Virus record (IMG/VR): IMGVR_UViG_3300035670_013237
Coordinates: 90,001-122,000 of that record
Origin: a virus
DNA length: 32,000 nucleotides
Direction: 5' to 3' (one strand)
Of this stretch, positions 1-32,000 are shown piece after piece. The translations under genes were made by a program, and so were the position numbers. The first letter of the stretch is position 1, and each line of letters opens with the position of its first letter. The notes beneath the pieces were generated by a model, which saw only the letters and a program-made list of their open reading frames with translations, did no database searches and was not told where the DNA came from.

Positions 1-64
1 TGCCTGAGACAATCATATCACCGGGCTGGAGCAGGTCCGCTAAAACGTAATCGCTGAGTTGCAT
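1..64 (-). CDS. small SH3-like GD-motif family protein, 5' part only (continues past left edge)
   Basis: ATG at 64 on the minus strand reads MQLSDYVLADLLQPGDMIVSG...; carries the family LxPGDxV motif; truncated, so absent from the ORF track. Confidence 0.5.
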   Translation of the reverse strand, partial: MQLSDYVLADLLQPGDMIVSG

Positions 65-90
65 TTGGGATGTACTGTGCTTCCTGTATG

Positions 91-297
91 TCATTCTGTG
101 ATGATGTCGAGCTCAGAGTTTGTTGGATACAGGCTCGTGTGTAATTTTAGTGTGCGACAATTAAGCCAGAAGAGCCTGACTGCGCCACTGGGCAAGTCAC
201 GCTTTACCACTCCAATTAAAAAGTGAAAAATGCCTGACTGCTCTTGGAGCCAGATATCTCCAATCTTTAGTTCACTGACTGGTACTCGGACTTTCAC
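91..297 (-). CDS. small SH3-like GD-motif family protein
   Basis: 68-aa ORF with GTG start; LKIGDIW motif; packed between neighbouring minus-strand ORFs. Confidence 0.55.
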   Translation of the reverse strand: MKVRVPVSELKIGDIWLQEQSGIFHFLIGVVKRDLPSGAVRLFWLNCRTLKLHTSLYPTNSELDIITE

Positions 298-314
298 ATT
301 GTTGTTCCACTAAT

Positions 315-590
315 TCAATGCAACCTTCCACTCGAGTGTATAGTGCGCTCGCCGAATTGTGCAACGTGATCGATGTGTAATGTGTGCACCTGTCCGCCCG
401 CTAGCGCTGTGACGATGGACACATCACCCCAAATGCTCGATGGCTTCTTCTCAAGGACCAACATGTCCTTGAAGTCAAGTCCCCACGCCCACAGCAAGTA
501 CTCTGGAACTCCACTTGAGGTCTCTTCGTAGGGTTCCAGGTCAGGTATCGAGACCCAAGTTCCCGGTGTCAGGCTGTCTATCGTCATCAT
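315..590 (-). CDS. hypothetical small protein (start trimmed to MMTIDSLTPG...)
   Basis: The track ORF 315..731 overlaps the methyltransferase by about 190 nt. The internal ATG at 590/587 is preceded by AAGGGTGAA. It still overlaps the MTase 3' end by about 50 nt. Confidence 0.45.
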   Translation of the reverse strand: MMTIDSLTPGTWVSIPDLEPYEETSSGVPEYLLWAWGLDFKDMLVLEKKPSSIWGDVSIVTALAGGQVHTLHIDHVAQFGERTIHSSGRLH

Positions 591-1680
591 GCGTTGATTC
601 ACCCTTCTTATCATCAAAGTACACTGTAGAGCTGCAACTTTGCACGCTCGCTGCCTCTGCTTCTGCAAGCTCAAGGCACTTCCAAAAGAGACCTGCCACC
701 ATGCTGCGGCTGTATATCTTCTGAGTGGCACCCATGTAATTGCTCAAAAAGAGCCCGTGGTATTGTTGTCGAAATTTCTGCATTTTTTCGTTGAATAGCT
801 CGACTACCCTTTCCTGCAGAGGAGGGGGCAGGTCCACGTCTAATACCATCTGGTACGTGGTGAAAGTCGTGTCACGGCACACGATGGGGTCCCCCTTGTT
901 GATCGACAGGCCCTGCGGGGCACGCCCCGCGTCCAGGAGTCCCACGACAATGTTCGTCAAGAAGCCGCTCTCCTTGCCCGTCCACTTGCCGATGGGCCGC
1001 TCAGGACCCTTGATGAAATCGAAGAAGTCCTTGCCGTGGAGCCAGTCGTACTTTCGCTCGAGGTGGAGCTCAACGTAGCGAACATCAGAGCTCGAATAGT
1101 GGATCCTGCACGGGAAGCGTCGCTCTCCTGTGTCGCTGTCACGTCTGAAGGCAAAGATGGTGATGCCTGTCGTCGTGTTAGGGAAGACCTGGTAATAATA
1201 GTAATCGCACTGGGTGATTGTGTACCGTGAGAAGAAGAGCTCCCGGGCCTTAGGGCGACTCTCGGACAAGAAGTTGGTGGGAAGGATGATGACACCCTCA
1301 TCAAGGTCGTCAGCGAAGGACGCAATATGACACTTATAGAGATCGCTTTGTCCCCACATTGCATATGCACCCTTATCCTTATTCTTATTGGACGCGAGAT
1401 ACGGTGGATTGGTGAGGAGGAACTTTCCGGTAAAAGCGGGTGGATTCAGGATCGAGTCCCTCGCGGACACTGCGGGCTGTCGGGGCTCGAGATCATATCC
1501 TTCAACACTTCGGGCGCCATACGCCACCGCGAAGTGAAGCAGATCGCAGTCACCCGCGAACGGATCGATCACATCCTTGTCACGGAGGAGGTGGGTGTAT
1601 AGTCCCAGCAGGTCTTCGGCATTCGTCGTAAAAAATTGTCCGTGCTTCTGCTCGTGCGTCTGGCGCGTGTGCTTCTTCAT
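541..1680 (-). CDS. N6-adenine DNA methyltransferase (gamma-class motif order, Eco57I/TaqI-like)
   Basis: 379 aa; GQFFTT near the N-terminus, AdoMet motif I VIDPFAGDCDLL, then catalytic motif IV LLTNPPYLA. Confidence 0.85.
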   Translation of the reverse strand: MKKHTRQTHEQKHGQFFTTNAEDLLGLYTHLLRDKDVIDPFAGDCDLLHFAVAYGARSVEGYDLEPRQPAVSARDSILNPPAFTGKFLLTNPPYLASNKNKDKGAYAMWGQSDLYKCHIASFADDLDEGVIILPTNFLSESRPKARELFFSRYTITQCDYYYYQVFPNTTTGITIFAFRRDSDTGERRFPCRIHYSSSDVRYVELHLERKYDWLHGKDFFDFIKGPERPIGKWTGKESGFLTNIVVGLLDAGRAPQGLSINKGDPIVCRDTTFTTYQMVLDVDLPPPLQERVVELFNEKMQKFRQQYHGLFLSNYMGATQKIYSRSMVAGLFWKCLELAEAEAASVQSCSSTVYFDDKKGESTHDDDRQPDTGNLGLDT

Positions 1681-1739
1681 GTTCTTTTAATAACAACTAT
1701 CTGTGGTTTGGATTCTAAATTGTGCGGAGAATGACAATA

Positions 1740-1952
1740 TCATTCCACGCTCTGGTGTATGACAAAATCTTTATTGTCATCAAGGACGCCTACATAAAGC
1801 ATTCTATTTCGGCTGGGTCCCCAAAAATGAATGAGGTCGCCTGTCTCAAGACACTCTATTCTAATAATCATACCCGTGGCCAGGTGATCCCGGGCCAGTC
1901 GACCAGAAAAATCGCTGATCAGATAGACGCTGATGAGATCACCTACTTTCAT
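1740..1952 (-). CDS. small SH3-like GD-motif family protein
   Basis: MKVGDLISV N-terminus; ATGA overlap with the upstream stop. Confidence 0.7.
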   Translation of the reverse strand: MKVGDLISVYLISDFSGRLARDHLATGMIIRIECLETGDLIHFWGPSRNRMLYVGVLDDNKDFVIHQSVE

Positions 1953-2161
1953 TCAATTCTTTCCATGAAGGCTTTATAAATTCCGTTTTTTACACCACAA
2001 TTCTGTGTAAGAACAACATAATAGCCCTCATCAATTCTTCCCATGTGATCAACGTGAGGTGTCTTATACGATAGGATGATGCCTAACCCGTAGTGTTTGT
2101 AAGTCGACCAGATGAATTTCACCAGATCACCCGACTTGAATACTTGCGACAGTGCATTCAT
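1949..2161 (-). CDS. small SH3-like GD-motif family protein
   Basis: FKSGDLVKF motif; 70 aa; tightly packed. Confidence 0.7.
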   Translation of the reverse strand: MNALSQVFKSGDLVKFIWSTYKHYGLGIILSYKTPHVDHMGRIDEGYYVVLTQNCGVKNGIYKAFMERIE

Positions 2162-2162
2162 T

Positions 2163-2372
2163 CTATGTCACATCCATATTATAAACCCACTTTATGAGTC
2201 CATCGATCAATACAGTCAGCACGTCCTGCCGGTACTCGTTCTGGTGAATTGATATCACTAAAACAAATTGGTTCTTACGAGTGGACCAGGACCAGGCATT
2301 GCAGGATGGATCATCATAAAATCGTGTGTAGGGTTTCGCCCGCACAACGTCGCCGGGTCGGGTGCCCATCAT
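2163..2372 (-). CDS. small SH3-like GD-motif family protein
   Basis: TRPGDVVRA motif; ATGA overlap with the upstream gene. Confidence 0.65.
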   Translation of the reverse strand: MMGTRPGDVVRAKPYTRFYDDPSCNAWSWSTRKNQFVLVISIHQNEYRQDVLTVLIDGLIKWVYNMDVT

Positions 2373-2662
2373 TTTTTAGAAGCAGGAATCGGCAGCGCAT
2401 AACTGCACAGGACCCACTTCATGCAACCCATGACCAGCACCTGGAACATGTCCAACGATGGTCGCTTTTCGTGCCTGTACCGCGCGAGGACGAGCACAGT
2501 TTCATTGCGCCATCGTTGCAAGCGACTGTTGATGTCCCAGCACTTCATCTTACGTTCAGGATCGTCAAAGAAATCCGCGTACCCCACGATCTCGGCCATG
2601 TCACCTGGATTTATTTCTATCCTTGCGTAGTTTCTTGGATGGTAACTCATGCAACCCTTCAT
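2369..2662 (-). CDS. small SH3-like GD-motif family protein
   Basis: INPGDMAEI motif; ATGA overlap; its C-terminal part resembles ORF 2163..2372 (...VL..G..KWV). Confidence 0.65.
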   Translation of the reverse strand: MKGCMSYHPRNYARIEINPGDMAEIVGYADFFDDPERKMKCWDINSRLQRWRNETVLVLARYRHEKRPSLDMFQVLVMGCMKWVLCSYALPIPASKK

Positions 2663-2907
2663 TTTTCCTGTTGAATGCTCAACATGACTTCATACGTACC
2701 TGTGAGGAACATTATCGTGGGAGTTGATGTGCTTCCATCCATCCATAAGACTCGAAATAATTGAGATTCATGTTCCCTTTCCTCGGGGGGAACGTGACCC
2801 ACGATCAGTCCTCCCAACATTCTTTGTCGAAGTGTGCCAGGTCGCGCCGATTGGTTGCGCCATAGAACTGGCACTTCCTTCAGGAATATCATATCACCGA
2901 GCTTCAT
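2659..2907 (-). CDS. small SH3-like GD-motif family protein
   Basis: MKLGDMIFL N-terminus; overlaps the upstream gene end by 14 nt. Confidence 0.65.
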   Translation of the reverse strand: MKLGDMIFLKEVPVLWRNQSARPGTLRQRMLGGLIVGHVPPEEREHESQLFRVLWMDGSTSTPTIMFLTGTYEVMLSIQQEK

Positions 2908-3100
2908 TCACATTCTCCAAAGCGTATGTTGCGACATAATGAACACAACCATCGAACGTGAGAAGTTTTGTAACTGTGTATGGATCGCTCTCGGCGTCAG
3001 GAGGAAGACAGAGGAAAAATGTGTCATCAAATGTCCAATGACTCTTGTATTCCTGACGCATCTGTAAGAGAGAACCGGTTTTATATGACTTCAAGGGCAT
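2894..3100 (-). CDS. hypothetical small protein (possible divergent family member, YKTGSLLQM)
   Basis: 68-aa ORF with ATG start; fills the gap in the minus-strand array. Confidence 0.5.
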   Translation of the reverse strand: MPLKSYKTGSLLQMRQEYKSHWTFDDTFFLCLPPDAESDPYTVTKLLTFDGCVHYVATYALENVNEAR

Positions 3101-3245
3101 ATGTCCCCAAATTAATTATCCCAACCTGGGATATGACCTGAACACAACCAACTCCAGGAAAACCCACTATAAGAAACACGGAGTTTGGATTGAAAGTGGT
3201 ACCATGATATGCAATTTTGAACTTCATCAGGTCTCCAACTTTCAT
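3081..3245 (-). CDS. small SH3-like GD-motif family protein (54 aa, below the ORF-track cutoff)
   Basis: Hand translation: MKVGDLMKFKIAYHGTTFNPNSVFLIVGFPGVGCVQVISQVGIINLGTYALEVI*; promoter-like boxes at 3270-3298 lie just upstream. Confidence 0.55.
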   Translation of the reverse strand: MKVGDLMKFKIAYHGTTFNPNSVFLIVGFPGVGCVQVISQVGIINLGTYALEVI

Positions 3246-3269
3246 CGCATTGTCTCATCTGTTAGGATT

Positions 3270-3298
3270 AGAATAACCTAATTTTGATTAGGTTTACA
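3270..3298 (-). promoter_or_regulatory. two-box promoter-like element (minus strand)
   Basis: TGTAAA (3298-3293) - 17 nt - TATTCT (3275-3270), within GTGTAAACC; overlaps the 3' end of ORF 3278..3544; upstream of ORF 3081..3245. Confidence 0.45.
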
Positions 3299-3544
3299 CT
3301 GGAAGATGTAGAAATTATCGACTCCTTCATACGAATATTTTCCTACGCGATATCCTAGTTTGGTGACTGCGCCAATCCAACCCAGGTGACTCCATTTCAC
3401 CTCAATACGTGCCTCGTGTGTGTAACCTCCAGCACAAATCCAGACGCCATCTTTCTCTGGATGGCGATAACCCCTGTTTGGCCCGGACTTGATTGAGGTC
3501 CGTGAACTAATCTTACCGTGCTTGTCCCTCCCGAGGTCTTCCAT
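3278..3544 (-). CDS. hypothetical protein
   Basis: 88-aa ORF, ATG start, 2-nt gap to the upstream stop. Confidence 0.6.
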   Translation of the reverse strand: MEDLGRDKHGKISSRTSIKSGPNRGYRHPEKDGVWICAGGYTHEARIEVKWSHLGWIGAVTKLGYRVGKYSYEGVDNFYIFQCKPNQN

Positions 3545-3546
3545 CG

Positions 3547-3768
3547 TTACAACTTGACCCCGAGCATCGCCTCAACTTTGAGACGCACTTCTGAGAATCG
3601 AGTAAGAATGTATTGCGCTTTCGCCAGGTCCAAGTTCGGAACGTTAGGAAGATCACCGTCGTCGAGCATCATTCTCCACGCACTTTGACACTCCATAAGC
3701 ACAAAAAGGATTACACGTAAATCATCATGGGTCATCAATTGCACTTTCAATTGCACTTCTTCGTTCAT
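3547..3768 (-). CDS. hypothetical protein
   Basis: 73-aa ORF, ATG start, codirectional packing. Confidence 0.6.
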   Translation of the reverse strand: MNEEVQLKVQLMTHDDLRVILFVLMECQSAWRMMLDDGDLPNVPNLDLAKAQYILTRFSEVRLKVEAMLGVKL

Positions 3769-3793
3769 TTCACATTACCTCCGATACCGTTCT

Positions 3794-3991
3794 TCAATCA
3801 TAATCGCTGTGACAATAAATCAACCAGGTGTCTGAGTCATTATAGACACCACCATGTTTACTACGAGGAGGTACAAAAAAGAAACGTGGAAAATCTACTG
3901 CAATAGACCATTTCATAAATCCCTCGAGAGAATCCACCTCAATCTCACTCGGGAGAAATTCACCGTCTCTGTCACGTATTAAAAACTTCAT
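3794..3991 (-). CDS. hypothetical protein
   Basis: 65-aa ORF, ATG start. Confidence 0.55.
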   Translation of the reverse strand: MKFLIRDRDGEFLPSEIEVDSLEGFMKWSIAVDFPRFFFVPPRSKHGGVYNDSDTWLIYCHSDYD

Positions 3992-4012
3992 GTTCGCTTC
4001 CCATCCTTTCCA

Positions 4013-4291
4013 TTAGGAGAATGGATGATTCTCCTCAAGTGATTTCCAACCCCACCCAGTGTAGACACCGTTGGTGACGAACTGATAATTTATGACTCTG
4101 GACACTGGAACATGGTGTCTGTATACCCTTCCAAGGAGGGAAGAGTGCACCAAGAAAATCTTCAAGATCCCATCTTTAGGGATTCCAGGTTCTTCACCAA
4201 CGATTGTGTAAATAGTGTTTTGATGTAGGCACGCAATGACGTCACCAACCTGCAATTCACACTCTAACGCTTCGGACCCAATCGATCGCAT
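4013..4291 (-). CDS. small SH3-like GD-motif family protein
   Basis: LQVGDVIAC motif; 92 aa. Confidence 0.65.
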   Translation of the reverse strand: MRSIGSEALECELQVGDVIACLHQNTIYTIVGEEPGIPKDGILKIFLVHSSLLGRVYRHHVPVSRVINYQFVTNGVYTGWGWKSLEENHPFS

Positions 4292-4292
4292 C

Positions 4293-4472
4293 TCAGTACC
4301 CTACGAGGTGCCTATCGCTCTTGAATTCTGTGAGAATCTCCCACATGAGACCCGGGAGTGAACTACGGATGTGAAGGTAACACCCGCCATAAGAGGCACA
4401 CCAACACGAACCAGGAGATACAACACCTGGTTTCTCCTTCCATATGCGAAACGTCCTCAAGATTCTCCACAT
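4293..4472 (-). CDS. hypothetical 59-aa protein, possibly translated from a leaderless mRNA
   Basis: Hand translation: MWRILRTFRIWKEKPGVVSPG...HLVGY*; the ATG lies exactly 6 nt after a TATGAT box of a TGTAAA-N17-TATGAT element; the stop abuts the next start. Confidence 0.4.
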   Translation of the reverse strand: MWRILRTFRIWKEKPGVVSPGSCWCASYGGCYLHIRSSLPGLMWEILTEFKSDRHLVGY

Positions 4473-4478
4473 GAAACG

Positions 4479-4507
4479 ATCATATCATGGATTGAGTAAG
4501 ATTTACA
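4479..4507 (-). promoter_or_regulatory. two-box promoter-like element (minus strand)
   Basis: TGTAAA (4507-4502) - 17 nt - TATGAT (4484-4479), with TGA just upstream of the -10; the TAA stop of ORF 4503..4673 lies inside GTGTAAA; the ATG of the next ORF is 6 nt downstream. Confidence 0.5.
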
Positions 4508-4673
4508 CCGGTGTGAGATAATGATTCGTGATGAGCTTGATTTCCTCGCGGATGAAAATCCAATAAAAACGAGAATCAACCGCGACCCCGAGTTTCTCCC
4601 CAATCAATAGTCCCAAGGTGGGAGGAATCATCCGTTGTGGATTACTATAAACCACGAGGTCTCCAGGTTTCAC
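4503..4673 (-). CDS. small SH3-like GD-motif family protein (56 aa, GTG start)
   Basis: Hand translation: (V)KPGDLVVYSNPQRMIPPTLGLLIGEKLGVAVDSRFYWIFIREEIKLITNHYLTPV*; GTGA overlap with the stop of 4670..4987. Confidence 0.55.
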   Translation of the reverse strand: MKPGDLVVYSNPQRMIPPTLGLLIGEKLGVAVDSRFYWIFIREEIKLITNHYLTPV

Positions 4674-4987
4674 GACGATTCGATTTCAGGCAATGAAATG
4701 TCTTTAATCGCTTCGGCACAGTCATCAGCAAGGGTTGGAGCGTAGTACGATTCCGAGTAACCAATTCCTAAGCACGCTTTCATTGAGGCAGCGCGCATGA
4801 GTTCCGCACCTTCCCGGCGGGCGGAGGTGACTGAAGCAAGGGCTTCGTCTCGTTGGCGCTTCATGTCACCCAATGCCTCTGCAAAAATCTTGTAAAGAGG
4901 TAGGGGTAATTCATTCAACTTATTTAGCGCGCGCTCATATGGGCTAAGTTTGACGGTCGGAGACACCATTTTTCTTTCTTTGTTCAT
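4670..4987 (-). CDS. hypothetical protein
   Basis: 105-aa ORF, ATG start. Confidence 0.65.
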   Translation of the reverse strand: MNKERKMVSPTVKLSPYERALNKLNELPLPLYKIFAEALGDMKRQRDEALASVTSARREGAELMRAASMKACLGIGYSESYYAPTLADDCAEAIKDISLPEIESS

Positions 4988-4991
4988 AATG

Positions 4992-5204
4992 TCAATCCTC
5001 AGCCTCTGGTAACCTCAAGGCGGCTTTGCACATGTCATAAATGCTCGGTTCATCGTCCCAACCCTCAAAGGCATGTGACCTTAGCGCATCGGCTTCTAGG
5101 ATGATGCGAATCACCTCTCTCATTTCTTCGACCTTTTGTCGAAGTTCTGAACAATGATAGTAACCCGACTCTCCGCAATGACATCTAGGTTCTGTTTTAT
5201 TCAC
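4992..5204 (-). CDS. hypothetical protein
   Basis: 70 aa; GTG start preceded by AAGGAGG. Confidence 0.6.
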   Translation of the reverse strand: MNKTEPRCHCGESGYYHCSELRQKVEEMREVIRIILEADALRSHAFEGWDDEPSIYDMCKAALRLPEAED

Positions 5205-5223
5205 AATTCCTCCTTCTCAGTCA

Positions 5224-5490
5224 TTATAAGGTTCCAAGCGCTTCACCGACACGGCATGCAAGGCACCGTTCACAATCGTCGTCGTGCGACTCGGGGTCAT
5301 GGTCACAATCACAATTGCAACCGTTCTCACCTAGAATCTCTCCTATGGATTCCAGTTTAACTTTCAAGTTTCCGATGCAAATCAATTTATCTGGATGAAA
5401 GAAATTACCTTTGAATTCTATGAACTCAGAATCCTCGGGAATGTTACACTTACAACTGGAACAACGCTTGGGTACATTTTTCTTCTTCAA
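5224..5490 (-). CDS. Cys-rich small protein (putative metal-binding)
   Basis: 88 aa; TTG start 9 nt after GAGGAG; CSSCKC ... CNCDCDHD ... CERCLAC cysteine clusters. Confidence 0.6.
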   Translation of the reverse strand: MKKKNVPKRCSSCKCNIPEDSEFIEFKGNFFHPDKLICIGNLKVKLESIGEILGENGCNCDCDHDPESHDDDCERCLACRVGEALGTL

Positions 5491-5493
5491 TTT

Positions 5494-5721
5494 TTAGTTC
5501 TCCTCAACGTTCTTCAGACCAGCGATTTTTGTTGAAAATTCCTGAAGTTGTTCCTCAGAATCGAAATGAAATCTAACGTTGTTGGAATTTTGGTTGAGGT
5601 CGATTGTGCAATTCCACATGTGAAACCACAATCCTCCCATGTCACTTTCGTTGATTTCAACACCGATATTTCCAACAAGGAACTTTCTGTAATAAGGTCC
5701 GTGAGAATTTCTGTTCTTCAT
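5494..5721 (-). CDS. hypothetical protein
   Basis: ATG at 5721 preceded by GGAGGTG; the track start at 5724 is a GTG one codon upstream. Confidence 0.6.
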   Translation of the reverse strand: MKNRNSHGPYYRKFLVGNIGVEINESDMGGLWFHMWNCTIDLNQNSNNVRFHFDSEEQLQEFSTKIAGLKNVEEN

Positions 5722-5884
5722 CACGCTTCACCTCCATCGATTTCGATCATTCGAACCTTAAACCATCTTCCGTTGCTACGATATCTCCAGAAATCGATCG
5801 CTTCAGGTGCACTAATGGTAACCCTGAGTTCCCTTGTCTGGGTGGTCAAGAGGTGGGTCAAGATGTACGTTATATTTCATAGTT

Positions 5885-6151
5885 TTACTTCACTTCTTTA
5901 CAGGAATTCATGACGTTCGAGACCTGTAGGGGAATGTAAGGTGCGAAGATATACCCACGCTCGGGGGAGTCGAAATATTCTATATTTTGATTCCATAAAA
6001 CCTTTGACGTATTTTTATCGATTATTTCTATGATGATTCCTGTGGTACCGGTGAAATAATCATGGACCATGTCACCCACACCGTGGGTGTCCAACTGTTT
6101 CTTGTCGGATCCCACTAGAGAACCGTTGGAATGAATGTGAATCCTACCCAC
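5885..6151 (-). CDS. small SH3-like GD-motif family protein
   Basis: GTG start preceded by GGGAGGAAGC; internal GVGDMVHD motif. Confidence 0.6.
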   Translation of the reverse strand: MGRIHIHSNGSLVGSDKKQLDTHGVGDMVHDYFTGTTGIIIEIIDKNTSKVLWNQNIEYFDSPERGYIFAPYIPLQVSNVMNSCKEVK

Positions 6152-6452
6152 GCTTCCTCCCGCGCCTTGGACTTGAATCCTTCAGCGATTTCAAAACTTT
6201 GAACAATTTGTAATAGTGTGGATGTGCATCGGTCACGCTTTTGACCCATCCGGTGATTTGTGACGTCATGACACGTATCCAAATCCAGTCTCCGTCGACG
6301 CTGCGCTGGACGTCGAGGATGAGGACCAAATCTCTAGGGGAAATTTCGCCCACATAGCCACCCTCGACAGAGTCGACCGGTGCCATTTGGATCAAACTGC
6401 GATATGCGCGAATGTACTCGCAGAGTTCTCCTTGTTTTACGACGTAATTCAT
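6144..6452 (-). CDS. SH3-like small protein
   Basis: 102 aa; VKQGELCEY N-terminal variant plus ITGWVKSV (the GW[IV] signature typical of bacterial SH3 domains); ATGA overlap. Confidence 0.65.
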   Translation of the reverse strand: MNYVVKQGELCEYIRAYRSLIQMAPVDSVEGGYVGEISPRDLVLILDVQRSVDGDWIWIRVMTSQITGWVKSVTDAHPHYYKLFKVLKSLKDSSPRRGRKRG

Positions 6453-6649
6453 GTTTCAACCTTCTCGGTTATGTTCTGCGAGCCATGTATTCGGAAGTAC
6501 ATGATACCATGCTTGGTGAGTGTTTTACAATGATCCTCAACCGGATCATGATCTTCAATAACCTCAAGGATCAATCCAAGGACCCAGTTGATATTCTTGG
6601 TGAACGGATTTATTCCCCTGCGAAATGCGACGAGATCACCCGGTTTCAC
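6449..6649 (-). CDS. small SH3-like GD-motif family protein (GTG start)
   Basis: The track ORF 6449..6745 overlaps its neighbour by 100 nt. The GTG at 6649 gives (V)KPGDLVAF... and a GTGA overlap with the stop of 6646..6924. Confidence 0.6.
   Translation of the reverse strand: MKPGDLVAFRRGINPFTKNINWVLGLILEVIEDHDPVEDHCKTLTKHGIMYFRIHGSQNITEKVET
6501..6529 (-). promoter_or_regulatory. two-box promoter-like element (minus strand, intragenic)
   Basis: TGTAAA (6529-6524) - 17 nt ending CATGG - TATCAT (6506-6501); lies inside ORF 6449..6649, upstream of ORF 6144..6452. Confidence 0.4.
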
Positions 6650-6924
6650 TTGAGCACCTCGACCTTTTCTAGGTGGATTAGGCCGGTCTGGAAACGAGGA
6701 TTTAAAACGAGAAGATGGTTTCTCTTGGCACCCAAGACAAGACACAGGTCGGTGTTATTGAAATCCGCATGAGGTGCACCATTTAGAAGCCTGAGGTCCT
6801 TGGGATCTCGAAGGTAATATCCATACTCTTTTTGAGGTGGAACTGAGCGCCAATCATAGAAAGCGTCGGTCCCCCTCCTCAAGACGACAAAGTCGCCAAT
6901 GTTAACAGGATCGCCAGGTTTCAT
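6646..6924 (-). CDS. small SH3-like GD-motif family protein
   Basis: MKPGDPVNIGDFVVL; ATGA overlap. Confidence 0.65.
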   Translation of the reverse strand: MKPGDPVNIGDFVVLRRGTDAFYDWRSVPPQKEYGYYLRDPKDLRLLNGAPHADFNNTDLCLVLGAKRNHLLVLNPRFQTGLIHLEKVEVLK

Positions 6925-7178
6925 TTCAGATCTCCCTCATTCAGAACTTCAATCATCCACATCTCATGAATCCAACCTATGCCCCGGTGTGTCAATAATT
7001 TAACATACACCCGGCCGGCCCAAACCCCTGTTTCAAGGTATAATCCAACATCATGAACTCCAAGCGGAATGTCAGTTGGCACGAGCACATTTCTGGTTAC
7101 GTGTGGTTCATATAAAACAAGGGTTGAAGGATGATGTCTGACTGAGTCCTTCAACATGACAAGATCACCAGGTTTCAC
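6921..7178 (-). CDS. small SH3-like GD-motif family protein
   Basis: (V)KPGDLVML with GTG start and GTGA overlap; C-terminal RGIGWIHE motif. Confidence 0.7.
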   Translation of the reverse strand: MKPGDLVMLKDSVRHHPSTLVLYEPHVTRNVLVPTDIPLGVHDVGLYLETGVWAGRVYVKLLTHRGIGWIHEMWMIEVLNEGDLK

Positions 7179-7426
7179 TTCAGGGGATATCCATATCTTC
7201 GACCATTGAATCGGATCTCGTCATCAGTCAACCATCCCCGAGGGTCTGCTTGATACCTCCACCGAACCCAGACGACGTCAATGTCAATGATCCCGCGGCA
7301 AGAACGAAGTGCCCGATCAATCATCCTTCCTTCCTCAACCGTATATCCATCGGGATTATCACACATCTTCCAAGCAATATGACGCAGAGCCTCGGCAACG
7401 ATATCTTCTCTGTTCTGAAACTTCAT
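7175..7426 (-). CDS. hypothetical protein
   Basis: 83 aa; ATGA overlap on both sides. Confidence 0.65.
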   Translation of the reverse strand: MKFQNREDIVAEALRHIAWKMCDNPDGYTVEEGRMIDRALRSCRGIIDIDVVWVRWRYQADPRGWLTDDEIRFNGRRYGYPLK

Positions 7427-7632
7427 GTGCTACCCCTCTTGAACTTATTGGTAGCCTCAACCACGAGCCATTCTTTTCCCTCAAGGATCTCGATGCCGTT
7501 TGTTGTTAGCACCCTGTATCTTTTGGGAAAGTTTATGTACAGCGGAGGAAGGGGTTTTTCGAGAAGAATTCCAAACCAAATCAATCGTCCGGAACCTTTG
7601 TATCGGGCAGTAATTAGATCACCAGTTTTCAT
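7423..7632 (-). CDS. small SH3-like GD-motif family protein
   Basis: MKTGDLITA; ATGA overlaps. Confidence 0.7.
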   Translation of the reverse strand: MKTGDLITARYKGSGRLIWFGILLEKPLPPLYINFPKRYRVLTTNGIEILEGKEWLVVEATNKFKRGST

Positions 7633-7856
7633 TGCACGACCTTGAGACTGTTAGGGAGAATCCACTCTACAGACTTTTTACGATCGGGACCATAGTATTG
7701 TATGTGTGGATACACAATCATGTTCTCTATAGGAGCATTATTCCAAAAAATCGACAATTTTGCACCGCGATTGGGATCCATTCGCTCAGTAAATTCAATG
7801 ATGATCCCGATGCTTCCATCACCCCCACTATCACAGATAAGATTGCCAACTTTCAT
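7629..7856 (-). CDS. small SH3-like GD-motif family protein
   Basis: MKVGNLICD; ATGA overlaps. Confidence 0.7.
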   Translation of the reverse strand: MKVGNLICDSGGDGSIGIIIEFTERMDPNRGAKLSIFWNNAPIENMIVYPHIQYYGPDRKKSVEWILPNSLKVVQ

Positions 7857-8095
7857 GATGTCCCCAATTTCTCACAACATACTTCGGCGACATATACGAT
7901 TACACCCTCGACTAAAACTTTCATCAAGGGTCGTTTGCAATCTCGATGAGACCAATCTACCTTGGTTTCAAGGCACAACATCGGATTTAGTGATCCCCTC
8001 TGGAATCGAGGTAAACGAACTGTCCATCCTTCTTCGTCATAAAGATCCGCATATGTATAATCAGGTTTTATGACGACCATATCACCGGGGTTCAT
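7853..8095 (-). CDS. small SH3-like GD-motif family protein
   Basis: Start trimmed to the ATG at 8095 (MNPGDMVVI), preceded by GGGAGGGTGAA; the track start at 8110 would include the RBS. Confidence 0.65.
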   Translation of the reverse strand: MNPGDMVVIKPDYTYADLYDEEGWTVRLPRFQRGSLNPMLCLETKVDWSHRDCKRPLMKVLVEGVIVYVAEVCCEKLGTS

Positions 8096-8096
8096 T

Positions 8097-8426
8097 TCAC
8101 CCTCCCACATCCTCGATCATCTCTTGTTTAATCCAACCTATTCCTTTGGAAGTAAGGATTTTGAGATAAGGAACATTTCCTTGGTACGGTTGGTTCGTAT
8201 TCTTCTTGTATAGCGTGCAAATTACATGTGTGTTATCTAATACCAACCCAACATCGCCGGGATTGAAGAGCAAATCACAAAAAAAGATATATCCATGCTC
8301 GTCTTTGAAGTCTGGATGACATAGCCTTGTAGGCTGCGGAATCTGAAGTATGGTTGTGCGTAACCATTCTTCATCATAAGAATCGGTGTAATACGACGTC
8401 AGGACGACCATGGCGCCGGGCTTCAT
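8097..8426 (-). CDS. small SH3-like GD-motif family protein
   Basis: Start trimmed to the ATG at 8426 (MKPGAMVVL), preceded by GTGGGTGAA; second FNPGDVGLV motif; SKGIGWIKQE near the C-terminus. Confidence 0.65.
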   Translation of the reverse strand: MKPGAMVVLTSYYTDSYDEEWLRTTILQIPQPTRLCHPDFKDEHGYIFFCDLLFNPGDVGLVLDNTHVICTLYKKNTNQPYQGNVPYLKILTSKGIGWIKQEMIEDVGG

Positions 8427-8427
8427 T

Positions 8428-8673
8428 TCACCCACTCTCACGAGCCGCGACACGTCGATTCACTTCGGAAATTAGAAGCTGTGCCGCTTCAACGCTCAAC
8501 CTAAAGCTGGAAGACCAATTTTCGCTGGACAACATGATGTCGGGGTCGACACCATTTACTCGATATCCCGGAAAAAGGGACGCAACCTCATCAGCGAGAG
8601 TGAACCATTCCTTTGCATAATGTTCAGAATCTGAACAGGCAGTTCCATCAGGCAGTTTAAACAGTCTAGTCAT
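8428..8673 (-). CDS. hypothetical protein
   Basis: 81-aa ORF, ATG start. Confidence 0.6.
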   Translation of the reverse strand: MTRLFKLPDGTACSDSEHYAKEWFTLADEVASLFPGYRVNGVDPDIMLSSENWSSSFRLSVEAAQLLISEVNRRVAARESG

Positions 8674-8682
8674 TGTTTGCGC

Positions 8683-9015
8683 TCACTTACTGTGAAAGTG
8701 GATCATCTGGAATAATTCTTTTGCTTCGGAAGGATTACGATCTACCTGTTCCCAGGCGAGAATTGATAGATTGTGAATCTTTTTGAGCTTTTCACGAAGC
8801 CGTTCGATCTCCGCACGAAGTTCAGACCCCTCGATCTCCTTGAGCTTCTTCTCAACGTTCGCTTCTGTCTTGAGATTGAGGATTAGATTTTTGACGTGTG
8901 CGGCGGCATGGTGTGCCGATCGATCCTTCCAAGGAGCAGCTTCAGCAATCTCATCGCAAATATACTTCAGCAACCGTGAATCAGATTCATCATACTTATC
9001 TTCTGGATGTGACAT
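8683..9015 (-). CDS. hypothetical protein (charged, coiled-coil-like)
   Basis: 110 aa; preceded by a GGAG RBS and a TGCAAA-N17-TAAGGT element at 9037-9065. Confidence 0.65.
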   Translation of the reverse strand: MSHPEDKYDESDSRLLKYICDEIAEAAPWKDRSAHHAAAHVKNLILNLKTEANVEKKLKEIEGSELRAEIERLREKLKKIHNLSILAWEQVDRNPSEAKELFQMIHFHSK

Positions 9016-9036
9016 CGTGTGTCTCCTCTTGAGATG

Positions 9037-9065
9037 ACCTTACCATGGTCCTGAGAAGGTTTGCA
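9037..9065 (-). promoter_or_regulatory. two-box promoter-like element (minus strand)
   Basis: GGGGTGCAAACC: TGCAAA (9065-9060) - 17 nt ending CATGG - TAAGGT (9042-9037); followed by GGAG and the ATG at 9015. Confidence 0.5.
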
Positions 9066-9075
9066 CCCCGCGAGG

Positions 9076-9327
9076 TTAAGATATTTCATCAACGTTCTCA
9101 TCATCAACCCAGCCGACGCCAGTTGACGTTAAGATGCACAGAATATAGTGATATTTTCTGTGCCCTCGTCTGTATCCAATGATCATGCCCAGCTCAAACG
9201 GACCCATGGAACGAGAGTACCACCACATGTTTTCATCATTGTAGATGTAGGTTGACCGACAGAGATCGATCTCACTCTGTCTCTTTACGACAAAAGTTCC
9301 TAACTTGGGTGTGTACTCATCTTCCAT
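9076..9327 (-). CDS. SH3-like small protein
   Basis: 83 aa; PKLGTFVVK variant and STGVGWVDDE C-terminal motif. Confidence 0.65.
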   Translation of the reverse strand: MEDEYTPKLGTFVVKRQSEIDLCRSTYIYNDENMWWYSRSMGPFELGMIIGYRRGHRKYHYILCILTSTGVGWVDDENVDEIS

Positions 9328-9330
9328 GAT

Positions 9331-9495
9331 TCATAATTTTTTCAGGATGTTTGGGCTATGACGTTCAAGCAACATGTCGCTGAACAAGACTCGCAGCAAC
9401 CCGCTCGTCAAATTTTCAACCACAAGCCCATATCTTCGAGGTACTTCGGTAATCCTGAGGATAACAAGGTCACCTGGGAGCAGGTTATGTTCCAT
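9331..9495 (-). CDS. small SH3-like GD-motif family protein (54 aa, below the track cutoff)
   Basis: Hand translation: MEHNLLPGDLVILRITEVPRRYGLVVENLTSGLLRVLFSDMLLERHSPNILKKL*. Confidence 0.5.
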   Translation of the reverse strand: MEHNLLPGDLVILRITEVPRRYGLVVENLTSGLLRVLFSDMLLERHSPNILKKL

Positions 9496-9655
9496 TCTCG
9501 TCCTTACTACGGAGATCTGATATCAGCTTTTCCACCAAAGAAGCTATCTCATCGGTCGACATCTTCTTTATTTGTTCTCCCACTTCGTCATCACCGAGAA
9601 CAAGATCGACAGATGTGGGGGTGACGACAAACTCTGTGTGCTTCGTGATCTTCAT
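9485..9655 (-). CDS. hypothetical 56-aa protein, possibly leaderless
   Basis: Hand translation: MKITKHTEFVVTPTSVDLVLGDDEVGEQIKKMSTDEIASLVEKLISDLRSKDENGT*; the ATG lies 6 nt after the TATTTT box of TGTAAA-N17-TATTTT. Confidence 0.45.
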   Translation of the reverse strand: MKITKHTEFVVTPTSVDLVLGDDEVGEQIKKMSTDEIASLVEKLISDLRSKDENGT

Positions 9656-9661
9656 GAAAGA

Positions 9662-9690
9662 AAAATACCATGTGTGACGGTGAATTTACA
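9662..9690 (-). promoter_or_regulatory. two-box promoter-like element (minus strand)
   Basis: TGTAAA (9690-9685) - 17 nt ending CATGG - TATTTT (9667-9662); the TAA stop of ORF 9686..9919 lies inside GTGTAAA; the ATG at 9655 is 6 nt downstream. Confidence 0.5.
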
Positions 9691-9919
9691 CAACATCGTA
9701 CATTTCAGACGACAACACCATCCCCGTGACACACTGAATCCCACCCTCAAGGTTGACCAGATATTTCACGTGGTACCATGTGGTCCGCTTCCCAAGCACA
9801 TTGGTCATCGAATAATCCCGCTCTATGGACACTACCAGCGCCATCACCGGGGCGGGTGAATGCTGAAACCGGACATAATCTCCCGGGCGTAAGTCCTCAA
9901 TGCCCACCCGCCTTAACAT
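9686..9919 (-). CDS. small SH3-like GD-motif family protein
   Basis: LRPGDYVRF motif; 77 aa. Confidence 0.65.
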   Translation of the reverse strand: MLRRVGIEDLRPGDYVRFQHSPAPVMALVVSIERDYSMTNVLGKRTTWYHVKYLVNLEGGIQCVTGMVLSSEMYDVV

Positions 9920-10245
9920 ACAAACTCGTACAGGGTTCCCTCGATCACACTACGTTTATCTATGTAGCTCCTATCCCCTGATAAGAGGAGGAGCAAGTCG
10001 TACGTGCATATTCGACGCTCACCATCGATGATATCTCCCCAGATCACGGGCTCAGGTGGACCGACCCACAGCACCATCCCCACGTACCAACCGATTGGAG
10101 CTCCGTCGCCCACGTACCCGTATGAACGAACCATGATGACGTCACCGGGTCGCAGCGCCTCGATCGACACCATCAGGCTCCCGTCGGACTTTACGAGGGG
10201 CGTTTCAGGTGTATAGATCACCAAATCGTCCATTGGATTCGTCAT
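9913..10245 (-). CDS. small SH3-like GD-motif family protein (GC-rich member)
   Basis: Start trimmed to the ATG at 10245 (MTNPMDDLV...), which gives an ATGA overlap with the upstream stop; LRPGDVIMV motif. Confidence 0.6.
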   Translation of the reverse strand: MTNPMDDLVIYTPETPLVKSDGSLMVSIEALRPGDVIMVRSYGYVGDGAPIGWYVGMVLWVGPPEPVIWGDIIDGERRICTYDLLLLLSGDRSYIDKRSVIEGTLYEFVC

Positions 10246-10451
10246 TCTGCTGGCTCCCCGCGGCTGATGACACAGAAGACGCGTCCGAGGGTGTCTGGTG
10301 TGGCGACCTCCCGCCACATGCGACCCTCCTGCATCCACAAGATGTTCCGCTCACCGTCGGCCCCGAGAACGACACGCAGTCGTCCGCTCGTCCAGGTGTC
10401 GATGACGAGGTCACCTGGCTGTAGGCCGTCGACGTTCATTCTTGTGATCAT
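10242..10451 (-). CDS. small SH3-like GD-motif family protein (first gene of the minus-strand array)
   Basis: Start trimmed to the ATG at 10451 (MITRMNVDGLQPGDLVID); the longer track ORF would overlap the divergent plus-strand gene; 10439 is an alternative start. Confidence 0.55.
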   Translation of the reverse strand: MITRMNVDGLQPGDLVIDTWTSGRLRVVLGADGERNILWMQEGRMWREVATPDTLGRVFCVISRGEPAE

Positions 10452-10502
10452 AAAGTGCACAGGTAGACCATACCTATTGGTGGCTGAAAAAATACAGGGA
10501 AA

Positions 10503-10934
10503 TTGAAATTGAGGCTCACACTCAGACAACTCAAGAATATTATTCAAGAGGCACTCACCACCTCTACGTTCGGTGACCTGACACTCGAGGAGGACATGGA
10601 CGAAAAGAGGGGGAGGTACAAGATCACCGTCTTCCATCCTAAGACCTTCAGCTTCCCAGGCCACCCGGACCTCACGGTTCCAGATTATGAAACCTCACAA
10701 ATGGAAGCCCGAATTGCAGACGGTGAGCTGGAGATCGTCAGCATTCGTGTCGATCCCTCCCACAGACGGCGGGGCATCGCACGTCACATGGTGAACTTGG
10801 CCCTTGATGCTGCCCATAGCATGGGACTCACTCTCACATCTTCAGGCATTTATTCAGCAGAGGGCTCATCTCTCTTGGCATCACTGGGGGGCATGGTGTC
10901 TCCCCACGGCGTGCGGCACAAGATCTCACGTTAG
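10503..10934 (+). CDS. GNAT-like N-acetyltransferase domain protein with conserved N-terminal MK(L/I)TLxQLKxIIxE leader
   Basis: 143 aa; TTG start; IVSIRVDPSHRRRGIARHMVNLALDAA resembles GNAT motif A (R/Q-x-x-G-x-A); the N-terminus matches those of ORFs at 16092 and 24517. Confidence 0.55.
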   Translation: MKLRLTLRQLKNIIQEALTTSTFGDLTLEEDMDEKRGRYKITVFHPKTFSFPGHPDLTVPDYETSQMEARIADGELEIVSIRVDPSHRRRGIARHMVNLALDAAHSMGLTLTSSGIYSAEGSSLLASLGGMVSPHGVRHKISR

Positions 10935-12182
10935 ACGGATGAGCTCGCCCCGCTCAGGCCCAACGGACACGTACGACACCCGCACACCTGACAGTTCTTC
11001 AATGCGGCAGATGAAGCTTTGGGCCGCAGGTGGCAGATCGGCCCAGGTTCGACAATTTCGGGTCGAAGTCTTCCACCCGGGAAAGACCTCATACACTGGT
11101 CGACACCGATCCAGGTCAGGGACGTCGGGCATCTCAGTCGTCTTCCGGCCATCGAATTCGTATGCAGTGCAAATCTTCACCTCGTCGAGACCATCGAGAA
11201 CGTCAAGCTTCGTGACTGCCAGGTCGGTATAGCCGCTGAGCCAAGCGCCGTACCTGACGGAGACAGCATCGAACCACCCGCAGCGGCGGGGACGGCCTGT
11301 GGTGACGCCGTACTCAGCACCCAATTCCCGGAGCATGTTGCCCAGCTCCCCTGCCTCCTCGGTCGGAAATGGGCCTGCACCCACGGCAGTCGTGTAAGCT
11401 TTGACGACGCCTAACGATCGTGTGATAGACTGAACGGGTAAGCCTGCGCCCACACCGCTCACCATGCTGTTCGAGCTCGTGACGAATGGGTATGTGCCCC
11501 AGTCCAGATCACGCATGATTCCTAGCTGCCCCTCGACAAGAACCCGGCCCCCACGCTCCAGCGCATCACGGAGGAGGGGCACGCTATCGACGATCCTGGG
11601 CCGGAGGACATCAGCCCAACCCTCCACCTCGGCCCACACATCGTAGAAGTTGAGTGGGTAATCCTTGAAGCCGCTGATGAACTCGTTCGCCCGCTCGACC
11701 CCTGCCTGCACTTTAGCGTGGAGGTGCGGACCCCCATTGATAATATCAGCAATTCGGACACCTGTGCGGGCCGACTTATCAGAGTAAGCTGGGCCGATGC
11801 CCCGGCCTGTCGTTCCGATCTTATTGGTGCGATCTCCAGCACGGTCGACGAGGGGATGCCATGGCATCACAACGTGCGCACGGCGGTCAATAAAGACTCG
11901 GGTGGTGTCGATTCCCACTGCCCCGAGCTCATCAAGCTCCTTTTTAAGAGCTGAGGGATTGACGACACAACCGGCGCCGATGAGACACTTGGGTCGAGGC
12001 TGAAAGATGCCACTGGGCACCATGTGAAGTCCCCACTTACGACCACCCCAGTACACCATGTGCCCTGCATTGTCTCCACCATGGCTCCTGACGACCCAAT
12101 CGACATCAGCGCTCAGTTCATCGACAAAACGTCCCTTTCCCTCATCTCCCCATTGACCACCCACGACGGCAGTGACAGACAT
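10926..12182 (-). CDS. purA: adenylosuccinate synthetase family protein (PurA-like; a PurZ-type enzyme is not excluded)
   Basis: 418 aa; collinear with bacterial PurA motifs QWGDEGKG, GGDNAGH, IGTTGRGIGPAY, GVTTGRPRRCGW, TKLDVLD; GGAGG RBS. Confidence 0.92.
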   Translation of the reverse strand: MSVTAVVGGQWGDEGKGRFVDELSADVDWVVRSHGGDNAGHMVYWGGRKWGLHMVPSGIFQPRPKCLIGAGCVVNPSALKKELDELGAVGIDTTRVFIDRRAHVVMPWHPLVDRAGDRTNKIGTTGRGIGPAYSDKSARTGVRIADIINGGPHLHAKVQAGVERANEFISGFKDYPLNFYDVWAEVEGWADVLRPRIVDSVPLLRDALERGGRVLVEGQLGIMRDLDWGTYPFVTSSNSMVSGVGAGLPVQSITRSLGVVKAYTTAVGAGPFPTEEAGELGNMLRELGAEYGVTTGRPRRCGWFDAVSVRYGAWLSGYTDLAVTKLDVLDGLDEVKICTAYEFDGRKTTEMPDVPDLDRCRPVYEVFPGWKTSTRNCRTWADLPPAAQSFICRIEELSGVRVSYVSVGPERGELIRLT

Positions 12183-12205
12183 GACATTTCCTCCGTAATG
12201 TTTTC

Positions 12206-12234
12206 ATTATACCAAGTGTTGCCGCAAAGTTCAA
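12206..12234 (-). promoter_or_regulatory. near-consensus sigma70-type promoter of the PurA-like gene
   Basis: TTGAAC (12234-12229) - 17 nt ending TGG - TATAAT (12211-12206), then GGAGG and the ATG at 12182. Confidence 0.6.
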
Positions 12235-12402
12235 CCCTACAAGTTCACAGTTCAAATTCATGGTTTACAATTCTCTTTGCAACAGCGCGCTGCGCGAGGA
12301 ACAAGACACATGATTGCGACAAACAACAGAAGAGATTGAGCATTTCATTGCGGGCAGATGCCACATACCGGCATCTTGCCGTCCATTGATAAGGTTAAAT
12401 TC

Positions 12403-12573
12403 ATGATGTCACAGGGTAAACTTGACGCTCTTCCGGCTCCCAGCAAGATCCAGACACTCTTGGAGGTTAAGGAAGATACTCGAAAGTTGCCCATGTATGT
12501 CGCAGTCTTCAACTTCCCGCCAAACGCTAGCCAGGTTGAAGTTGGACCGGTTGCTGAGTGGTTGAAGAAGTGA
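12403..12573 (+). CDS. hypothetical small protein
   Basis: Start trimmed to the ATG at 12403 (MMSQGKLD...), preceded by AAGG; first plus-strand gene after the divergent region. Confidence 0.45.
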   Translation: MMSQGKLDALPAPSKIQTLLEVKEDTRKLPMYVAVFNFPPNASQVEVGPVAEWLKK

Positions 12574-12620
12574 CGAGAAAATACTTAGTAAAATAATTAC
12601 CATAAGGACATAATTGAGAT

Positions 12621-12995
12621 ATGCCATTACCAAGTATTCAACAAGCGGTGCCTGAAACCCTTGAAAACGCCAAGTTGCGCATCGAGACAGAGGTGACCGC
12701 CATCATGGGTCTACAAGACATCATTGAAATTGAGGTGCCCTACGAACATCACCAAACTCTCCGTACCTGGGTGCAAGACGAAGGTATGAGGTGCGGATGT
12801 CAGGTGCTTCCCGGTCGCAGGAGCATTCTTGTGATCAACACGACACTTCCTCCGCTACCTGAACCCACACCTGAACAGGTTCAGGCACAAATTGAAGCGG
12901 TCTTGGCGGCACAATATGCACAAGAAGTTCAGCAATTGACGCAACGGGTCGCTACCCTCGAGTCTGAGATAGTGACTCTACAAGGAGGAAGCTGA
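12621..12995 (+). CDS. hypothetical protein with C-terminal coiled-coil-like segment
   Basis: 124 aa; ends QVQAQIEAVLAAQYAQEVQQLTQRVATLESEIVTLQ; abuts the next gene. Confidence 0.6.
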   Translation: MPLPSIQQAVPETLENAKLRIETEVTAIMGLQDIIEIEVPYEHHQTLRTWVQDEGMRCGCQVLPGRRSILVINTTLPPLPEPTPEQVQAQIEAVLAAQYAQEVQQLTQRVATLESEIVTLQGGS

Positions 12996-12996
12996 C

Positions 12997-13428
12997 ATGG
13001 CGGCACCAAATACAGAACCTGTTTTTTCAAGAGTCGCCGACGTGCAATGGGTCGACAATGTTGTCACAGCGAACAATACCATCGACCTCACGAGCGGCAC
13101 GAATTATCTCGTGTTCACCGCCGACTCAACCAACGGTGGTTTCGTCCGCAATGCGCGCGTGAAGGTCAATCCAGCCAACAGCAGTGCCGCAACCGTCGTG
13201 CGCTTCTGGCTCAATAACGGCTCGACGACTGGCACGGCGTCGAACTCTGCCATCATTGGCGAGCTTGGCCTACCGGCCACGACGACCTCTGCGACCGCTC
13301 CGTTGCCGGATTTCGACTACGGTCTGAACATGGCACTCCCGCCAGGATACAAGATTTACGTCACTGTCGGCACTGCGCCAGGCGGAAGCTGCGAGCTGAC
13401 CGTCACAATCTTCGGTGGAAAGTACTGA
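12997..13428 (+). CDS. hypothetical protein, possibly virion-associated
   Basis: 143 aa, Thr/Ser/Asn/Gly-rich; immediately precedes the three glycine-rich paralogues with a 1-nt TGATG overlap. Confidence 0.6.
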   Translation: MAAPNTEPVFSRVADVQWVDNVVTANNTIDLTSGTNYLVFTADSTNGGFVRNARVKVNPANSSAATVVRFWLNNGSTTGTASNSAIIGELGLPATTTSATAPLPDFDYGLNMALPPGYKIYVTVGTAPGGSCELTVTIFGGKY

Positions 13429-14285
13429 TGATTGACCTCCTCCACCTGCCAGAGCCGAGCGAGCGCGTGGTGTGGTTCCCAGGAAGTGCTGGCACTTCCG
13501 ATTGGAAGGTATGGACCAAGCCGCGCGGCGTTAGCATGGTCGCGATTATCGCAATAGGAGGAGGTGGCGGTGGCAGTAGCGGAGGTGCCTTGTCACCTCC
13601 TTCTGGAGGAGGGGGAGGCGGTGGTGCTTGCATGTCAGCAGCTATGTTCAATGCGTTCGTACTACCTGAAACGTTATACGTGAGCGCTGGCAATGGTGGT
13701 GCTGGTGGCGCAGCCACGACTACGACTTCTCCTAAAGAGGGTACGATAGGCGGCACTTCACATGTCAGCGTCTATCCTAACACAACAGCTGGAAACGCTA
13801 TACTGACAGCGCCGGGAGGGCGCGTGTCTCAATTTAGTGGCGGGTCTGGTGGGGGAGCGGCAGCCACTGCGGCAACTGTGACCAGTAACCCGCTTTGTCA
13901 AATGGCATTACGTTTTTCGTTCAACTCTGGTTCTGCAGGTACGGCTGGGCGCACCACTGTAGGCACTAACCTCGCCCCGGGCACAATACCCATACTCGGT
14001 GGTACTGGAGGCGGCGGCAATAGCGCAGGCATCTCCTATTCTGGTGGCGGTATTTACGGCGCTGGAATAAACATTCCAAATGCTAATGGTAACGGGTCAC
14101 CTGGATTTATTTTTCGTGGGTTCCATTATGGCGGGACTGGTGGGGGTGGTAGTACCACTCAGGGTGGAGCCGGCGGTAATGGTGGTGTGTGGGGCGCAGG
14201 CGGCGGCGGCGGCGGCGGGTGTATTGGGGCTGGCGGCGCCGGCGGAGCTGGTGGTCCTGGCTTAGTTATTATTGCAAGTTGGTGA
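13428..14285 (+). CDS. glycine-rich domain protein, paralogue 1 of 3 (putative fibre/structural protein)
   Basis: 285 aa; N-terminal hLP..x..W..W.KPxG.xMV.I.aIGGGGGG module, poly-Gly blocks, C-terminal GGPGLVIIASW*. Confidence 0.8.
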   Translation: MIDLLHLPEPSERVVWFPGSAGTSDWKVWTKPRGVSMVAIIAIGGGGGGSSGGALSPPSGGGGGGGACMSAAMFNAFVLPETLYVSAGNGGAGGAATTTTSPKEGTIGGTSHVSVYPNTTAGNAILTAPGGRVSQFSGGSGGGAAATAATVTSNPLCQMALRFSFNSGSAGTAGRTTVGTNLAPGTIPILGGTGGGGNSAGISYSGGGIYGAGINIPNANGNGSPGFIFRGFHYGGTGGGGSTTQGGAGGNGGVWGAGGGGGGGCIGAGGAGGAGGPGLVIIASW

Positions 14286-14288
14286 CCC

Positions 14289-15140
14289 ATGTTTGACTTT
14301 TCACACTTACCACAAAACGCGACCGTGTCTGAGTTCATAGGGCCAAGCGGAATTTACGCTTGGCAAAAGCCGCCAAATGCGACGCTGGTTTTCATGATGT
14401 GCATTGGTGGCGGCGGAGGTGGTGGCCAAGGACATAACACACCAAGCGGTGGCGGTGGCGGTGGTGGTGCAAGTGGAGGATTGACGCAAGCGCTGTTTTT
14501 CGCGTGGTCGATGCCTAGCTCTCTTTATGTGACATTCTCTGGACAATCAGGTGCAGGCTCTACACAGGGCGCAGCTGTATCTATTTCAACTTACCCATCA
14601 GCAAGCCCCATTTCAGCTTATATGTATTGTCAAGCCTATGGAGGCAATATTGGAACAAGCGGCAATGCGTCGGCAGGCGGAAATGGCGGCGGACCGTTCG
14701 GAGCAGTCAGCGCCACTGCCGCAAATCTACTCAATAACGCGATATATTTCAGCGCTAATAACAATACTCAAGGAGTAAGTGGGTCGACAACATCTGCTGC
14801 TTCGCAGTCTATAGGTTCAACAATGCCTATCCTAGGAGGTTGTGGCGGCAGCGGCAATAGTAACACAGGCGGAGGGTTCACGAGCGACATCTCGCTTTTG
14901 GTGCCGAGCATCTCCGGAGGCAATCCAGGTGGAGGACCTGCAGGTAATGGCCTCTTCCTCAATCGTCCATTCCTATCCATTGGCGGCATGGGCGGAGGCG
15001 GCGCTTCATCGGTGCCGGGTGGTACTGGCGGCACCGCCCCAGGCTACGGAGCGGGTGGTGGCGGTGGTGGCGCAGGGACTACGACACTCAGCGCAGGCGG
15101 CCCAGGCGGCCCAGCTTATGCCTGCATCATTGCGTGGTGA
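14289..15140 (+). CDS. glycine-rich domain protein, paralogue 2 of 3
   Basis: 283 aa; same architecture; ends GGPAYACIIAW*; junction TGGTGACCCATG identical to the next junction. Confidence 0.8.
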   Translation: MFDFSHLPQNATVSEFIGPSGIYAWQKPPNATLVFMMCIGGGGGGGQGHNTPSGGGGGGGASGGLTQALFFAWSMPSSLYVTFSGQSGAGSTQGAAVSISTYPSASPISAYMYCQAYGGNIGTSGNASAGGNGGGPFGAVSATAANLLNNAIYFSANNNTQGVSGSTTSAASQSIGSTMPILGGCGGSGNSNTGGGFTSDISLLVPSISGGNPGGGPAGNGLFLNRPFLSIGGMGGGGASSVPGGTGGTAPGYGAGGGGGGAGTTTLSAGGPGGPAYACIIAW

Positions 15141-15143
15141 CCC

Positions 15144-16043
15144 ATGATTGACCTCTCACATGTCCCAGAGATACCAGGCTTGTCGGTCTTCTTACCGCAA
15201 GGCACAAGCGCCGATTCATGGCAAATCTGGAATAAGCCGCGTGGATTTGTCATGGTGTCGATTTACGCTATCGGGCCAGGTGGCGGTGGTGGGTCTGGAG
15301 CGCATGCACAGGCCACAAATAGCGGTGGCGGCGGTGGCGGCTCTGGCGGAATATCGCGTCTCACGATTCCAATCTTCATGCTGCCTGATTCACTTTATAT
15401 ACAAGTATCGCCAGGCGGAAGCGGCGGCACACCAGCGGTTAGCTCAGTCGGAACCGCAGGAAATGTCGCATTCACTCCCGTTGCGACCAAGGTCTCAATG
15501 GCCCCATCGACGACCTCGCAATATCTCTACCTCGAAGCAAACGCTGGCGATGGCGGCGGTGGCGGCGGGAATGGCGTCAACGGCACGGCAGGAGCTGCAG
15601 CGGCAATCGCTACGGTAAGGCCATTTGCTTTGCTCGGAGCGACATTTTTCATCGCCGGAAATGCTGGGGCTGTCGGTGGCTCGTCAATTACGCAAGGCAC
15701 GGCCAGCCAGATTTACGGCGGCGCGGGGGGAGGAGCTGACACAGGCATAAATGGAGGCGTGATAAACGCTCTTGCGAACACTCCGTTTACTGCTGTCCGT
15801 GCATCAAGCTCCTCTGCAGGGGTGACAGCCGCTAACGGATTCAGCTGGTCAACCATCTTCCCTGGCAAGATATACGGCGGCGCAGGTGGTGGCGGCTCAA
15901 CAGGCTCCGCAGCCATGGGTGGTGGCGCTGGTTGTGCATGGGGCGCGGGCGGTGGCGGCGGTGGAGGCGGTGGGGTCTCAAGTCCTAGCAGTGGAGCAGG
16001 CGGCGACGGCGGCCCCGGCTGCGTCATCATCACATGTTGGTGA
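15144..16043 (+). CDS. glycine-rich domain protein, paralogue 3 of 3
   Basis: 299 aa; same architecture; ends GGPGCVIITCW*. Confidence 0.8.
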   Translation: MIDLSHVPEIPGLSVFLPQGTSADSWQIWNKPRGFVMVSIYAIGPGGGGGSGAHAQATNSGGGGGGSGGISRLTIPIFMLPDSLYIQVSPGGSGGTPAVSSVGTAGNVAFTPVATKVSMAPSTTSQYLYLEANAGDGGGGGGNGVNGTAGAAAAIATVRPFALLGATFFIAGNAGAVGGSSITQGTASQIYGGAGGGADTGINGGVINALANTPFTAVRASSSSAGVTAANGFSWSTIFPGKIYGGAGGGGSTGSAAMGGGAGCAWGAGGGGGGGGGVSSPSSGAGGDGGPGCVIITCW

Positions 16044-16091
16044 CATCTCTCCGCCGGACGTAATAGTTATCTACGGCATACAGGGGACGAC

Positions 16092-16919
16092 ATGCAGATC
16101 ACGGTGGGACAGCTGAGGCGACTGATCAGGGAGATGGGTTTCGAAAAGAAAGCCGGCACCCTGACGATGGGGGGAGAGCTCCCACCAGAGGACGACGATC
16201 CGAAGCGGGTCCGCTCCGCCCACCGCGCGGTGAAGAAGTACTTCTCGTCCCGGGCGTGGGACCAGAAGGCCCGGGCACAGTGGAAGTTCCTCCGGACCCC
16301 CATCTGGGTCATCCCCACCTTCCTCCACACGGAGGACATCTACGCCCGGGTGTACCACGTCCCCTGGGCGGACGCCCTGCCCCACATCGAGGAGGCAGAC
16401 TTCGACCCGGGGGAGGTGCAGGCACACCTGGCGGCCGGGGGCACCGTGATGCTCGTGGGAGCCCGGAGCGTCTTCAAGGACTTCTGGCCCTCGCCCTGGA
16501 ACACCCTCCATGCCATCTTCGACGACGAGCACGAGCTCTCCCCCGAGCACGCGGCCCTCATCGAGGGCACGACGAACGTCCTCGAGGGCTGGATCGACAG
16601 GTTCATCGGTGACATGTACTACCTGACGCCCGCGATGACGATGAAGTCCGCCCGGGAGGGCAAGCTCCTGACCCTCCGGGACTGCTGCGCGGAGCTCCTG
16701 GCGCAGTCGGTCATCTCTCCCAGGGGGTGCGTCCTGAAGCCCTACGAGGCGGGGGACAAGACCATCAAGGGGTTCTCCGAAGAAGAACGGGTGGACATCA
16801 ACAAGAAGCTCGCACGGCTCCAGGACATCGTCAACGGAATGGACGCCCGGGGGAAGCTGGACCGCCTCTTCAGGGGGCACGTCGTGATGGTGAAGTCCAC
16901 GAACCTGCGGGGGGACTAG
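16092..16919 (+). CDS. hypothetical protein with N-terminal MQITVGQLRRLIRE leader
   Basis: 275 aa; nearly every third codon position is G/C in this frame; AGGGGA RBS; the antisense 269-aa ORF is judged an artefact. Confidence 0.7.
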   Translation: MQITVGQLRRLIREMGFEKKAGTLTMGGELPPEDDDPKRVRSAHRAVKKYFSSRAWDQKARAQWKFLRTPIWVIPTFLHTEDIYARVYHVPWADALPHIEEADFDPGEVQAHLAAGGTVMLVGARSVFKDFWPSPWNTLHAIFDDEHELSPEHAALIEGTTNVLEGWIDRFIGDMYYLTPAMTMKSAREGKLLTLRDCCAELLAQSVISPRGCVLKPYEAGDKTIKGFSEEERVDINKKLARLQDIVNGMDARGKLDRLFRGHVVMVKSTNLRGD

Positions 16920-16935
16920 TCGAGCTAGTACGTGC
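16911..16935 (+). repeat. 25-bp direct repeat, left copy (GGGGACTAGTCGAGCTAGTACGTGC)
   Basis: Identical to 20712-20736; includes the last two codons and the TAG stop of ORF 16092..16919; related degenerate copies at 17003-17024 and 17046-17071. Confidence 0.85.
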
Positions 16936-17503
16936 GCGTGCAGCGCTCACCCACGGGAGATAGGGGGAAGGGGAGGGGGCTGGGTCCCAAGGACGGCCCA
17001 GGCTAGTCGGACTAGTACGTGCACGCACACACGACACAGGGGACAAGTCGAGCTAGTACACGCACATGGGGCACGCATGTTAACTAGTATACCCGAGCGC
17101 AAGACGAAATGGAAAACCCACAGAACCACTCCACCCGCACCAGGGACTCCCCCGACTACCCGTACCTCAAGTACCTCCCACACCCCTCCTATAAGGACAC
17201 TGAAGCGCGCCCCCTGCACAGACTCTAGAGGAGAATACTAGAGAAGTACCCACGGACCCAACCACACAGCGCACCCACCCAGCACTCTACGGACGGACAG
17301 GGGGACTACAGGGGAGGATCCCACGCCCGCGGACCCAACAACTCCCACAGAATCAACCCGGCGGGCGGGGACAGGTGGACAAATATGATATCGCCCGCGC
17401 CCGGAGCGAGGCCTTCCCTCCCCCTCGGCGGACCACCCCGCGGGCCGGAGCGTGGATTTAATGGAGGATGTGGGGCGGGAGGGCTTAGTACACACTATTT
17501 GAT

Positions 17504-17529
17504 TGTTTCACTGTTTCACCGTGTTTCAC
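17504..17529 (+). repeat. three direct TGTTTCAC iterons
   Basis: TGTTTCAC at 17504-11, 17512-19 and 17522-29; an inverted copy GTGAAACA at 17605-12. Confidence 0.7.
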
Positions 17530-17650
17530 CGCCATCTCCTCGCCCGCAGCGCCACATCGACCCCCACGGAGGCACACTCCGCGCACACCAGTGCACACCG
17601 CACCGTGAAACATGCTGTTCCATTCCGGCACACTTCCGCCCATCGAGCAG

Positions 17651-17679
17651 TGCAAACCCGCTCCCGCCTGTGGTACACT
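17651..17679 (+). promoter_or_regulatory. two-box promoter-like element with no ORF behind it
   Basis: TGCAAA (17651-56) - 17 nt - TACACT (17674-79); the spacer is nearly identical to that of the 18016 copy; faces the repeat-rich ORF-poor stretch. Confidence 0.45.
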
Positions 17680-17708
17680 CGTCTCCATGGGGACCGCTCG
17701 CATCGAAA

Positions 17709-17738
17709 TTCTCTCCGCCCTAGGGGAAAGTGAGTCAC
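17709..17738 (+). repeat. composite palindromic motif, copy 1
   Basis: TTCTCTCCGCCCTAGGGGAAAGTGAGTCAC. Confidence 0.75.
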
Positions 17739-17799
17739 CCGCGCCCGCCGGCCTCTCGTGGGCATGAGAGTGGACTTCTGGGGGAGGGTCCTCCGCGCG

Positions 17800-17829
17800 T
17801 TCTCTCCGCCCTTAAGGGAAATGAGTCAC
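17800..17829 (+). repeat. composite palindromic motif, copy 2
   Basis: TTCTCTCCGCCCTTAAGGGAAATGAGTCAC. Confidence 0.75.
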
Positions 17830-17892
17830 TCCCATCCTCAACTCATCACCCGCACCCGGAGCGTGGTATTGTGCTCTTCGTCCCCCGGAGTT

Positions 17893-17923
17893 CGCGTCTC
17901 CGCCCCTGGGGCGAGTGAGTCAC
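17893..17923 (+). repeat. composite palindromic motif, copy 3
   Basis: CGCGTCTCCGCCCCTGGGGCGAGTGAGTCAC. Confidence 0.7.
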
Positions 17924-18015
17924 CCTCTGTCATTCCCCCACTTTTGCACTGAAAATTCGAACAAAATTGTGGGGAAGACCACAAGGACTCATTTTCGACA
18001 AATTTCTCCTGATGG

Positions 18016-18071
18016 TGCAAACCCACTCCCGCCCGTGGTACAAGGGACTCAGGTGGGGACGGTGCCCCGCC
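18016..18071 (+). promoter_or_regulatory. promoter/5'-hairpin cassette
   Basis: TGCAAA (18016-21) - 17 nt - TACAAG (18039-44); hairpin GGTGGGGAC/GTGCCCCGCC to 18071; then GAGGAG and GTG. Confidence 0.55.
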
Positions 18072-18084
18072 GAGGAGAGAGACC

Positions 18085-18441
18085 GTGCACTACGTCGCAG
18101 CATTCAATGAGACCCTCGTGGGTGACAAGAAGTTTAACGACGCCAAGACCCAACTCTGGAACATGGCACACAACCTGGACCGGCTACACAGTGAGTTGAC
18201 TGCGGCATCTGAGACGGTGGAACTTCGGTTCCGGCGGTTCCGGGAATCCTTGGGGGAGGGTCTGCTCCTTGATTCCCCATGGGCGTCTTCGGCCATGATG
18301 GACATGGCGGTGCGGAGGGAAGCATTCGAACAGACGTTGGCGTCCCTTCTCACTCTCGCCCGGATCACCTTGGGGCAGGAGGCGGTGAATGCGTTCCGCC
18401 GAGAGGTGGAGGCGCGGTTCGCTGGGCGCGGGGGCGCTTGA
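18085..18441 (+). CDS. hypothetical protein
   Basis: 118 aa; GTG start 7 nt after GAGGAG; preceded by promoter/hairpin cassette 18016-18071. Confidence 0.6.
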   Translation: MHYVAAFNETLVGDKKFNDAKTQLWNMAHNLDRLHSELTAASETVELRFRRFRESLGEGLLLDSPWASSAMMDMAVRREAFEQTLASLLTLARITLGQEAVNAFRREVEARFAGRGGA

Positions 18442-18443
18442 AA

Positions 18444-18473
18444 TTTTCTCCGCCCTTAAGGGAAGTGAGACAC
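18444..18473 (+). repeat. composite palindromic motif, copy 4
   Basis: TTTTCTCCGCCCTTAAGGGAAGTGAGACAC, starting 3 nt after the stop of ORF 18085..18441. Confidence 0.7.
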
Positions 18474-18489
18474 TTTTTTCCCCGGGCGG

Positions 18490-18545
18490 TGTAAAACGTG
18501 CACCCGGTGTGGTACAAAGAGATTGTGGGGAGTGGGTTCCCCGGA
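18490..18545 (+). promoter_or_regulatory. promoter/5'-hairpin cassette
   Basis: TGTAAA (18490-95) - 17 nt - TACAAA (18513-18); GGGGA/TCCCC hairpin; then GGAGGAG and the ATG at 18557. Confidence 0.5.
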
Positions 18546-18556
18546 GGAGAACGACG

Positions 18557-19102
18557 ATGGAAGAGGAGACCACCCTTGAGCAGGAGCTCGCCGCCGCGAT
18601 CGAGCGCACGACCCGAGCGAGCGGAGACGAGGTCATCATCACTTCCGCGCTCAATGGTGCGCTGGGGTCCGACCGGACTTCGCGGCGTCCGGACATCTCT
18701 GCGATGGAGGACGCATTCTCCCCTGAGGGGATCCCTCTCTTCGAGGTGGGCGGGCGGATCGTGATCGAGCGGTATGCGGTCACGATTCCTGGCCTGCCCT
18801 GGCTCGACACGCAGACCTACGTGGTCCAGGACGTCGATCCCCACTCAGGGGTGATGAAGCTCTGGAATCCCCACCTGCACCAGGCTGCTCTGTCCAACTT
18901 CAAGATGGGGCTGGAGTCGGGCTTCAAGTTTAAGCTCGCCCCCGTCCGTGGTGGCATCGGCAAGCGCAAGCGAGGTCGTCCTGCCAAGAACCCTCCCAAG
19001 TCTCCCGCGCCCGCTCCCACCCCGGGAGAAAAGCGCGGGCGCGGGCGTCCCAAGGGCAGCAAGAATCATGCGAAGGGTGGCTCCTCTACTCCCCGCTCTT
19101 AA
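18557..19102 (+). CDS. hypothetical protein with two C-terminal AT-hook-like RGRP motifs
   Basis: Start trimmed to the ATG at 18557 after GGAGGAG; C-terminus KRKRGRPAKNPPK...KRGRGRPKGSKN. Confidence 0.65.
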   Translation: MEEETTLEQELAAAIERTTRASGDEVIITSALNGALGSDRTSRRPDISAMEDAFSPEGIPLFEVGGRIVIERYAVTIPGLPWLDTQTYVVQDVDPHSGVMKLWNPHLHQAALSNFKMGLESGFKFKLAPVRGGIGKRKRGRPAKNPPKSPAPAPTPGEKRGRGRPKGSKNHAKGGSSTPRS

Positions 19103-19122
19103 CACACAAGGAAGGAAATAAC

Positions 19123-19338
19123 ATGAAGAACATCATCCTGAGTCTCTCCCCCGAGGAGGCAGCGATCCTCCTCTCCGCAGTCGACTACCAGCAGTACACC
19201 ATGCTAGAAGAATGGGGCATCGAGGACACCGTCCCGCCCGGCGTCCCCCCTGAAATCGTGGAGCATGTCGACGTCCTCGAGCACCTGGGCGAGACCCTCG
19301 CGAGCGTCCTGGGTGCCCTCGAGGACGAAGGGGTCTGA
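19123..19338 (+). CDS. hypothetical acidic small protein
   Basis: 71 aa; AAGGAAGGA RBS. Confidence 0.65.
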   Translation: MKNIILSLSPEEAAILLSAVDYQQYTMLEEWGIEDTVPPGVPPEIVEHVDVLEHLGETLASVLGALEDEGV

Positions 19339-19339
19339 C

Positions 19340-19714
19340 ATGGGTCCCACCCTCGTCACGATTGGCTCCGCGCCCCGGGGCGAGCCCACCATCACCGAGG
19401 GTGCACCCGATTGGGAGATGGTGAACAGGCTGGAGTGCCGGGTGTTCAGGGACGCCCTGCTCCGTGGAGTGGGACCTGAGCCTCCTGGGTGCTACCTCAC
19501 GATCCGCGGGGGCCGTGTCGTGGTGATCGTGGAAGAGGAGACGCCGGAGACGCAGCAGTACGTCCAGAACTTGGAGTCCGCCCGGACCACGTGGGATGGG
19601 AGAGCTTTGAAGCACCTGTTCAGGGGACTCCAGCGCATGGACCTGTTGGAGTGGGATCTGTCGAATGAAGAGCACGTCGATGCAGTGCGCCGGTGGTACG
19701 CGCGCAGGGGATAG
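19340..19714 (+). CDS. hypothetical protein
   Basis: Start trimmed to the ATG at 19340 (MGPTLV...), 1 nt after the upstream stop; GAAGGGG RBS. Confidence 0.6.
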   Translation: MGPTLVTIGSAPRGEPTITEGAPDWEMVNRLECRVFRDALLRGVGPEPPGCYLTIRGGRVVVIVEEETPETQQYVQNLESARTTWDGRALKHLFRGLQRMDLLEWDLSNEEHVDAVRRWYARRG

Positions 19715-19720
19715 TGTATA

Positions 19721-20191
19721 ATGTCGAGCATGAATCACAGCCTCACATGGAAGATGGACGGCCCCACCCGCGAGCGGTGCATCGACCTCCTAAAGAACAT
19801 CGACGAGCGCGTCACATCCCGGATCCGCCTCCTCCACGCCATGACCGCCGGAGAGATTGCAGGTGGCCTGTCCCACGCGGCGGCGTGCAGCCTGTGTCCA
19901 GATTATGTGGACAGCCGGAGCGCTCTGGAGCTCATTGGTTCCCTCATTAAAGAGTTCTTGCCTCCGGTCATCTATGAGGACGCTGACACAGGAGCGCTGA
20001 GCATCCAGCCCTACGCCTACGTGGAGGTGGAGTGCTCATGGTGCACGGACGAAGACCTGGAGGAGTCGCTCATCTGTCCCTGCTGTTATGGCGTGCGGAG
20101 GGTAACCAAGAAGGTGGTCCCGGTGGACCTACTAGTCCACGACACGATCGACGTGTTCGTCTGTAGAGAAGTATCCAACAAGAGGAGTTAA
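19721..20191 (+). CDS. hypothetical protein with C-terminal CxxC...CxxC cluster
   Basis: 156 aa; ECSWCTDEDLEESLICPCCYG; its N-terminus is paralogous to the next ORF. Confidence 0.65.
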   Translation: MSSMNHSLTWKMDGPTRERCIDLLKNIDERVTSRIRLLHAMTAGEIAGGLSHAAACSLCPDYVDSRSALELIGSLIKEFLPPVIYEDADTGALSIQPYAYVEVECSWCTDEDLEESLICPCCYGVRRVTKKVVPVDLLVHDTIDVFVCREVSNKRS

Positions 20192-20197
20192 CTAGTC

Positions 20198-20431
20198 ATG
20201 AGTAGTCACACGCGTAGCCTGCCCCCTCGTCCGTCGTCCTTGTCGCATGAGGAGTGTATCAAGCTCCTGGAGCGGATCCAAGAGATCTGCTTCCTCTCCG
20301 TCGAACTAGTCCATGACTCTTCACCTGTCCCCGCGTGGACTCCTGACAAGGTTGCTTCCCAGTCCGCCGCCATCGGTCGGGCCGTCGTAGGCGCTCTCCG
20401 GGAGGGAGGGTTGAGCCCCCATGGCGGCTGA
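20198..20431 (+). CDS. hypothetical protein (N-terminal paralogue of 19721..20191)
   Basis: 77 aa; AGAGGAG RBS; shared MSS..SL...(H/R)E(E/R)CI.LL..I.E segment. Confidence 0.6.
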   Translation: MSSHTRSLPPRPSSLSHEECIKLLERIQEICFLSVELVHDSSPVPAWTPDKVASQSAAIGRAVVGALREGGLSPHGG

Positions 20432-20720
20432 AGTCGGTGTGAAGCACGACGGTGGGAAGCCCGACTACTCCCTGGTGCCCTGGCATGCCCTTGACGAACT
20501 AGTGGAGGTGCTCACCTATGGCGCACGAAAGTACTCTCGGGACAACTGGCAGCACGTGGCACCCTTCAAGGAGCGCTACACGGCTGCCGCCTTTCGGCAC
20601 CTCGTCGCTTATTCCCGTGGAGAGACGGTCGATCCGGAGTCAGGGCTGCACCACCTGGCACACGCGGCCACCTGTCTCTTCTACATGATCGAGATGGACC
20701 TACGGGGAGCCGGGGACTAG
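20421..20720 (+). CDS. DUF5664-like protein (resembles the N-terminal domain of phage dATP/dGTP diphosphohydrolases)
   Basis: 99 aa; KHDGGKPDYSLVPWHALDELVEVLTYGARKYSRDNW ... RHL ... DPESGLHHLAHAA, a pattern I recall for this phage family; GGAGGGAGGG RBS. Confidence 0.6.
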   Translation: MAAEVGVKHDGGKPDYSLVPWHALDELVEVLTYGARKYSRDNWQHVAPFKERYTAAAFRHLVAYSRGETVDPESGLHHLAHAATCLFYMIEMDLRGAGD

Positions 20721-20736
20721 TCGAGCTAGTACGTGC
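20712..20736 (+). repeat. 25-bp direct repeat, right copy
   Basis: Identical to 16911-16935; includes the last two codons and the TAG stop of ORF 20421..20720. Confidence 0.85.
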
Positions 20737-20745
20737 ACATGGGGG

Positions 20746-20774
20746 TGTAAACCCACACGCGGGCGTGTTATATT
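20746..20774 (+). promoter_or_regulatory. two-box promoter-like element
   Basis: GGTGTAAACC: TGTAAA (20746-51) - 17 nt - TATATT (20769-74); an ACTAGT site and an AAGGGG RBS follow. Confidence 0.55.
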
Positions 20775-20797
20775 GAACTAGTAAGGGGTACTCTACC

Positions 20798-20959
20798 ATG
20801 AAGTACTGGTACATCTTCGACTACACACCCAGGGGCGAGCCCATCTGGCGCTCTGCGCAGGCTTATGGATTCCGCCGAAAGAACGGCATGGATCAAGTCT
20901 TCGTCCGGACTACTAGTGGCTTCTGCTGGATCTTCGCAACGCCTGTCAAGGAGGTATGA
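20798..20959 (+). CDS. hypothetical 53-aa protein (below the track cutoff)
   Basis: Hand translation: MKYWYIFDYTPRGEPIWRSAQAYGFRRKNGMDQVFVRTTSGFCWIFATPVKEV*; follows the promoter boxes at 20746-20774 and an AAGGGG RBS; its stop abuts the next ATG. Confidence 0.5.
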   Translation: MKYWYIFDYTPRGEPIWRSAQAYGFRRKNGMDQVFVRTTSGFCWIFATPVKEV

Positions 20960-21229
20960 ATGAATGACATGAACATACGGCTCCTCTTGGAGTCCTGGGG
21001 TGGCAGACCTGGAGAGAGGAGTGAGTTCCCTCTCTACGCCACTCACACCGGCACGACATTTCACATCATCAGGGGCGCCTCACACGAGGAGCGCCTCTCC
21101 CGGTACATCGACTGGGTAGAATCGTTGGGACTAGAGGAGGGAGAGTCGGCAGCACATGTCGAGTCTCTTCACACATGGTTGTCCAGGTGCGCCGCACACG
21201 GCCATCGGGTTCAGTTCGGTTGGGCATAA
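20960..21229 (+). CDS. hypothetical protein
   Basis: 89 aa; AAGGAGG RBS inside the upstream gene end. Confidence 0.65.
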   Translation: MNDMNIRLLLESWGGRPGERSEFPLYATHTGTTFHIIRGASHEERLSRYIDWVESLGLEEGESAAHVESLHTWLSRCAAHGHRVQFGWA

Positions 21230-21231
21230 GA

Positions 21232-21408
21232 ATGGTCATAGGAGACATCATCTCACTCCTGACGATGCGGTATGAATCGCACGTTCAGGCCATGAAGCAC
21301 CACGCAAACAACGGGGACTACGACCGGGCCGCGGACTCCAAGACCCGGGCGGGAGAAGTCTTTAACATTCTGCAAGACCTTAACAAATTTCGGGAGATAT
21401 CGACATGA
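21232..21408 (+). CDS. hypothetical 58-aa protein
   Basis: Start trimmed to the ATG at 21232 (MVIGDIISLL...), 2 nt after the upstream TAA. Confidence 0.5.
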   Translation: MVIGDIISLLTMRYESHVQAMKHHANNGDYDRAADSKTRAGEVFNILQDLNKFREIST

Positions 21409-21758
21409 AGCTCGAGACTGTGGACGGCACAAATTTTAATGAGTTCCTCTCTGCACCGGTCGCCTTCCTCATGGTGGGGAAGACAGATTGTCCAGCTTGC
21501 ATCAAGTGGACGGAGGAGCTGACTTCTTTCTTGGAGACCCAGGACATCCCAGGAGTCCGCTGGGGCAAGCTCGTCCTCGACGGCGGAGGCGTCACTGACT
21601 TCAAGCGCGCACACTCCGGCTGGCTCAAGGACATCTTCGAACTTCCCTACAACACTCTCTGGACCAACGGGACTCAAGTCAAGTCCTGGACAGGCAACAA
21701 CGTCGACCGTCTCACCACACGCCTCAACAATATCCTCGTGGCAACCCCTTCAAACTAA
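21405..21758 (+). CDS. thioredoxin-fold protein
   Basis: 117 aa; FLMVGKTDCPACIKW CxxC active-site-like motif at the position typical of thioredoxins; ATGA overlap. Confidence 0.55.
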   Translation: MKLETVDGTNFNEFLSAPVAFLMVGKTDCPACIKWTEELTSFLETQDIPGVRWGKLVLDGGGVTDFKRAHSGWLKDIFELPYNTLWTNGTQVKSWTGNNVDRLTTRLNNILVATPSN

Positions 21759-21771
21759 AGGGGGAGTCTAA

Positions 21772-21812
21772 CCACTCCAGCCATGCAGGACACCCTCGTT
21801 AGGCTGGAGTGG
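21772..21812 (+). other. 11-bp perfect inverted repeat (hairpin) after the thioredoxin-like gene
   Basis: CCACTCCAGCC (21772-82) / GGCTGGAGTGG (21802-12) with a 19-nt loop; no adjacent U-tract; a T7 run lies about 65 nt further on. Confidence 0.6.
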
Positions 21813-21894
21813 CGCTTGTGATAGAACACCAAGGGGACAAGCTTTCATTGCAAGCCGTGTCATCGTGCTCAACGAACTTTTTTTGCGTGGTTGG

Positions 21895-21954
21895 TGCAAA
21901 CCTTCCGTGAGCCGTGGTACAACTAATTCATCCGGTGGGGATGGTGCCCCACGG
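21895..21954 (+). promoter_or_regulatory. promoter/5'-hairpin cassette
   Basis: TGCAAA (21895-900) - 17 nt - TACAAC (21918-23); hairpin GTGGGG-atggtg-CCCCAC; GGAG RBS. Confidence 0.6.
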
Positions 21955-21969
21955 AAATGGAGAACGACG

Positions 21970-22257
21970 ATGGCTACTACCCAGATCGTTTCTATCAAGG
22001 AAGTTGTTGCCCGTCTCCCCGGCGTGGAGATCCTGTTCTGGAATCGCCTCATCGATTATATGCTGCCGCTCGGTCCACGCTCCACGGGCAAGGTCGACCT
22101 GGACAAGGTTCAAAGGGCCTTGCTGGACCTATCCAATACCTTCGTGGCGAAGGCCGACCGTTATCCCATCGCTGCCGTGATGGCTGAACGCATTGCAAAG
22201 GCTGCGGATGGTTATCCTCCGAGGACGAAGTTCAAGCTGGAGCGCGAACACTGGTGA
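21970..22257 (+). CDS. hypothetical protein
   Basis: Start trimmed to the ATG at 21970 after GGAGAACGACG; cassette 21895-21954 upstream. Confidence 0.65.
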   Translation: MATTQIVSIKEVVARLPGVEILFWNRLIDYMLPLGPRSTGKVDLDKVQRALLDLSNTFVAKADRYPIAAVMAERIAKAADGYPPRTKFKLEREHW

Positions 22258-22275
22258 AAAAAGCTCGGGCGGGGG

Positions 22276-22335
22276 TGCAAACCCCCGCCCCCTTGTGGTA
22301 CAACTGAATCATCCGGTGGGGACGGAATCCCCGCC
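22276..22335 (+). promoter_or_regulatory. promoter/5'-hairpin cassette
   Basis: A-tract, hairpin GGGCGGGGG-tgcaaa-CCCCCGCCC; TGCAAA (22276-81) - 17 nt - TACAAC (22299-304); hairpin GGTGGGGA/TCCCCGCC. Confidence 0.6.
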
Positions 22336-22348
22336 AAGGAGAAAGACG

Positions 22349-22549
22349 ATGGCACGTTTCTACACGAACAAGGTCCTCGAGGCGGTCGAGGAGGGCACGC
22401 TCGACGCTCAGGTCGCACTGCGAATGGCGCTCTGCTGGATGTCGGAGGATGACGTCGCTGGAATGGTCGAGGCTGAGCTCGAAGACCTCTTTGAGTACGA
22501 GGATGAGGGCGAAGATGAGGGGGAGGAGGGCGAAGATGACCTTCTGTGA
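22349..22549 (+). CDS. hypothetical acidic protein
   Basis: Start trimmed to the ATG at 22349 after GGAGAAAGACG; Glu/Asp-rich C-terminal tail. Confidence 0.65.
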   Translation: MARFYTNKVLEAVEEGTLDAQVALRMALCWMSEDDVAGMVEAELEDLFEYEDEGEDEGEEGEDDLL

Positions 22550-22697
22550 ACTAGAGCTCAACTATATTCTCGAGGCTGTCAAGTTCTTCCAGGAGAAGGG
22601 CATCCCCAACCTGCCGCCGACCGACCGTGCAGTGTACACCGCGGAGGTTGAGGGCATCATCGAGAGGATCGAGTTCGAACTGGATGGCGAGGCGTAA
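22536..22697 (+). CDS. hypothetical 53-aa protein
   Basis: The ATG at 22536 is preceded by GGAGGAGGG and overlaps the upstream gene end by 14 nt. Confidence 0.5.
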   Translation: MTFCELELNYILEAVKFFQEKGIPNLPPTDRAVYTAEVEGIIERIEFELDGEA

Positions 22698-22714
22698 AAA
22701 AGTTCGCCCCGGGG

Positions 22715-22774
22715 TGCAAACCCCAAGCGGGCCGTGGTACAACTAATTCATCCGGTGGGGATGGTGCCCCACGG
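22715..22774 (+). promoter_or_regulatory. promoter/5'-hairpin cassette
   Basis: TGCAAA (22715-20) - 17 nt - TACAAC (22738-43); downstream hairpin to 22774. Confidence 0.6.
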
Positions 22775-22784
22775 TGGAGGAAAT

Positions 22785-23033
22785 ATGGCTATCCCTCACG
22801 TTAGCAAGATCGTTGACAAGCTTCCCGACCCCGTCCGCGACGACTTCTGGGGCCACCTGGGGGACCTCATCTCGAGCCAGGAGGCAGACACCTTGGTTGC
22901 CCGGTGGTCCACCATCGAGGAGGTCTTGGTGGATGGATTGGAGTATACCCACAAGGACCTGGAGGGCCTGGGCATCGACGTGGCTCGCTACTCGGCGGCG
23001 GGCAAGGTCTCTCTCGTCCGCGTCTTTCTCTGA
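22785..23033 (+). CDS. hypothetical protein
   Basis: The ATG at 22785 follows GGAGGAAAT; cassette 22715-22774 upstream. Confidence 0.65.
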   Translation: MAIPHVSKIVDKLPDPVRDDFWGHLGDLISSQEADTLVARWSTIEEVLVDGLEYTHKDLEGLGIDVARYSAAGKVSLVRVFL

Positions 23034-23051
23034 AAAAAGTTGAGCCGGGGG

Positions 23052-23110
23052 TGCAAACCCCCGGACATCCATGGTACAACAGATTCAAGAGGTGGGGATG
23101 GTACCCCACC
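23052..23110 (+). promoter_or_regulatory. promoter/5'-hairpin cassette
   Basis: AAAAAAGTT, hairpin CCGGGGG-tgcaaa-CCCCCGG; TGCAAA (23052-57) - 17 nt - TACAAC (23075-80); hairpin GGTGGGG-atggta-CCCCACC (23091-110). Confidence 0.6.
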
Positions 23111-23125
23111 TGCGGAGGAACGAAG

Positions 23126-23383
23126 ATGATTATCACCACCAAGTACCTCGGCCCCACCAACACCCGCGGCGGTCGCATCAAGGCGAGCCGCGAGGACGGA
23201 CTCAACTTCCCGCCAATCACGGTCGAGTACGACCATGCCCTCAGTTCGTACGCCAACCACTGCGAGGCCATGCGGGCTTTCATCGCGAAGCACTACCTCA
23301 AGGCTCCGTGCGAGACACTGTTGGCCCATCACACCAAGGAAGGGTACGTGTTCCTGACGGGCGCCGAAACGGTCGCCCTCTGA
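23126..23383 (+). CDS. hypothetical protein (MIITTKYLGPTNTRGGRIKA N-terminus)
   Basis: The ATG at 23126 follows GGAGGAACGAAG; cassette 23052-23110 upstream. Confidence 0.65.
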   Translation: MIITTKYLGPTNTRGGRIKASREDGLNFPPITVEYDHALSSYANHCEAMRAFIAKHYLKAPCETLLAHHTKEGYVFLTGAETVAL

Positions 23384-23401
23384 AAAAAGTTGAGCCGGGG
23401 G

Positions 23402-23460
23402 TGCAAACCCCCGGACATCCATGGTACAACAGATTCAGGTGGTGGGGAAAGAACCCCACT
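23402..23460 (+). promoter_or_regulatory. promoter/5'-hairpin cassette
   Basis: The 60 nt at 23378-23437 are identical to 23028-23087; TGCAAA (23402-07) - 17 nt - TACAAC (23425-30); hairpin GTGGGG-aaagaa-CCCCAC. Confidence 0.6.
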
Positions 23461-23479
23461 GGAAGAGCAAGGAGCGAAT

Positions 23480-23656
23480 ATGAAGCGCATCAAGATTGGC
23501 GACGTCGTTACGTGCGAGGGTCTCAACTGGATCGTCACTGCCCTTACCCGGGGACGCGACAAGCTCGCACGACTCTCTGTCCCAGGTGACCTCAGCCTGC
23601 AGAATGTCATCTACCGCCGGGTCGAGGAGCTGGAGAACCCAGGACCCTGGCGCTGA
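23480..23656 (+). CDS. small SH3-like GD-motif family protein (plus-strand, GC-rich member)
   Basis: The ATG at 23480 follows AAGGAG; MKRIKIGDVVTC motif. Confidence 0.6.
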   Translation: MKRIKIGDVVTCEGLNWIVTALTRGRDKLARLSVPGDLSLQNVIYRRVEELENPGPWR

Positions 23657-23672
23657 AAAGTTCGCTCGGGGG

Positions 23673-23728
23673 TGCAAACCCCCGGCGGCTTATGGTACAA
23701 CTGTTTCAAGAGGTGGGGATGGTACCTC
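23673..23728 (+). promoter_or_regulatory. promoter/5'-hairpin cassette
   Basis: TGCAAA (23673-78) - 17 nt - TACAAC (23696-701); hairpin GAGGT...ACCTC. Confidence 0.6.
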
Positions 23729-23744
23729 ATCGAGGAGAAGTACG

Positions 23745-24092
23745 ATGCTGCTCTTCAATCTGAAGCACTTCCTGGCGGCAATGGTGGAACTTGGTGACAG
23801 TGGCGACGCCAACACCTGGAATGTGTCCATGGAGGTGGGTCCTGGGAACAAGGTGTGGGTGGTTCTGTTCGACGTCATCGACCGGGTGACCTACAGCATC
23901 TCCCGGACCAAGAAGACCTTGGTGGTCCGGACGCGCCACTGGAAAGAGGAGCTCGATGCCTACGCCTTGGAGGTGACCCTCCGTAAAGGTAAACCGGTTT
24001 GGACCAAGTGTGACACCGGCGTGGTGGCTACTCCCCATGTGGTCGCTCGAGCCATCTTCAACACCATGATGGACGAGGACCAGCTGGTCTGA
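23745..24092 (+). CDS. hypothetical protein
   Basis: The ATG at 23745 follows GAGGAGAAGTACG; cassette 23673-23728 upstream. Confidence 0.65.
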   Translation: MLLFNLKHFLAAMVELGDSGDANTWNVSMEVGPGNKVWVVLFDVIDRVTYSISRTKKTLVVRTRHWKEELDAYALEVTLRKGKPVWTKCDTGVVATPHVVARAIFNTMMDEDQLV

Positions 24093-24119
24093 GCCGTTCA
24101 CAAAAAAGTTCGCCGGGGG

Positions 24120-24178
24120 TGCAAACCCCCGGCGGCTTATGGTACAACAGATTCAGGTGGCGGGGATGGTACCCCACC
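24120..24178 (+). promoter_or_regulatory. promoter/5'-hairpin cassette
   Basis: TGCAAA (24120-25) - 17 nt - TACAAC (24143-48); the spacer is identical to that of the 23673 copy; downstream hairpin to 24178. Confidence 0.6.
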
Positions 24179-24191
24179 GGGGAGAGAGAAG

Positions 24192-24467
24192 ATGTACTAC
24201 TGCAAGCCTGCGCTGCGAGTCAATTGTCCATTCTATGTCGCTCTCATCTCCGAAGCGGCGTTCGCACGCATCAAAGCAAATCGCCAGTGGGCACCCACCT
24301 GGGTGGTGTCCGATGGGCTCAACGGTGCCAAGGAGTGGCGCTTCACGGACGCTAAGGGCCGGCTCTTCAACGTCTACACACGGGACGGTAGCCCTCGAGT
24401 CAGTGGCTACGAGGACACATCCCCAGCTGACGTAGCCCGGTTTGAGGCTTGGGTTCTTAGCTTCTAA
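24192..24467 (+). CDS. hypothetical protein (paralogue of 27205..27489)
   Basis: 91 aa; GGGGAGAGAGAAG RBS; shared EWRF.DAKGRL.NVY.R.G.PRV.G......P.DV..FEAWVLS C-terminal half. Confidence 0.7.
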   Translation: MYYCKPALRVNCPFYVALISEAAFARIKANRQWAPTWVVSDGLNGAKEWRFTDAKGRLFNVYTRDGSPRVSGYEDTSPADVARFEAWVLSF

Positions 24468-24516
24468 AAAGTTCGCGGGGCAGCCATCAACATAGTTATA
24501 CACAGGAGTGTATGGC

Positions 24517-24702
24517 ATGAAGATAACACTACAACAGCTGAAGCAGATCATTAAAGAATCGTCGAGCGCCCAATTTCCTTACGGGGACACGGTGGACGCA
24601 CTTTACAAAATACGCGATGATCTTGATGAAAAGAACTGGCGCGCTGTCCGTGCAGGCCTGGACGATCTCATCCTCCAGCTTGAGCCCTTTGCTGACATGT
24701 AA
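24517..24702 (+). CDS. hypothetical 61-aa protein with MKITLQQLKQIIKE leader (AT-rich island gene)
   Basis: The ATG at 24517 lies 8 nt after AGGAG; the track start at 24508 is a GTG adjacent to the RBS. Confidence 0.6.
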   Translation: MKITLQQLKQIIKESSSAQFPYGDTVDALYKIRDDLDEKNWRAVRAGLDDLILQLEPFADM

Positions 24703-24716
24703 AGTTTACAGAATGG

Positions 24717-24777
24717 TGTAAACCTTCAGTGAACCGTGGTACAACTAATTCATCCGGTGGGGAATGGATCCCGCCGG
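24717..24777 (+). promoter_or_regulatory. promoter/5'-hairpin cassette
   Basis: GGTGTAAACC: TGTAAA (24717-22) - 17 nt - TACAAC (24740-45); hairpin CCGGTGGG/CCCGCCGG. Confidence 0.55.
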
Positions 24778-24793
24778 CAACTGGAGAATCACA

Positions 24794-25081
24794 ATGGCAC
24801 ACGGCATCTGCTACTTCAATGACACCTTCTCCGCTCAAACCGACGCCGGCCAGCTTGATGACTACGAATGCAAGGCGGCCACGTCCGGTCAAATCTCCAG
24901 GTTCAAGGCTGGGTTTGAAGAATACCACGCCCTCCTGGTAAAGGACACCAGTCGTGCCCCAGAACTCTCCCTCGCCTTCGATAATAAGTTCCCCTCCACG
25001 CTCATCTGGCGTGATGAAGATGGTGCCATTGAGCCCGGGGTCTTCCTCCTAGAATCAGTTGGCCTCAATCCTTTTGAGTGA
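24794..25081 (+). CDS. hypothetical protein
   Basis: The ATG at 24794 follows GGAGAATCACA; cassette 24717-24777 upstream. Confidence 0.65.
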   Translation: MAHGICYFNDTFSAQTDAGQLDDYECKAATSGQISRFKAGFEEYHALLVKDTSRAPELSLAFDNKFPSTLIWRDEDGAIEPGVFLLESVGLNPFE

Positions 25082-25087
25082 TGACAG

Positions 25088-25146
25088 TGTAAATCCTCTC
25101 TGAATCCTGGTACAACAGAATCACGGGGTGGCAAGGTGGCCACCCC
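25088..25146 (+). promoter_or_regulatory. promoter/5'-hairpin cassette
   Basis: TGTAAA (25088-93) - 17 nt - TACAAC (25111-16); hairpin GGGGTGGC-aaggtg-GCCACCCC. Confidence 0.55.
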
Positions 25147-25163
25147 CAACCCGGAGAGCGCAA

Positions 25164-25580
25164 ATGTCTTTCACTTGCAAAGTCCCCGCCAAGACCTCTT
25201 TCAAGGTCAACGACGCCCGCCAAGCGCACATGGTCTCCAAGCTGATGGCGATCCACGAGGCCATCAAGCACAACTGCACGAAGCACTTCCCCAACGACAG
25301 GTATGCTCCCCAGATTCTCATCCTAGAGGACTTTGGGTGGGCTGACGAGCAAGGTGCCTGGACCGACAAGGTTGGGTATTTCGTAGAATACAGGATTGCA
25401 CCTCTGGACTCGGGCCGGGTGGGTAGGTCCTCGCTTATCCAGGACTTTGAGGACGAACTCAAGAAGGGCATCTTCTACGGGGATCCTAATCCCATCATCA
25501 TCCGGAATCCCGGGTGGGAGAAGGGAGAGTCCCGGGTCCAGTTGTTCTGGCACGTCGATACTAATAGCATCGGCGACTGA
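25164..25580 (+). CDS. hypothetical protein
   Basis: The ATG at 25164 follows GGAGAGCGCAA; 138 aa; cassette 25088-25146 upstream. Confidence 0.65.
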   Translation: MSFTCKVPAKTSFKVNDARQAHMVSKLMAIHEAIKHNCTKHFPNDRYAPQILILEDFGWADEQGAWTDKVGYFVEYRIAPLDSGRVGRSSLIQDFEDELKKGIFYGDPNPIIIRNPGWEKGESRVQLFWHVDTNSIGD

Positions 25581-25598
25581 AAAAAGTTGGGTTGGGGG

Positions 25599-25656
25599 TG
25601 CAAACCCCCGGCCCCTTTTGGTACAAAGGATTCATGAGGTGGCCACCCCGGCCACC
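25599..25656 (+). promoter_or_regulatory. promoter/5'-hairpin cassette
   Basis: TGCAAA (25599-604) - 17 nt - TACAAA (25622-27); hairpin GGTGGCC-acccc-GGCCACC. Confidence 0.55.
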
Positions 25657-25669
25657 GGGGAGAACGAAG

Positions 25670-25822
25670 ATGCGAGCTTACATCATCCAGTGGATTAACA
25701 AGCGCGACCACGGTACGTCAATGATTTTCGCCCGCACGGCCGGTGCCGCGGTTGAGGAGCTCCGCGCCCGGGAAGGTAACAACACCGTCGCCATCACAGT
25801 GACCCCCAAGCTTCAAAAGTAA
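25670..25822 (+). CDS. hypothetical 50-aa protein
   Basis: The ATG at 25670 follows GGGGAGAACGAAG; cassette 25599-25656 upstream. Confidence 0.5.
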   Translation: MRAYIIQWINKRDHGTSMIFARTAGAAVEELRAREGNNTVAITVTPKLQK

Positions 25823-25836
25823 ATTGCACAAGGTGG

Positions 25837-25895
25837 TGCAAACCACCGCCAACCTATGGTACAACAGATTCAAGAGGTGGGGATGGTACCCCACC
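25837..25895 (+). promoter_or_regulatory. promoter/5'-hairpin cassette
   Basis: Hairpin GGTGG-tgcaaa-CCACC; TGCAAA (25837-42) - 17 nt - TACAAC (25860-65); hairpin GGTGGGGATGGTACCCCACC (25876-95). Confidence 0.6.
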
Positions 25896-25910
25896 GGATG
25901 GAGACTGACC

Positions 25911-26192
25911 ATGCAGATTACGCTTACTCTGGACTCCCTCTCCAATGCCAAGGACCTCATCACCGACGGTGCCTATAAGAATCTGACTGCATACAAAGCC
26001 TTCTTCAAGGCCTCGGCCCTCCCTTACGGCCTAACCGTCAAGAAGGTCATCACGGACCGGGAAAACGACCTCATCCAGGGGGTTGTGGAGTACACTGACC
26101 TTGAAAAGGTCAAGGAGTGGATGCTTTCCGACTCCCCGGAATTGTCCCGCCAGGATGTTGATGACCTCATCCAAGAGGCCCTCTCCACCTGA
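25911..26192 (+). CDS. hypothetical protein
   Basis: The ATG at 25911 follows GGAGACTGACC; begins MQITLTLDSL. Confidence 0.65.
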   Translation: MQITLTLDSLSNAKDLITDGAYKNLTAYKAFFKASALPYGLTVKKVITDRENDLIQGVVEYTDLEKVKEWMLSDSPELSRQDVDDLIQEALST

Positions 26193-26215
26193 ACCTAAAA
26201 AAGTTGGGTTGGGGG

Positions 26216-26274
26216 TGCAAACCCCCGGCCCCTTGTGGTACAACAGATTCAAGAGGTGGGGATGGTACCCCACC
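26216..26274 (+). promoter_or_regulatory. promoter/5'-hairpin cassette
   Basis: TGCAAA (26216-21) - 17 nt - TACAAC (26239-44); hairpin GGTGGGGATGGTACCCCACC (26255-74). Confidence 0.6.
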
Positions 26275-26287
26275 CAGGAGAATGACG

Positions 26288-26545
26288 ATGCAACTCAAGA
26301 CCGTTGAACTTCAGCCCACCCTCCTTGACTCCATCATCGCACCCCTCACTCCTGAACAGCGCGACCAGGTCTACGTCGACCTTGGCGAATACTTTACCTG
26401 GGGCGATGCAGAGTATACCCTCTTTCCTATGCGTGAAGTGGTCGCGCTCCTGGACCAGACCTTCGGCCACCAGTACCTCCTCGCCCGCGGCATCGACATC
26501 GACATCCTCGAGGGGCGCGGCGGGTTGGTCGCGGTCAAGGGTTGA
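26288..26545 (+). CDS. hypothetical protein
   Basis: The ATG at 26288 follows GGAGAATGACG, the same spacing as in sibling cassettes. Confidence 0.65.
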   Translation: MQLKTVELQPTLLDSIIAPLTPEQRDQVYVDLGEYFTWGDAEYTLFPMREVVALLDQTFGHQYLLARGIDIDILEGRGGLVAVKG

Positions 26546-26576
26546 AAAAAGTTCGTCCGGGGGTGCAAACCCCCGG
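26546..26576 (+). promoter_or_regulatory. degenerate cassette (A-tract and first hairpin only)
   Basis: AAAAAAGTT plus CCGGGGG-tgcaaa-CCCCCGG are present, but there is no TAnnnn box 17 nt downstream and no second hairpin. Confidence 0.4.
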
Positions 26577-26632
26577 CTGCAGGAGCCCGATGAGCAGAAT
26601 GCCCTCTCTTCACCCCACAAAGGTAGTTACCT

Positions 26633-26920
26633 ATGTCACACTCATTCCGGATCGGAGACATGGTTCGGCTTCACAGGGATCGCAACCACGACAAGTTTGG
26701 GTACAGAGGACAAAACGTCTGGAAGTATGAAGATGGGTGGATGCAACAGACCGCCAGCCAAGTGCGCTATGATGAAATCTGTATCGTCCTGGGTGAGGTA
26801 TACCTCGAGGCGCCCTGGCCCGGGCGACGTGGGAAGTCTGAGGCGTCAGGCACTTGGTACCAAGTACACAATTCTAGCGCCACGGGATGGCTCCACAAAA
26901 ACGCTCTAGAACCGGTGTAA
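26633..26920 (+). CDS. SH3-like GD-motif family protein (plus-strand member)
   Basis: 95 aa; FRIGDMVRL and SATGWLHKN motifs; preceded only by a degenerate cassette. Confidence 0.65.
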   Translation: MSHSFRIGDMVRLHRDRNHDKFGYRGQNVWKYEDGWMQQTASQVRYDEICIVLGEVYLEAPWPGRRGKSEASGTWYQVHNSSATGWLHKNALEPV

Positions 26921-26975
26921 AGTGCCGCTCAGCCGTGGTACAACAGATTCATCCGGTGGGGATGGTACCCCACGG
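26916..26975 (+). promoter_or_regulatory. promoter/5'-hairpin cassette
   Basis: TGTAAA (26916-21, containing the TAA stop of the upstream ORF) - 17 nt - TACAAC (26939-44); downstream hairpin to 26975. Confidence 0.55.
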
Positions 26976-26988
26976 AGTGGAGGCTAAA

Positions 26989-27117
26989 ATGACAATCTTG
27001 ACTACGAAAAAGAAAAGCCTGTGCCCCGTTTGCGGGGAAAAGTCATACAAGATCGGTTTCACCAAAGACGGGCGGGTAATCCGCTCGTGTAACGACGCAA
27101 CGAACGAACGTAAATAA
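26989..27117 (+). CDS. 42-aa putative zinc-ribbon protein
   Basis: The ATG at 26989 follows GGAGGCTAAA; MTILTTKKKSLCPVCGEKSYKIGFTKDGRVIRSCND. Confidence 0.45.
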   Translation: MTILTTKKKSLCPVCGEKSYKIGFTKDGRVIRSCNDATNERK

Positions 27118-27130
27118 GTTCGGGTGGGGG

Positions 27131-27190
27131 TGCAAACCCCCACCTCTTTGTGGTACAACTGATTCAAGAGGTGGGGATGGTGCCCCACGG
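27131..27190 (+). promoter_or_regulatory. promoter/5'-hairpin cassette
   Basis: Hairpin GGGTGGGGG-tgcaaa-CCCCCACC; TGCAAA (27131-36) - 17 nt - TACAAC (27154-59); hairpin GTGGGG-atggtg-CCCCAC. Confidence 0.6.
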
Positions 27191-27204
27191 AATGGAGAGC
27201 AAAG

Positions 27205-27489
27205 ATGCACTTCTTCTTTTCGCGTCACGCTGAAGTTTCTGGTAGCTTCCTTGTCGATGACCTCTCTGATGAGGTGTTCAACATCATCCGCCGCAAGGCG
27301 GAGTGGCAGCCAGTCGAGGTCAACATCGATCCTGAGAAGGGATACGACGGGCTCGAGTGGCGCTTCAAGGACGCGAAGGGTAGGCTCTACAACGTCTATT
27401 CCAGGTGGGGTCAACCTCGAGTTGGTGGATGGCGGACCACCACGCCCCAGGACGTGAAGAACTTCGAAGCCTGGGTTCTTAGCCTGTGA
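27205..27489 (+). CDS. hypothetical protein (paralogue of 24192..24467)
   Basis: 94 aa; GGAGAGCAAAG RBS; conserved C-terminal half ending FEAWVLSL. Confidence 0.7.
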   Translation: MHFFFSRHAEVSGSFLVDDLSDEVFNIIRRKAEWQPVEVNIDPEKGYDGLEWRFKDAKGRLYNVYSRWGQPRVGGWRTTTPQDVKNFEAWVLSL

Positions 27490-27507
27490 AAAAAGTTGGG
27501 CCGGGGG

Positions 27508-27567
27508 TGCAAACCCCCGGACCCTTGTGGTACAACAAATTCATCCGGCGGGGATGGTACCCCGCGG
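27508..27567 (+). promoter_or_regulatory. promoter/5'-hairpin cassette
   Basis: TGCAAA (27508-13) - 17 nt - TACAAC (27531-36); hairpin GGCGGGG-atggta-CCCCGC. Confidence 0.6.
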
Positions 27568-27581
27568 AGTGGAGAATGACG

Positions 27582-27788
27582 ATGACCGATATCAACTGCA
27601 TTCGCCGTGACAACTGTGACTCCTGCAACAGCCGCCGCGTTCCGGTGGCGGTCTTCCACCACCACGGCACCCCGGTGCTCAACCAGTGCCGCTCGTGCAA
27701 CCCGAGCGTGTTCGAGGCCCTCGCCCGCCGGGACATCGACGCCTGGCTGAAGGGCGAGACCAGTGAAAGCAACTGGTTTCACGGATAA
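27582..27788 (+). CDS. Cys-rich small protein (putative zinc-binding)
   Basis: The ATG at 27582 follows GGAGAATGACG; CIRRDNCDSC ... CRSC pattern. Confidence 0.6.
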   Translation: MTDINCIRRDNCDSCNSRRVPVAVFHHHGTPVLNQCRSCNPSVFEALARRDIDAWLKGETSESNWFHG

Positions 27789-27802
27789 ATTTACCAGGAC
27801 AG

Positions 27803-27861
27803 TGCAAAGCACCTGCCCAGCTTGATATAACAAATTCATGAGGCGGGGACGGATCCCCGCC
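27803..27861 (+). promoter_or_regulatory. promoter/5'-hairpin cassette (RadA-like gene)
   Basis: TGCAAA (27803-08) - 17 nt - TATAAC (27826-31); hairpin GGCGGGGA-cgga-TCCCCGCC. Confidence 0.55.
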
Positions 27862-27883
27862 GGCCTCTAGGAGTCAATAGACC

Positions 27884-28645
27884 ATGTCTTCGATGAACCT
27901 CAATGTCGGTATCAAGAACCTCCGCAACGGCACCAACATCATGGAAATCAAGGTGCCCGAGCAGCTCCGGACCCGGATGCCCACGGGCATCGAGTGGTTC
28001 GACGACGCCATCGGTGGCACAGGCTTCGTCCCCTCCTGCGTCATGATGCTCACCGGTACCCCCGGTGCGGGCAAGACGACGATGCTCCTGCAGCTCGCGG
28101 ATTCCATCACATCGGCAGGCCACATCTGCCTCTACAACACCGGCGAGGAGAGCCTCTACCAGGTGCGCATGGTCACCGAGCGCCTCAAGCTGAAGAGTGG
28201 CTTCGTGGCAGGTCAGGACACGATGGTGCAGGACCTCCTCGCTCATGCGGACGCCCTCCGCGAGGCGAACCCTGGCAAGCAGGTCTTCATCCTCCAGGAC
28301 TCCCTCCAAACCCTCGACGACGGAAAGTGGAAGGATGGCCCCAACAGCGTCACCCCGCTCCGTGTCGTCGAGCGCCTCACGGACTGGGCGAAGACGAACT
28401 TTACGAACGTCATCTTCATCGGCCAGGTCAATAAGTCGGGCGAGTTTGCAGGCAAGAACGGCATTCTCCATGCGGTCGACGTCCGTGGTCGCATCTTCCT
28501 CGACACCGACAAGAAGAGTGAGACCTTTGGCGAGCGCATCTTCGAGGTTACCAAGAACCGGTTCGGTTGTTCAGGCCGCGCCTATGTCCTCGGCCTCAGC
28601 GACAAGGGCCTCTATGAGAAGGGCTCCCTCAGCCAGCTCTCGTAA
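27884..28645 (+). CDS. RadA/Sms-like RecA-superfamily ATPase (core domain only)
   Basis: 253 aa; TGIEWFDDAIGG, Walker A GTPGAGKTT, Walker B VFILQDS, and the RadA-signature KNRFG; no N-terminal zinc finger or C-terminal Lon-like domain. Confidence 0.75.
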   Translation: MSSMNLNVGIKNLRNGTNIMEIKVPEQLRTRMPTGIEWFDDAIGGTGFVPSCVMMLTGTPGAGKTTMLLQLADSITSAGHICLYNTGEESLYQVRMVTERLKLKSGFVAGQDTMVQDLLAHADALREANPGKQVFILQDSLQTLDDGKWKDGPNSVTPLRVVERLTDWAKTNFTNVIFIGQVNKSGEFAGKNGILHAVDVRGRIFLDTDKKSETFGERIFEVTKNRFGCSGRAYVLGLSDKGLYEKGSLSQLS

Positions 28646-28663
28646 AAAAAAGCTGGGCCGGGG

Positions 28664-28692
28664 TGCAAAGCCCCGGCCCGGCATGGTACTCT
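28664..28692 (+). promoter_or_regulatory. two-box promoter-like element (AAA+ ATPase gene)
   Basis: A-tract, hairpin GGGCCGGGG-tgcaaa-GCCCCGGCCC; TGCAAA (28664-69) - 17 nt - TACTCT (28687-92); no second hairpin. Confidence 0.5.
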
Positions 28693-28722
28693 GTTCTTAC
28701 TTCACCACCACGGAAGGAAACC

Positions 28723-29856
28723 ATGAACAACCCAATGAGCATCTCACGCTTCGTAGAAATTGCCCCTCTCCTCCCCCGGGACACCTCGATCCTCATCCGC
28801 GGCCCTCACGGCATCGGCAAGTCCCAGGTCGTCCGCCAGGTCTCGGCTGCCATCGGCGCCAAGGAGGGCATCAAGAACTTCCCGGTCATCGATCGCCGGC
28901 TCTCCCAGATGACGGAGGGCGACATGATTGGTCTCCCATCCACCGACGGCAACGTCACCCGCTTCAACCCACCCGACTGGTACAAGGCGGCCTGCGACGC
29001 CCCCGTCACCCTCTTCCTGGACGAGCTCAACCGCGCCACCCACGAGGTGATGCAGGCTGCGTTCCAGGTCGTCCTGGACCGGGAGCTGAATGGATGGAAA
29101 CTGCATCCCCAGACCCGGGTGTTTGCTGCGGTCAATGCCTCGGCCGAGTACACGGTGAATGAGATGGACCCGGCCCTTCTCGATCGTTTCTGGGCGATTG
29201 ATTTGACCCCCACCACCGAGGATTGGCTCAACTGGGCCCGGGGTCCGGGTGCCATCCACCCCACAATCACGGACTTCATCTCCTCGGCCGACAAGTGGCT
29301 CGATCCCCCGAAGCACACCGAGGCAGGCTCGGTCCACCCAAGCCGCCGCTCCTGGGAGCGTCTCTCCAAGTGTCTCATGGCCACGGGGGTCGCGGACAAT
29401 CCGGAGGACTCCGCCTTCTATTCCCTCTCTCTCGGCTACATTGGTGTGGATGCTTCGATCGCCTTCTACGACTTCGCCAAGTCGGTTGACAACCGGGTGA
29501 CGGGCGAGGACGTGGTGGAGCGGTACCCCAAGTTCAAGAAGAAAGTCGAGAAGCTCTCCCAAGACCGGCTCAACGGCCTGGTCGAAAAGGTGGCCGAGTA
29601 CGTCACGAAGAACCTGTCGACCTTGTCCGACAAGCAGGGCAAGAACCTCCAGGACTTCATCAAGGACATCCCAGGCGAGCTCCGGGTCTCGTGCTGGTCC
29701 AAGCTCACGGCCCACGGACTCGATAAGCTGGAGCTCGCGAAGTCCGTGCACAAGTGGTGTGCCGCTGCGATCCTGGATGTGTTCGGGGTGCCCATGGGCG
29801 AGAAGGGCATCGGGGTCACCCCCAACATTCCTGAGATGTTGAAGAACAAAAAGTGA
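28723..29856 (+). CDS. AAA+ ATPase, MoxR/CobS-like (AAA_5-type)
   Basis: Start trimmed to the ATG at 28723 after GGAAGGAAACC; Walker A GPHGIGKS, Walker B/sensor LFLDELNRA. Confidence 0.7.
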   Translation: MNNPMSISRFVEIAPLLPRDTSILIRGPHGIGKSQVVRQVSAAIGAKEGIKNFPVIDRRLSQMTEGDMIGLPSTDGNVTRFNPPDWYKAACDAPVTLFLDELNRATHEVMQAAFQVVLDRELNGWKLHPQTRVFAAVNASAEYTVNEMDPALLDRFWAIDLTPTTEDWLNWARGPGAIHPTITDFISSADKWLDPPKHTEAGSVHPSRRSWERLSKCLMATGVADNPEDSAFYSLSLGYIGVDASIAFYDFAKSVDNRVTGEDVVERYPKFKKKVEKLSQDRLNGLVEKVAEYVTKNLSTLSDKQGKNLQDFIKDIPGELRVSCWSKLTAHGLDKLELAKSVHKWCAAAILDVFGVPMGEKGIGVTPNIPEMLKNKK

Positions 29857-29886
29857 GGTGGGCAGGCCTCGGGCCTAGATATTAAC

Positions 29887-30450
29887 ATGGCAACACACTT
29901 CATCGAAGAACGCTGGATTGAACGGGCCGAAGCCCGGCGCGAGAAGGCTCGTCGGGCAGGCCGAGCGCCTGCCAAGGTGCAGTCACAGTGGGAGGACGAT
30001 CTTCGATATATCAAGGGACTCCGCGTGGTGGTGGAGTGGTGCACCGCACGCTCACTGACCGTGGTCTTCAAGAACCAGCATGGAGGGATCTTCTTCCCCG
30101 CACAGGACAAGATCACAATCAGCGAGCGGGCGGTGCCCAAGCTTCAGCTCCACTATCTCCTCCATGAGTGTGGTCATGCACTCATTGGCCCGAAACAGCC
30201 CGGCGGCCGCTTCAGCATGGGCTACGGGGTGAAGAACGATCGGGCCCTCCGCTCCCCCCAGCACAAGCTAGACGTCATCGAGGAAGAGTTCGAGGCATGG
30301 CACCGGGGCTGGAAGCTGGGCCGGAAGCTGGGGGTCTTCATCCGGTCGGATCGTGCATGCTACGACGACACGCGGGTAAAGATGTTGAGGACTTACATTG
30401 ATTGGGCTTCCAAGTCCTGGGGATCCTCGACCACAATTGACCCTGAGTGA
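29887..30450 (+). CDS. putative HExxH zinc metallopeptidase-like protein
   Basis: 187 aa; HYLLHECGHALIG resembles ImmA/IrrE-type (M78-like) active sites; weak RBS. Confidence 0.45.
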   Translation: MATHFIEERWIERAEARREKARRAGRAPAKVQSQWEDDLRYIKGLRVVVEWCTARSLTVVFKNQHGGIFFPAQDKITISERAVPKLQLHYLLHECGHALIGPKQPGGRFSMGYGVKNDRALRSPQHKLDVIEEEFEAWHRGWKLGRKLGVFIRSDRACYDDTRVKMLRTYIDWASKSWGSSTTIDPE

Positions 30451-30553
30451 GGCTCAGATAAAAGAGACAAAATGAGATAGGTTTGCTCCCATGGAATTTA
30501 CGAGAGCCCATCTCAGCCCACCCTGCCAACCGAAAAAAAAGTTTGTGGAGGTG

Positions 30554-30582
30554 TGCAAACTTCCACAGGCACATTGTAGAGT
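30554..30582 (+). promoter_or_regulatory. two-box promoter-like element
   Basis: A8 tract, hairpin TGTGGAgG-tgtgcaaac-tTCCACA; TGCAAA (30554-59) - 17 nt - TAGAGT (30577-82); the ATG lies 6 nt downstream. Confidence 0.5.
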
Positions 30583-30588
30583 TGGACC

Positions 30589-30990
30589 ATGAAAGGACGT
30601 AAGGTGACATGGAAGGCAGGCGAGGACCCGGCGGTTGCCGGACGCCCTGCACCTCCCCCACGGTACAGGGGAGCGCAGAGCACCTCTCACCTGGAGAAGA
30701 TCGCTGACCAGTTGTACCCAGGAGCGCTCCTTGCCTGCGAACGAGAACTATACGTGGACACGTACCACACGAATCTTCCCCATCCGCTCCTTGTCACGAG
30801 CGATCCAGCCTGGGCACAGGCGGCGCCCACTGTCGCTCATCGGGGTGACCTTGTCATCTATGCCGGCACTGTACGTTACGAGGAGGAGACTTCAAAGAGT
30901 TCTCTGCGTGTCGTACGTCACACGGTCATCTGCCGGGGACAACGATACATCCTCAGCACTCTCGACGGAGTGAAGCCTGTCGACGATTAA
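30589..30990 (+). CDS. hypothetical protein with C-terminal SH3-like GD motif, possibly leaderless
   Basis: 133 aa; HRGDLVIYAG motif; the ATG lies 6 nt after the TAGAGT box of the element at 30554-30582. Confidence 0.55.
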   Translation: MKGRKVTWKAGEDPAVAGRPAPPPRYRGAQSTSHLEKIADQLYPGALLACERELYVDTYHTNLPHPLLVTSDPAWAQAAPTVAHRGDLVIYAGTVRYEEETSKSSLRVVRHTVICRGQRYILSTLDGVKPVDD

Positions 30991-31003
30991 ATTCGTGAAT
31001 GTG

Positions 31004-31061
31004 TGCAAATAGCCCGCCAATCTTGGTACAACAGAACTGTGGGGTGGGAGAGTGCCCGCCC
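31004..31061 (+). promoter_or_regulatory. promoter/5'-hairpin cassette
   Basis: TGCAAA (31004-09) - 17 nt - TACAAC (31027-32); hairpin GGGTGGG-agagtg-CCCGCCC. Confidence 0.55.
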
Positions 31062-31073
31062 AGGAGATGAGCG

Positions 31074-31274
31074 ATGCAAGAGTTTACCATCATGCGAGCC
31101 CGCCGAACCACAGGTGGCGAGTACGTCATCCTGTGCCACCTGCCTGAGAACAAGGTGACGCCCTGGGTGACGTGGCGTGCGGCGACAGTCGACGGCCAGG
31201 GCGCGTACCGGGGCAACTATTTCTACGCGAACGAAGAGACCTTCGCATACGAGGACTTCAACACTCGCACCTGA
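31074..31274 (+). CDS. hypothetical protein
   Basis: 66 aa; AGGAGATGAGCG RBS; cassette 31004-31061 upstream. Confidence 0.65.
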   Translation: MQEFTIMRARRTTGGEYVILCHLPENKVTPWVTWRAATVDGQGAYRGNYFYANEETFAYEDFNTRT

Positions 31275-31284
31275 GGGAGACCAC

Positions 31285-31563
31285 ATGAGAGAGCACTTCA
31301 TCCCATCCGCCAAAGATCCAACCAGGCGGATTCACGTGATCGAATACGGAGGCAGGTGGTGGGCTCGAGTGGGTGGCTCACCACAGGTGTCCATGTTCTG
31401 GCGCACTCCCAGGGGAGACTGGGGCTTTAGCGCCCCTGTGGACCCTCCCCCGGGCCTTGCAGCATGGTCCACTGACGACACGGTGGAGTGGATCGCAGAC
31501 CTCCGGACGGTCATCAGCTTCTTCGAAGAACAACAACGATACTTCAAGGCGACGGAACTATGA
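31285..31563 (+). CDS. hypothetical protein
   Basis: Start trimmed to the ATG at 31285 after GAGGGAG. Confidence 0.6.
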   Translation: MREHFIPSAKDPTRRIHVIEYGGRWWARVGGSPQVSMFWRTPRGDWGFSAPVDPPPGLAAWSTDDTVEWIADLRTVISFFEEQQRYFKATEL

Positions 31564-31784
31564 ACACTCTCATTATCGCTGGTGTCATCCTGCTGGGCGT
31601 CGGGCTCGCGGCATTCGTCACATGGGGCGTGCTCCAGGCCGTGCTCGACCTCATAGTCTTGAGGCGCATGAGAGAGGGAGACACCGAGGGCGTAAAGCGT
31701 GCCCTCGATCACAGCTCCGTACGGATCTCTCAGCGTGTTAGAATCACAGCAGAGGTCTGGCTCAAGGACCGGGAGGGACCATGA
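31560..31784 (+). CDS. small membrane protein (one predicted TM helix)
   Basis: The ATG at 31560 gives an ATGA overlap; LIIAGVILLGVGLAAFVTWGVL hydrophobic segment. Confidence 0.6.
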   Translation: MNTLIIAGVILLGVGLAAFVTWGVLQAVLDLIVLRRMREGDTEGVKRALDHSSVRISQRVRITAEVWLKDREGP

Positions 31785-32000
31785 CTACGTACTATGAGAA
31801 GCGGGGACGTCGATACTATCCAGTCGCAGAACACATGACACGTGACGCTCTTCCGGAAGGTCACTATCTGGTCACAGTCAAGCCCGGCATCACTTCGTGG
31901 ACGAGGGACGTCACTCCTGACACGGCTGCATTGAAGGCGGCACAGAAGATGGTGATCGATGAACTGGCAAAGTGGATCTATGAGGCAGGCCAGGCACGAC
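31781..32000 (+). CDS. hypothetical protein, 5' part (runs off right edge)
   Basis: ATGA overlap at 31781; GGGAGGGACC RBS; open to the window end (MTTYYEKRGRRYYPVAEH...). Confidence 0.55.
   Translation, partial: MTTYYEKRGRRYYPVAEHMTRDALPEGHYLVTVKPGITSWTRDVTPDTAALKAAQKMVIDELAKWIYEAGQAR

Follow-up and report, generated by a model that had tools for sequence, protein, structure and literature searches.

Some 20 closely spaced genes of a large, uncultured freshwater phage encode tiny proteins that form one homologous family and are predicted to fold as SH3-like beta-barrels. The window, i.e. the whole stretch of DNA that was analysed, comprises 32,000 nt (positions 90,001-122,000 of IMG/VR record IMGVR_UViG_3300035670_013237). 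Family members make up about half of the genes of an array at one end of it, with unrelated small genes in between:

91..10451, (-): array of about 39 tightly packed genes, mostly with 4-nt ATGA/GTGA overlaps

The array includes an Eco57I-like orphan methyltransferase (541-1680) and has a GC content of 43-47%, versus 55-65% in the remaining window. Phage-type promoter cassettes, which the plus-strand genes possess, were not found in the array, and no promoter was identified for it. Together, the methyltransferase, the lack of cassettes and the low GC provide a context in keeping with an accessory or takeover region. The low GC, about 10 points under the surroundings, is common to this array and to a related 278-kb phage.

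Homology and membership of the family

The motif G[DN][LMVIFY][VILMAC] was found in 19 of the 38 small genes on the minus strand in 91-10664, compared with 2.5 +/- 1.5 expected from composition-preserving shuffles; within the first 30 residues it occurred in 17 of the 38 (shuffles 0.8 +/- 0.9), and the stricter form xxGDhh was observed 17 times against 0.23 expected. It is nearly absent from off-frame translations of the same DNA. Six further genes contain a degenerate motif (91 IGDIW, 315 PGTWV, 2894 TGSLL, 6144 QGELC, 8097 PGAMV, 9076 LGTFV), which brings the carriers to 25. This is close to the at least 26 counted by the sequence-only reading, and the motif is present at the positions that it gave, far above chance. 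The five C-terminal GW strings that it quoted all exist, in the genes at 6921, 8097, 9076, 6144 and 26633.

GGT is used for the motif Gly in 66% of cases and in 31% elsewhere, the upstream TGA being located within GGTGA. Gene overlap acts here at the nucleotide level and accounts for part of the extreme conservation seen in the N-terminal motif, which therefore overstates the constraint at the protein level. Across phages, 139 of 199 junctions showed a stereotyped 14-nt overlap and 41 of 199 the ATGA overlap. Like the 4-nt overlaps in the window, these junctions speak for coupled expression of the genes.

Full-length comparisons support the homology of the core proteins beyond a common short motif. 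A transitive jackhmmer search united 39 ORFs of the window and of locus L001 in one cluster, all of them coding-frame, and iterated HMMs gave 493 matches in 75 loci, of which 2 were on the minority strand. The same HMMs gave no match at E<0.01 to reversed-sequence decoys. The profile matches span whole members (about 60 columns), with no off-frame matches, and hhalign aligned a sub-profile of long forms with one of short forms, each built from different phages, with a probability of 97.3% (E 2e-11). Direct pairwise phmmer linked only two small groups.

Profile searches, controlled by decoys and off-frame translations, back nineteen homologous members, of which 18 lie on the minus strand and one, 26633-26920, on the plus strand:

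1740..1952, (-): short form (MKVGDLI...); jackhmmer cluster, A2 HMM, hhalign p 1.4e-4
1949..2161, (-): member (..FKSGDLV..); jackhmmer cluster, HMM E 1.7e-9, hhalign; orthologue in the 278-kb contig with 49% identity
2163..2372, (-): long form (RPGDVV ... IKWV); phmmer, HMM 6.7e-9, hhalign
2369..2650, (-): long form, closest paralogue of 2163-2372 (35% identity); phmmer 1e-8, jackhmmer cluster, HMM; start as called in L002
3081..3245, (-): short form (MKVGDLM...); A2 HMM, HMM 6e-7, hhalign 4e-7
4503..4673, (-): archetypal short form (VKPGDLVVY...); 122 jackhmmer hits, HMM, hhalign, AF2
5885..6151, (-): member whose motif lies at residue 26; HMM 3e-5, hhalign weaker (4.7e-3)
6144..6452, (-): long form, ITGWV, basic tail at the C-terminus; jackhmmer cluster, HMM 9e-5, hhalign
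6449..6649, (-): short form (VKPGDLVAF...), true start GTG at 6649; jackhmmer cluster, HMM 7.8e-11, hhalign
6646..6924, (-): long form (MKPGDPVNIGDFVV...); jackhmmer cluster, HMM 2e-4, hhalign 5e-7
6921..7178, (-): long form (VKPGDLV ... RGIGWIHE); HMM, hhalign, AF2 fold matching SH3 domains
7423..7632, (-): short form (MKTGDLI); jackhmmer cluster, A2 HMM, hhalign 5.6e-5
7629..7856, (-): member (MKVGNLI); HMM 3.5e-5, hhalign 1.4e-4
7853..8095, (-): long form (MNPGDMVVI...); phmmer, jackhmmer cluster, HMM 1e-7, hhalign 4e-9
8097..8426, (-): longest form (MKPGAMV ... FNPGDVGLVL ... SKGIGWIKQE); phmmer, HMM, hhalign 3e-8
9076..9327, (-): long form (..KLGTFVV ... STGVGWVDDE); phmmer, HMM 6e-6, hhalign 3e-7
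9331..9495, (-): short form (LLPGDLVIL); jackhmmer cluster, A2 HMM, HMM 5e-3, hhalign 2e-5
9913..10245, (-): member with N-terminal extension (..LRPGDVIMV..), 54% GC; jackhmmer cluster, A2 HMM, hhalign 4e-4
26633..26920, (+): long form outside the array (FRIGDMV ... SATGWLH), 55% GC; HMM 9.5e-7, hhalign 2.5e-9

The gene at 26633..26920(+) is preceded by a plus-strand intergenic cassette. Additional candidates were judged by aligning each single sequence with the family profile in hhalign; the best of 14 non-motif controls gave p 0.054. Three are likely, three weak and two equivocal:

9686..9919, (-): likely divergent member (LRPGDYV); hhalign p 2.8e-4, no HMM match
10242..10451, (-): likely divergent member, first array gene (LQPGDLVID); hhalign p 4.3e-4
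2894..3100, (-): likely divergent member (degenerate motif TGSLL); hhalign p 5.9e-4
2659..2907, (-): possible member (MKLGDMI); motif only, hhalign p 3.8e-3
315..590, (-): possible member (LTPGTWV); hhalign p 3.9e-3
23480..23656, (+): possible member (IKIGDVV), 61% GC; hhalign p 8e-3, no HMM match
91..297, (-): ORF with the motif (LKIGDIW), equivocal as a member; hhalign p 0.04, not surpassing the best control
4013..4291, (-): motif-bearing ORF (LQVGDVI), membership equivocal; hhalign p 0.047

Only the short form 10242-10451 of the first gene is credible, since the 140-aa version, 10242-10664, runs into a real GNAT gene on the plus strand (10503-10934). The ORF at 30589..30990(+), with RGDLVIY near its C-terminus, was not supported as a member (no HMM match, hhalign p 0.81). 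Hence, of three plus-strand members proposed earlier, 26633 is secure, 23480 only possible and 30589 unsupported, and the earlier figure of about 29 paralogues, which described a real family, was too high: 19 are robust and roughly 22-25 plausible by sequence comparison.

Predicted fold

Models and profile comparisons support an assignment of the family to the SH3-like small barrels, as the sequence-only reading had suggested. The AF2 model of 6921-7178 was all-beta (pLDDT 85.9, pTM 0.76), and in a Foldseek search of the PDB SH3 domains made up almost all of its top 50 matches, at a probability of about 1 and a TM of 0.6-0.7 on target, the E-values being weak (0.03-0.2). Its structural neighbours in BFVD include endolysin SH3b domains. 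The short form 4503-4673 was modelled with five strands at moderate confidence (pLDDT 73.7; best Foldseek E 0.8).

Against PDB sequences, the family profile matched the SH3 domains of HEF-like, Pex13, Shank2, p67phox and intersectin proteins. In an exhaustive search of 1.84 billion representatives, all ten of the long multi-stretch matches checked with Pfam were SH3_3-repeat proteins, several of them cell-wall hydrolases. The sub-threshold Pfam matches were all to small barrels (SH3_3, SH3_2, GW, SH3_CYT4, DUF4926, FeoA, NifZ, KOWx).

The framework consists of strand 1, (M/V)K(P/V)GDLV; strand 2, G-hydrophobic x3-E; strand 3, hydrophobic-K-V-L; strand 4, G-x-I-G-W-I; and strand 5, L-E-V-I. The information content is highest in these five core strands. 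The connecting loops are free to vary in length, sequence and occupancy, and the one between strands 1 and 2 (the SH3 RT-loop region) ranges from about 5 to 50 residues. The pI is mixed across members (4.9-10.0), which argues for varied surfaces.

Bacterial SH3b domains (SH3_3, PF08239; clan SH3) belong to the same fold class, and their repeats are matched by the family profile with library-wide E of 2e-14 to 1e-3. Both have G-x-hydrophobic-G-W-hydrophobic in the fourth strand as well as hydrophobic strands 2 and 3, and members repeatedly gave sub-threshold SH3_3 matches, none of which attained the gathering score. Unlike SH3_3 proteins, the family members are stand-alone and cytoplasmic-looking, lack a signal peptide or catalytic partner domain, begin with the (M/V)K(P/V)GDLV strand and are encoded by separate arrayed genes, not as repeats in a single polypeptide.

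Structurally, the long-form model came closest to eukaryotic-type SH3 domains (PF00018; Pex13, HEF-like, myosin I, Abl, spectrin). Marginal profile matches (E about 0.01) pair the long-form Y-x-D with ALYDY and keep the later strands in register. In contrast to eukaryotic SH3 domains, the family shows no ligand-binding signature (WW dipeptide, PxxY/SNY), and the short forms have practically no RT loop; any binding would therefore not be classical PxxP recognition.

Distribution, age and selection

The arrangement is common in uncultured phages and not peculiar to the source genome. A total of 564 stand-alone copies was found in about 190 fetched viral loci, with 1 to 27 copies per locus and arrays of 10-27 genes that frequently adjoin a MoxR-like ATPase gene; the phages with the expansion measure 50-340 kb. 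As many as 563 of the 564 copies are single-domain ORFs without an extra region, the remaining one is extended by 67 residues at its C-terminus, and fusion to a recognisable second domain was seen in no copy. In the N4-like isolates that were checked, no copy of the family was found.

The best paralogue pairs in the window have at most 35% identity, several members match other phages better than each other, and members range from 39 to 55% GC. These data bear out the earlier view that the family is old within its lineage. The dN/dS of orthologues between the window and the related strain L125 was 0.02-0.35, as for real, functional genes; orthologues are under purifying selection, and the diversifying selection for which the earlier reading had proposed a dN/dS check was not found between the two strains. 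Purifying selection between strains is by itself no sign of an arms race. Individual members are gained and lost between strains, those at 7423 and 9331 being missing from L125.

Possible function

From the fold and the pattern of variation only, we infer a binding role. The reading to which we give slightly better than even chances is a repertoire of stand-alone, single-domain SH3-like binding modules, each with its own host or phage target. The proteins (54-110 aa) form an old family, remote kin of bacterial SH3b (SH3_3) domains, and their co-directional, translationally coupled array probably arose when a unit with its 3' end overlapping the 5' end of the next gene was duplicated in tandem, long ago. 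Purifying selection retains single copies, while copies come and go between strains. Each protein, small and presumably cytoplasmic, may recognise a different host or phage macromolecule via its variable loops, and the modules could act as inhibitors or adaptors in infection, probably early. The host-factor-binding or anti-defence role suggested by the sequence-only reading is a conjecture.

It is unlikely, in our estimation, that the proteins are instead nucleic-acid-binding small barrels of the Sso7d, KOW, Tudor, Hfq or integrase C-terminal domain type, coating or regulating phage or host DNA or RNA. The SH3-like small-barrel class does include many DNA and RNA binders, the short-form model weakly matched a PWWP domain on ssDNA, Hfq, the HIV integrase C-terminal domain and a Tudor domain, and some members are basic (7423, pI 10.0; 6144, pI 9.5 with an RRGRKRG tail). 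However, roughly half of the members have an acidic or neutral pI (4.9-6.5), neither a basic patch nor an aromatic platform is conserved across the family, the relevant Foldseek matches have E>0.8, and the Pfam KOW, CarD and Hfq models gave no match.

A low probability is also given to cell-wall-binding SH3b modules, endolysin- or autolysin-like, acting at the envelope in adsorption, lysis or superinfection exclusion. The endolysin neighbours in BFVD point in this direction, and among annotated families the only significant matches of the profile were SH3_3 repeats of glucosaminidases and of NlpC/P60 or CHAP hydrolases. Yet the best Pfam SH3_3 match stayed under the cut-off (22.5 bits vs 27), the N-terminus reads as a conserved beta strand, MKPGDLV, with no signal peptide or membrane anchor, catalytic fusions are absent from all 564 copies, lysis genes do not adjoin the array, and at least 20 paralogues per genome are unlike any known cell-wall-binding repertoire.

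Hetero-oligomers resembling Sm/LSm rings, with the array encoding one multi-subunit particle, seem very improbable: translational coupling would favour stoichiometric co-production, and the Sm fold is an SH3-like barrel with Hfq among the weak structural matches, but neither the 1 to 27 copies per locus nor the presence or absence of single members between close strains fits a fixed-stoichiometry complex, and the AF2 models lack the Sm-type N-terminal helix. Hardly credible is a set of unrelated proteins with N-termini made convergent by translation-initiation or gene-overlap constraints, the motif being too short to indicate homology: the limited phmmer links and the influence of the overlapping upstream stop codon on the Gly-Asp codons agree with it, but strand-consistent full-length profile recovery with zero decoy matches, the conserved downstream core strands and the separate beta-barrel models of one long and one short member refute it for the 19 core members, and it survives only for 91, 4013 and 30589.

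Relation to known phage gene clusters

Pfam, NCBIfam and PADLOC hold no model for the family, PHROG matches were weak, of unknown function and none named, and no paper on the family or its arrangement was found in the literature. To this extent the earlier statement that there is no described equivalent stands, but arrays of 10-27 copies are widespread in uncultured phages. The host-takeover module of SPO1 comprises 26 genes (PMC6873191). Like this module and the early regions of small ORFs in N4-like phages, the array is a distinct genome region of dense, co-directional small genes, mostly unannotated, and in many related contigs such arrays adjoin the MoxR-like ATPase, which in Schitoviridae lies at the early/middle boundary. 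Takeover clusters encode unrelated proteins, whereas about half of the genes here, putatively early ones, belong to one paralogous family.

Bacillus phage G contains about 35 zinc-ribbon copies, a lineage-specific expansion in a jumbo phage (Iyer et al. 2021, PMC7824862). In both cases a single large phage genome holds tens of copies of one tiny domain. Unlike the zinc ribbons, the present family is predicted to form an SH3-like barrel, occurs in many phages rather than in one genome and is organised as a tandem array with stereotyped overlaps.

The SH3-like family and its members

The small SH3-like proteins encoded in the window constitute a real and old multigene family of homologous, stand-alone members. 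In the array, which comprises about 39 tightly packed minus-strand genes at 91-10451, the motif G[DN] followed by two hydrophobic residues was found in 19 of 38 small minus-strand genes, and within the first 30 residues in 17, the corresponding values for shuffled proteins being 2.5 and 0.8. In the other reading frames of the array DNA the motif was almost absent, so that it must be regarded as real and non-random. A degenerate form in six further genes brings the total to 25, near the 26 given by the sequence-only reading, and the GW strings quoted there are present.

Direct pairwise comparison of the window ORFs with phmmer joined just two groups (2163/2369 and 6921/8097/7853/9076, members being named by their start coordinate) and was too insensitive, therefore profiles were used instead. 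A jackhmmer search of all six-frame ORFs from the window and from L001, a related one among the fetched viral loci, yielded one cluster of 39 ORFs, 16 from the window and 23 from L001, every one in coding frame. Further phage loci were gathered with a degenerate DNA pattern for MKPGDLV, and the iterated HMMs gave 493 matches in 75 loci, two of them on the minority strand, with no reversed-sequence decoy at E<0.01. Membership was defined by a full-length profile match, covering the five core strands, in a stand-alone protein of 50-120 aa. The union of HMM-supported window members amounts to 19, i.e. 18 on the minus strand and 26633-26920 on the plus strand. When single sequences were aligned to the family profile with hhalign, 9686, 10242 and 2894 were added (p<1e-3), with weaker support for 2659, 315 and 23480. 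The best-scoring of 14 control ORFs was not surpassed by 91 or 4013, which were left out, and 30589 failed outright. The family proposed by the sequence-only reading is thus confirmed, its figure of about 29 paralogues being an overcount. The whole-profile matches rule out a motif shared by chance for the 19 core members.

Sub-profiles of the long and short forms, taken from different phages, were aligned by hhalign with a probability of 97.3% (E 2e-11). The long form corresponds to the short form (archetype VKPGDLVVY) enlarged by about 25-30 residues, which are inserted after strand 1 and before strand 2.

Anatomy and fold of the proteins

The conserved blocks are (M/V)-K-(P/V)-G-D-L-V, G-(L/I/V)x3-E, hydrophobic-K-V-L, G-x-I-G-W-I and L-E-V-(V/I), and the only conserved polar residues are the Gly-Asp turn and two Glu. 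Variability is located in the loops that join strands 1-2, 2-3 and 3-4, the first of which measures about 5 to 50 residues, and the pI of the members ranges from 4.9 to 10.0. The 564 matches, which come from about 190 fetched loci, all stand alone as single domains; one has a C-terminal extension, and none of the copies has a recognisable fusion partner.

The AlphaFold2 model of the long-form member 6921-7178, calculated from window paralogues aligned with relatives from databases, is all-beta (pLDDT 85.9, pTM 0.76). When this model was compared with the PDB by Foldseek, the top 50 matches were almost exclusively SH3 domains (probability ~1, TM on target 0.6-0.7, E 0.03-0.2), and comparison with BFVD gave small uncharacterised phage proteins and endolysin SH3b domains. 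If a strongly bent antiparallel barrel that has SH3 topology, five to six strands and about 60 residues is taken as SH3-like, the predicted long-form structure belongs to this class. The short form 4503-4673 was modelled as a five-stranded sheet (pLDDT 73.7), and its fold search matches, the best of them at E 0.8, were enriched in small barrels. The family profile, compared with PDB sequences, matched the HEF-like and Pex13 SH3 domains at E ~0.01, followed by those of Shank2, p67phox and intersectin, the long-form Y-x-D stretch falling on ALYDY in these alignments. The SH3-like fold read from the sequence is therefore borne out by the long-form model and by profiles.

When 1.84 billion cluster representatives were searched exhaustively with the profile, 143 proteins were obtained at E<=1e-3, mostly stand-alone and of 65-95 aa. 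The best match, P0014 (1870 aa, 30 stretches), consists of perfect tandem copies of one 62-aa unit and was discarded as an artefact. The long multi-stretch matches examined (10 of 10) were bacterial SH3_3-repeat proteins with 4-16 SH3_3 domains, several of them cell-wall hydrolases, and remote homology to SH3_3 (PF08239) is detectable, with E 2e-14 to 1e-3 for the family profile against such proteins. The SH3_3 gathering threshold of 27 bits was reached by no member, the best relative attaining 22.5 bits, and the best window member matched Pfam SH3_4 and SH3_2 at E 0.019-0.027. No Pfam gathering score at all was reached by any member, the sub-threshold matches being all small barrels; scans of the members against NCBIfam and PADLOC gave no matches, and the PHROGs scan gave nothing above threshold and only weak matches to families of unknown function. 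In comparison with canonical SH3 (PF00018), the residues of the proline-peptide groove (ALYDY, WW, SNY/PxxY) are absent, a Y-x-D remnant being found in long forms only; the conserved Trp belongs to the GW of strand 4, whereas that of SH3 belongs to the WW pair of strand 3, and the conserved Pro-x-x-Tyr is missing. By this pattern of matches the family is a divergent branch of the SH3 superfamily that has not been catalogued, with SH3b as its nearest relative.

Gene overlaps and evolution

The array junctions in the window are mostly 4-nt overlaps. In the phages taken together, a 14-nt overlap is found at 139 of the 199 junctions that join neighbouring members, and an ATGA at 41. The 14-nt overlap, A GTG AAA GTA GGT GA, codes for both the upstream end ...SESR-stop and the downstream start VKVGD; it was seen in L067, L079, L060, L062, L155 and other loci, and in the window at the junctions 8097/7853 and 2894/2659. 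The upstream TGA here sits within the GGTGAY that codes for the downstream Gly-Asp, and part of the motif conservation is thus imposed by dual coding. The same arrangement accounts for the use of GGT as the motif Gly codon (66%, vs 31% elsewhere) better than a Shine-Dalgarno-like signal in the Gly-Asp codons, which was rejected. Such stereotyped 14-nt and 4-nt overlaps offer a clean natural system for termination-reinitiation coupling.

The window paralogues are at most 35% identical to each other and several have closer counterparts in other phages, hence the duplications are old, in agreement with the age within the lineage claimed from sequence alone. Diversifying selection, which that reading had raised, was not found. 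The orthologues in L125, a closely related strain (JGI 3300023179), gave dN/dS of 0.02-0.35, and members 7423 and 9331 are absent from it, which indicates purifying selection on each gene and turnover of content. The translationally coupled array is firmly shown to be under purifying selection.

Relatives of the window and distribution of the arrays

The window is phage-like DNA, and an identical sequence is present on an 86-kb Logan contig; one window protein occurs on a 271-kb JGI contig too. A relative was found in the 278-kb viral contig IMGVR_UViG_3300044641_009805, in which the MoxR-like ATPase is 65% and one family member 46% identical to those of the window. The array block has 43-47% GC vs 55-65% in the remaining window, and likewise in the 278-kb relative the array has 47-48% vs 55% around the ATPase; in more distant phages array and surroundings have the same GC. 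The window contains no tRNAs. Four unrelated taxa are represented among the freshwater MAG bins that contain relatives of the ATPase; these assignments, being inconsistent, were taken as binning artefacts, so that no host can be inferred from them.

Multigene families are rare in phages. Arrays of 10-27 members are nevertheless present in many IMG/VR contigs of 50-340 kb, with 27 members within 21 kb in L155, and they often adjoin a MoxR-like ATPase and a VWA/metallopeptidase-like gene (e.g. L067, L079, L093, L119, L155). This ATPase module is also present in the window, with member 26633 upstream of it amid small plus-strand genes:

28663-30450, ATPase module like that beside other arrays

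The ATPase is at most 35% identical to those of Schitoviridae and large Vibrio phages, and two N4-like isolates in which it also occurs have no family member in their early regions. GenBank phages contained no near match to the window, and no usable match was obtained there by megablast with 9 kb of the window or by tblastn with three family sequences; among the phages searched no cultured one was found to carry the family. That the family is widespread in uncultured phages is firmly shown. No equivalent was known to the sequence-only reading, and our search of the full-text literature likewise returned no description of the family, but the arrangement is common among uncultured phages. With 10-27 copies per genome in many of these, the family has yet no Pfam or NCBIfam entry and no PHROGs functional label; its profile would annotate hundreds of "hypothetical" small genes together and flag a distinct accessory region.

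In L004 (3372-5199), a 5.3-kb contig, three members precede a serine-recombinase-like gene (MerR + Resolvase) and an IS605 OrfB/TnpB-like gene, i.e. a mobile element adjoins a family array in another phage.

Possible role of the family

The conserved core with variable loops and the mixed charge of the surfaces suggest, together with the setting in an accessory region and the lack of both export signals and fusions, that the copies are most likely independent small binding modules for different host or phage macromolecules. Three other roles, each of which meets specific counter-evidence, are less probable. Binding to the cell wall, as by SH3b, would suit the remote homology to SH3_3; unlike SH3_3 and SH3b proteins, however, the members have no signal peptide, their N-terminus being the strand MKPGDLV, and no envelope-domain fusion. 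Nucleic-acid binding is countered by the lack of any CarD, KOW or Tudor match in the scans against Pfam, in which a single member matched KOWx_SPT5 (E 0.077-0.086). The evidence also speaks against hetero-oligomers formed by the many copies of one genome.

Within the binding-module interpretation, it is tempting to speculate that the arrays are a repertoire of binders on one SH3-like scaffold, each copy neutralising or redirecting a different host protein, e.g. a defence component, with a content that tracks the defences of local hosts. We regard this as rather improbable, about one chance in a few. If it were true, the arrays would form a widespread, unrecognised class of loci for counter-defence or takeover, carried by uncultured phages 50-340 kb in size, and their copy number, too, would follow the local host defences. 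Copies binding different host targets would also provide a compact source of natural inhibitors and an engineerable binding scaffold of about 55 residues.

Genes and promoters around the array

Besides family members and several unannotated genes, the following features were identified in and next to the array:

541-1680, Eco57I-like methyltransferase inside the array (sub-threshold Pfam match and an NPPY motif in the sequence)
4992-5204, minus strand, Cys-rich small protein inside the array (4 Cys)
5224-5490, minus strand, Cys-rich small protein inside the array (10 Cys)
10503-10934, plus strand, GNAT acetyltransferase (Pfam Acetyltransf_1, 30.7 bits, cut-off 20.7)
10926-12182, minus strand, purA, full-length bacterial-type adenylosuccinate synthetase (E 7e-113 to solved PurA structures)
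12206-12234, minus strand, and 12244-12271, plus strand, divergent promoter region

The two Cys-rich proteins have CxxC and CxC patterns and no Pfam match, and are possibly zinc-binding. The GNAT gene converges with purA and diverges from the array; among the public gene calls of the contig its place is taken by an overlapping minus-strand ORF of 140 aa (10242-10664). Since this bona fide plus-strand gene lies between them, purA and the array as one operon was rejected, and the array begins at 10451, ahead of which no array promoter was identified. The minus strand before purA carries a near-perfect sigma-70 promoter of the extended -10 type (TTGAAC, 17 nt, TGgTATAAT, then GGAGG), which suggests that purA is transcribed by the host RNAP. 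A PurZ, and with it a Z-base genome, was considered and rejected: the gene is of the ordinary PurA type and no PurZ was among the matches listed, which marks it as an auxiliary metabolic gene and not as a sign of a 2-aminoadenine genome.

Other repeats and families in the window

An intergenic cassette of about 90 nt is present in at least 16 copies at 21893-27862, before nearly every small plus-strand gene, with partial copies at 17995, 28643, 30533 and 31019. An A-run and a GC hairpin with the loop TGCAAA (GGGCCGGGGG/CCCCCGGNCC) come first in it; the conserved element GTGGTACAACAGATTCA is next, followed by another hairpin (GGTGGGG ATGGTA CCCCACC), and the last part is a ribosome-binding site, GGAG. 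With a folding energy of -42 kcal/mol (z -2.9), the cassette looks like a phage-specific terminator/promoter/5'-UTR unit. It also gives rise to spurious ORFs out of frame, e.g. VQTPGPLWYNRFKRWGWYPT. In its exact form the pattern is absent from all other fetched loci, and the SH3-like array is without any copy.

Three tandem paralogous genes at 13428-16043 on the plus strand, preceded by a gene for a 143-aa protein, encode very Gly-rich proteins (285, 283 and 299 aa) with GGGGG runs and similar N-termini, M(I/F)D(L/F)(L/S)H(L/V)P..., which may be fibre or surface proteins. The region 16900-18100 (61-65% GC) has no convincing ORFs and contains the repeats GGGGACTAGTCGAGCTAGTACGTGC and TTCTCTCCGCCCTTAAGGGAAATGAGTCAC, four copies each. 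A second, smaller duplicated family comprises 24192-24467 and 27205-27489 on the plus strand, 3022 nt apart, with products of about 91-94 aa sharing ..EWRF(T/K)DAKGRL(F/Y)NVY.. and ..FEAWVLS(F/L) and a DNA identity of 77-80% over parts.

Follow-up and report, generated by a model that had tools for sequence, protein, structure and literature searches.

A predicted sigma70-type promoter of a clade of uncultivated jumbo phages, packaged with hairpins ahead of small genes in one of them

Architecture of the repeated cassettes

The window analysed here comprises 32,000 nucleotides of the virus record IMGVR_UViG_3300035670_013237 (positions 90,001 to 122,000) and is part of a contig that is at least 271 kb long. 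In its GC-rich small-gene array (21.8–28.7 kb), almost every small gene is preceded by a cassette of about 95 nt, in which a two-box element is packaged with two hairpins as a portable unit. The order of its parts, which had been described in a sequence-only reading, was borne out by direct reading, folds and distances: stop codon and A-tract (AAAAAAGTT) are followed by a GC hairpin with the first box in its loop (hairpin 1), the stretch TGGTACAAC, ATTCA, a second hairpin (hairpin 2), GGAG and the ATG, with a leader of 34–46 nt and about 7 nt between the end of the Shine-Dalgarno (SD) sequence and the ATG. In the type cassette (23031..23128, + strand), which was dissected by the same means, the stop codon TGA (23033 being its last base, 23031–23033) merges into the A-tract AAAAAAGTT (23033–23041). 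The two arms of hairpin 1 (CCGGGGG, 23045–23051, and CCCCCGG, 23058–23064) enclose the box TGCAAA (23052–23057), and the extended −10 TGG-TACAAC (23072–23080), the predicted +1 A (23087), hairpin 2 (GGTGGGG-ATGGTA-CCCCACC, 23091–23110), the SD sequence GGAGG (23114–23118) and the ATG (23126) follow downstream.

Further full cassettes on the + strand are found at 22257..22348 (hairpin 1 of 9 bp and −24.8 kcal/mol, ATG 22349), 22696..22784 (ATG 22785), 23383..23479 (ATG 23480), 23656..23744 (ATG 23745), 24102..24191 (hairpin 1 of −26.2 kcal/mol, ATG 24192), 25580..25669 (TACAAA, a different hairpin 2 stem, GGTGGCC/GGCCACC, ATG 25670), 26197..26287 (ATG 26288), 27112..27204 (ATG 27205) and 27489..27581, where hairpin 2 contains a compensatory C-G pair (GGCGGGG/CCCCGC, ATG 27582). 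Hairpin 1 is weak at 21878..21969 (T-tract, TACAAC, hairpin 2, ATG 21970) and 24700..24793 (TGTAAA, TACAAC, hairpin 2, ATG 24794), short at 25815..25910 (GGTGG/CCACC, ATG 25911) and missing at 18000..18084 (AAATTT tract, TGCAAA, TACAAG, hairpin 2, SD, GTG at 18085), 25079..25163 (different hairpin 2 stem, GGGGTGGC/GCCACCCC, ATG 25164), 26897..26988, whose TGTAAA box contains the upstream gene's stop codon (ATG 26989), and 30989..31073 (TACAAC, variant hairpin 2, ATG 31074). The cassette at 18474..18556 combines a TTTTTT tract, TGTAAA and TACAAA with a variant hairpin 2 (GGGGA/TCCCC), an SD sequence and ATG 18557, and the one at 27787..27883 an AAATTT tract and TGA-TATAAC with hairpin 2 (GGCGGGG/CCCCGCC) ahead of a KaiC/DnaB-like ATPase gene (ATG 27884). 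Hairpin 2 is lacking at 20746..20797 (TGTAAA-N17-TGT-TATATT, short leader, ATG 20798) and at 28644..28722, where an A8 tract comes before a hairpin 1 of 12 bp and TGCAAA-N17-TGG-TACTCT, with a short leader ahead of a MoxR-type AAA ATPase (ATG 28723); a weak copy (TGCAAA-N17-TGG-TACACT, 17651..17679) has no hairpins. A leaderless copy at 30533..30591 carries an A8 tract, hairpin 1 and TGCAAA-N17-TAGAGT, with 6 nt (tggacc) ahead of ATG 30589 of a 133-aa ORF. Two cassettes are truncated, one to A-tract, hairpin 1 and TGCAAA without −10 and hairpin 2 (26546..26577, + strand), the other to TAAAAAGTTCGCGGGGC, with neither box nor −10 (24466..24485, + strand).

Statistics and geometry of the two-box element

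The pattern TG(C/T)AAA-N17-TA(C/T) occurs 27 times in the window, whereas 0.28 matches are expected by dinucleotide shuffling and no shuffle gave more than 3, and a search anchored on the −10 half only (TGNTAYAA[ACT], + strand) recovers TGYAAA exactly 20 nt upstream of the TG in 18 of 18 cases, which establishes the proposed repeat with its fixed 17-nt spacing as real. Of the 23 plus-strand copies counted before, 22 (17651–31029) fit the strict pattern, whereas the copy with its box at 30554 has TAGAGT as second box (spacer CTTCCACAGGCACATTG), and five copies not listed before are on the − strand (boxes at 9690, 6529, 4507, 3298 and 644). Two of the latter are leaderless, with 6 nt separating TGTAAA-N17-TGG-TATTTT (9653..9690) from ATG 9655 (ORF 9485–9655) and TGTAAA-N17-TGA-TATGAT (4470..4507) from ATG 4472 (ORF 4293–4472), which together with ATG 30589 gives three leaderless copies in the window. 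The others read TGTAAA-N17-TGG-TATCAT (6501..6529), TGTAAA-N17-TATTCT (3270..3298) and TGCAAA-N17-TACTTT (619..644), the last of which is located within a 379-aa methyltransferase-like ORF and could be an internal promoter or have arisen by chance. The array runs on beyond the end of the window (L128, window-equivalent positions of about 32303, 33720 and 34009).

Numbered from the conserved A as +1, the layout consists of an A/T tract at about −54 to −46 (AAAAAAGTT, TTTTTT or AAATTT), a position resembling that of an UP element, G-TGYAAA at −36 to −30, the 17-bp spacer and TGG-TAYAAC at −15 to −7, with the A of (T)TCA as predicted start. This geometry is that of the sigma70 family in textbook form. 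Conservation beyond the search pattern, scored on 52 unique copies from the window and close relatives, amounts to 96% for the G immediately 5' of the box (−36), 92–94% for the TG of the extended −10 (−15/−14), 75% for the third base of TGG and 79% for A at the predicted +1, values that, like the Fisher statistics, are inflated since many cassette copies are paralogs homogenized by recombination. Two features depart from the canonical pattern: the box shares only 3 of its 6 positions with TTGACA, and C replaces the normally critical T at −7 in 69% of cassette copies. Canonical sigma70-type promoters outside this family are found in the same window as a divergent pair (12206..12271), formed by TTGAAC-17-TGgTATAAT upstream of purA (12206–12234, − strand) and TTCACA-16-TACAAT (12244–12271, + strand), suggesting that the family may need something other than the host primary sigma.

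Conservation of the promoter in related phages

Via the MoxR ATPase (53–70% identity) we reached about 30 contigs of up to 340 kb from related giant phages, in which both boxes recur, again 17 bp apart, and the −10 is canonical (TATAnT or TAAGAT; consensus gTGCAAAGT-N-tGgTATAnT). The last −10 position is a T in 84% of these copies. The absence of a final T, initially noted for most copies, is confined to the subclass with hairpin leaders: hairpin leaders are associated with a C at the end of the −10, leaderless starts with a T. In 48 of 94 unique copies from relatives, an ATG is located exactly 6 nt past the −10 hexamer, at the predicted start. A search anchored on TAYNNT-N6-ATG only finds TGYAAA at a spacer of 17 in 52 of 122 sites, and the hexamers that recur do not include canonical TTGACA-like ones. 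In L141, L147, L149 and L150, tRNA genes begin 40–50 nt past the box. The A/T tract keeps its distance in copies and relatives without hairpin 1, which assigns it to the predicted promoter.

The canonical −10, the spacing, the leaderless ATGs and the tRNA genes of the relatives back the proposal of a two-site promoter composed of a −35-like box and an extended −10. Judged from sequence, the element is very probably a transcription promoter, and probably one for a bacterial multisubunit RNA polymerase with a sigma70-family factor, specific to this clade of uncultivated jumbo phages, which would initiate at the conserved A and presumably early.

In another reading, the host primary sigma alone would read both boxes of plain early promoters, TGYAAA being a deviant −35 tolerated next to a strong extended −10, and no phage factor involved. 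We assign this option an appreciable probability, though one short of even. In its favour are the exact geometry (−35, 17 bp, TGn, −10 and +1 at 7 nt) with the A/T tract in UP position and the early-looking small genes and tRNAs downstream, but a merely tolerated −35 would drift, whereas G-TG-Y-AAA is near-invariant across phages of 42–60% GC and is not TTGACA. The C at −7 of most cassette copies fits a primary sigma poorly, and the coexisting TTGAAC/TATAAT promoters speak in the same direction. In the relatives, a sigma70-like protein is encoded that lacks region 4.2, the helix reading the −35, which makes the suggested phage-encoded or phage-modified specificity factor more plausible; by itself, a protein lacking this helix cannot explain a conserved −35 box, a point in favour of the host factor. 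For the reading of the −35 box, we give the host primary sigma about the same odds as a reader specified by the phage.

Sigma54 promoters have a −24/−12 consensus of TGGCAC-N5-TTGCA, to which the block TGGTACAACAGATTCA conforms at 9 of 11 positions with the correct GG-N10 spacing, if TGGTAC-N5-ATTCA is read in this way. Such an assignment is highly improbable: the near-invariant GC of the −12 is replaced by TC, sigma54 promoters make no use of a box like the one conserved 17 bp upstream, enhancer-binding proteins were not found, and the relatives, whose copies have TATAnT and lack GG...GC, already contradict it.

Secondary structure of the two hairpins

Only 12 of the 23 copies have a strong hairpin 1 (at least 7 bp and at most −16 kcal/mol); it is weak in 5 and absent in 6. 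The GC hairpin with a TGCAAA loop, previously regarded as typical, is thus an optional component, and both boxes and their spacing are intact in all copies irrespective of its strength. Its stems occur in 25 distinct versions, some wholly replaced (e.g. GGGGAAGG/CCTTCCCC), with covariation present, and its loop, made of the first box, is of the GNRA type (U-GCAA-A or U-GUAA-A). There is no T-run 3' of hairpin 1 on the sense strand, a terminator-like scan is passed by only two copies on the + and three on the − strand, and no strand preference is left once the loop is neutralized.

Hairpin 2 was found in 19 of the 23 copies at about +4 to +25, ending 53–60 nt from the start of the box. Its folding z is below −2 versus shuffles in 36 of 42 copies and pairing is kept by alternative stems, with 86.9% of alignment cells paired, 12 cells changed on both sides and a covariation score reached by none of 500 shuffles. 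Stability favours the sense over the antisense strand in 25 copies versus 13 (p = 0.017), with 22 G.U pairs. Hairpin 2 is thus a covarying stem, selected as RNA on the sense strand.

With two GC hairpins per cassette, a GNRA-type loop formed by the first box and a few terminator-like copies of hairpin 1, the boxes might be hairpin parts and not polymerase contacts, in an element acting solely at the level of RNA or termination (an intergenic terminator, RNase processing site or translational operator). We consider this highly improbable, since the boxes and their 17-bp spacing are intact without hairpin 1 or 2, including about 100 hairpin-free copies in relatives, about half of the copies from relatives have an ATG exactly at the predicted +1 and others precede tRNA genes, and hairpin 1 lacks the sense-strand T-run.

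The N4 virion polymerase reads DNA hairpins, and a T7-type promoter is one uninterrupted stretch of about 20 bp. A promoter of a phage polymerase outside the sigma70 type, either single-subunit (T7/N4-like) or multisubunit (phiKZ/AR9-like), is brought to mind by the jumbo-phage context, by N4 gp24-like relatives of the MoxR ATPase and by a loose likeness to N4 early promoters, as hairpin 1 loops out the box. It is nevertheless unlikely: two blocks lying 14–17 variable bp apart, together with an A/T tract and a TGn-TATAnT −10, make up the signature of the sigma70 family, unlike the contiguous T7-type promoters, half of the copies lack hairpin 1, and no polymerase gene was seen in 54 kb around the window, a fifth of the genome. 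The promoters of phiKZ and AR9 are likewise single contiguous AT-rich elements (PMC5312081), unlike the two-box element.

Gene order and recombination

Compared to contig Ga0214923_10002456, the gene order is shuffled, although proteins are 81–100% identical, and 19 of 23 ends of nucleotide homology blocks fall inside cassette intervals, which cover 25% of the region (p = 1.3e-8). Intergenic block ends are in part expected for any whole-gene exchange. Homology with the relative breaks at 26577 and 26595, at the truncated cassette 26546–26577, suggesting a recombination scar.

Highly similar repeats at gene boundaries, breakpoints within them, ATGGTAC occurring twice per cassette and the speculation of the PeSL authors about a GGGG...CCCC-binding protein (PMC2839356) would also suit a selfish repeat, or a site at which a dimeric DNA-binding regulator or a site-specific recombinase acts, with inverted repeats as protein sites and incidental promoter-likeness. 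This is very unlikely in our view, since the stems of both hairpins vary with compensation, indicating that the fold is maintained rather than the sequence, conservation lies in the two boxes, which are still found in relatives that have no inverted repeat, and homologous recombination between repeats of 75–95 nt suffices for shuffling.

Discussion

In the cassette, the stop codon of the preceding gene leads into the A-tract, the optional hairpin 1 and then the predicted promoter. The first element of the transcript would be a stable stem-loop, only about 4 nt away from the 5' end, with GGAG and ATG following it. Hairpin 2 most probably protects the leader from decay that depends on the 5' end. 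By analogy to the PeSL stem-loop, hairpin 1 might attenuate or insulate upstream read-through or stabilize the 3' end of the upstream RNA, which is the least certain part of our explanation.

In T4-type phages, PeSLs combine a GN-loop-CN stem-loop, an AT-rich region and −35/N17/−10 and are associated with ORFans in plastic regions (PMC2839356; PMC4122927). The likeness drawn by the sequence-only reading gains support from the shared architecture, with A/T tract, G-run/C-run stem-loop, N17 promoter and a cassette for each small gene, and from the shuffled gene order with block ends within cassettes; unlike PeSLs, the cassette described here has its own unusual upstream box. As near-identical repeats that each flank one gene, the cassettes probably double as recombination joints, where each would move together with its gene and where genes with their own promoter would be gained, lost and reordered, as in the case of T4-type PeSLs.

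A repeated two-box element with invariant spacing

The sequence-only reading of the window had described a repeat of two boxes, TG(C/T)AAA and TA(C/T)nnn, separated by exactly 17 nt, and its abundance is far beyond expectation. We counted 27 matches to TG(C/T)AAA-N17-TA(C/T) in the window, compared to a mean of 0.28 and a maximum of 3 in dinucleotide-preserving shuffles of the same DNA. Twenty-two copies are located on the plus strand between 17651 and 31029, and five more on the minus strand of the AT-richer left part of the window, with their upstream boxes at 9690, 6529, 4507, 3298 and 644. The earlier count of 23 plus-strand copies thus stands for 22 of them, whereas the remaining one, with its upstream box at 30554, carries TAGAGT as second box; the spacing is invariant in all 23. 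A search with the downstream half of the pattern leads to the same result, as the upstream box is found at exactly the same distance ahead of 18 out of 18 plus-strand TGNTAYAA[ACT] sites. Conservation extends to positions that were not forced by the search pattern, which in 52 unique copies include a G preceding the upstream box (96%), the TG of an extended -10 element (92–94%) and an A seven nucleotides past the second box (79%).

In the plus-strand array, the boxes are embedded in a cassette consisting of an A/T tract, a first hairpin whose loop is the upstream box (hairpin 1), the extended -10, a second hairpin (hairpin 2), a Shine-Dalgarno (SD) sequence and the start codon. The order of these parts is as initially described, but hairpin 1 is not a general feature, being strong in 12 of the 23 copies, weak in five and absent from six. 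An A- or T-tract at -22 to -11 relative to the upstream box is found in 19 of the 23 window copies and hairpin 2 likewise in 19, while the SD sequence and ATG are located 59–81 nt past the start of the box, equivalent to 0–46 nt past the predicted transcription start. Between 21.8 and 28.7 kb, there is about one cassette per 350-bp gene, with nearly all of these genes lacking family matches, and the array runs on past the right end of the window. The heptamer ATGGTAC appears twice per cassette, for example at 23071–23077 and 23098–23104, where the first copy spans the extended -10 (cATGGTACaac) and the second makes up the loop of hairpin 2 together with its closing bases (GGGGATGGTACCCC). The two small-gene arrays of the window differ in character: in the plus-strand array (17000–32000, 55–63% GC) nearly every gene is preceded by a cassette, whereas in the minus-strand array (1–10000, 43–47% GC) genes are tightly packed or overlapping with few internal promoters, which are of the form TGTAAA...TATnnT and in some cases leaderless.

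The phage and its relatives

A PurA identical to that of the window is encoded on a 271,347-bp contig and the flanks of the window contain genes for GroEL, thioredoxin, UvdE and an IF-1-like protein, which together identify the window as part of an uncultivated jumbo phage. In the flanking locus L133, about 5–10 kb beyond window position 1, these genes encode a thioredoxin (12018–12350, plus strand), an IF-1/eIF-1A-like protein (15782–16168, minus), a GroEL with about 48% identity to bacterial GroEL (17539–19137, minus) and a UvdE endonuclease (19434–20366, minus). No match to the cassette array was found at nucleotide level among 50,697 phage records and tblastn searches with MoxR, PurA and GroEL returned only distant matches among phage records, indicating that there is no cultured relative. 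The 'moraphage' lineage described in 2025 is a different group.

Relatives were instead found in metagenomes. While a DNA pattern with 14 specified bases gave only single chance matches in IMG/VR, and one of 21 bases was without match in both IMG/VR and GTDB genomes, the latter identified a close relative in metagenomes, the 24.6-kb contig Ga0214923_10002456 (L121, L122), which is 75–95% identical to the window in blocks. The MoxR-type AAA ATPase encoded at 28723–29856 retrieved 30 more IMG/VR loci at 41–70% identity, located on contigs of up to 340 kb with 42–60% GC, to which we refer as distant relatives. Its gene is located together with those for a KaiC/DnaB-like P-loop ATPase (27884–28645) and, just past the window, a DUF2201 metallopeptidase/VWA-like protein (L128:4385–5731), and the pairing of MoxR and VWA is the conserved anchor by which all of the clade can be retrieved. 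A 21-base pattern of the leaderless promoter described below matched only three contigs, all from metagenome-assembled genomes (MAGs) of unrelated nominal taxonomy, labelled 'bacterium WB9_2_064', 'Proteobacteria bacterium' and 'Bdellovibrionota bacterium' (L165, RGVZ01000341.1; L166; L167). One of them holds four copies within 3.3 kb, and the three are probably phage DNA that was mis-binned into MAGs.

Several other genes of the window could be annotated. A full-length adenylosuccinate synthetase of the PurA type (10926–12182, minus strand) contains a GDEGKG motif and is 44–56% identical to cellular and bacterial PurA compared to about 28% for phage PurZ-like proteins; on these grounds we dismissed the idea of a PurZ and a Z-genome. 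Its closest named cellular homologues, from Chloroflexota/Anaerolineae MAGs at about 54% identity, are too weakly related for the assignment of a host. The same phage encodes a 99-residue protein with a dATP/dGTP diphosphohydrolase N-terminal domain (20421–20720, plus strand; PF18909, E = 3e-33), a MazG/MazZ-type enzyme acting on the nucleotide pool. Three consecutive paralogues of about 285–300 residues with a glycine-rich domain (PF21722; 13428–14285, 14289–15140 and 15144–16043, plus strand) show weak matches to tail-fibre-like PHROGs, and none of them is preceded by a two-box promoter.

Evidence for a promoter from distant relatives

The arrangement of the boxes had initially been ascribed to two-site recognition by an RNA polymerase holoenzyme, and the distant relatives lend weight to this proposal. 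In relatives with 61–70% ATPase identity, the element has the form gTGCAAAGT followed by about 14 variable bases and (t)G(g)TATAnT, with a T as last base of the -10 hexamer in 84% of the copies. The hexamer in relatives is TATAnT or TAAGAT, compared to TA(C/T)AAC in the cassettes, where the final base is a C in 69%. In 48 of 94 unique copies of these relatives an ATG is located exactly six bases past the hexamer, typically as TATACT-aagacc-ATG. This is the geometry of a leaderless mRNA, where the start codon forms the 5' end of the transcript, and it places the predicted start of transcription at offset +35 from the upstream box. Three copies in the window share this geometry and open a listed open reading frame (ORF), with ATGs at 9655 and 4472 on the minus and at 30589 on the plus strand. 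The presence of an IF-1-like gene is worth noting beside the leaderless mRNAs predicted in the same phage. When sites were instead selected by TAYNNT-N6-ATG opening an ORF of 40 or more codons, TGYAAA was found at a spacer of 17 in 52 of 122 cases, with near-variants such as TGCAAG, TGCAAT and TGTAAT at other sites, and no recurrent TTGACA-type hexamer among the 122. Finally, tRNA genes are located 40–50 nt downstream of some copies (L141, L147, L149, L150), which favors a transcriptional over a translational signal.

With the conserved A as +1, the upstream box would occupy -35 to -30, followed by a 17-bp spacer, the TG at -15/-14 and the hexamer at -12 to -7; as for all functions that we propose for boxes, hairpins and cassettes, this layout is a computational prediction. 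The A/T tract at about -54 to -46 (AAAAAAGTT, TTTTTT or AAATTT) is kept in copies and in relatives that lack a hairpin, and we thus regard it as a part of the promoter resembling an UP element rather than as the tail of a terminator. The element as a whole resembles extended -10 σ70 promoters with UP elements in its TG at -15/-14, its hexamer at -12 to -7, its 17-bp spacer, a start 7 nt past the -10 and an A/T tract in the zone of -57 to -47. The sequences combine TAnnnT with a TGn one base upstream and, if the start is placed from the leaderless ATGs, initiation 6–8 nt downstream. In contrast to such promoters, the -35 box deviates from TTGACA although its conservation exceeds that of ordinary -35 elements, and the last base of the -10 is a C in the cassette subclass. 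Literature searches did not reveal a description of a phage promoter of the TGCAAA type.

Other readings of the element were rejected. A function solely as terminator or processing site is at odds with the persistence of the boxes in copies without hairpins, and with the leaderless and tRNA geometry. A σ54 promoter (-24/-12), defined by GG-N10-GC with TGGCAC and TTGCW, would account for the GG, but the -12 dinucleotide is TC instead of GC and relatives lack both elements. The two-block architecture is also a poor fit to a promoter for a non-σ phage polymerase, as those of phiKZ and AR9 consist of single AT-rich blocks (PMC5312081).

Two promoter subclasses

Upon relaxing the second box to TAnnnn, we obtained 261 unique copies from the phage of the window and its relatives, distributed over about 30 contigs, in which the last base of the -10 is related to the 5' end of the predicted transcript. 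Copies with a T at this position comprise 117 with an ATG or GTG at +1 and five with a 5' hairpin, whereas copies with a C (TAYAAC) comprise 36 with a 5' hairpin leader and five that are leaderless. The association between the base at -7 and the type of start is pronounced (Fisher p = 2.6e-25 overall), with the caveats that paralogues lack independence and that copies were sorted into classes crudely; it is nevertheless present in separate lineages, and is also found when the distant relatives are considered by themselves (112:2 vs 3:4, p = 6e-5). The two subclasses, one leaderless with a T at -7 and the other hairpin-led with a C, could constitute separate regulatory or temporal classes. Promoters of leaderless mRNAs are common in Actinobacteria and Deinococcus-Thermus and also occur in some phages (PMC4633059; PMC3160421). 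Our element shares with these the arrangement of TAnnnT, 6 nt and a start codon, in three copies of the window and about half of those in relatives, but here the same promoter family also precedes leadered mRNAs, with the two kinds split by the sequence of the -10.

Properties of the two hairpins

Both hairpins vary in sequence, and their interpretation as an inverted repeat that binds a protein was discarded since the stems covary while the sequence is not conserved. Hairpin 1 is found with 25 distinct stems, including many compensatory variants, and its loop U-G(C/U)AA-A corresponds to a GNRA tetraloop. It is not followed by the T-run of an intrinsic terminator on the sense strand, where we find only 2–4 T, and a T6 run is located 3–6 nt past the hairpin on the opposite strand. 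In a scan for terminator-like structures, hairpin 1 was recognized in only two copies on the plus and three on the minus strand, and with the loop neutralised it shows no strand preference. By analogy with the stem-loops of PeSLs (promoter-early stem-loop cassettes), which terminate transcription in reporter assays (PMC2839356), hairpin 1 may attenuate read-through from upstream or protect the upstream 3' end. Alternatively, it may be an antisense terminator, with the hairpin followed by AACTTTTTT on the minus strand, or an element acting at the level of DNA.

Hairpin 2 starts about 4 nt past the predicted transcription start and is in 36 of 42 copies far more stable than shuffled sequences. 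Pairing is kept in alternative stems such as GGGGTGGC/GCCACCCC, GGTGGCC/GGCCACC, ACGGTAA/TTACCGT and GGCGGGG/CCCCGCC. In a structure-aware alignment, which was fitted to the model, 86.9% of the cells are paired and 12 are altered on both sides, and the covariation score of this fitted alignment was reached by none of 500 shuffles. The sense strand is the more stable one in 25 copies, compared to 13 where it is the antisense strand (p = 0.017), owing to G.U pairs. In the distant relatives L138 (7961) and L144 (8077), a 5' hairpin is kept at the same gene, with unrelated stems. These properties suggest that hairpin 2 is a 5'-terminal RNA element of the mRNA. A covariance model of the segment containing the -10 and hairpin 2 retrieved copies in the phage of the window and close relatives but none in distant ones, no Rfam family reached its gathering score anywhere in the window and a tRNA scan of the window found none.

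Stem-loops that stabilize transcripts from their 5' terminus are found in the ompA leader of Escherichia coli and the φ10 leader of phage T7. As in these leaders, the cassettes place a stable hairpin within about 4 nt of the predicted 5' end and a single-stranded SD sequence behind it, and by this analogy hairpin 2 most probably serves as a stabilizer against 5'-end-dependent decay. A difference concerns its use, as here one hairpin sequence is reused ahead of about 19 different genes.

Cassettes as probable sites of recombination

Proteins encoded between cassettes share 81–100% identity with their counterparts in the close relative, yet their order differs. In that relative, the pair at 24794–25580 is located downstream of the MoxR gene, the gene for a KaiC/DnaB-like P-loop ATPase (27884–28645) has moved and the genes at 26633–26920 and 26989–27117 have exchanged their order. 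Of 23 ends of homology blocks at nucleotide level, 19 are located inside cassette intervals, which account for 25% of the region's length (p = 1.3e-8, binomial test). A half cassette at 26546–26577, which contains the A-tract, hairpin 1 and the upstream box but lacks the -10, is the site of two block ends. Another rearrangement concerns the block at 18.4–20.7 kb: its homologue in the close relative (L121:5800–9043, corresponding to window 18389–20720) has the opposite orientation with respect to the cassette array, resulting in divergent transcription compared to a co-directional arrangement in the window.

Candidates for the reader of the upstream box

The upstream box agrees with TTGACA in three of six positions in either register (TGCAAA or GTGCAA) and thus does not qualify as a regular -35 element. 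It is specific to the clade and hardly varies among phages that differ widely in base composition. The divergent region of the window also contains canonical promoters, with a near-consensus σ70 promoter directly upstream of purA (TTGAAC-17-TGgTATAAT, 12206–12234) and TTCACA-16-TACAAT on the opposite strand.

In nine relatives (L148, L151–L158) we identified a σ70-family protein of about 290 residues, mostly encoded upstream of the ATPase gene at a distance of a few kilobases, at L148:3248–4126, L151:6529–7416, L152:6608–7504 and L154:7381–8217, and also in L153, L155, L156, L157 and L158. The protein comprises regions 2 and 3 as well as 4.1, the first part of region 4, and its ORF stops with a TGA exactly ahead of the recognition helix of region 4.2. 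No continuation was found in downstream frames and no separate ORF resembling region 4.2 in the loci searched, and the Pfam profile of region 4 is matched only at positions 1–22 of 50, with a sub-threshold score. More than 120 homologues of 262–314 residues, on contigs of up to 370 kb, contain Sigma70_r2, in some cases along with r3, whereas r4 is present in none; of the 120 homologues listed, none is encoded on the 271-kb contig of the window. Promoters in loci carrying the σ70-like gene have the form GTG(C/T)AA(G/A)-N17-TAAGAT-tagatc-ATG. The gene itself is translationally coupled to its upstream neighbor (..aacTGATG).

In the middle promoters of phage T4, a MotA box is combined with a σ70 -10 and AsiA remodels σ region 4, and SigO-RsoA of Bacillus subtilis is an example of a two-subunit σ factor. 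Our element resembles these systems in combining a normal -10 with an upstream box not of the σ70 type, which suggests that this box may be read by something other than σ region 4.2, and the σ protein ending before region 4.2, known from the loci of relatives, parallels split-σ systems. The MotA box (TGCTTtA), in contrast, is centered at -30 with a 12-bp gap, compared to a box at -35 with 17 bp in our case, and no MotA or AsiA homologue was detected among the genes examined. We regard two scenarios as about equally likely. The host's primary σ factor may read the two-box promoters, with the truncated phage protein serving a different class defined by a -10 only, or a box reader specified by the phage may work together with the truncated σ factor. 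A stricter proposal, which we put forward tentatively and consider less likely than not, is that the GTGYAAR box escapes normal region 4.2 and that the promoter family is served by a split or appropriated σ system. The truncated protein would then read the TGn and the -10, and the box would be read by a separate phage protein or a remodelled region 4 of the host σ factor.

Discussion

The parallel to PeSLs, the cassettes described in the T4-like phages RB49/phi1, PST and nt-1 (Arbiol et al. 2010, PMC2839356; Comeau et al. 2014, PMC4122927), had already been drawn in the sequence-only reading and gains support from the architecture, the setting among ORFans and the shuffling relative to the close relative. 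In both cases, a composite intergenic cassette combines a stem-loop with a G-run and a C-run, an AT-rich tract, an N17 two-box promoter, an SD sequence and an ATG, and a single cassette precedes each small gene of unassigned function within a plastic region, where genes are gained, lost and reordered between close relatives. The junctions fall within cassettes, as described for PeSLs (PMC2839356; PMC4122927). There are also differences. The order of the parts is not the same, as hairpin 1 (GGGGG-loop-CCCCC) overlaps with the -35 box instead of preceding the AT-rich tract, and our cassettes contain an additional conserved hairpin, located at the 5' end of the predicted transcript. The boxes are TGYAAA and TAYAAC compared to the TTGACA/TATAAT-like boxes of PeSLs, and they belong to an uncultivated jumbo phage, with no T4 core genes in the 54 kb examined. 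Finally, terminator activity and the formation of mini-circles were shown experimentally for PeSLs (PMC2839356; PMC4122927), whereas our cassettes are known from sequence alone.

Beyond the initial description of the element, our comparison points to a clade-wide promoter model, a link between the -10 and the type of start and a lead towards a σ factor without region 4.2. The model, sharply defined by about 260 unique copies on about 30 contigs, concerns a phage clade without cultured member and allows the annotation of transcription units, the finding of leaderless genes and the definition of temporal classes from sequence. It also raises the questions of how an invariant box other than TTGACA is read at -35, given that the σ-like protein of the clade is devoid of the helix for this, and what causes the last base of the -10 to switch with the type of 5' end. 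Given the host or a compatible polymerase, the compact cassette, with its UP-like tract, promoter, 5' stabilizer and SD sequence, could serve as an expression module. The organization as one gene with one portable promoter cassette, together with its shuffling, is not limited to T4-like phages, which speaks for a general mechanism for the exchange of small accessory genes among large phages.
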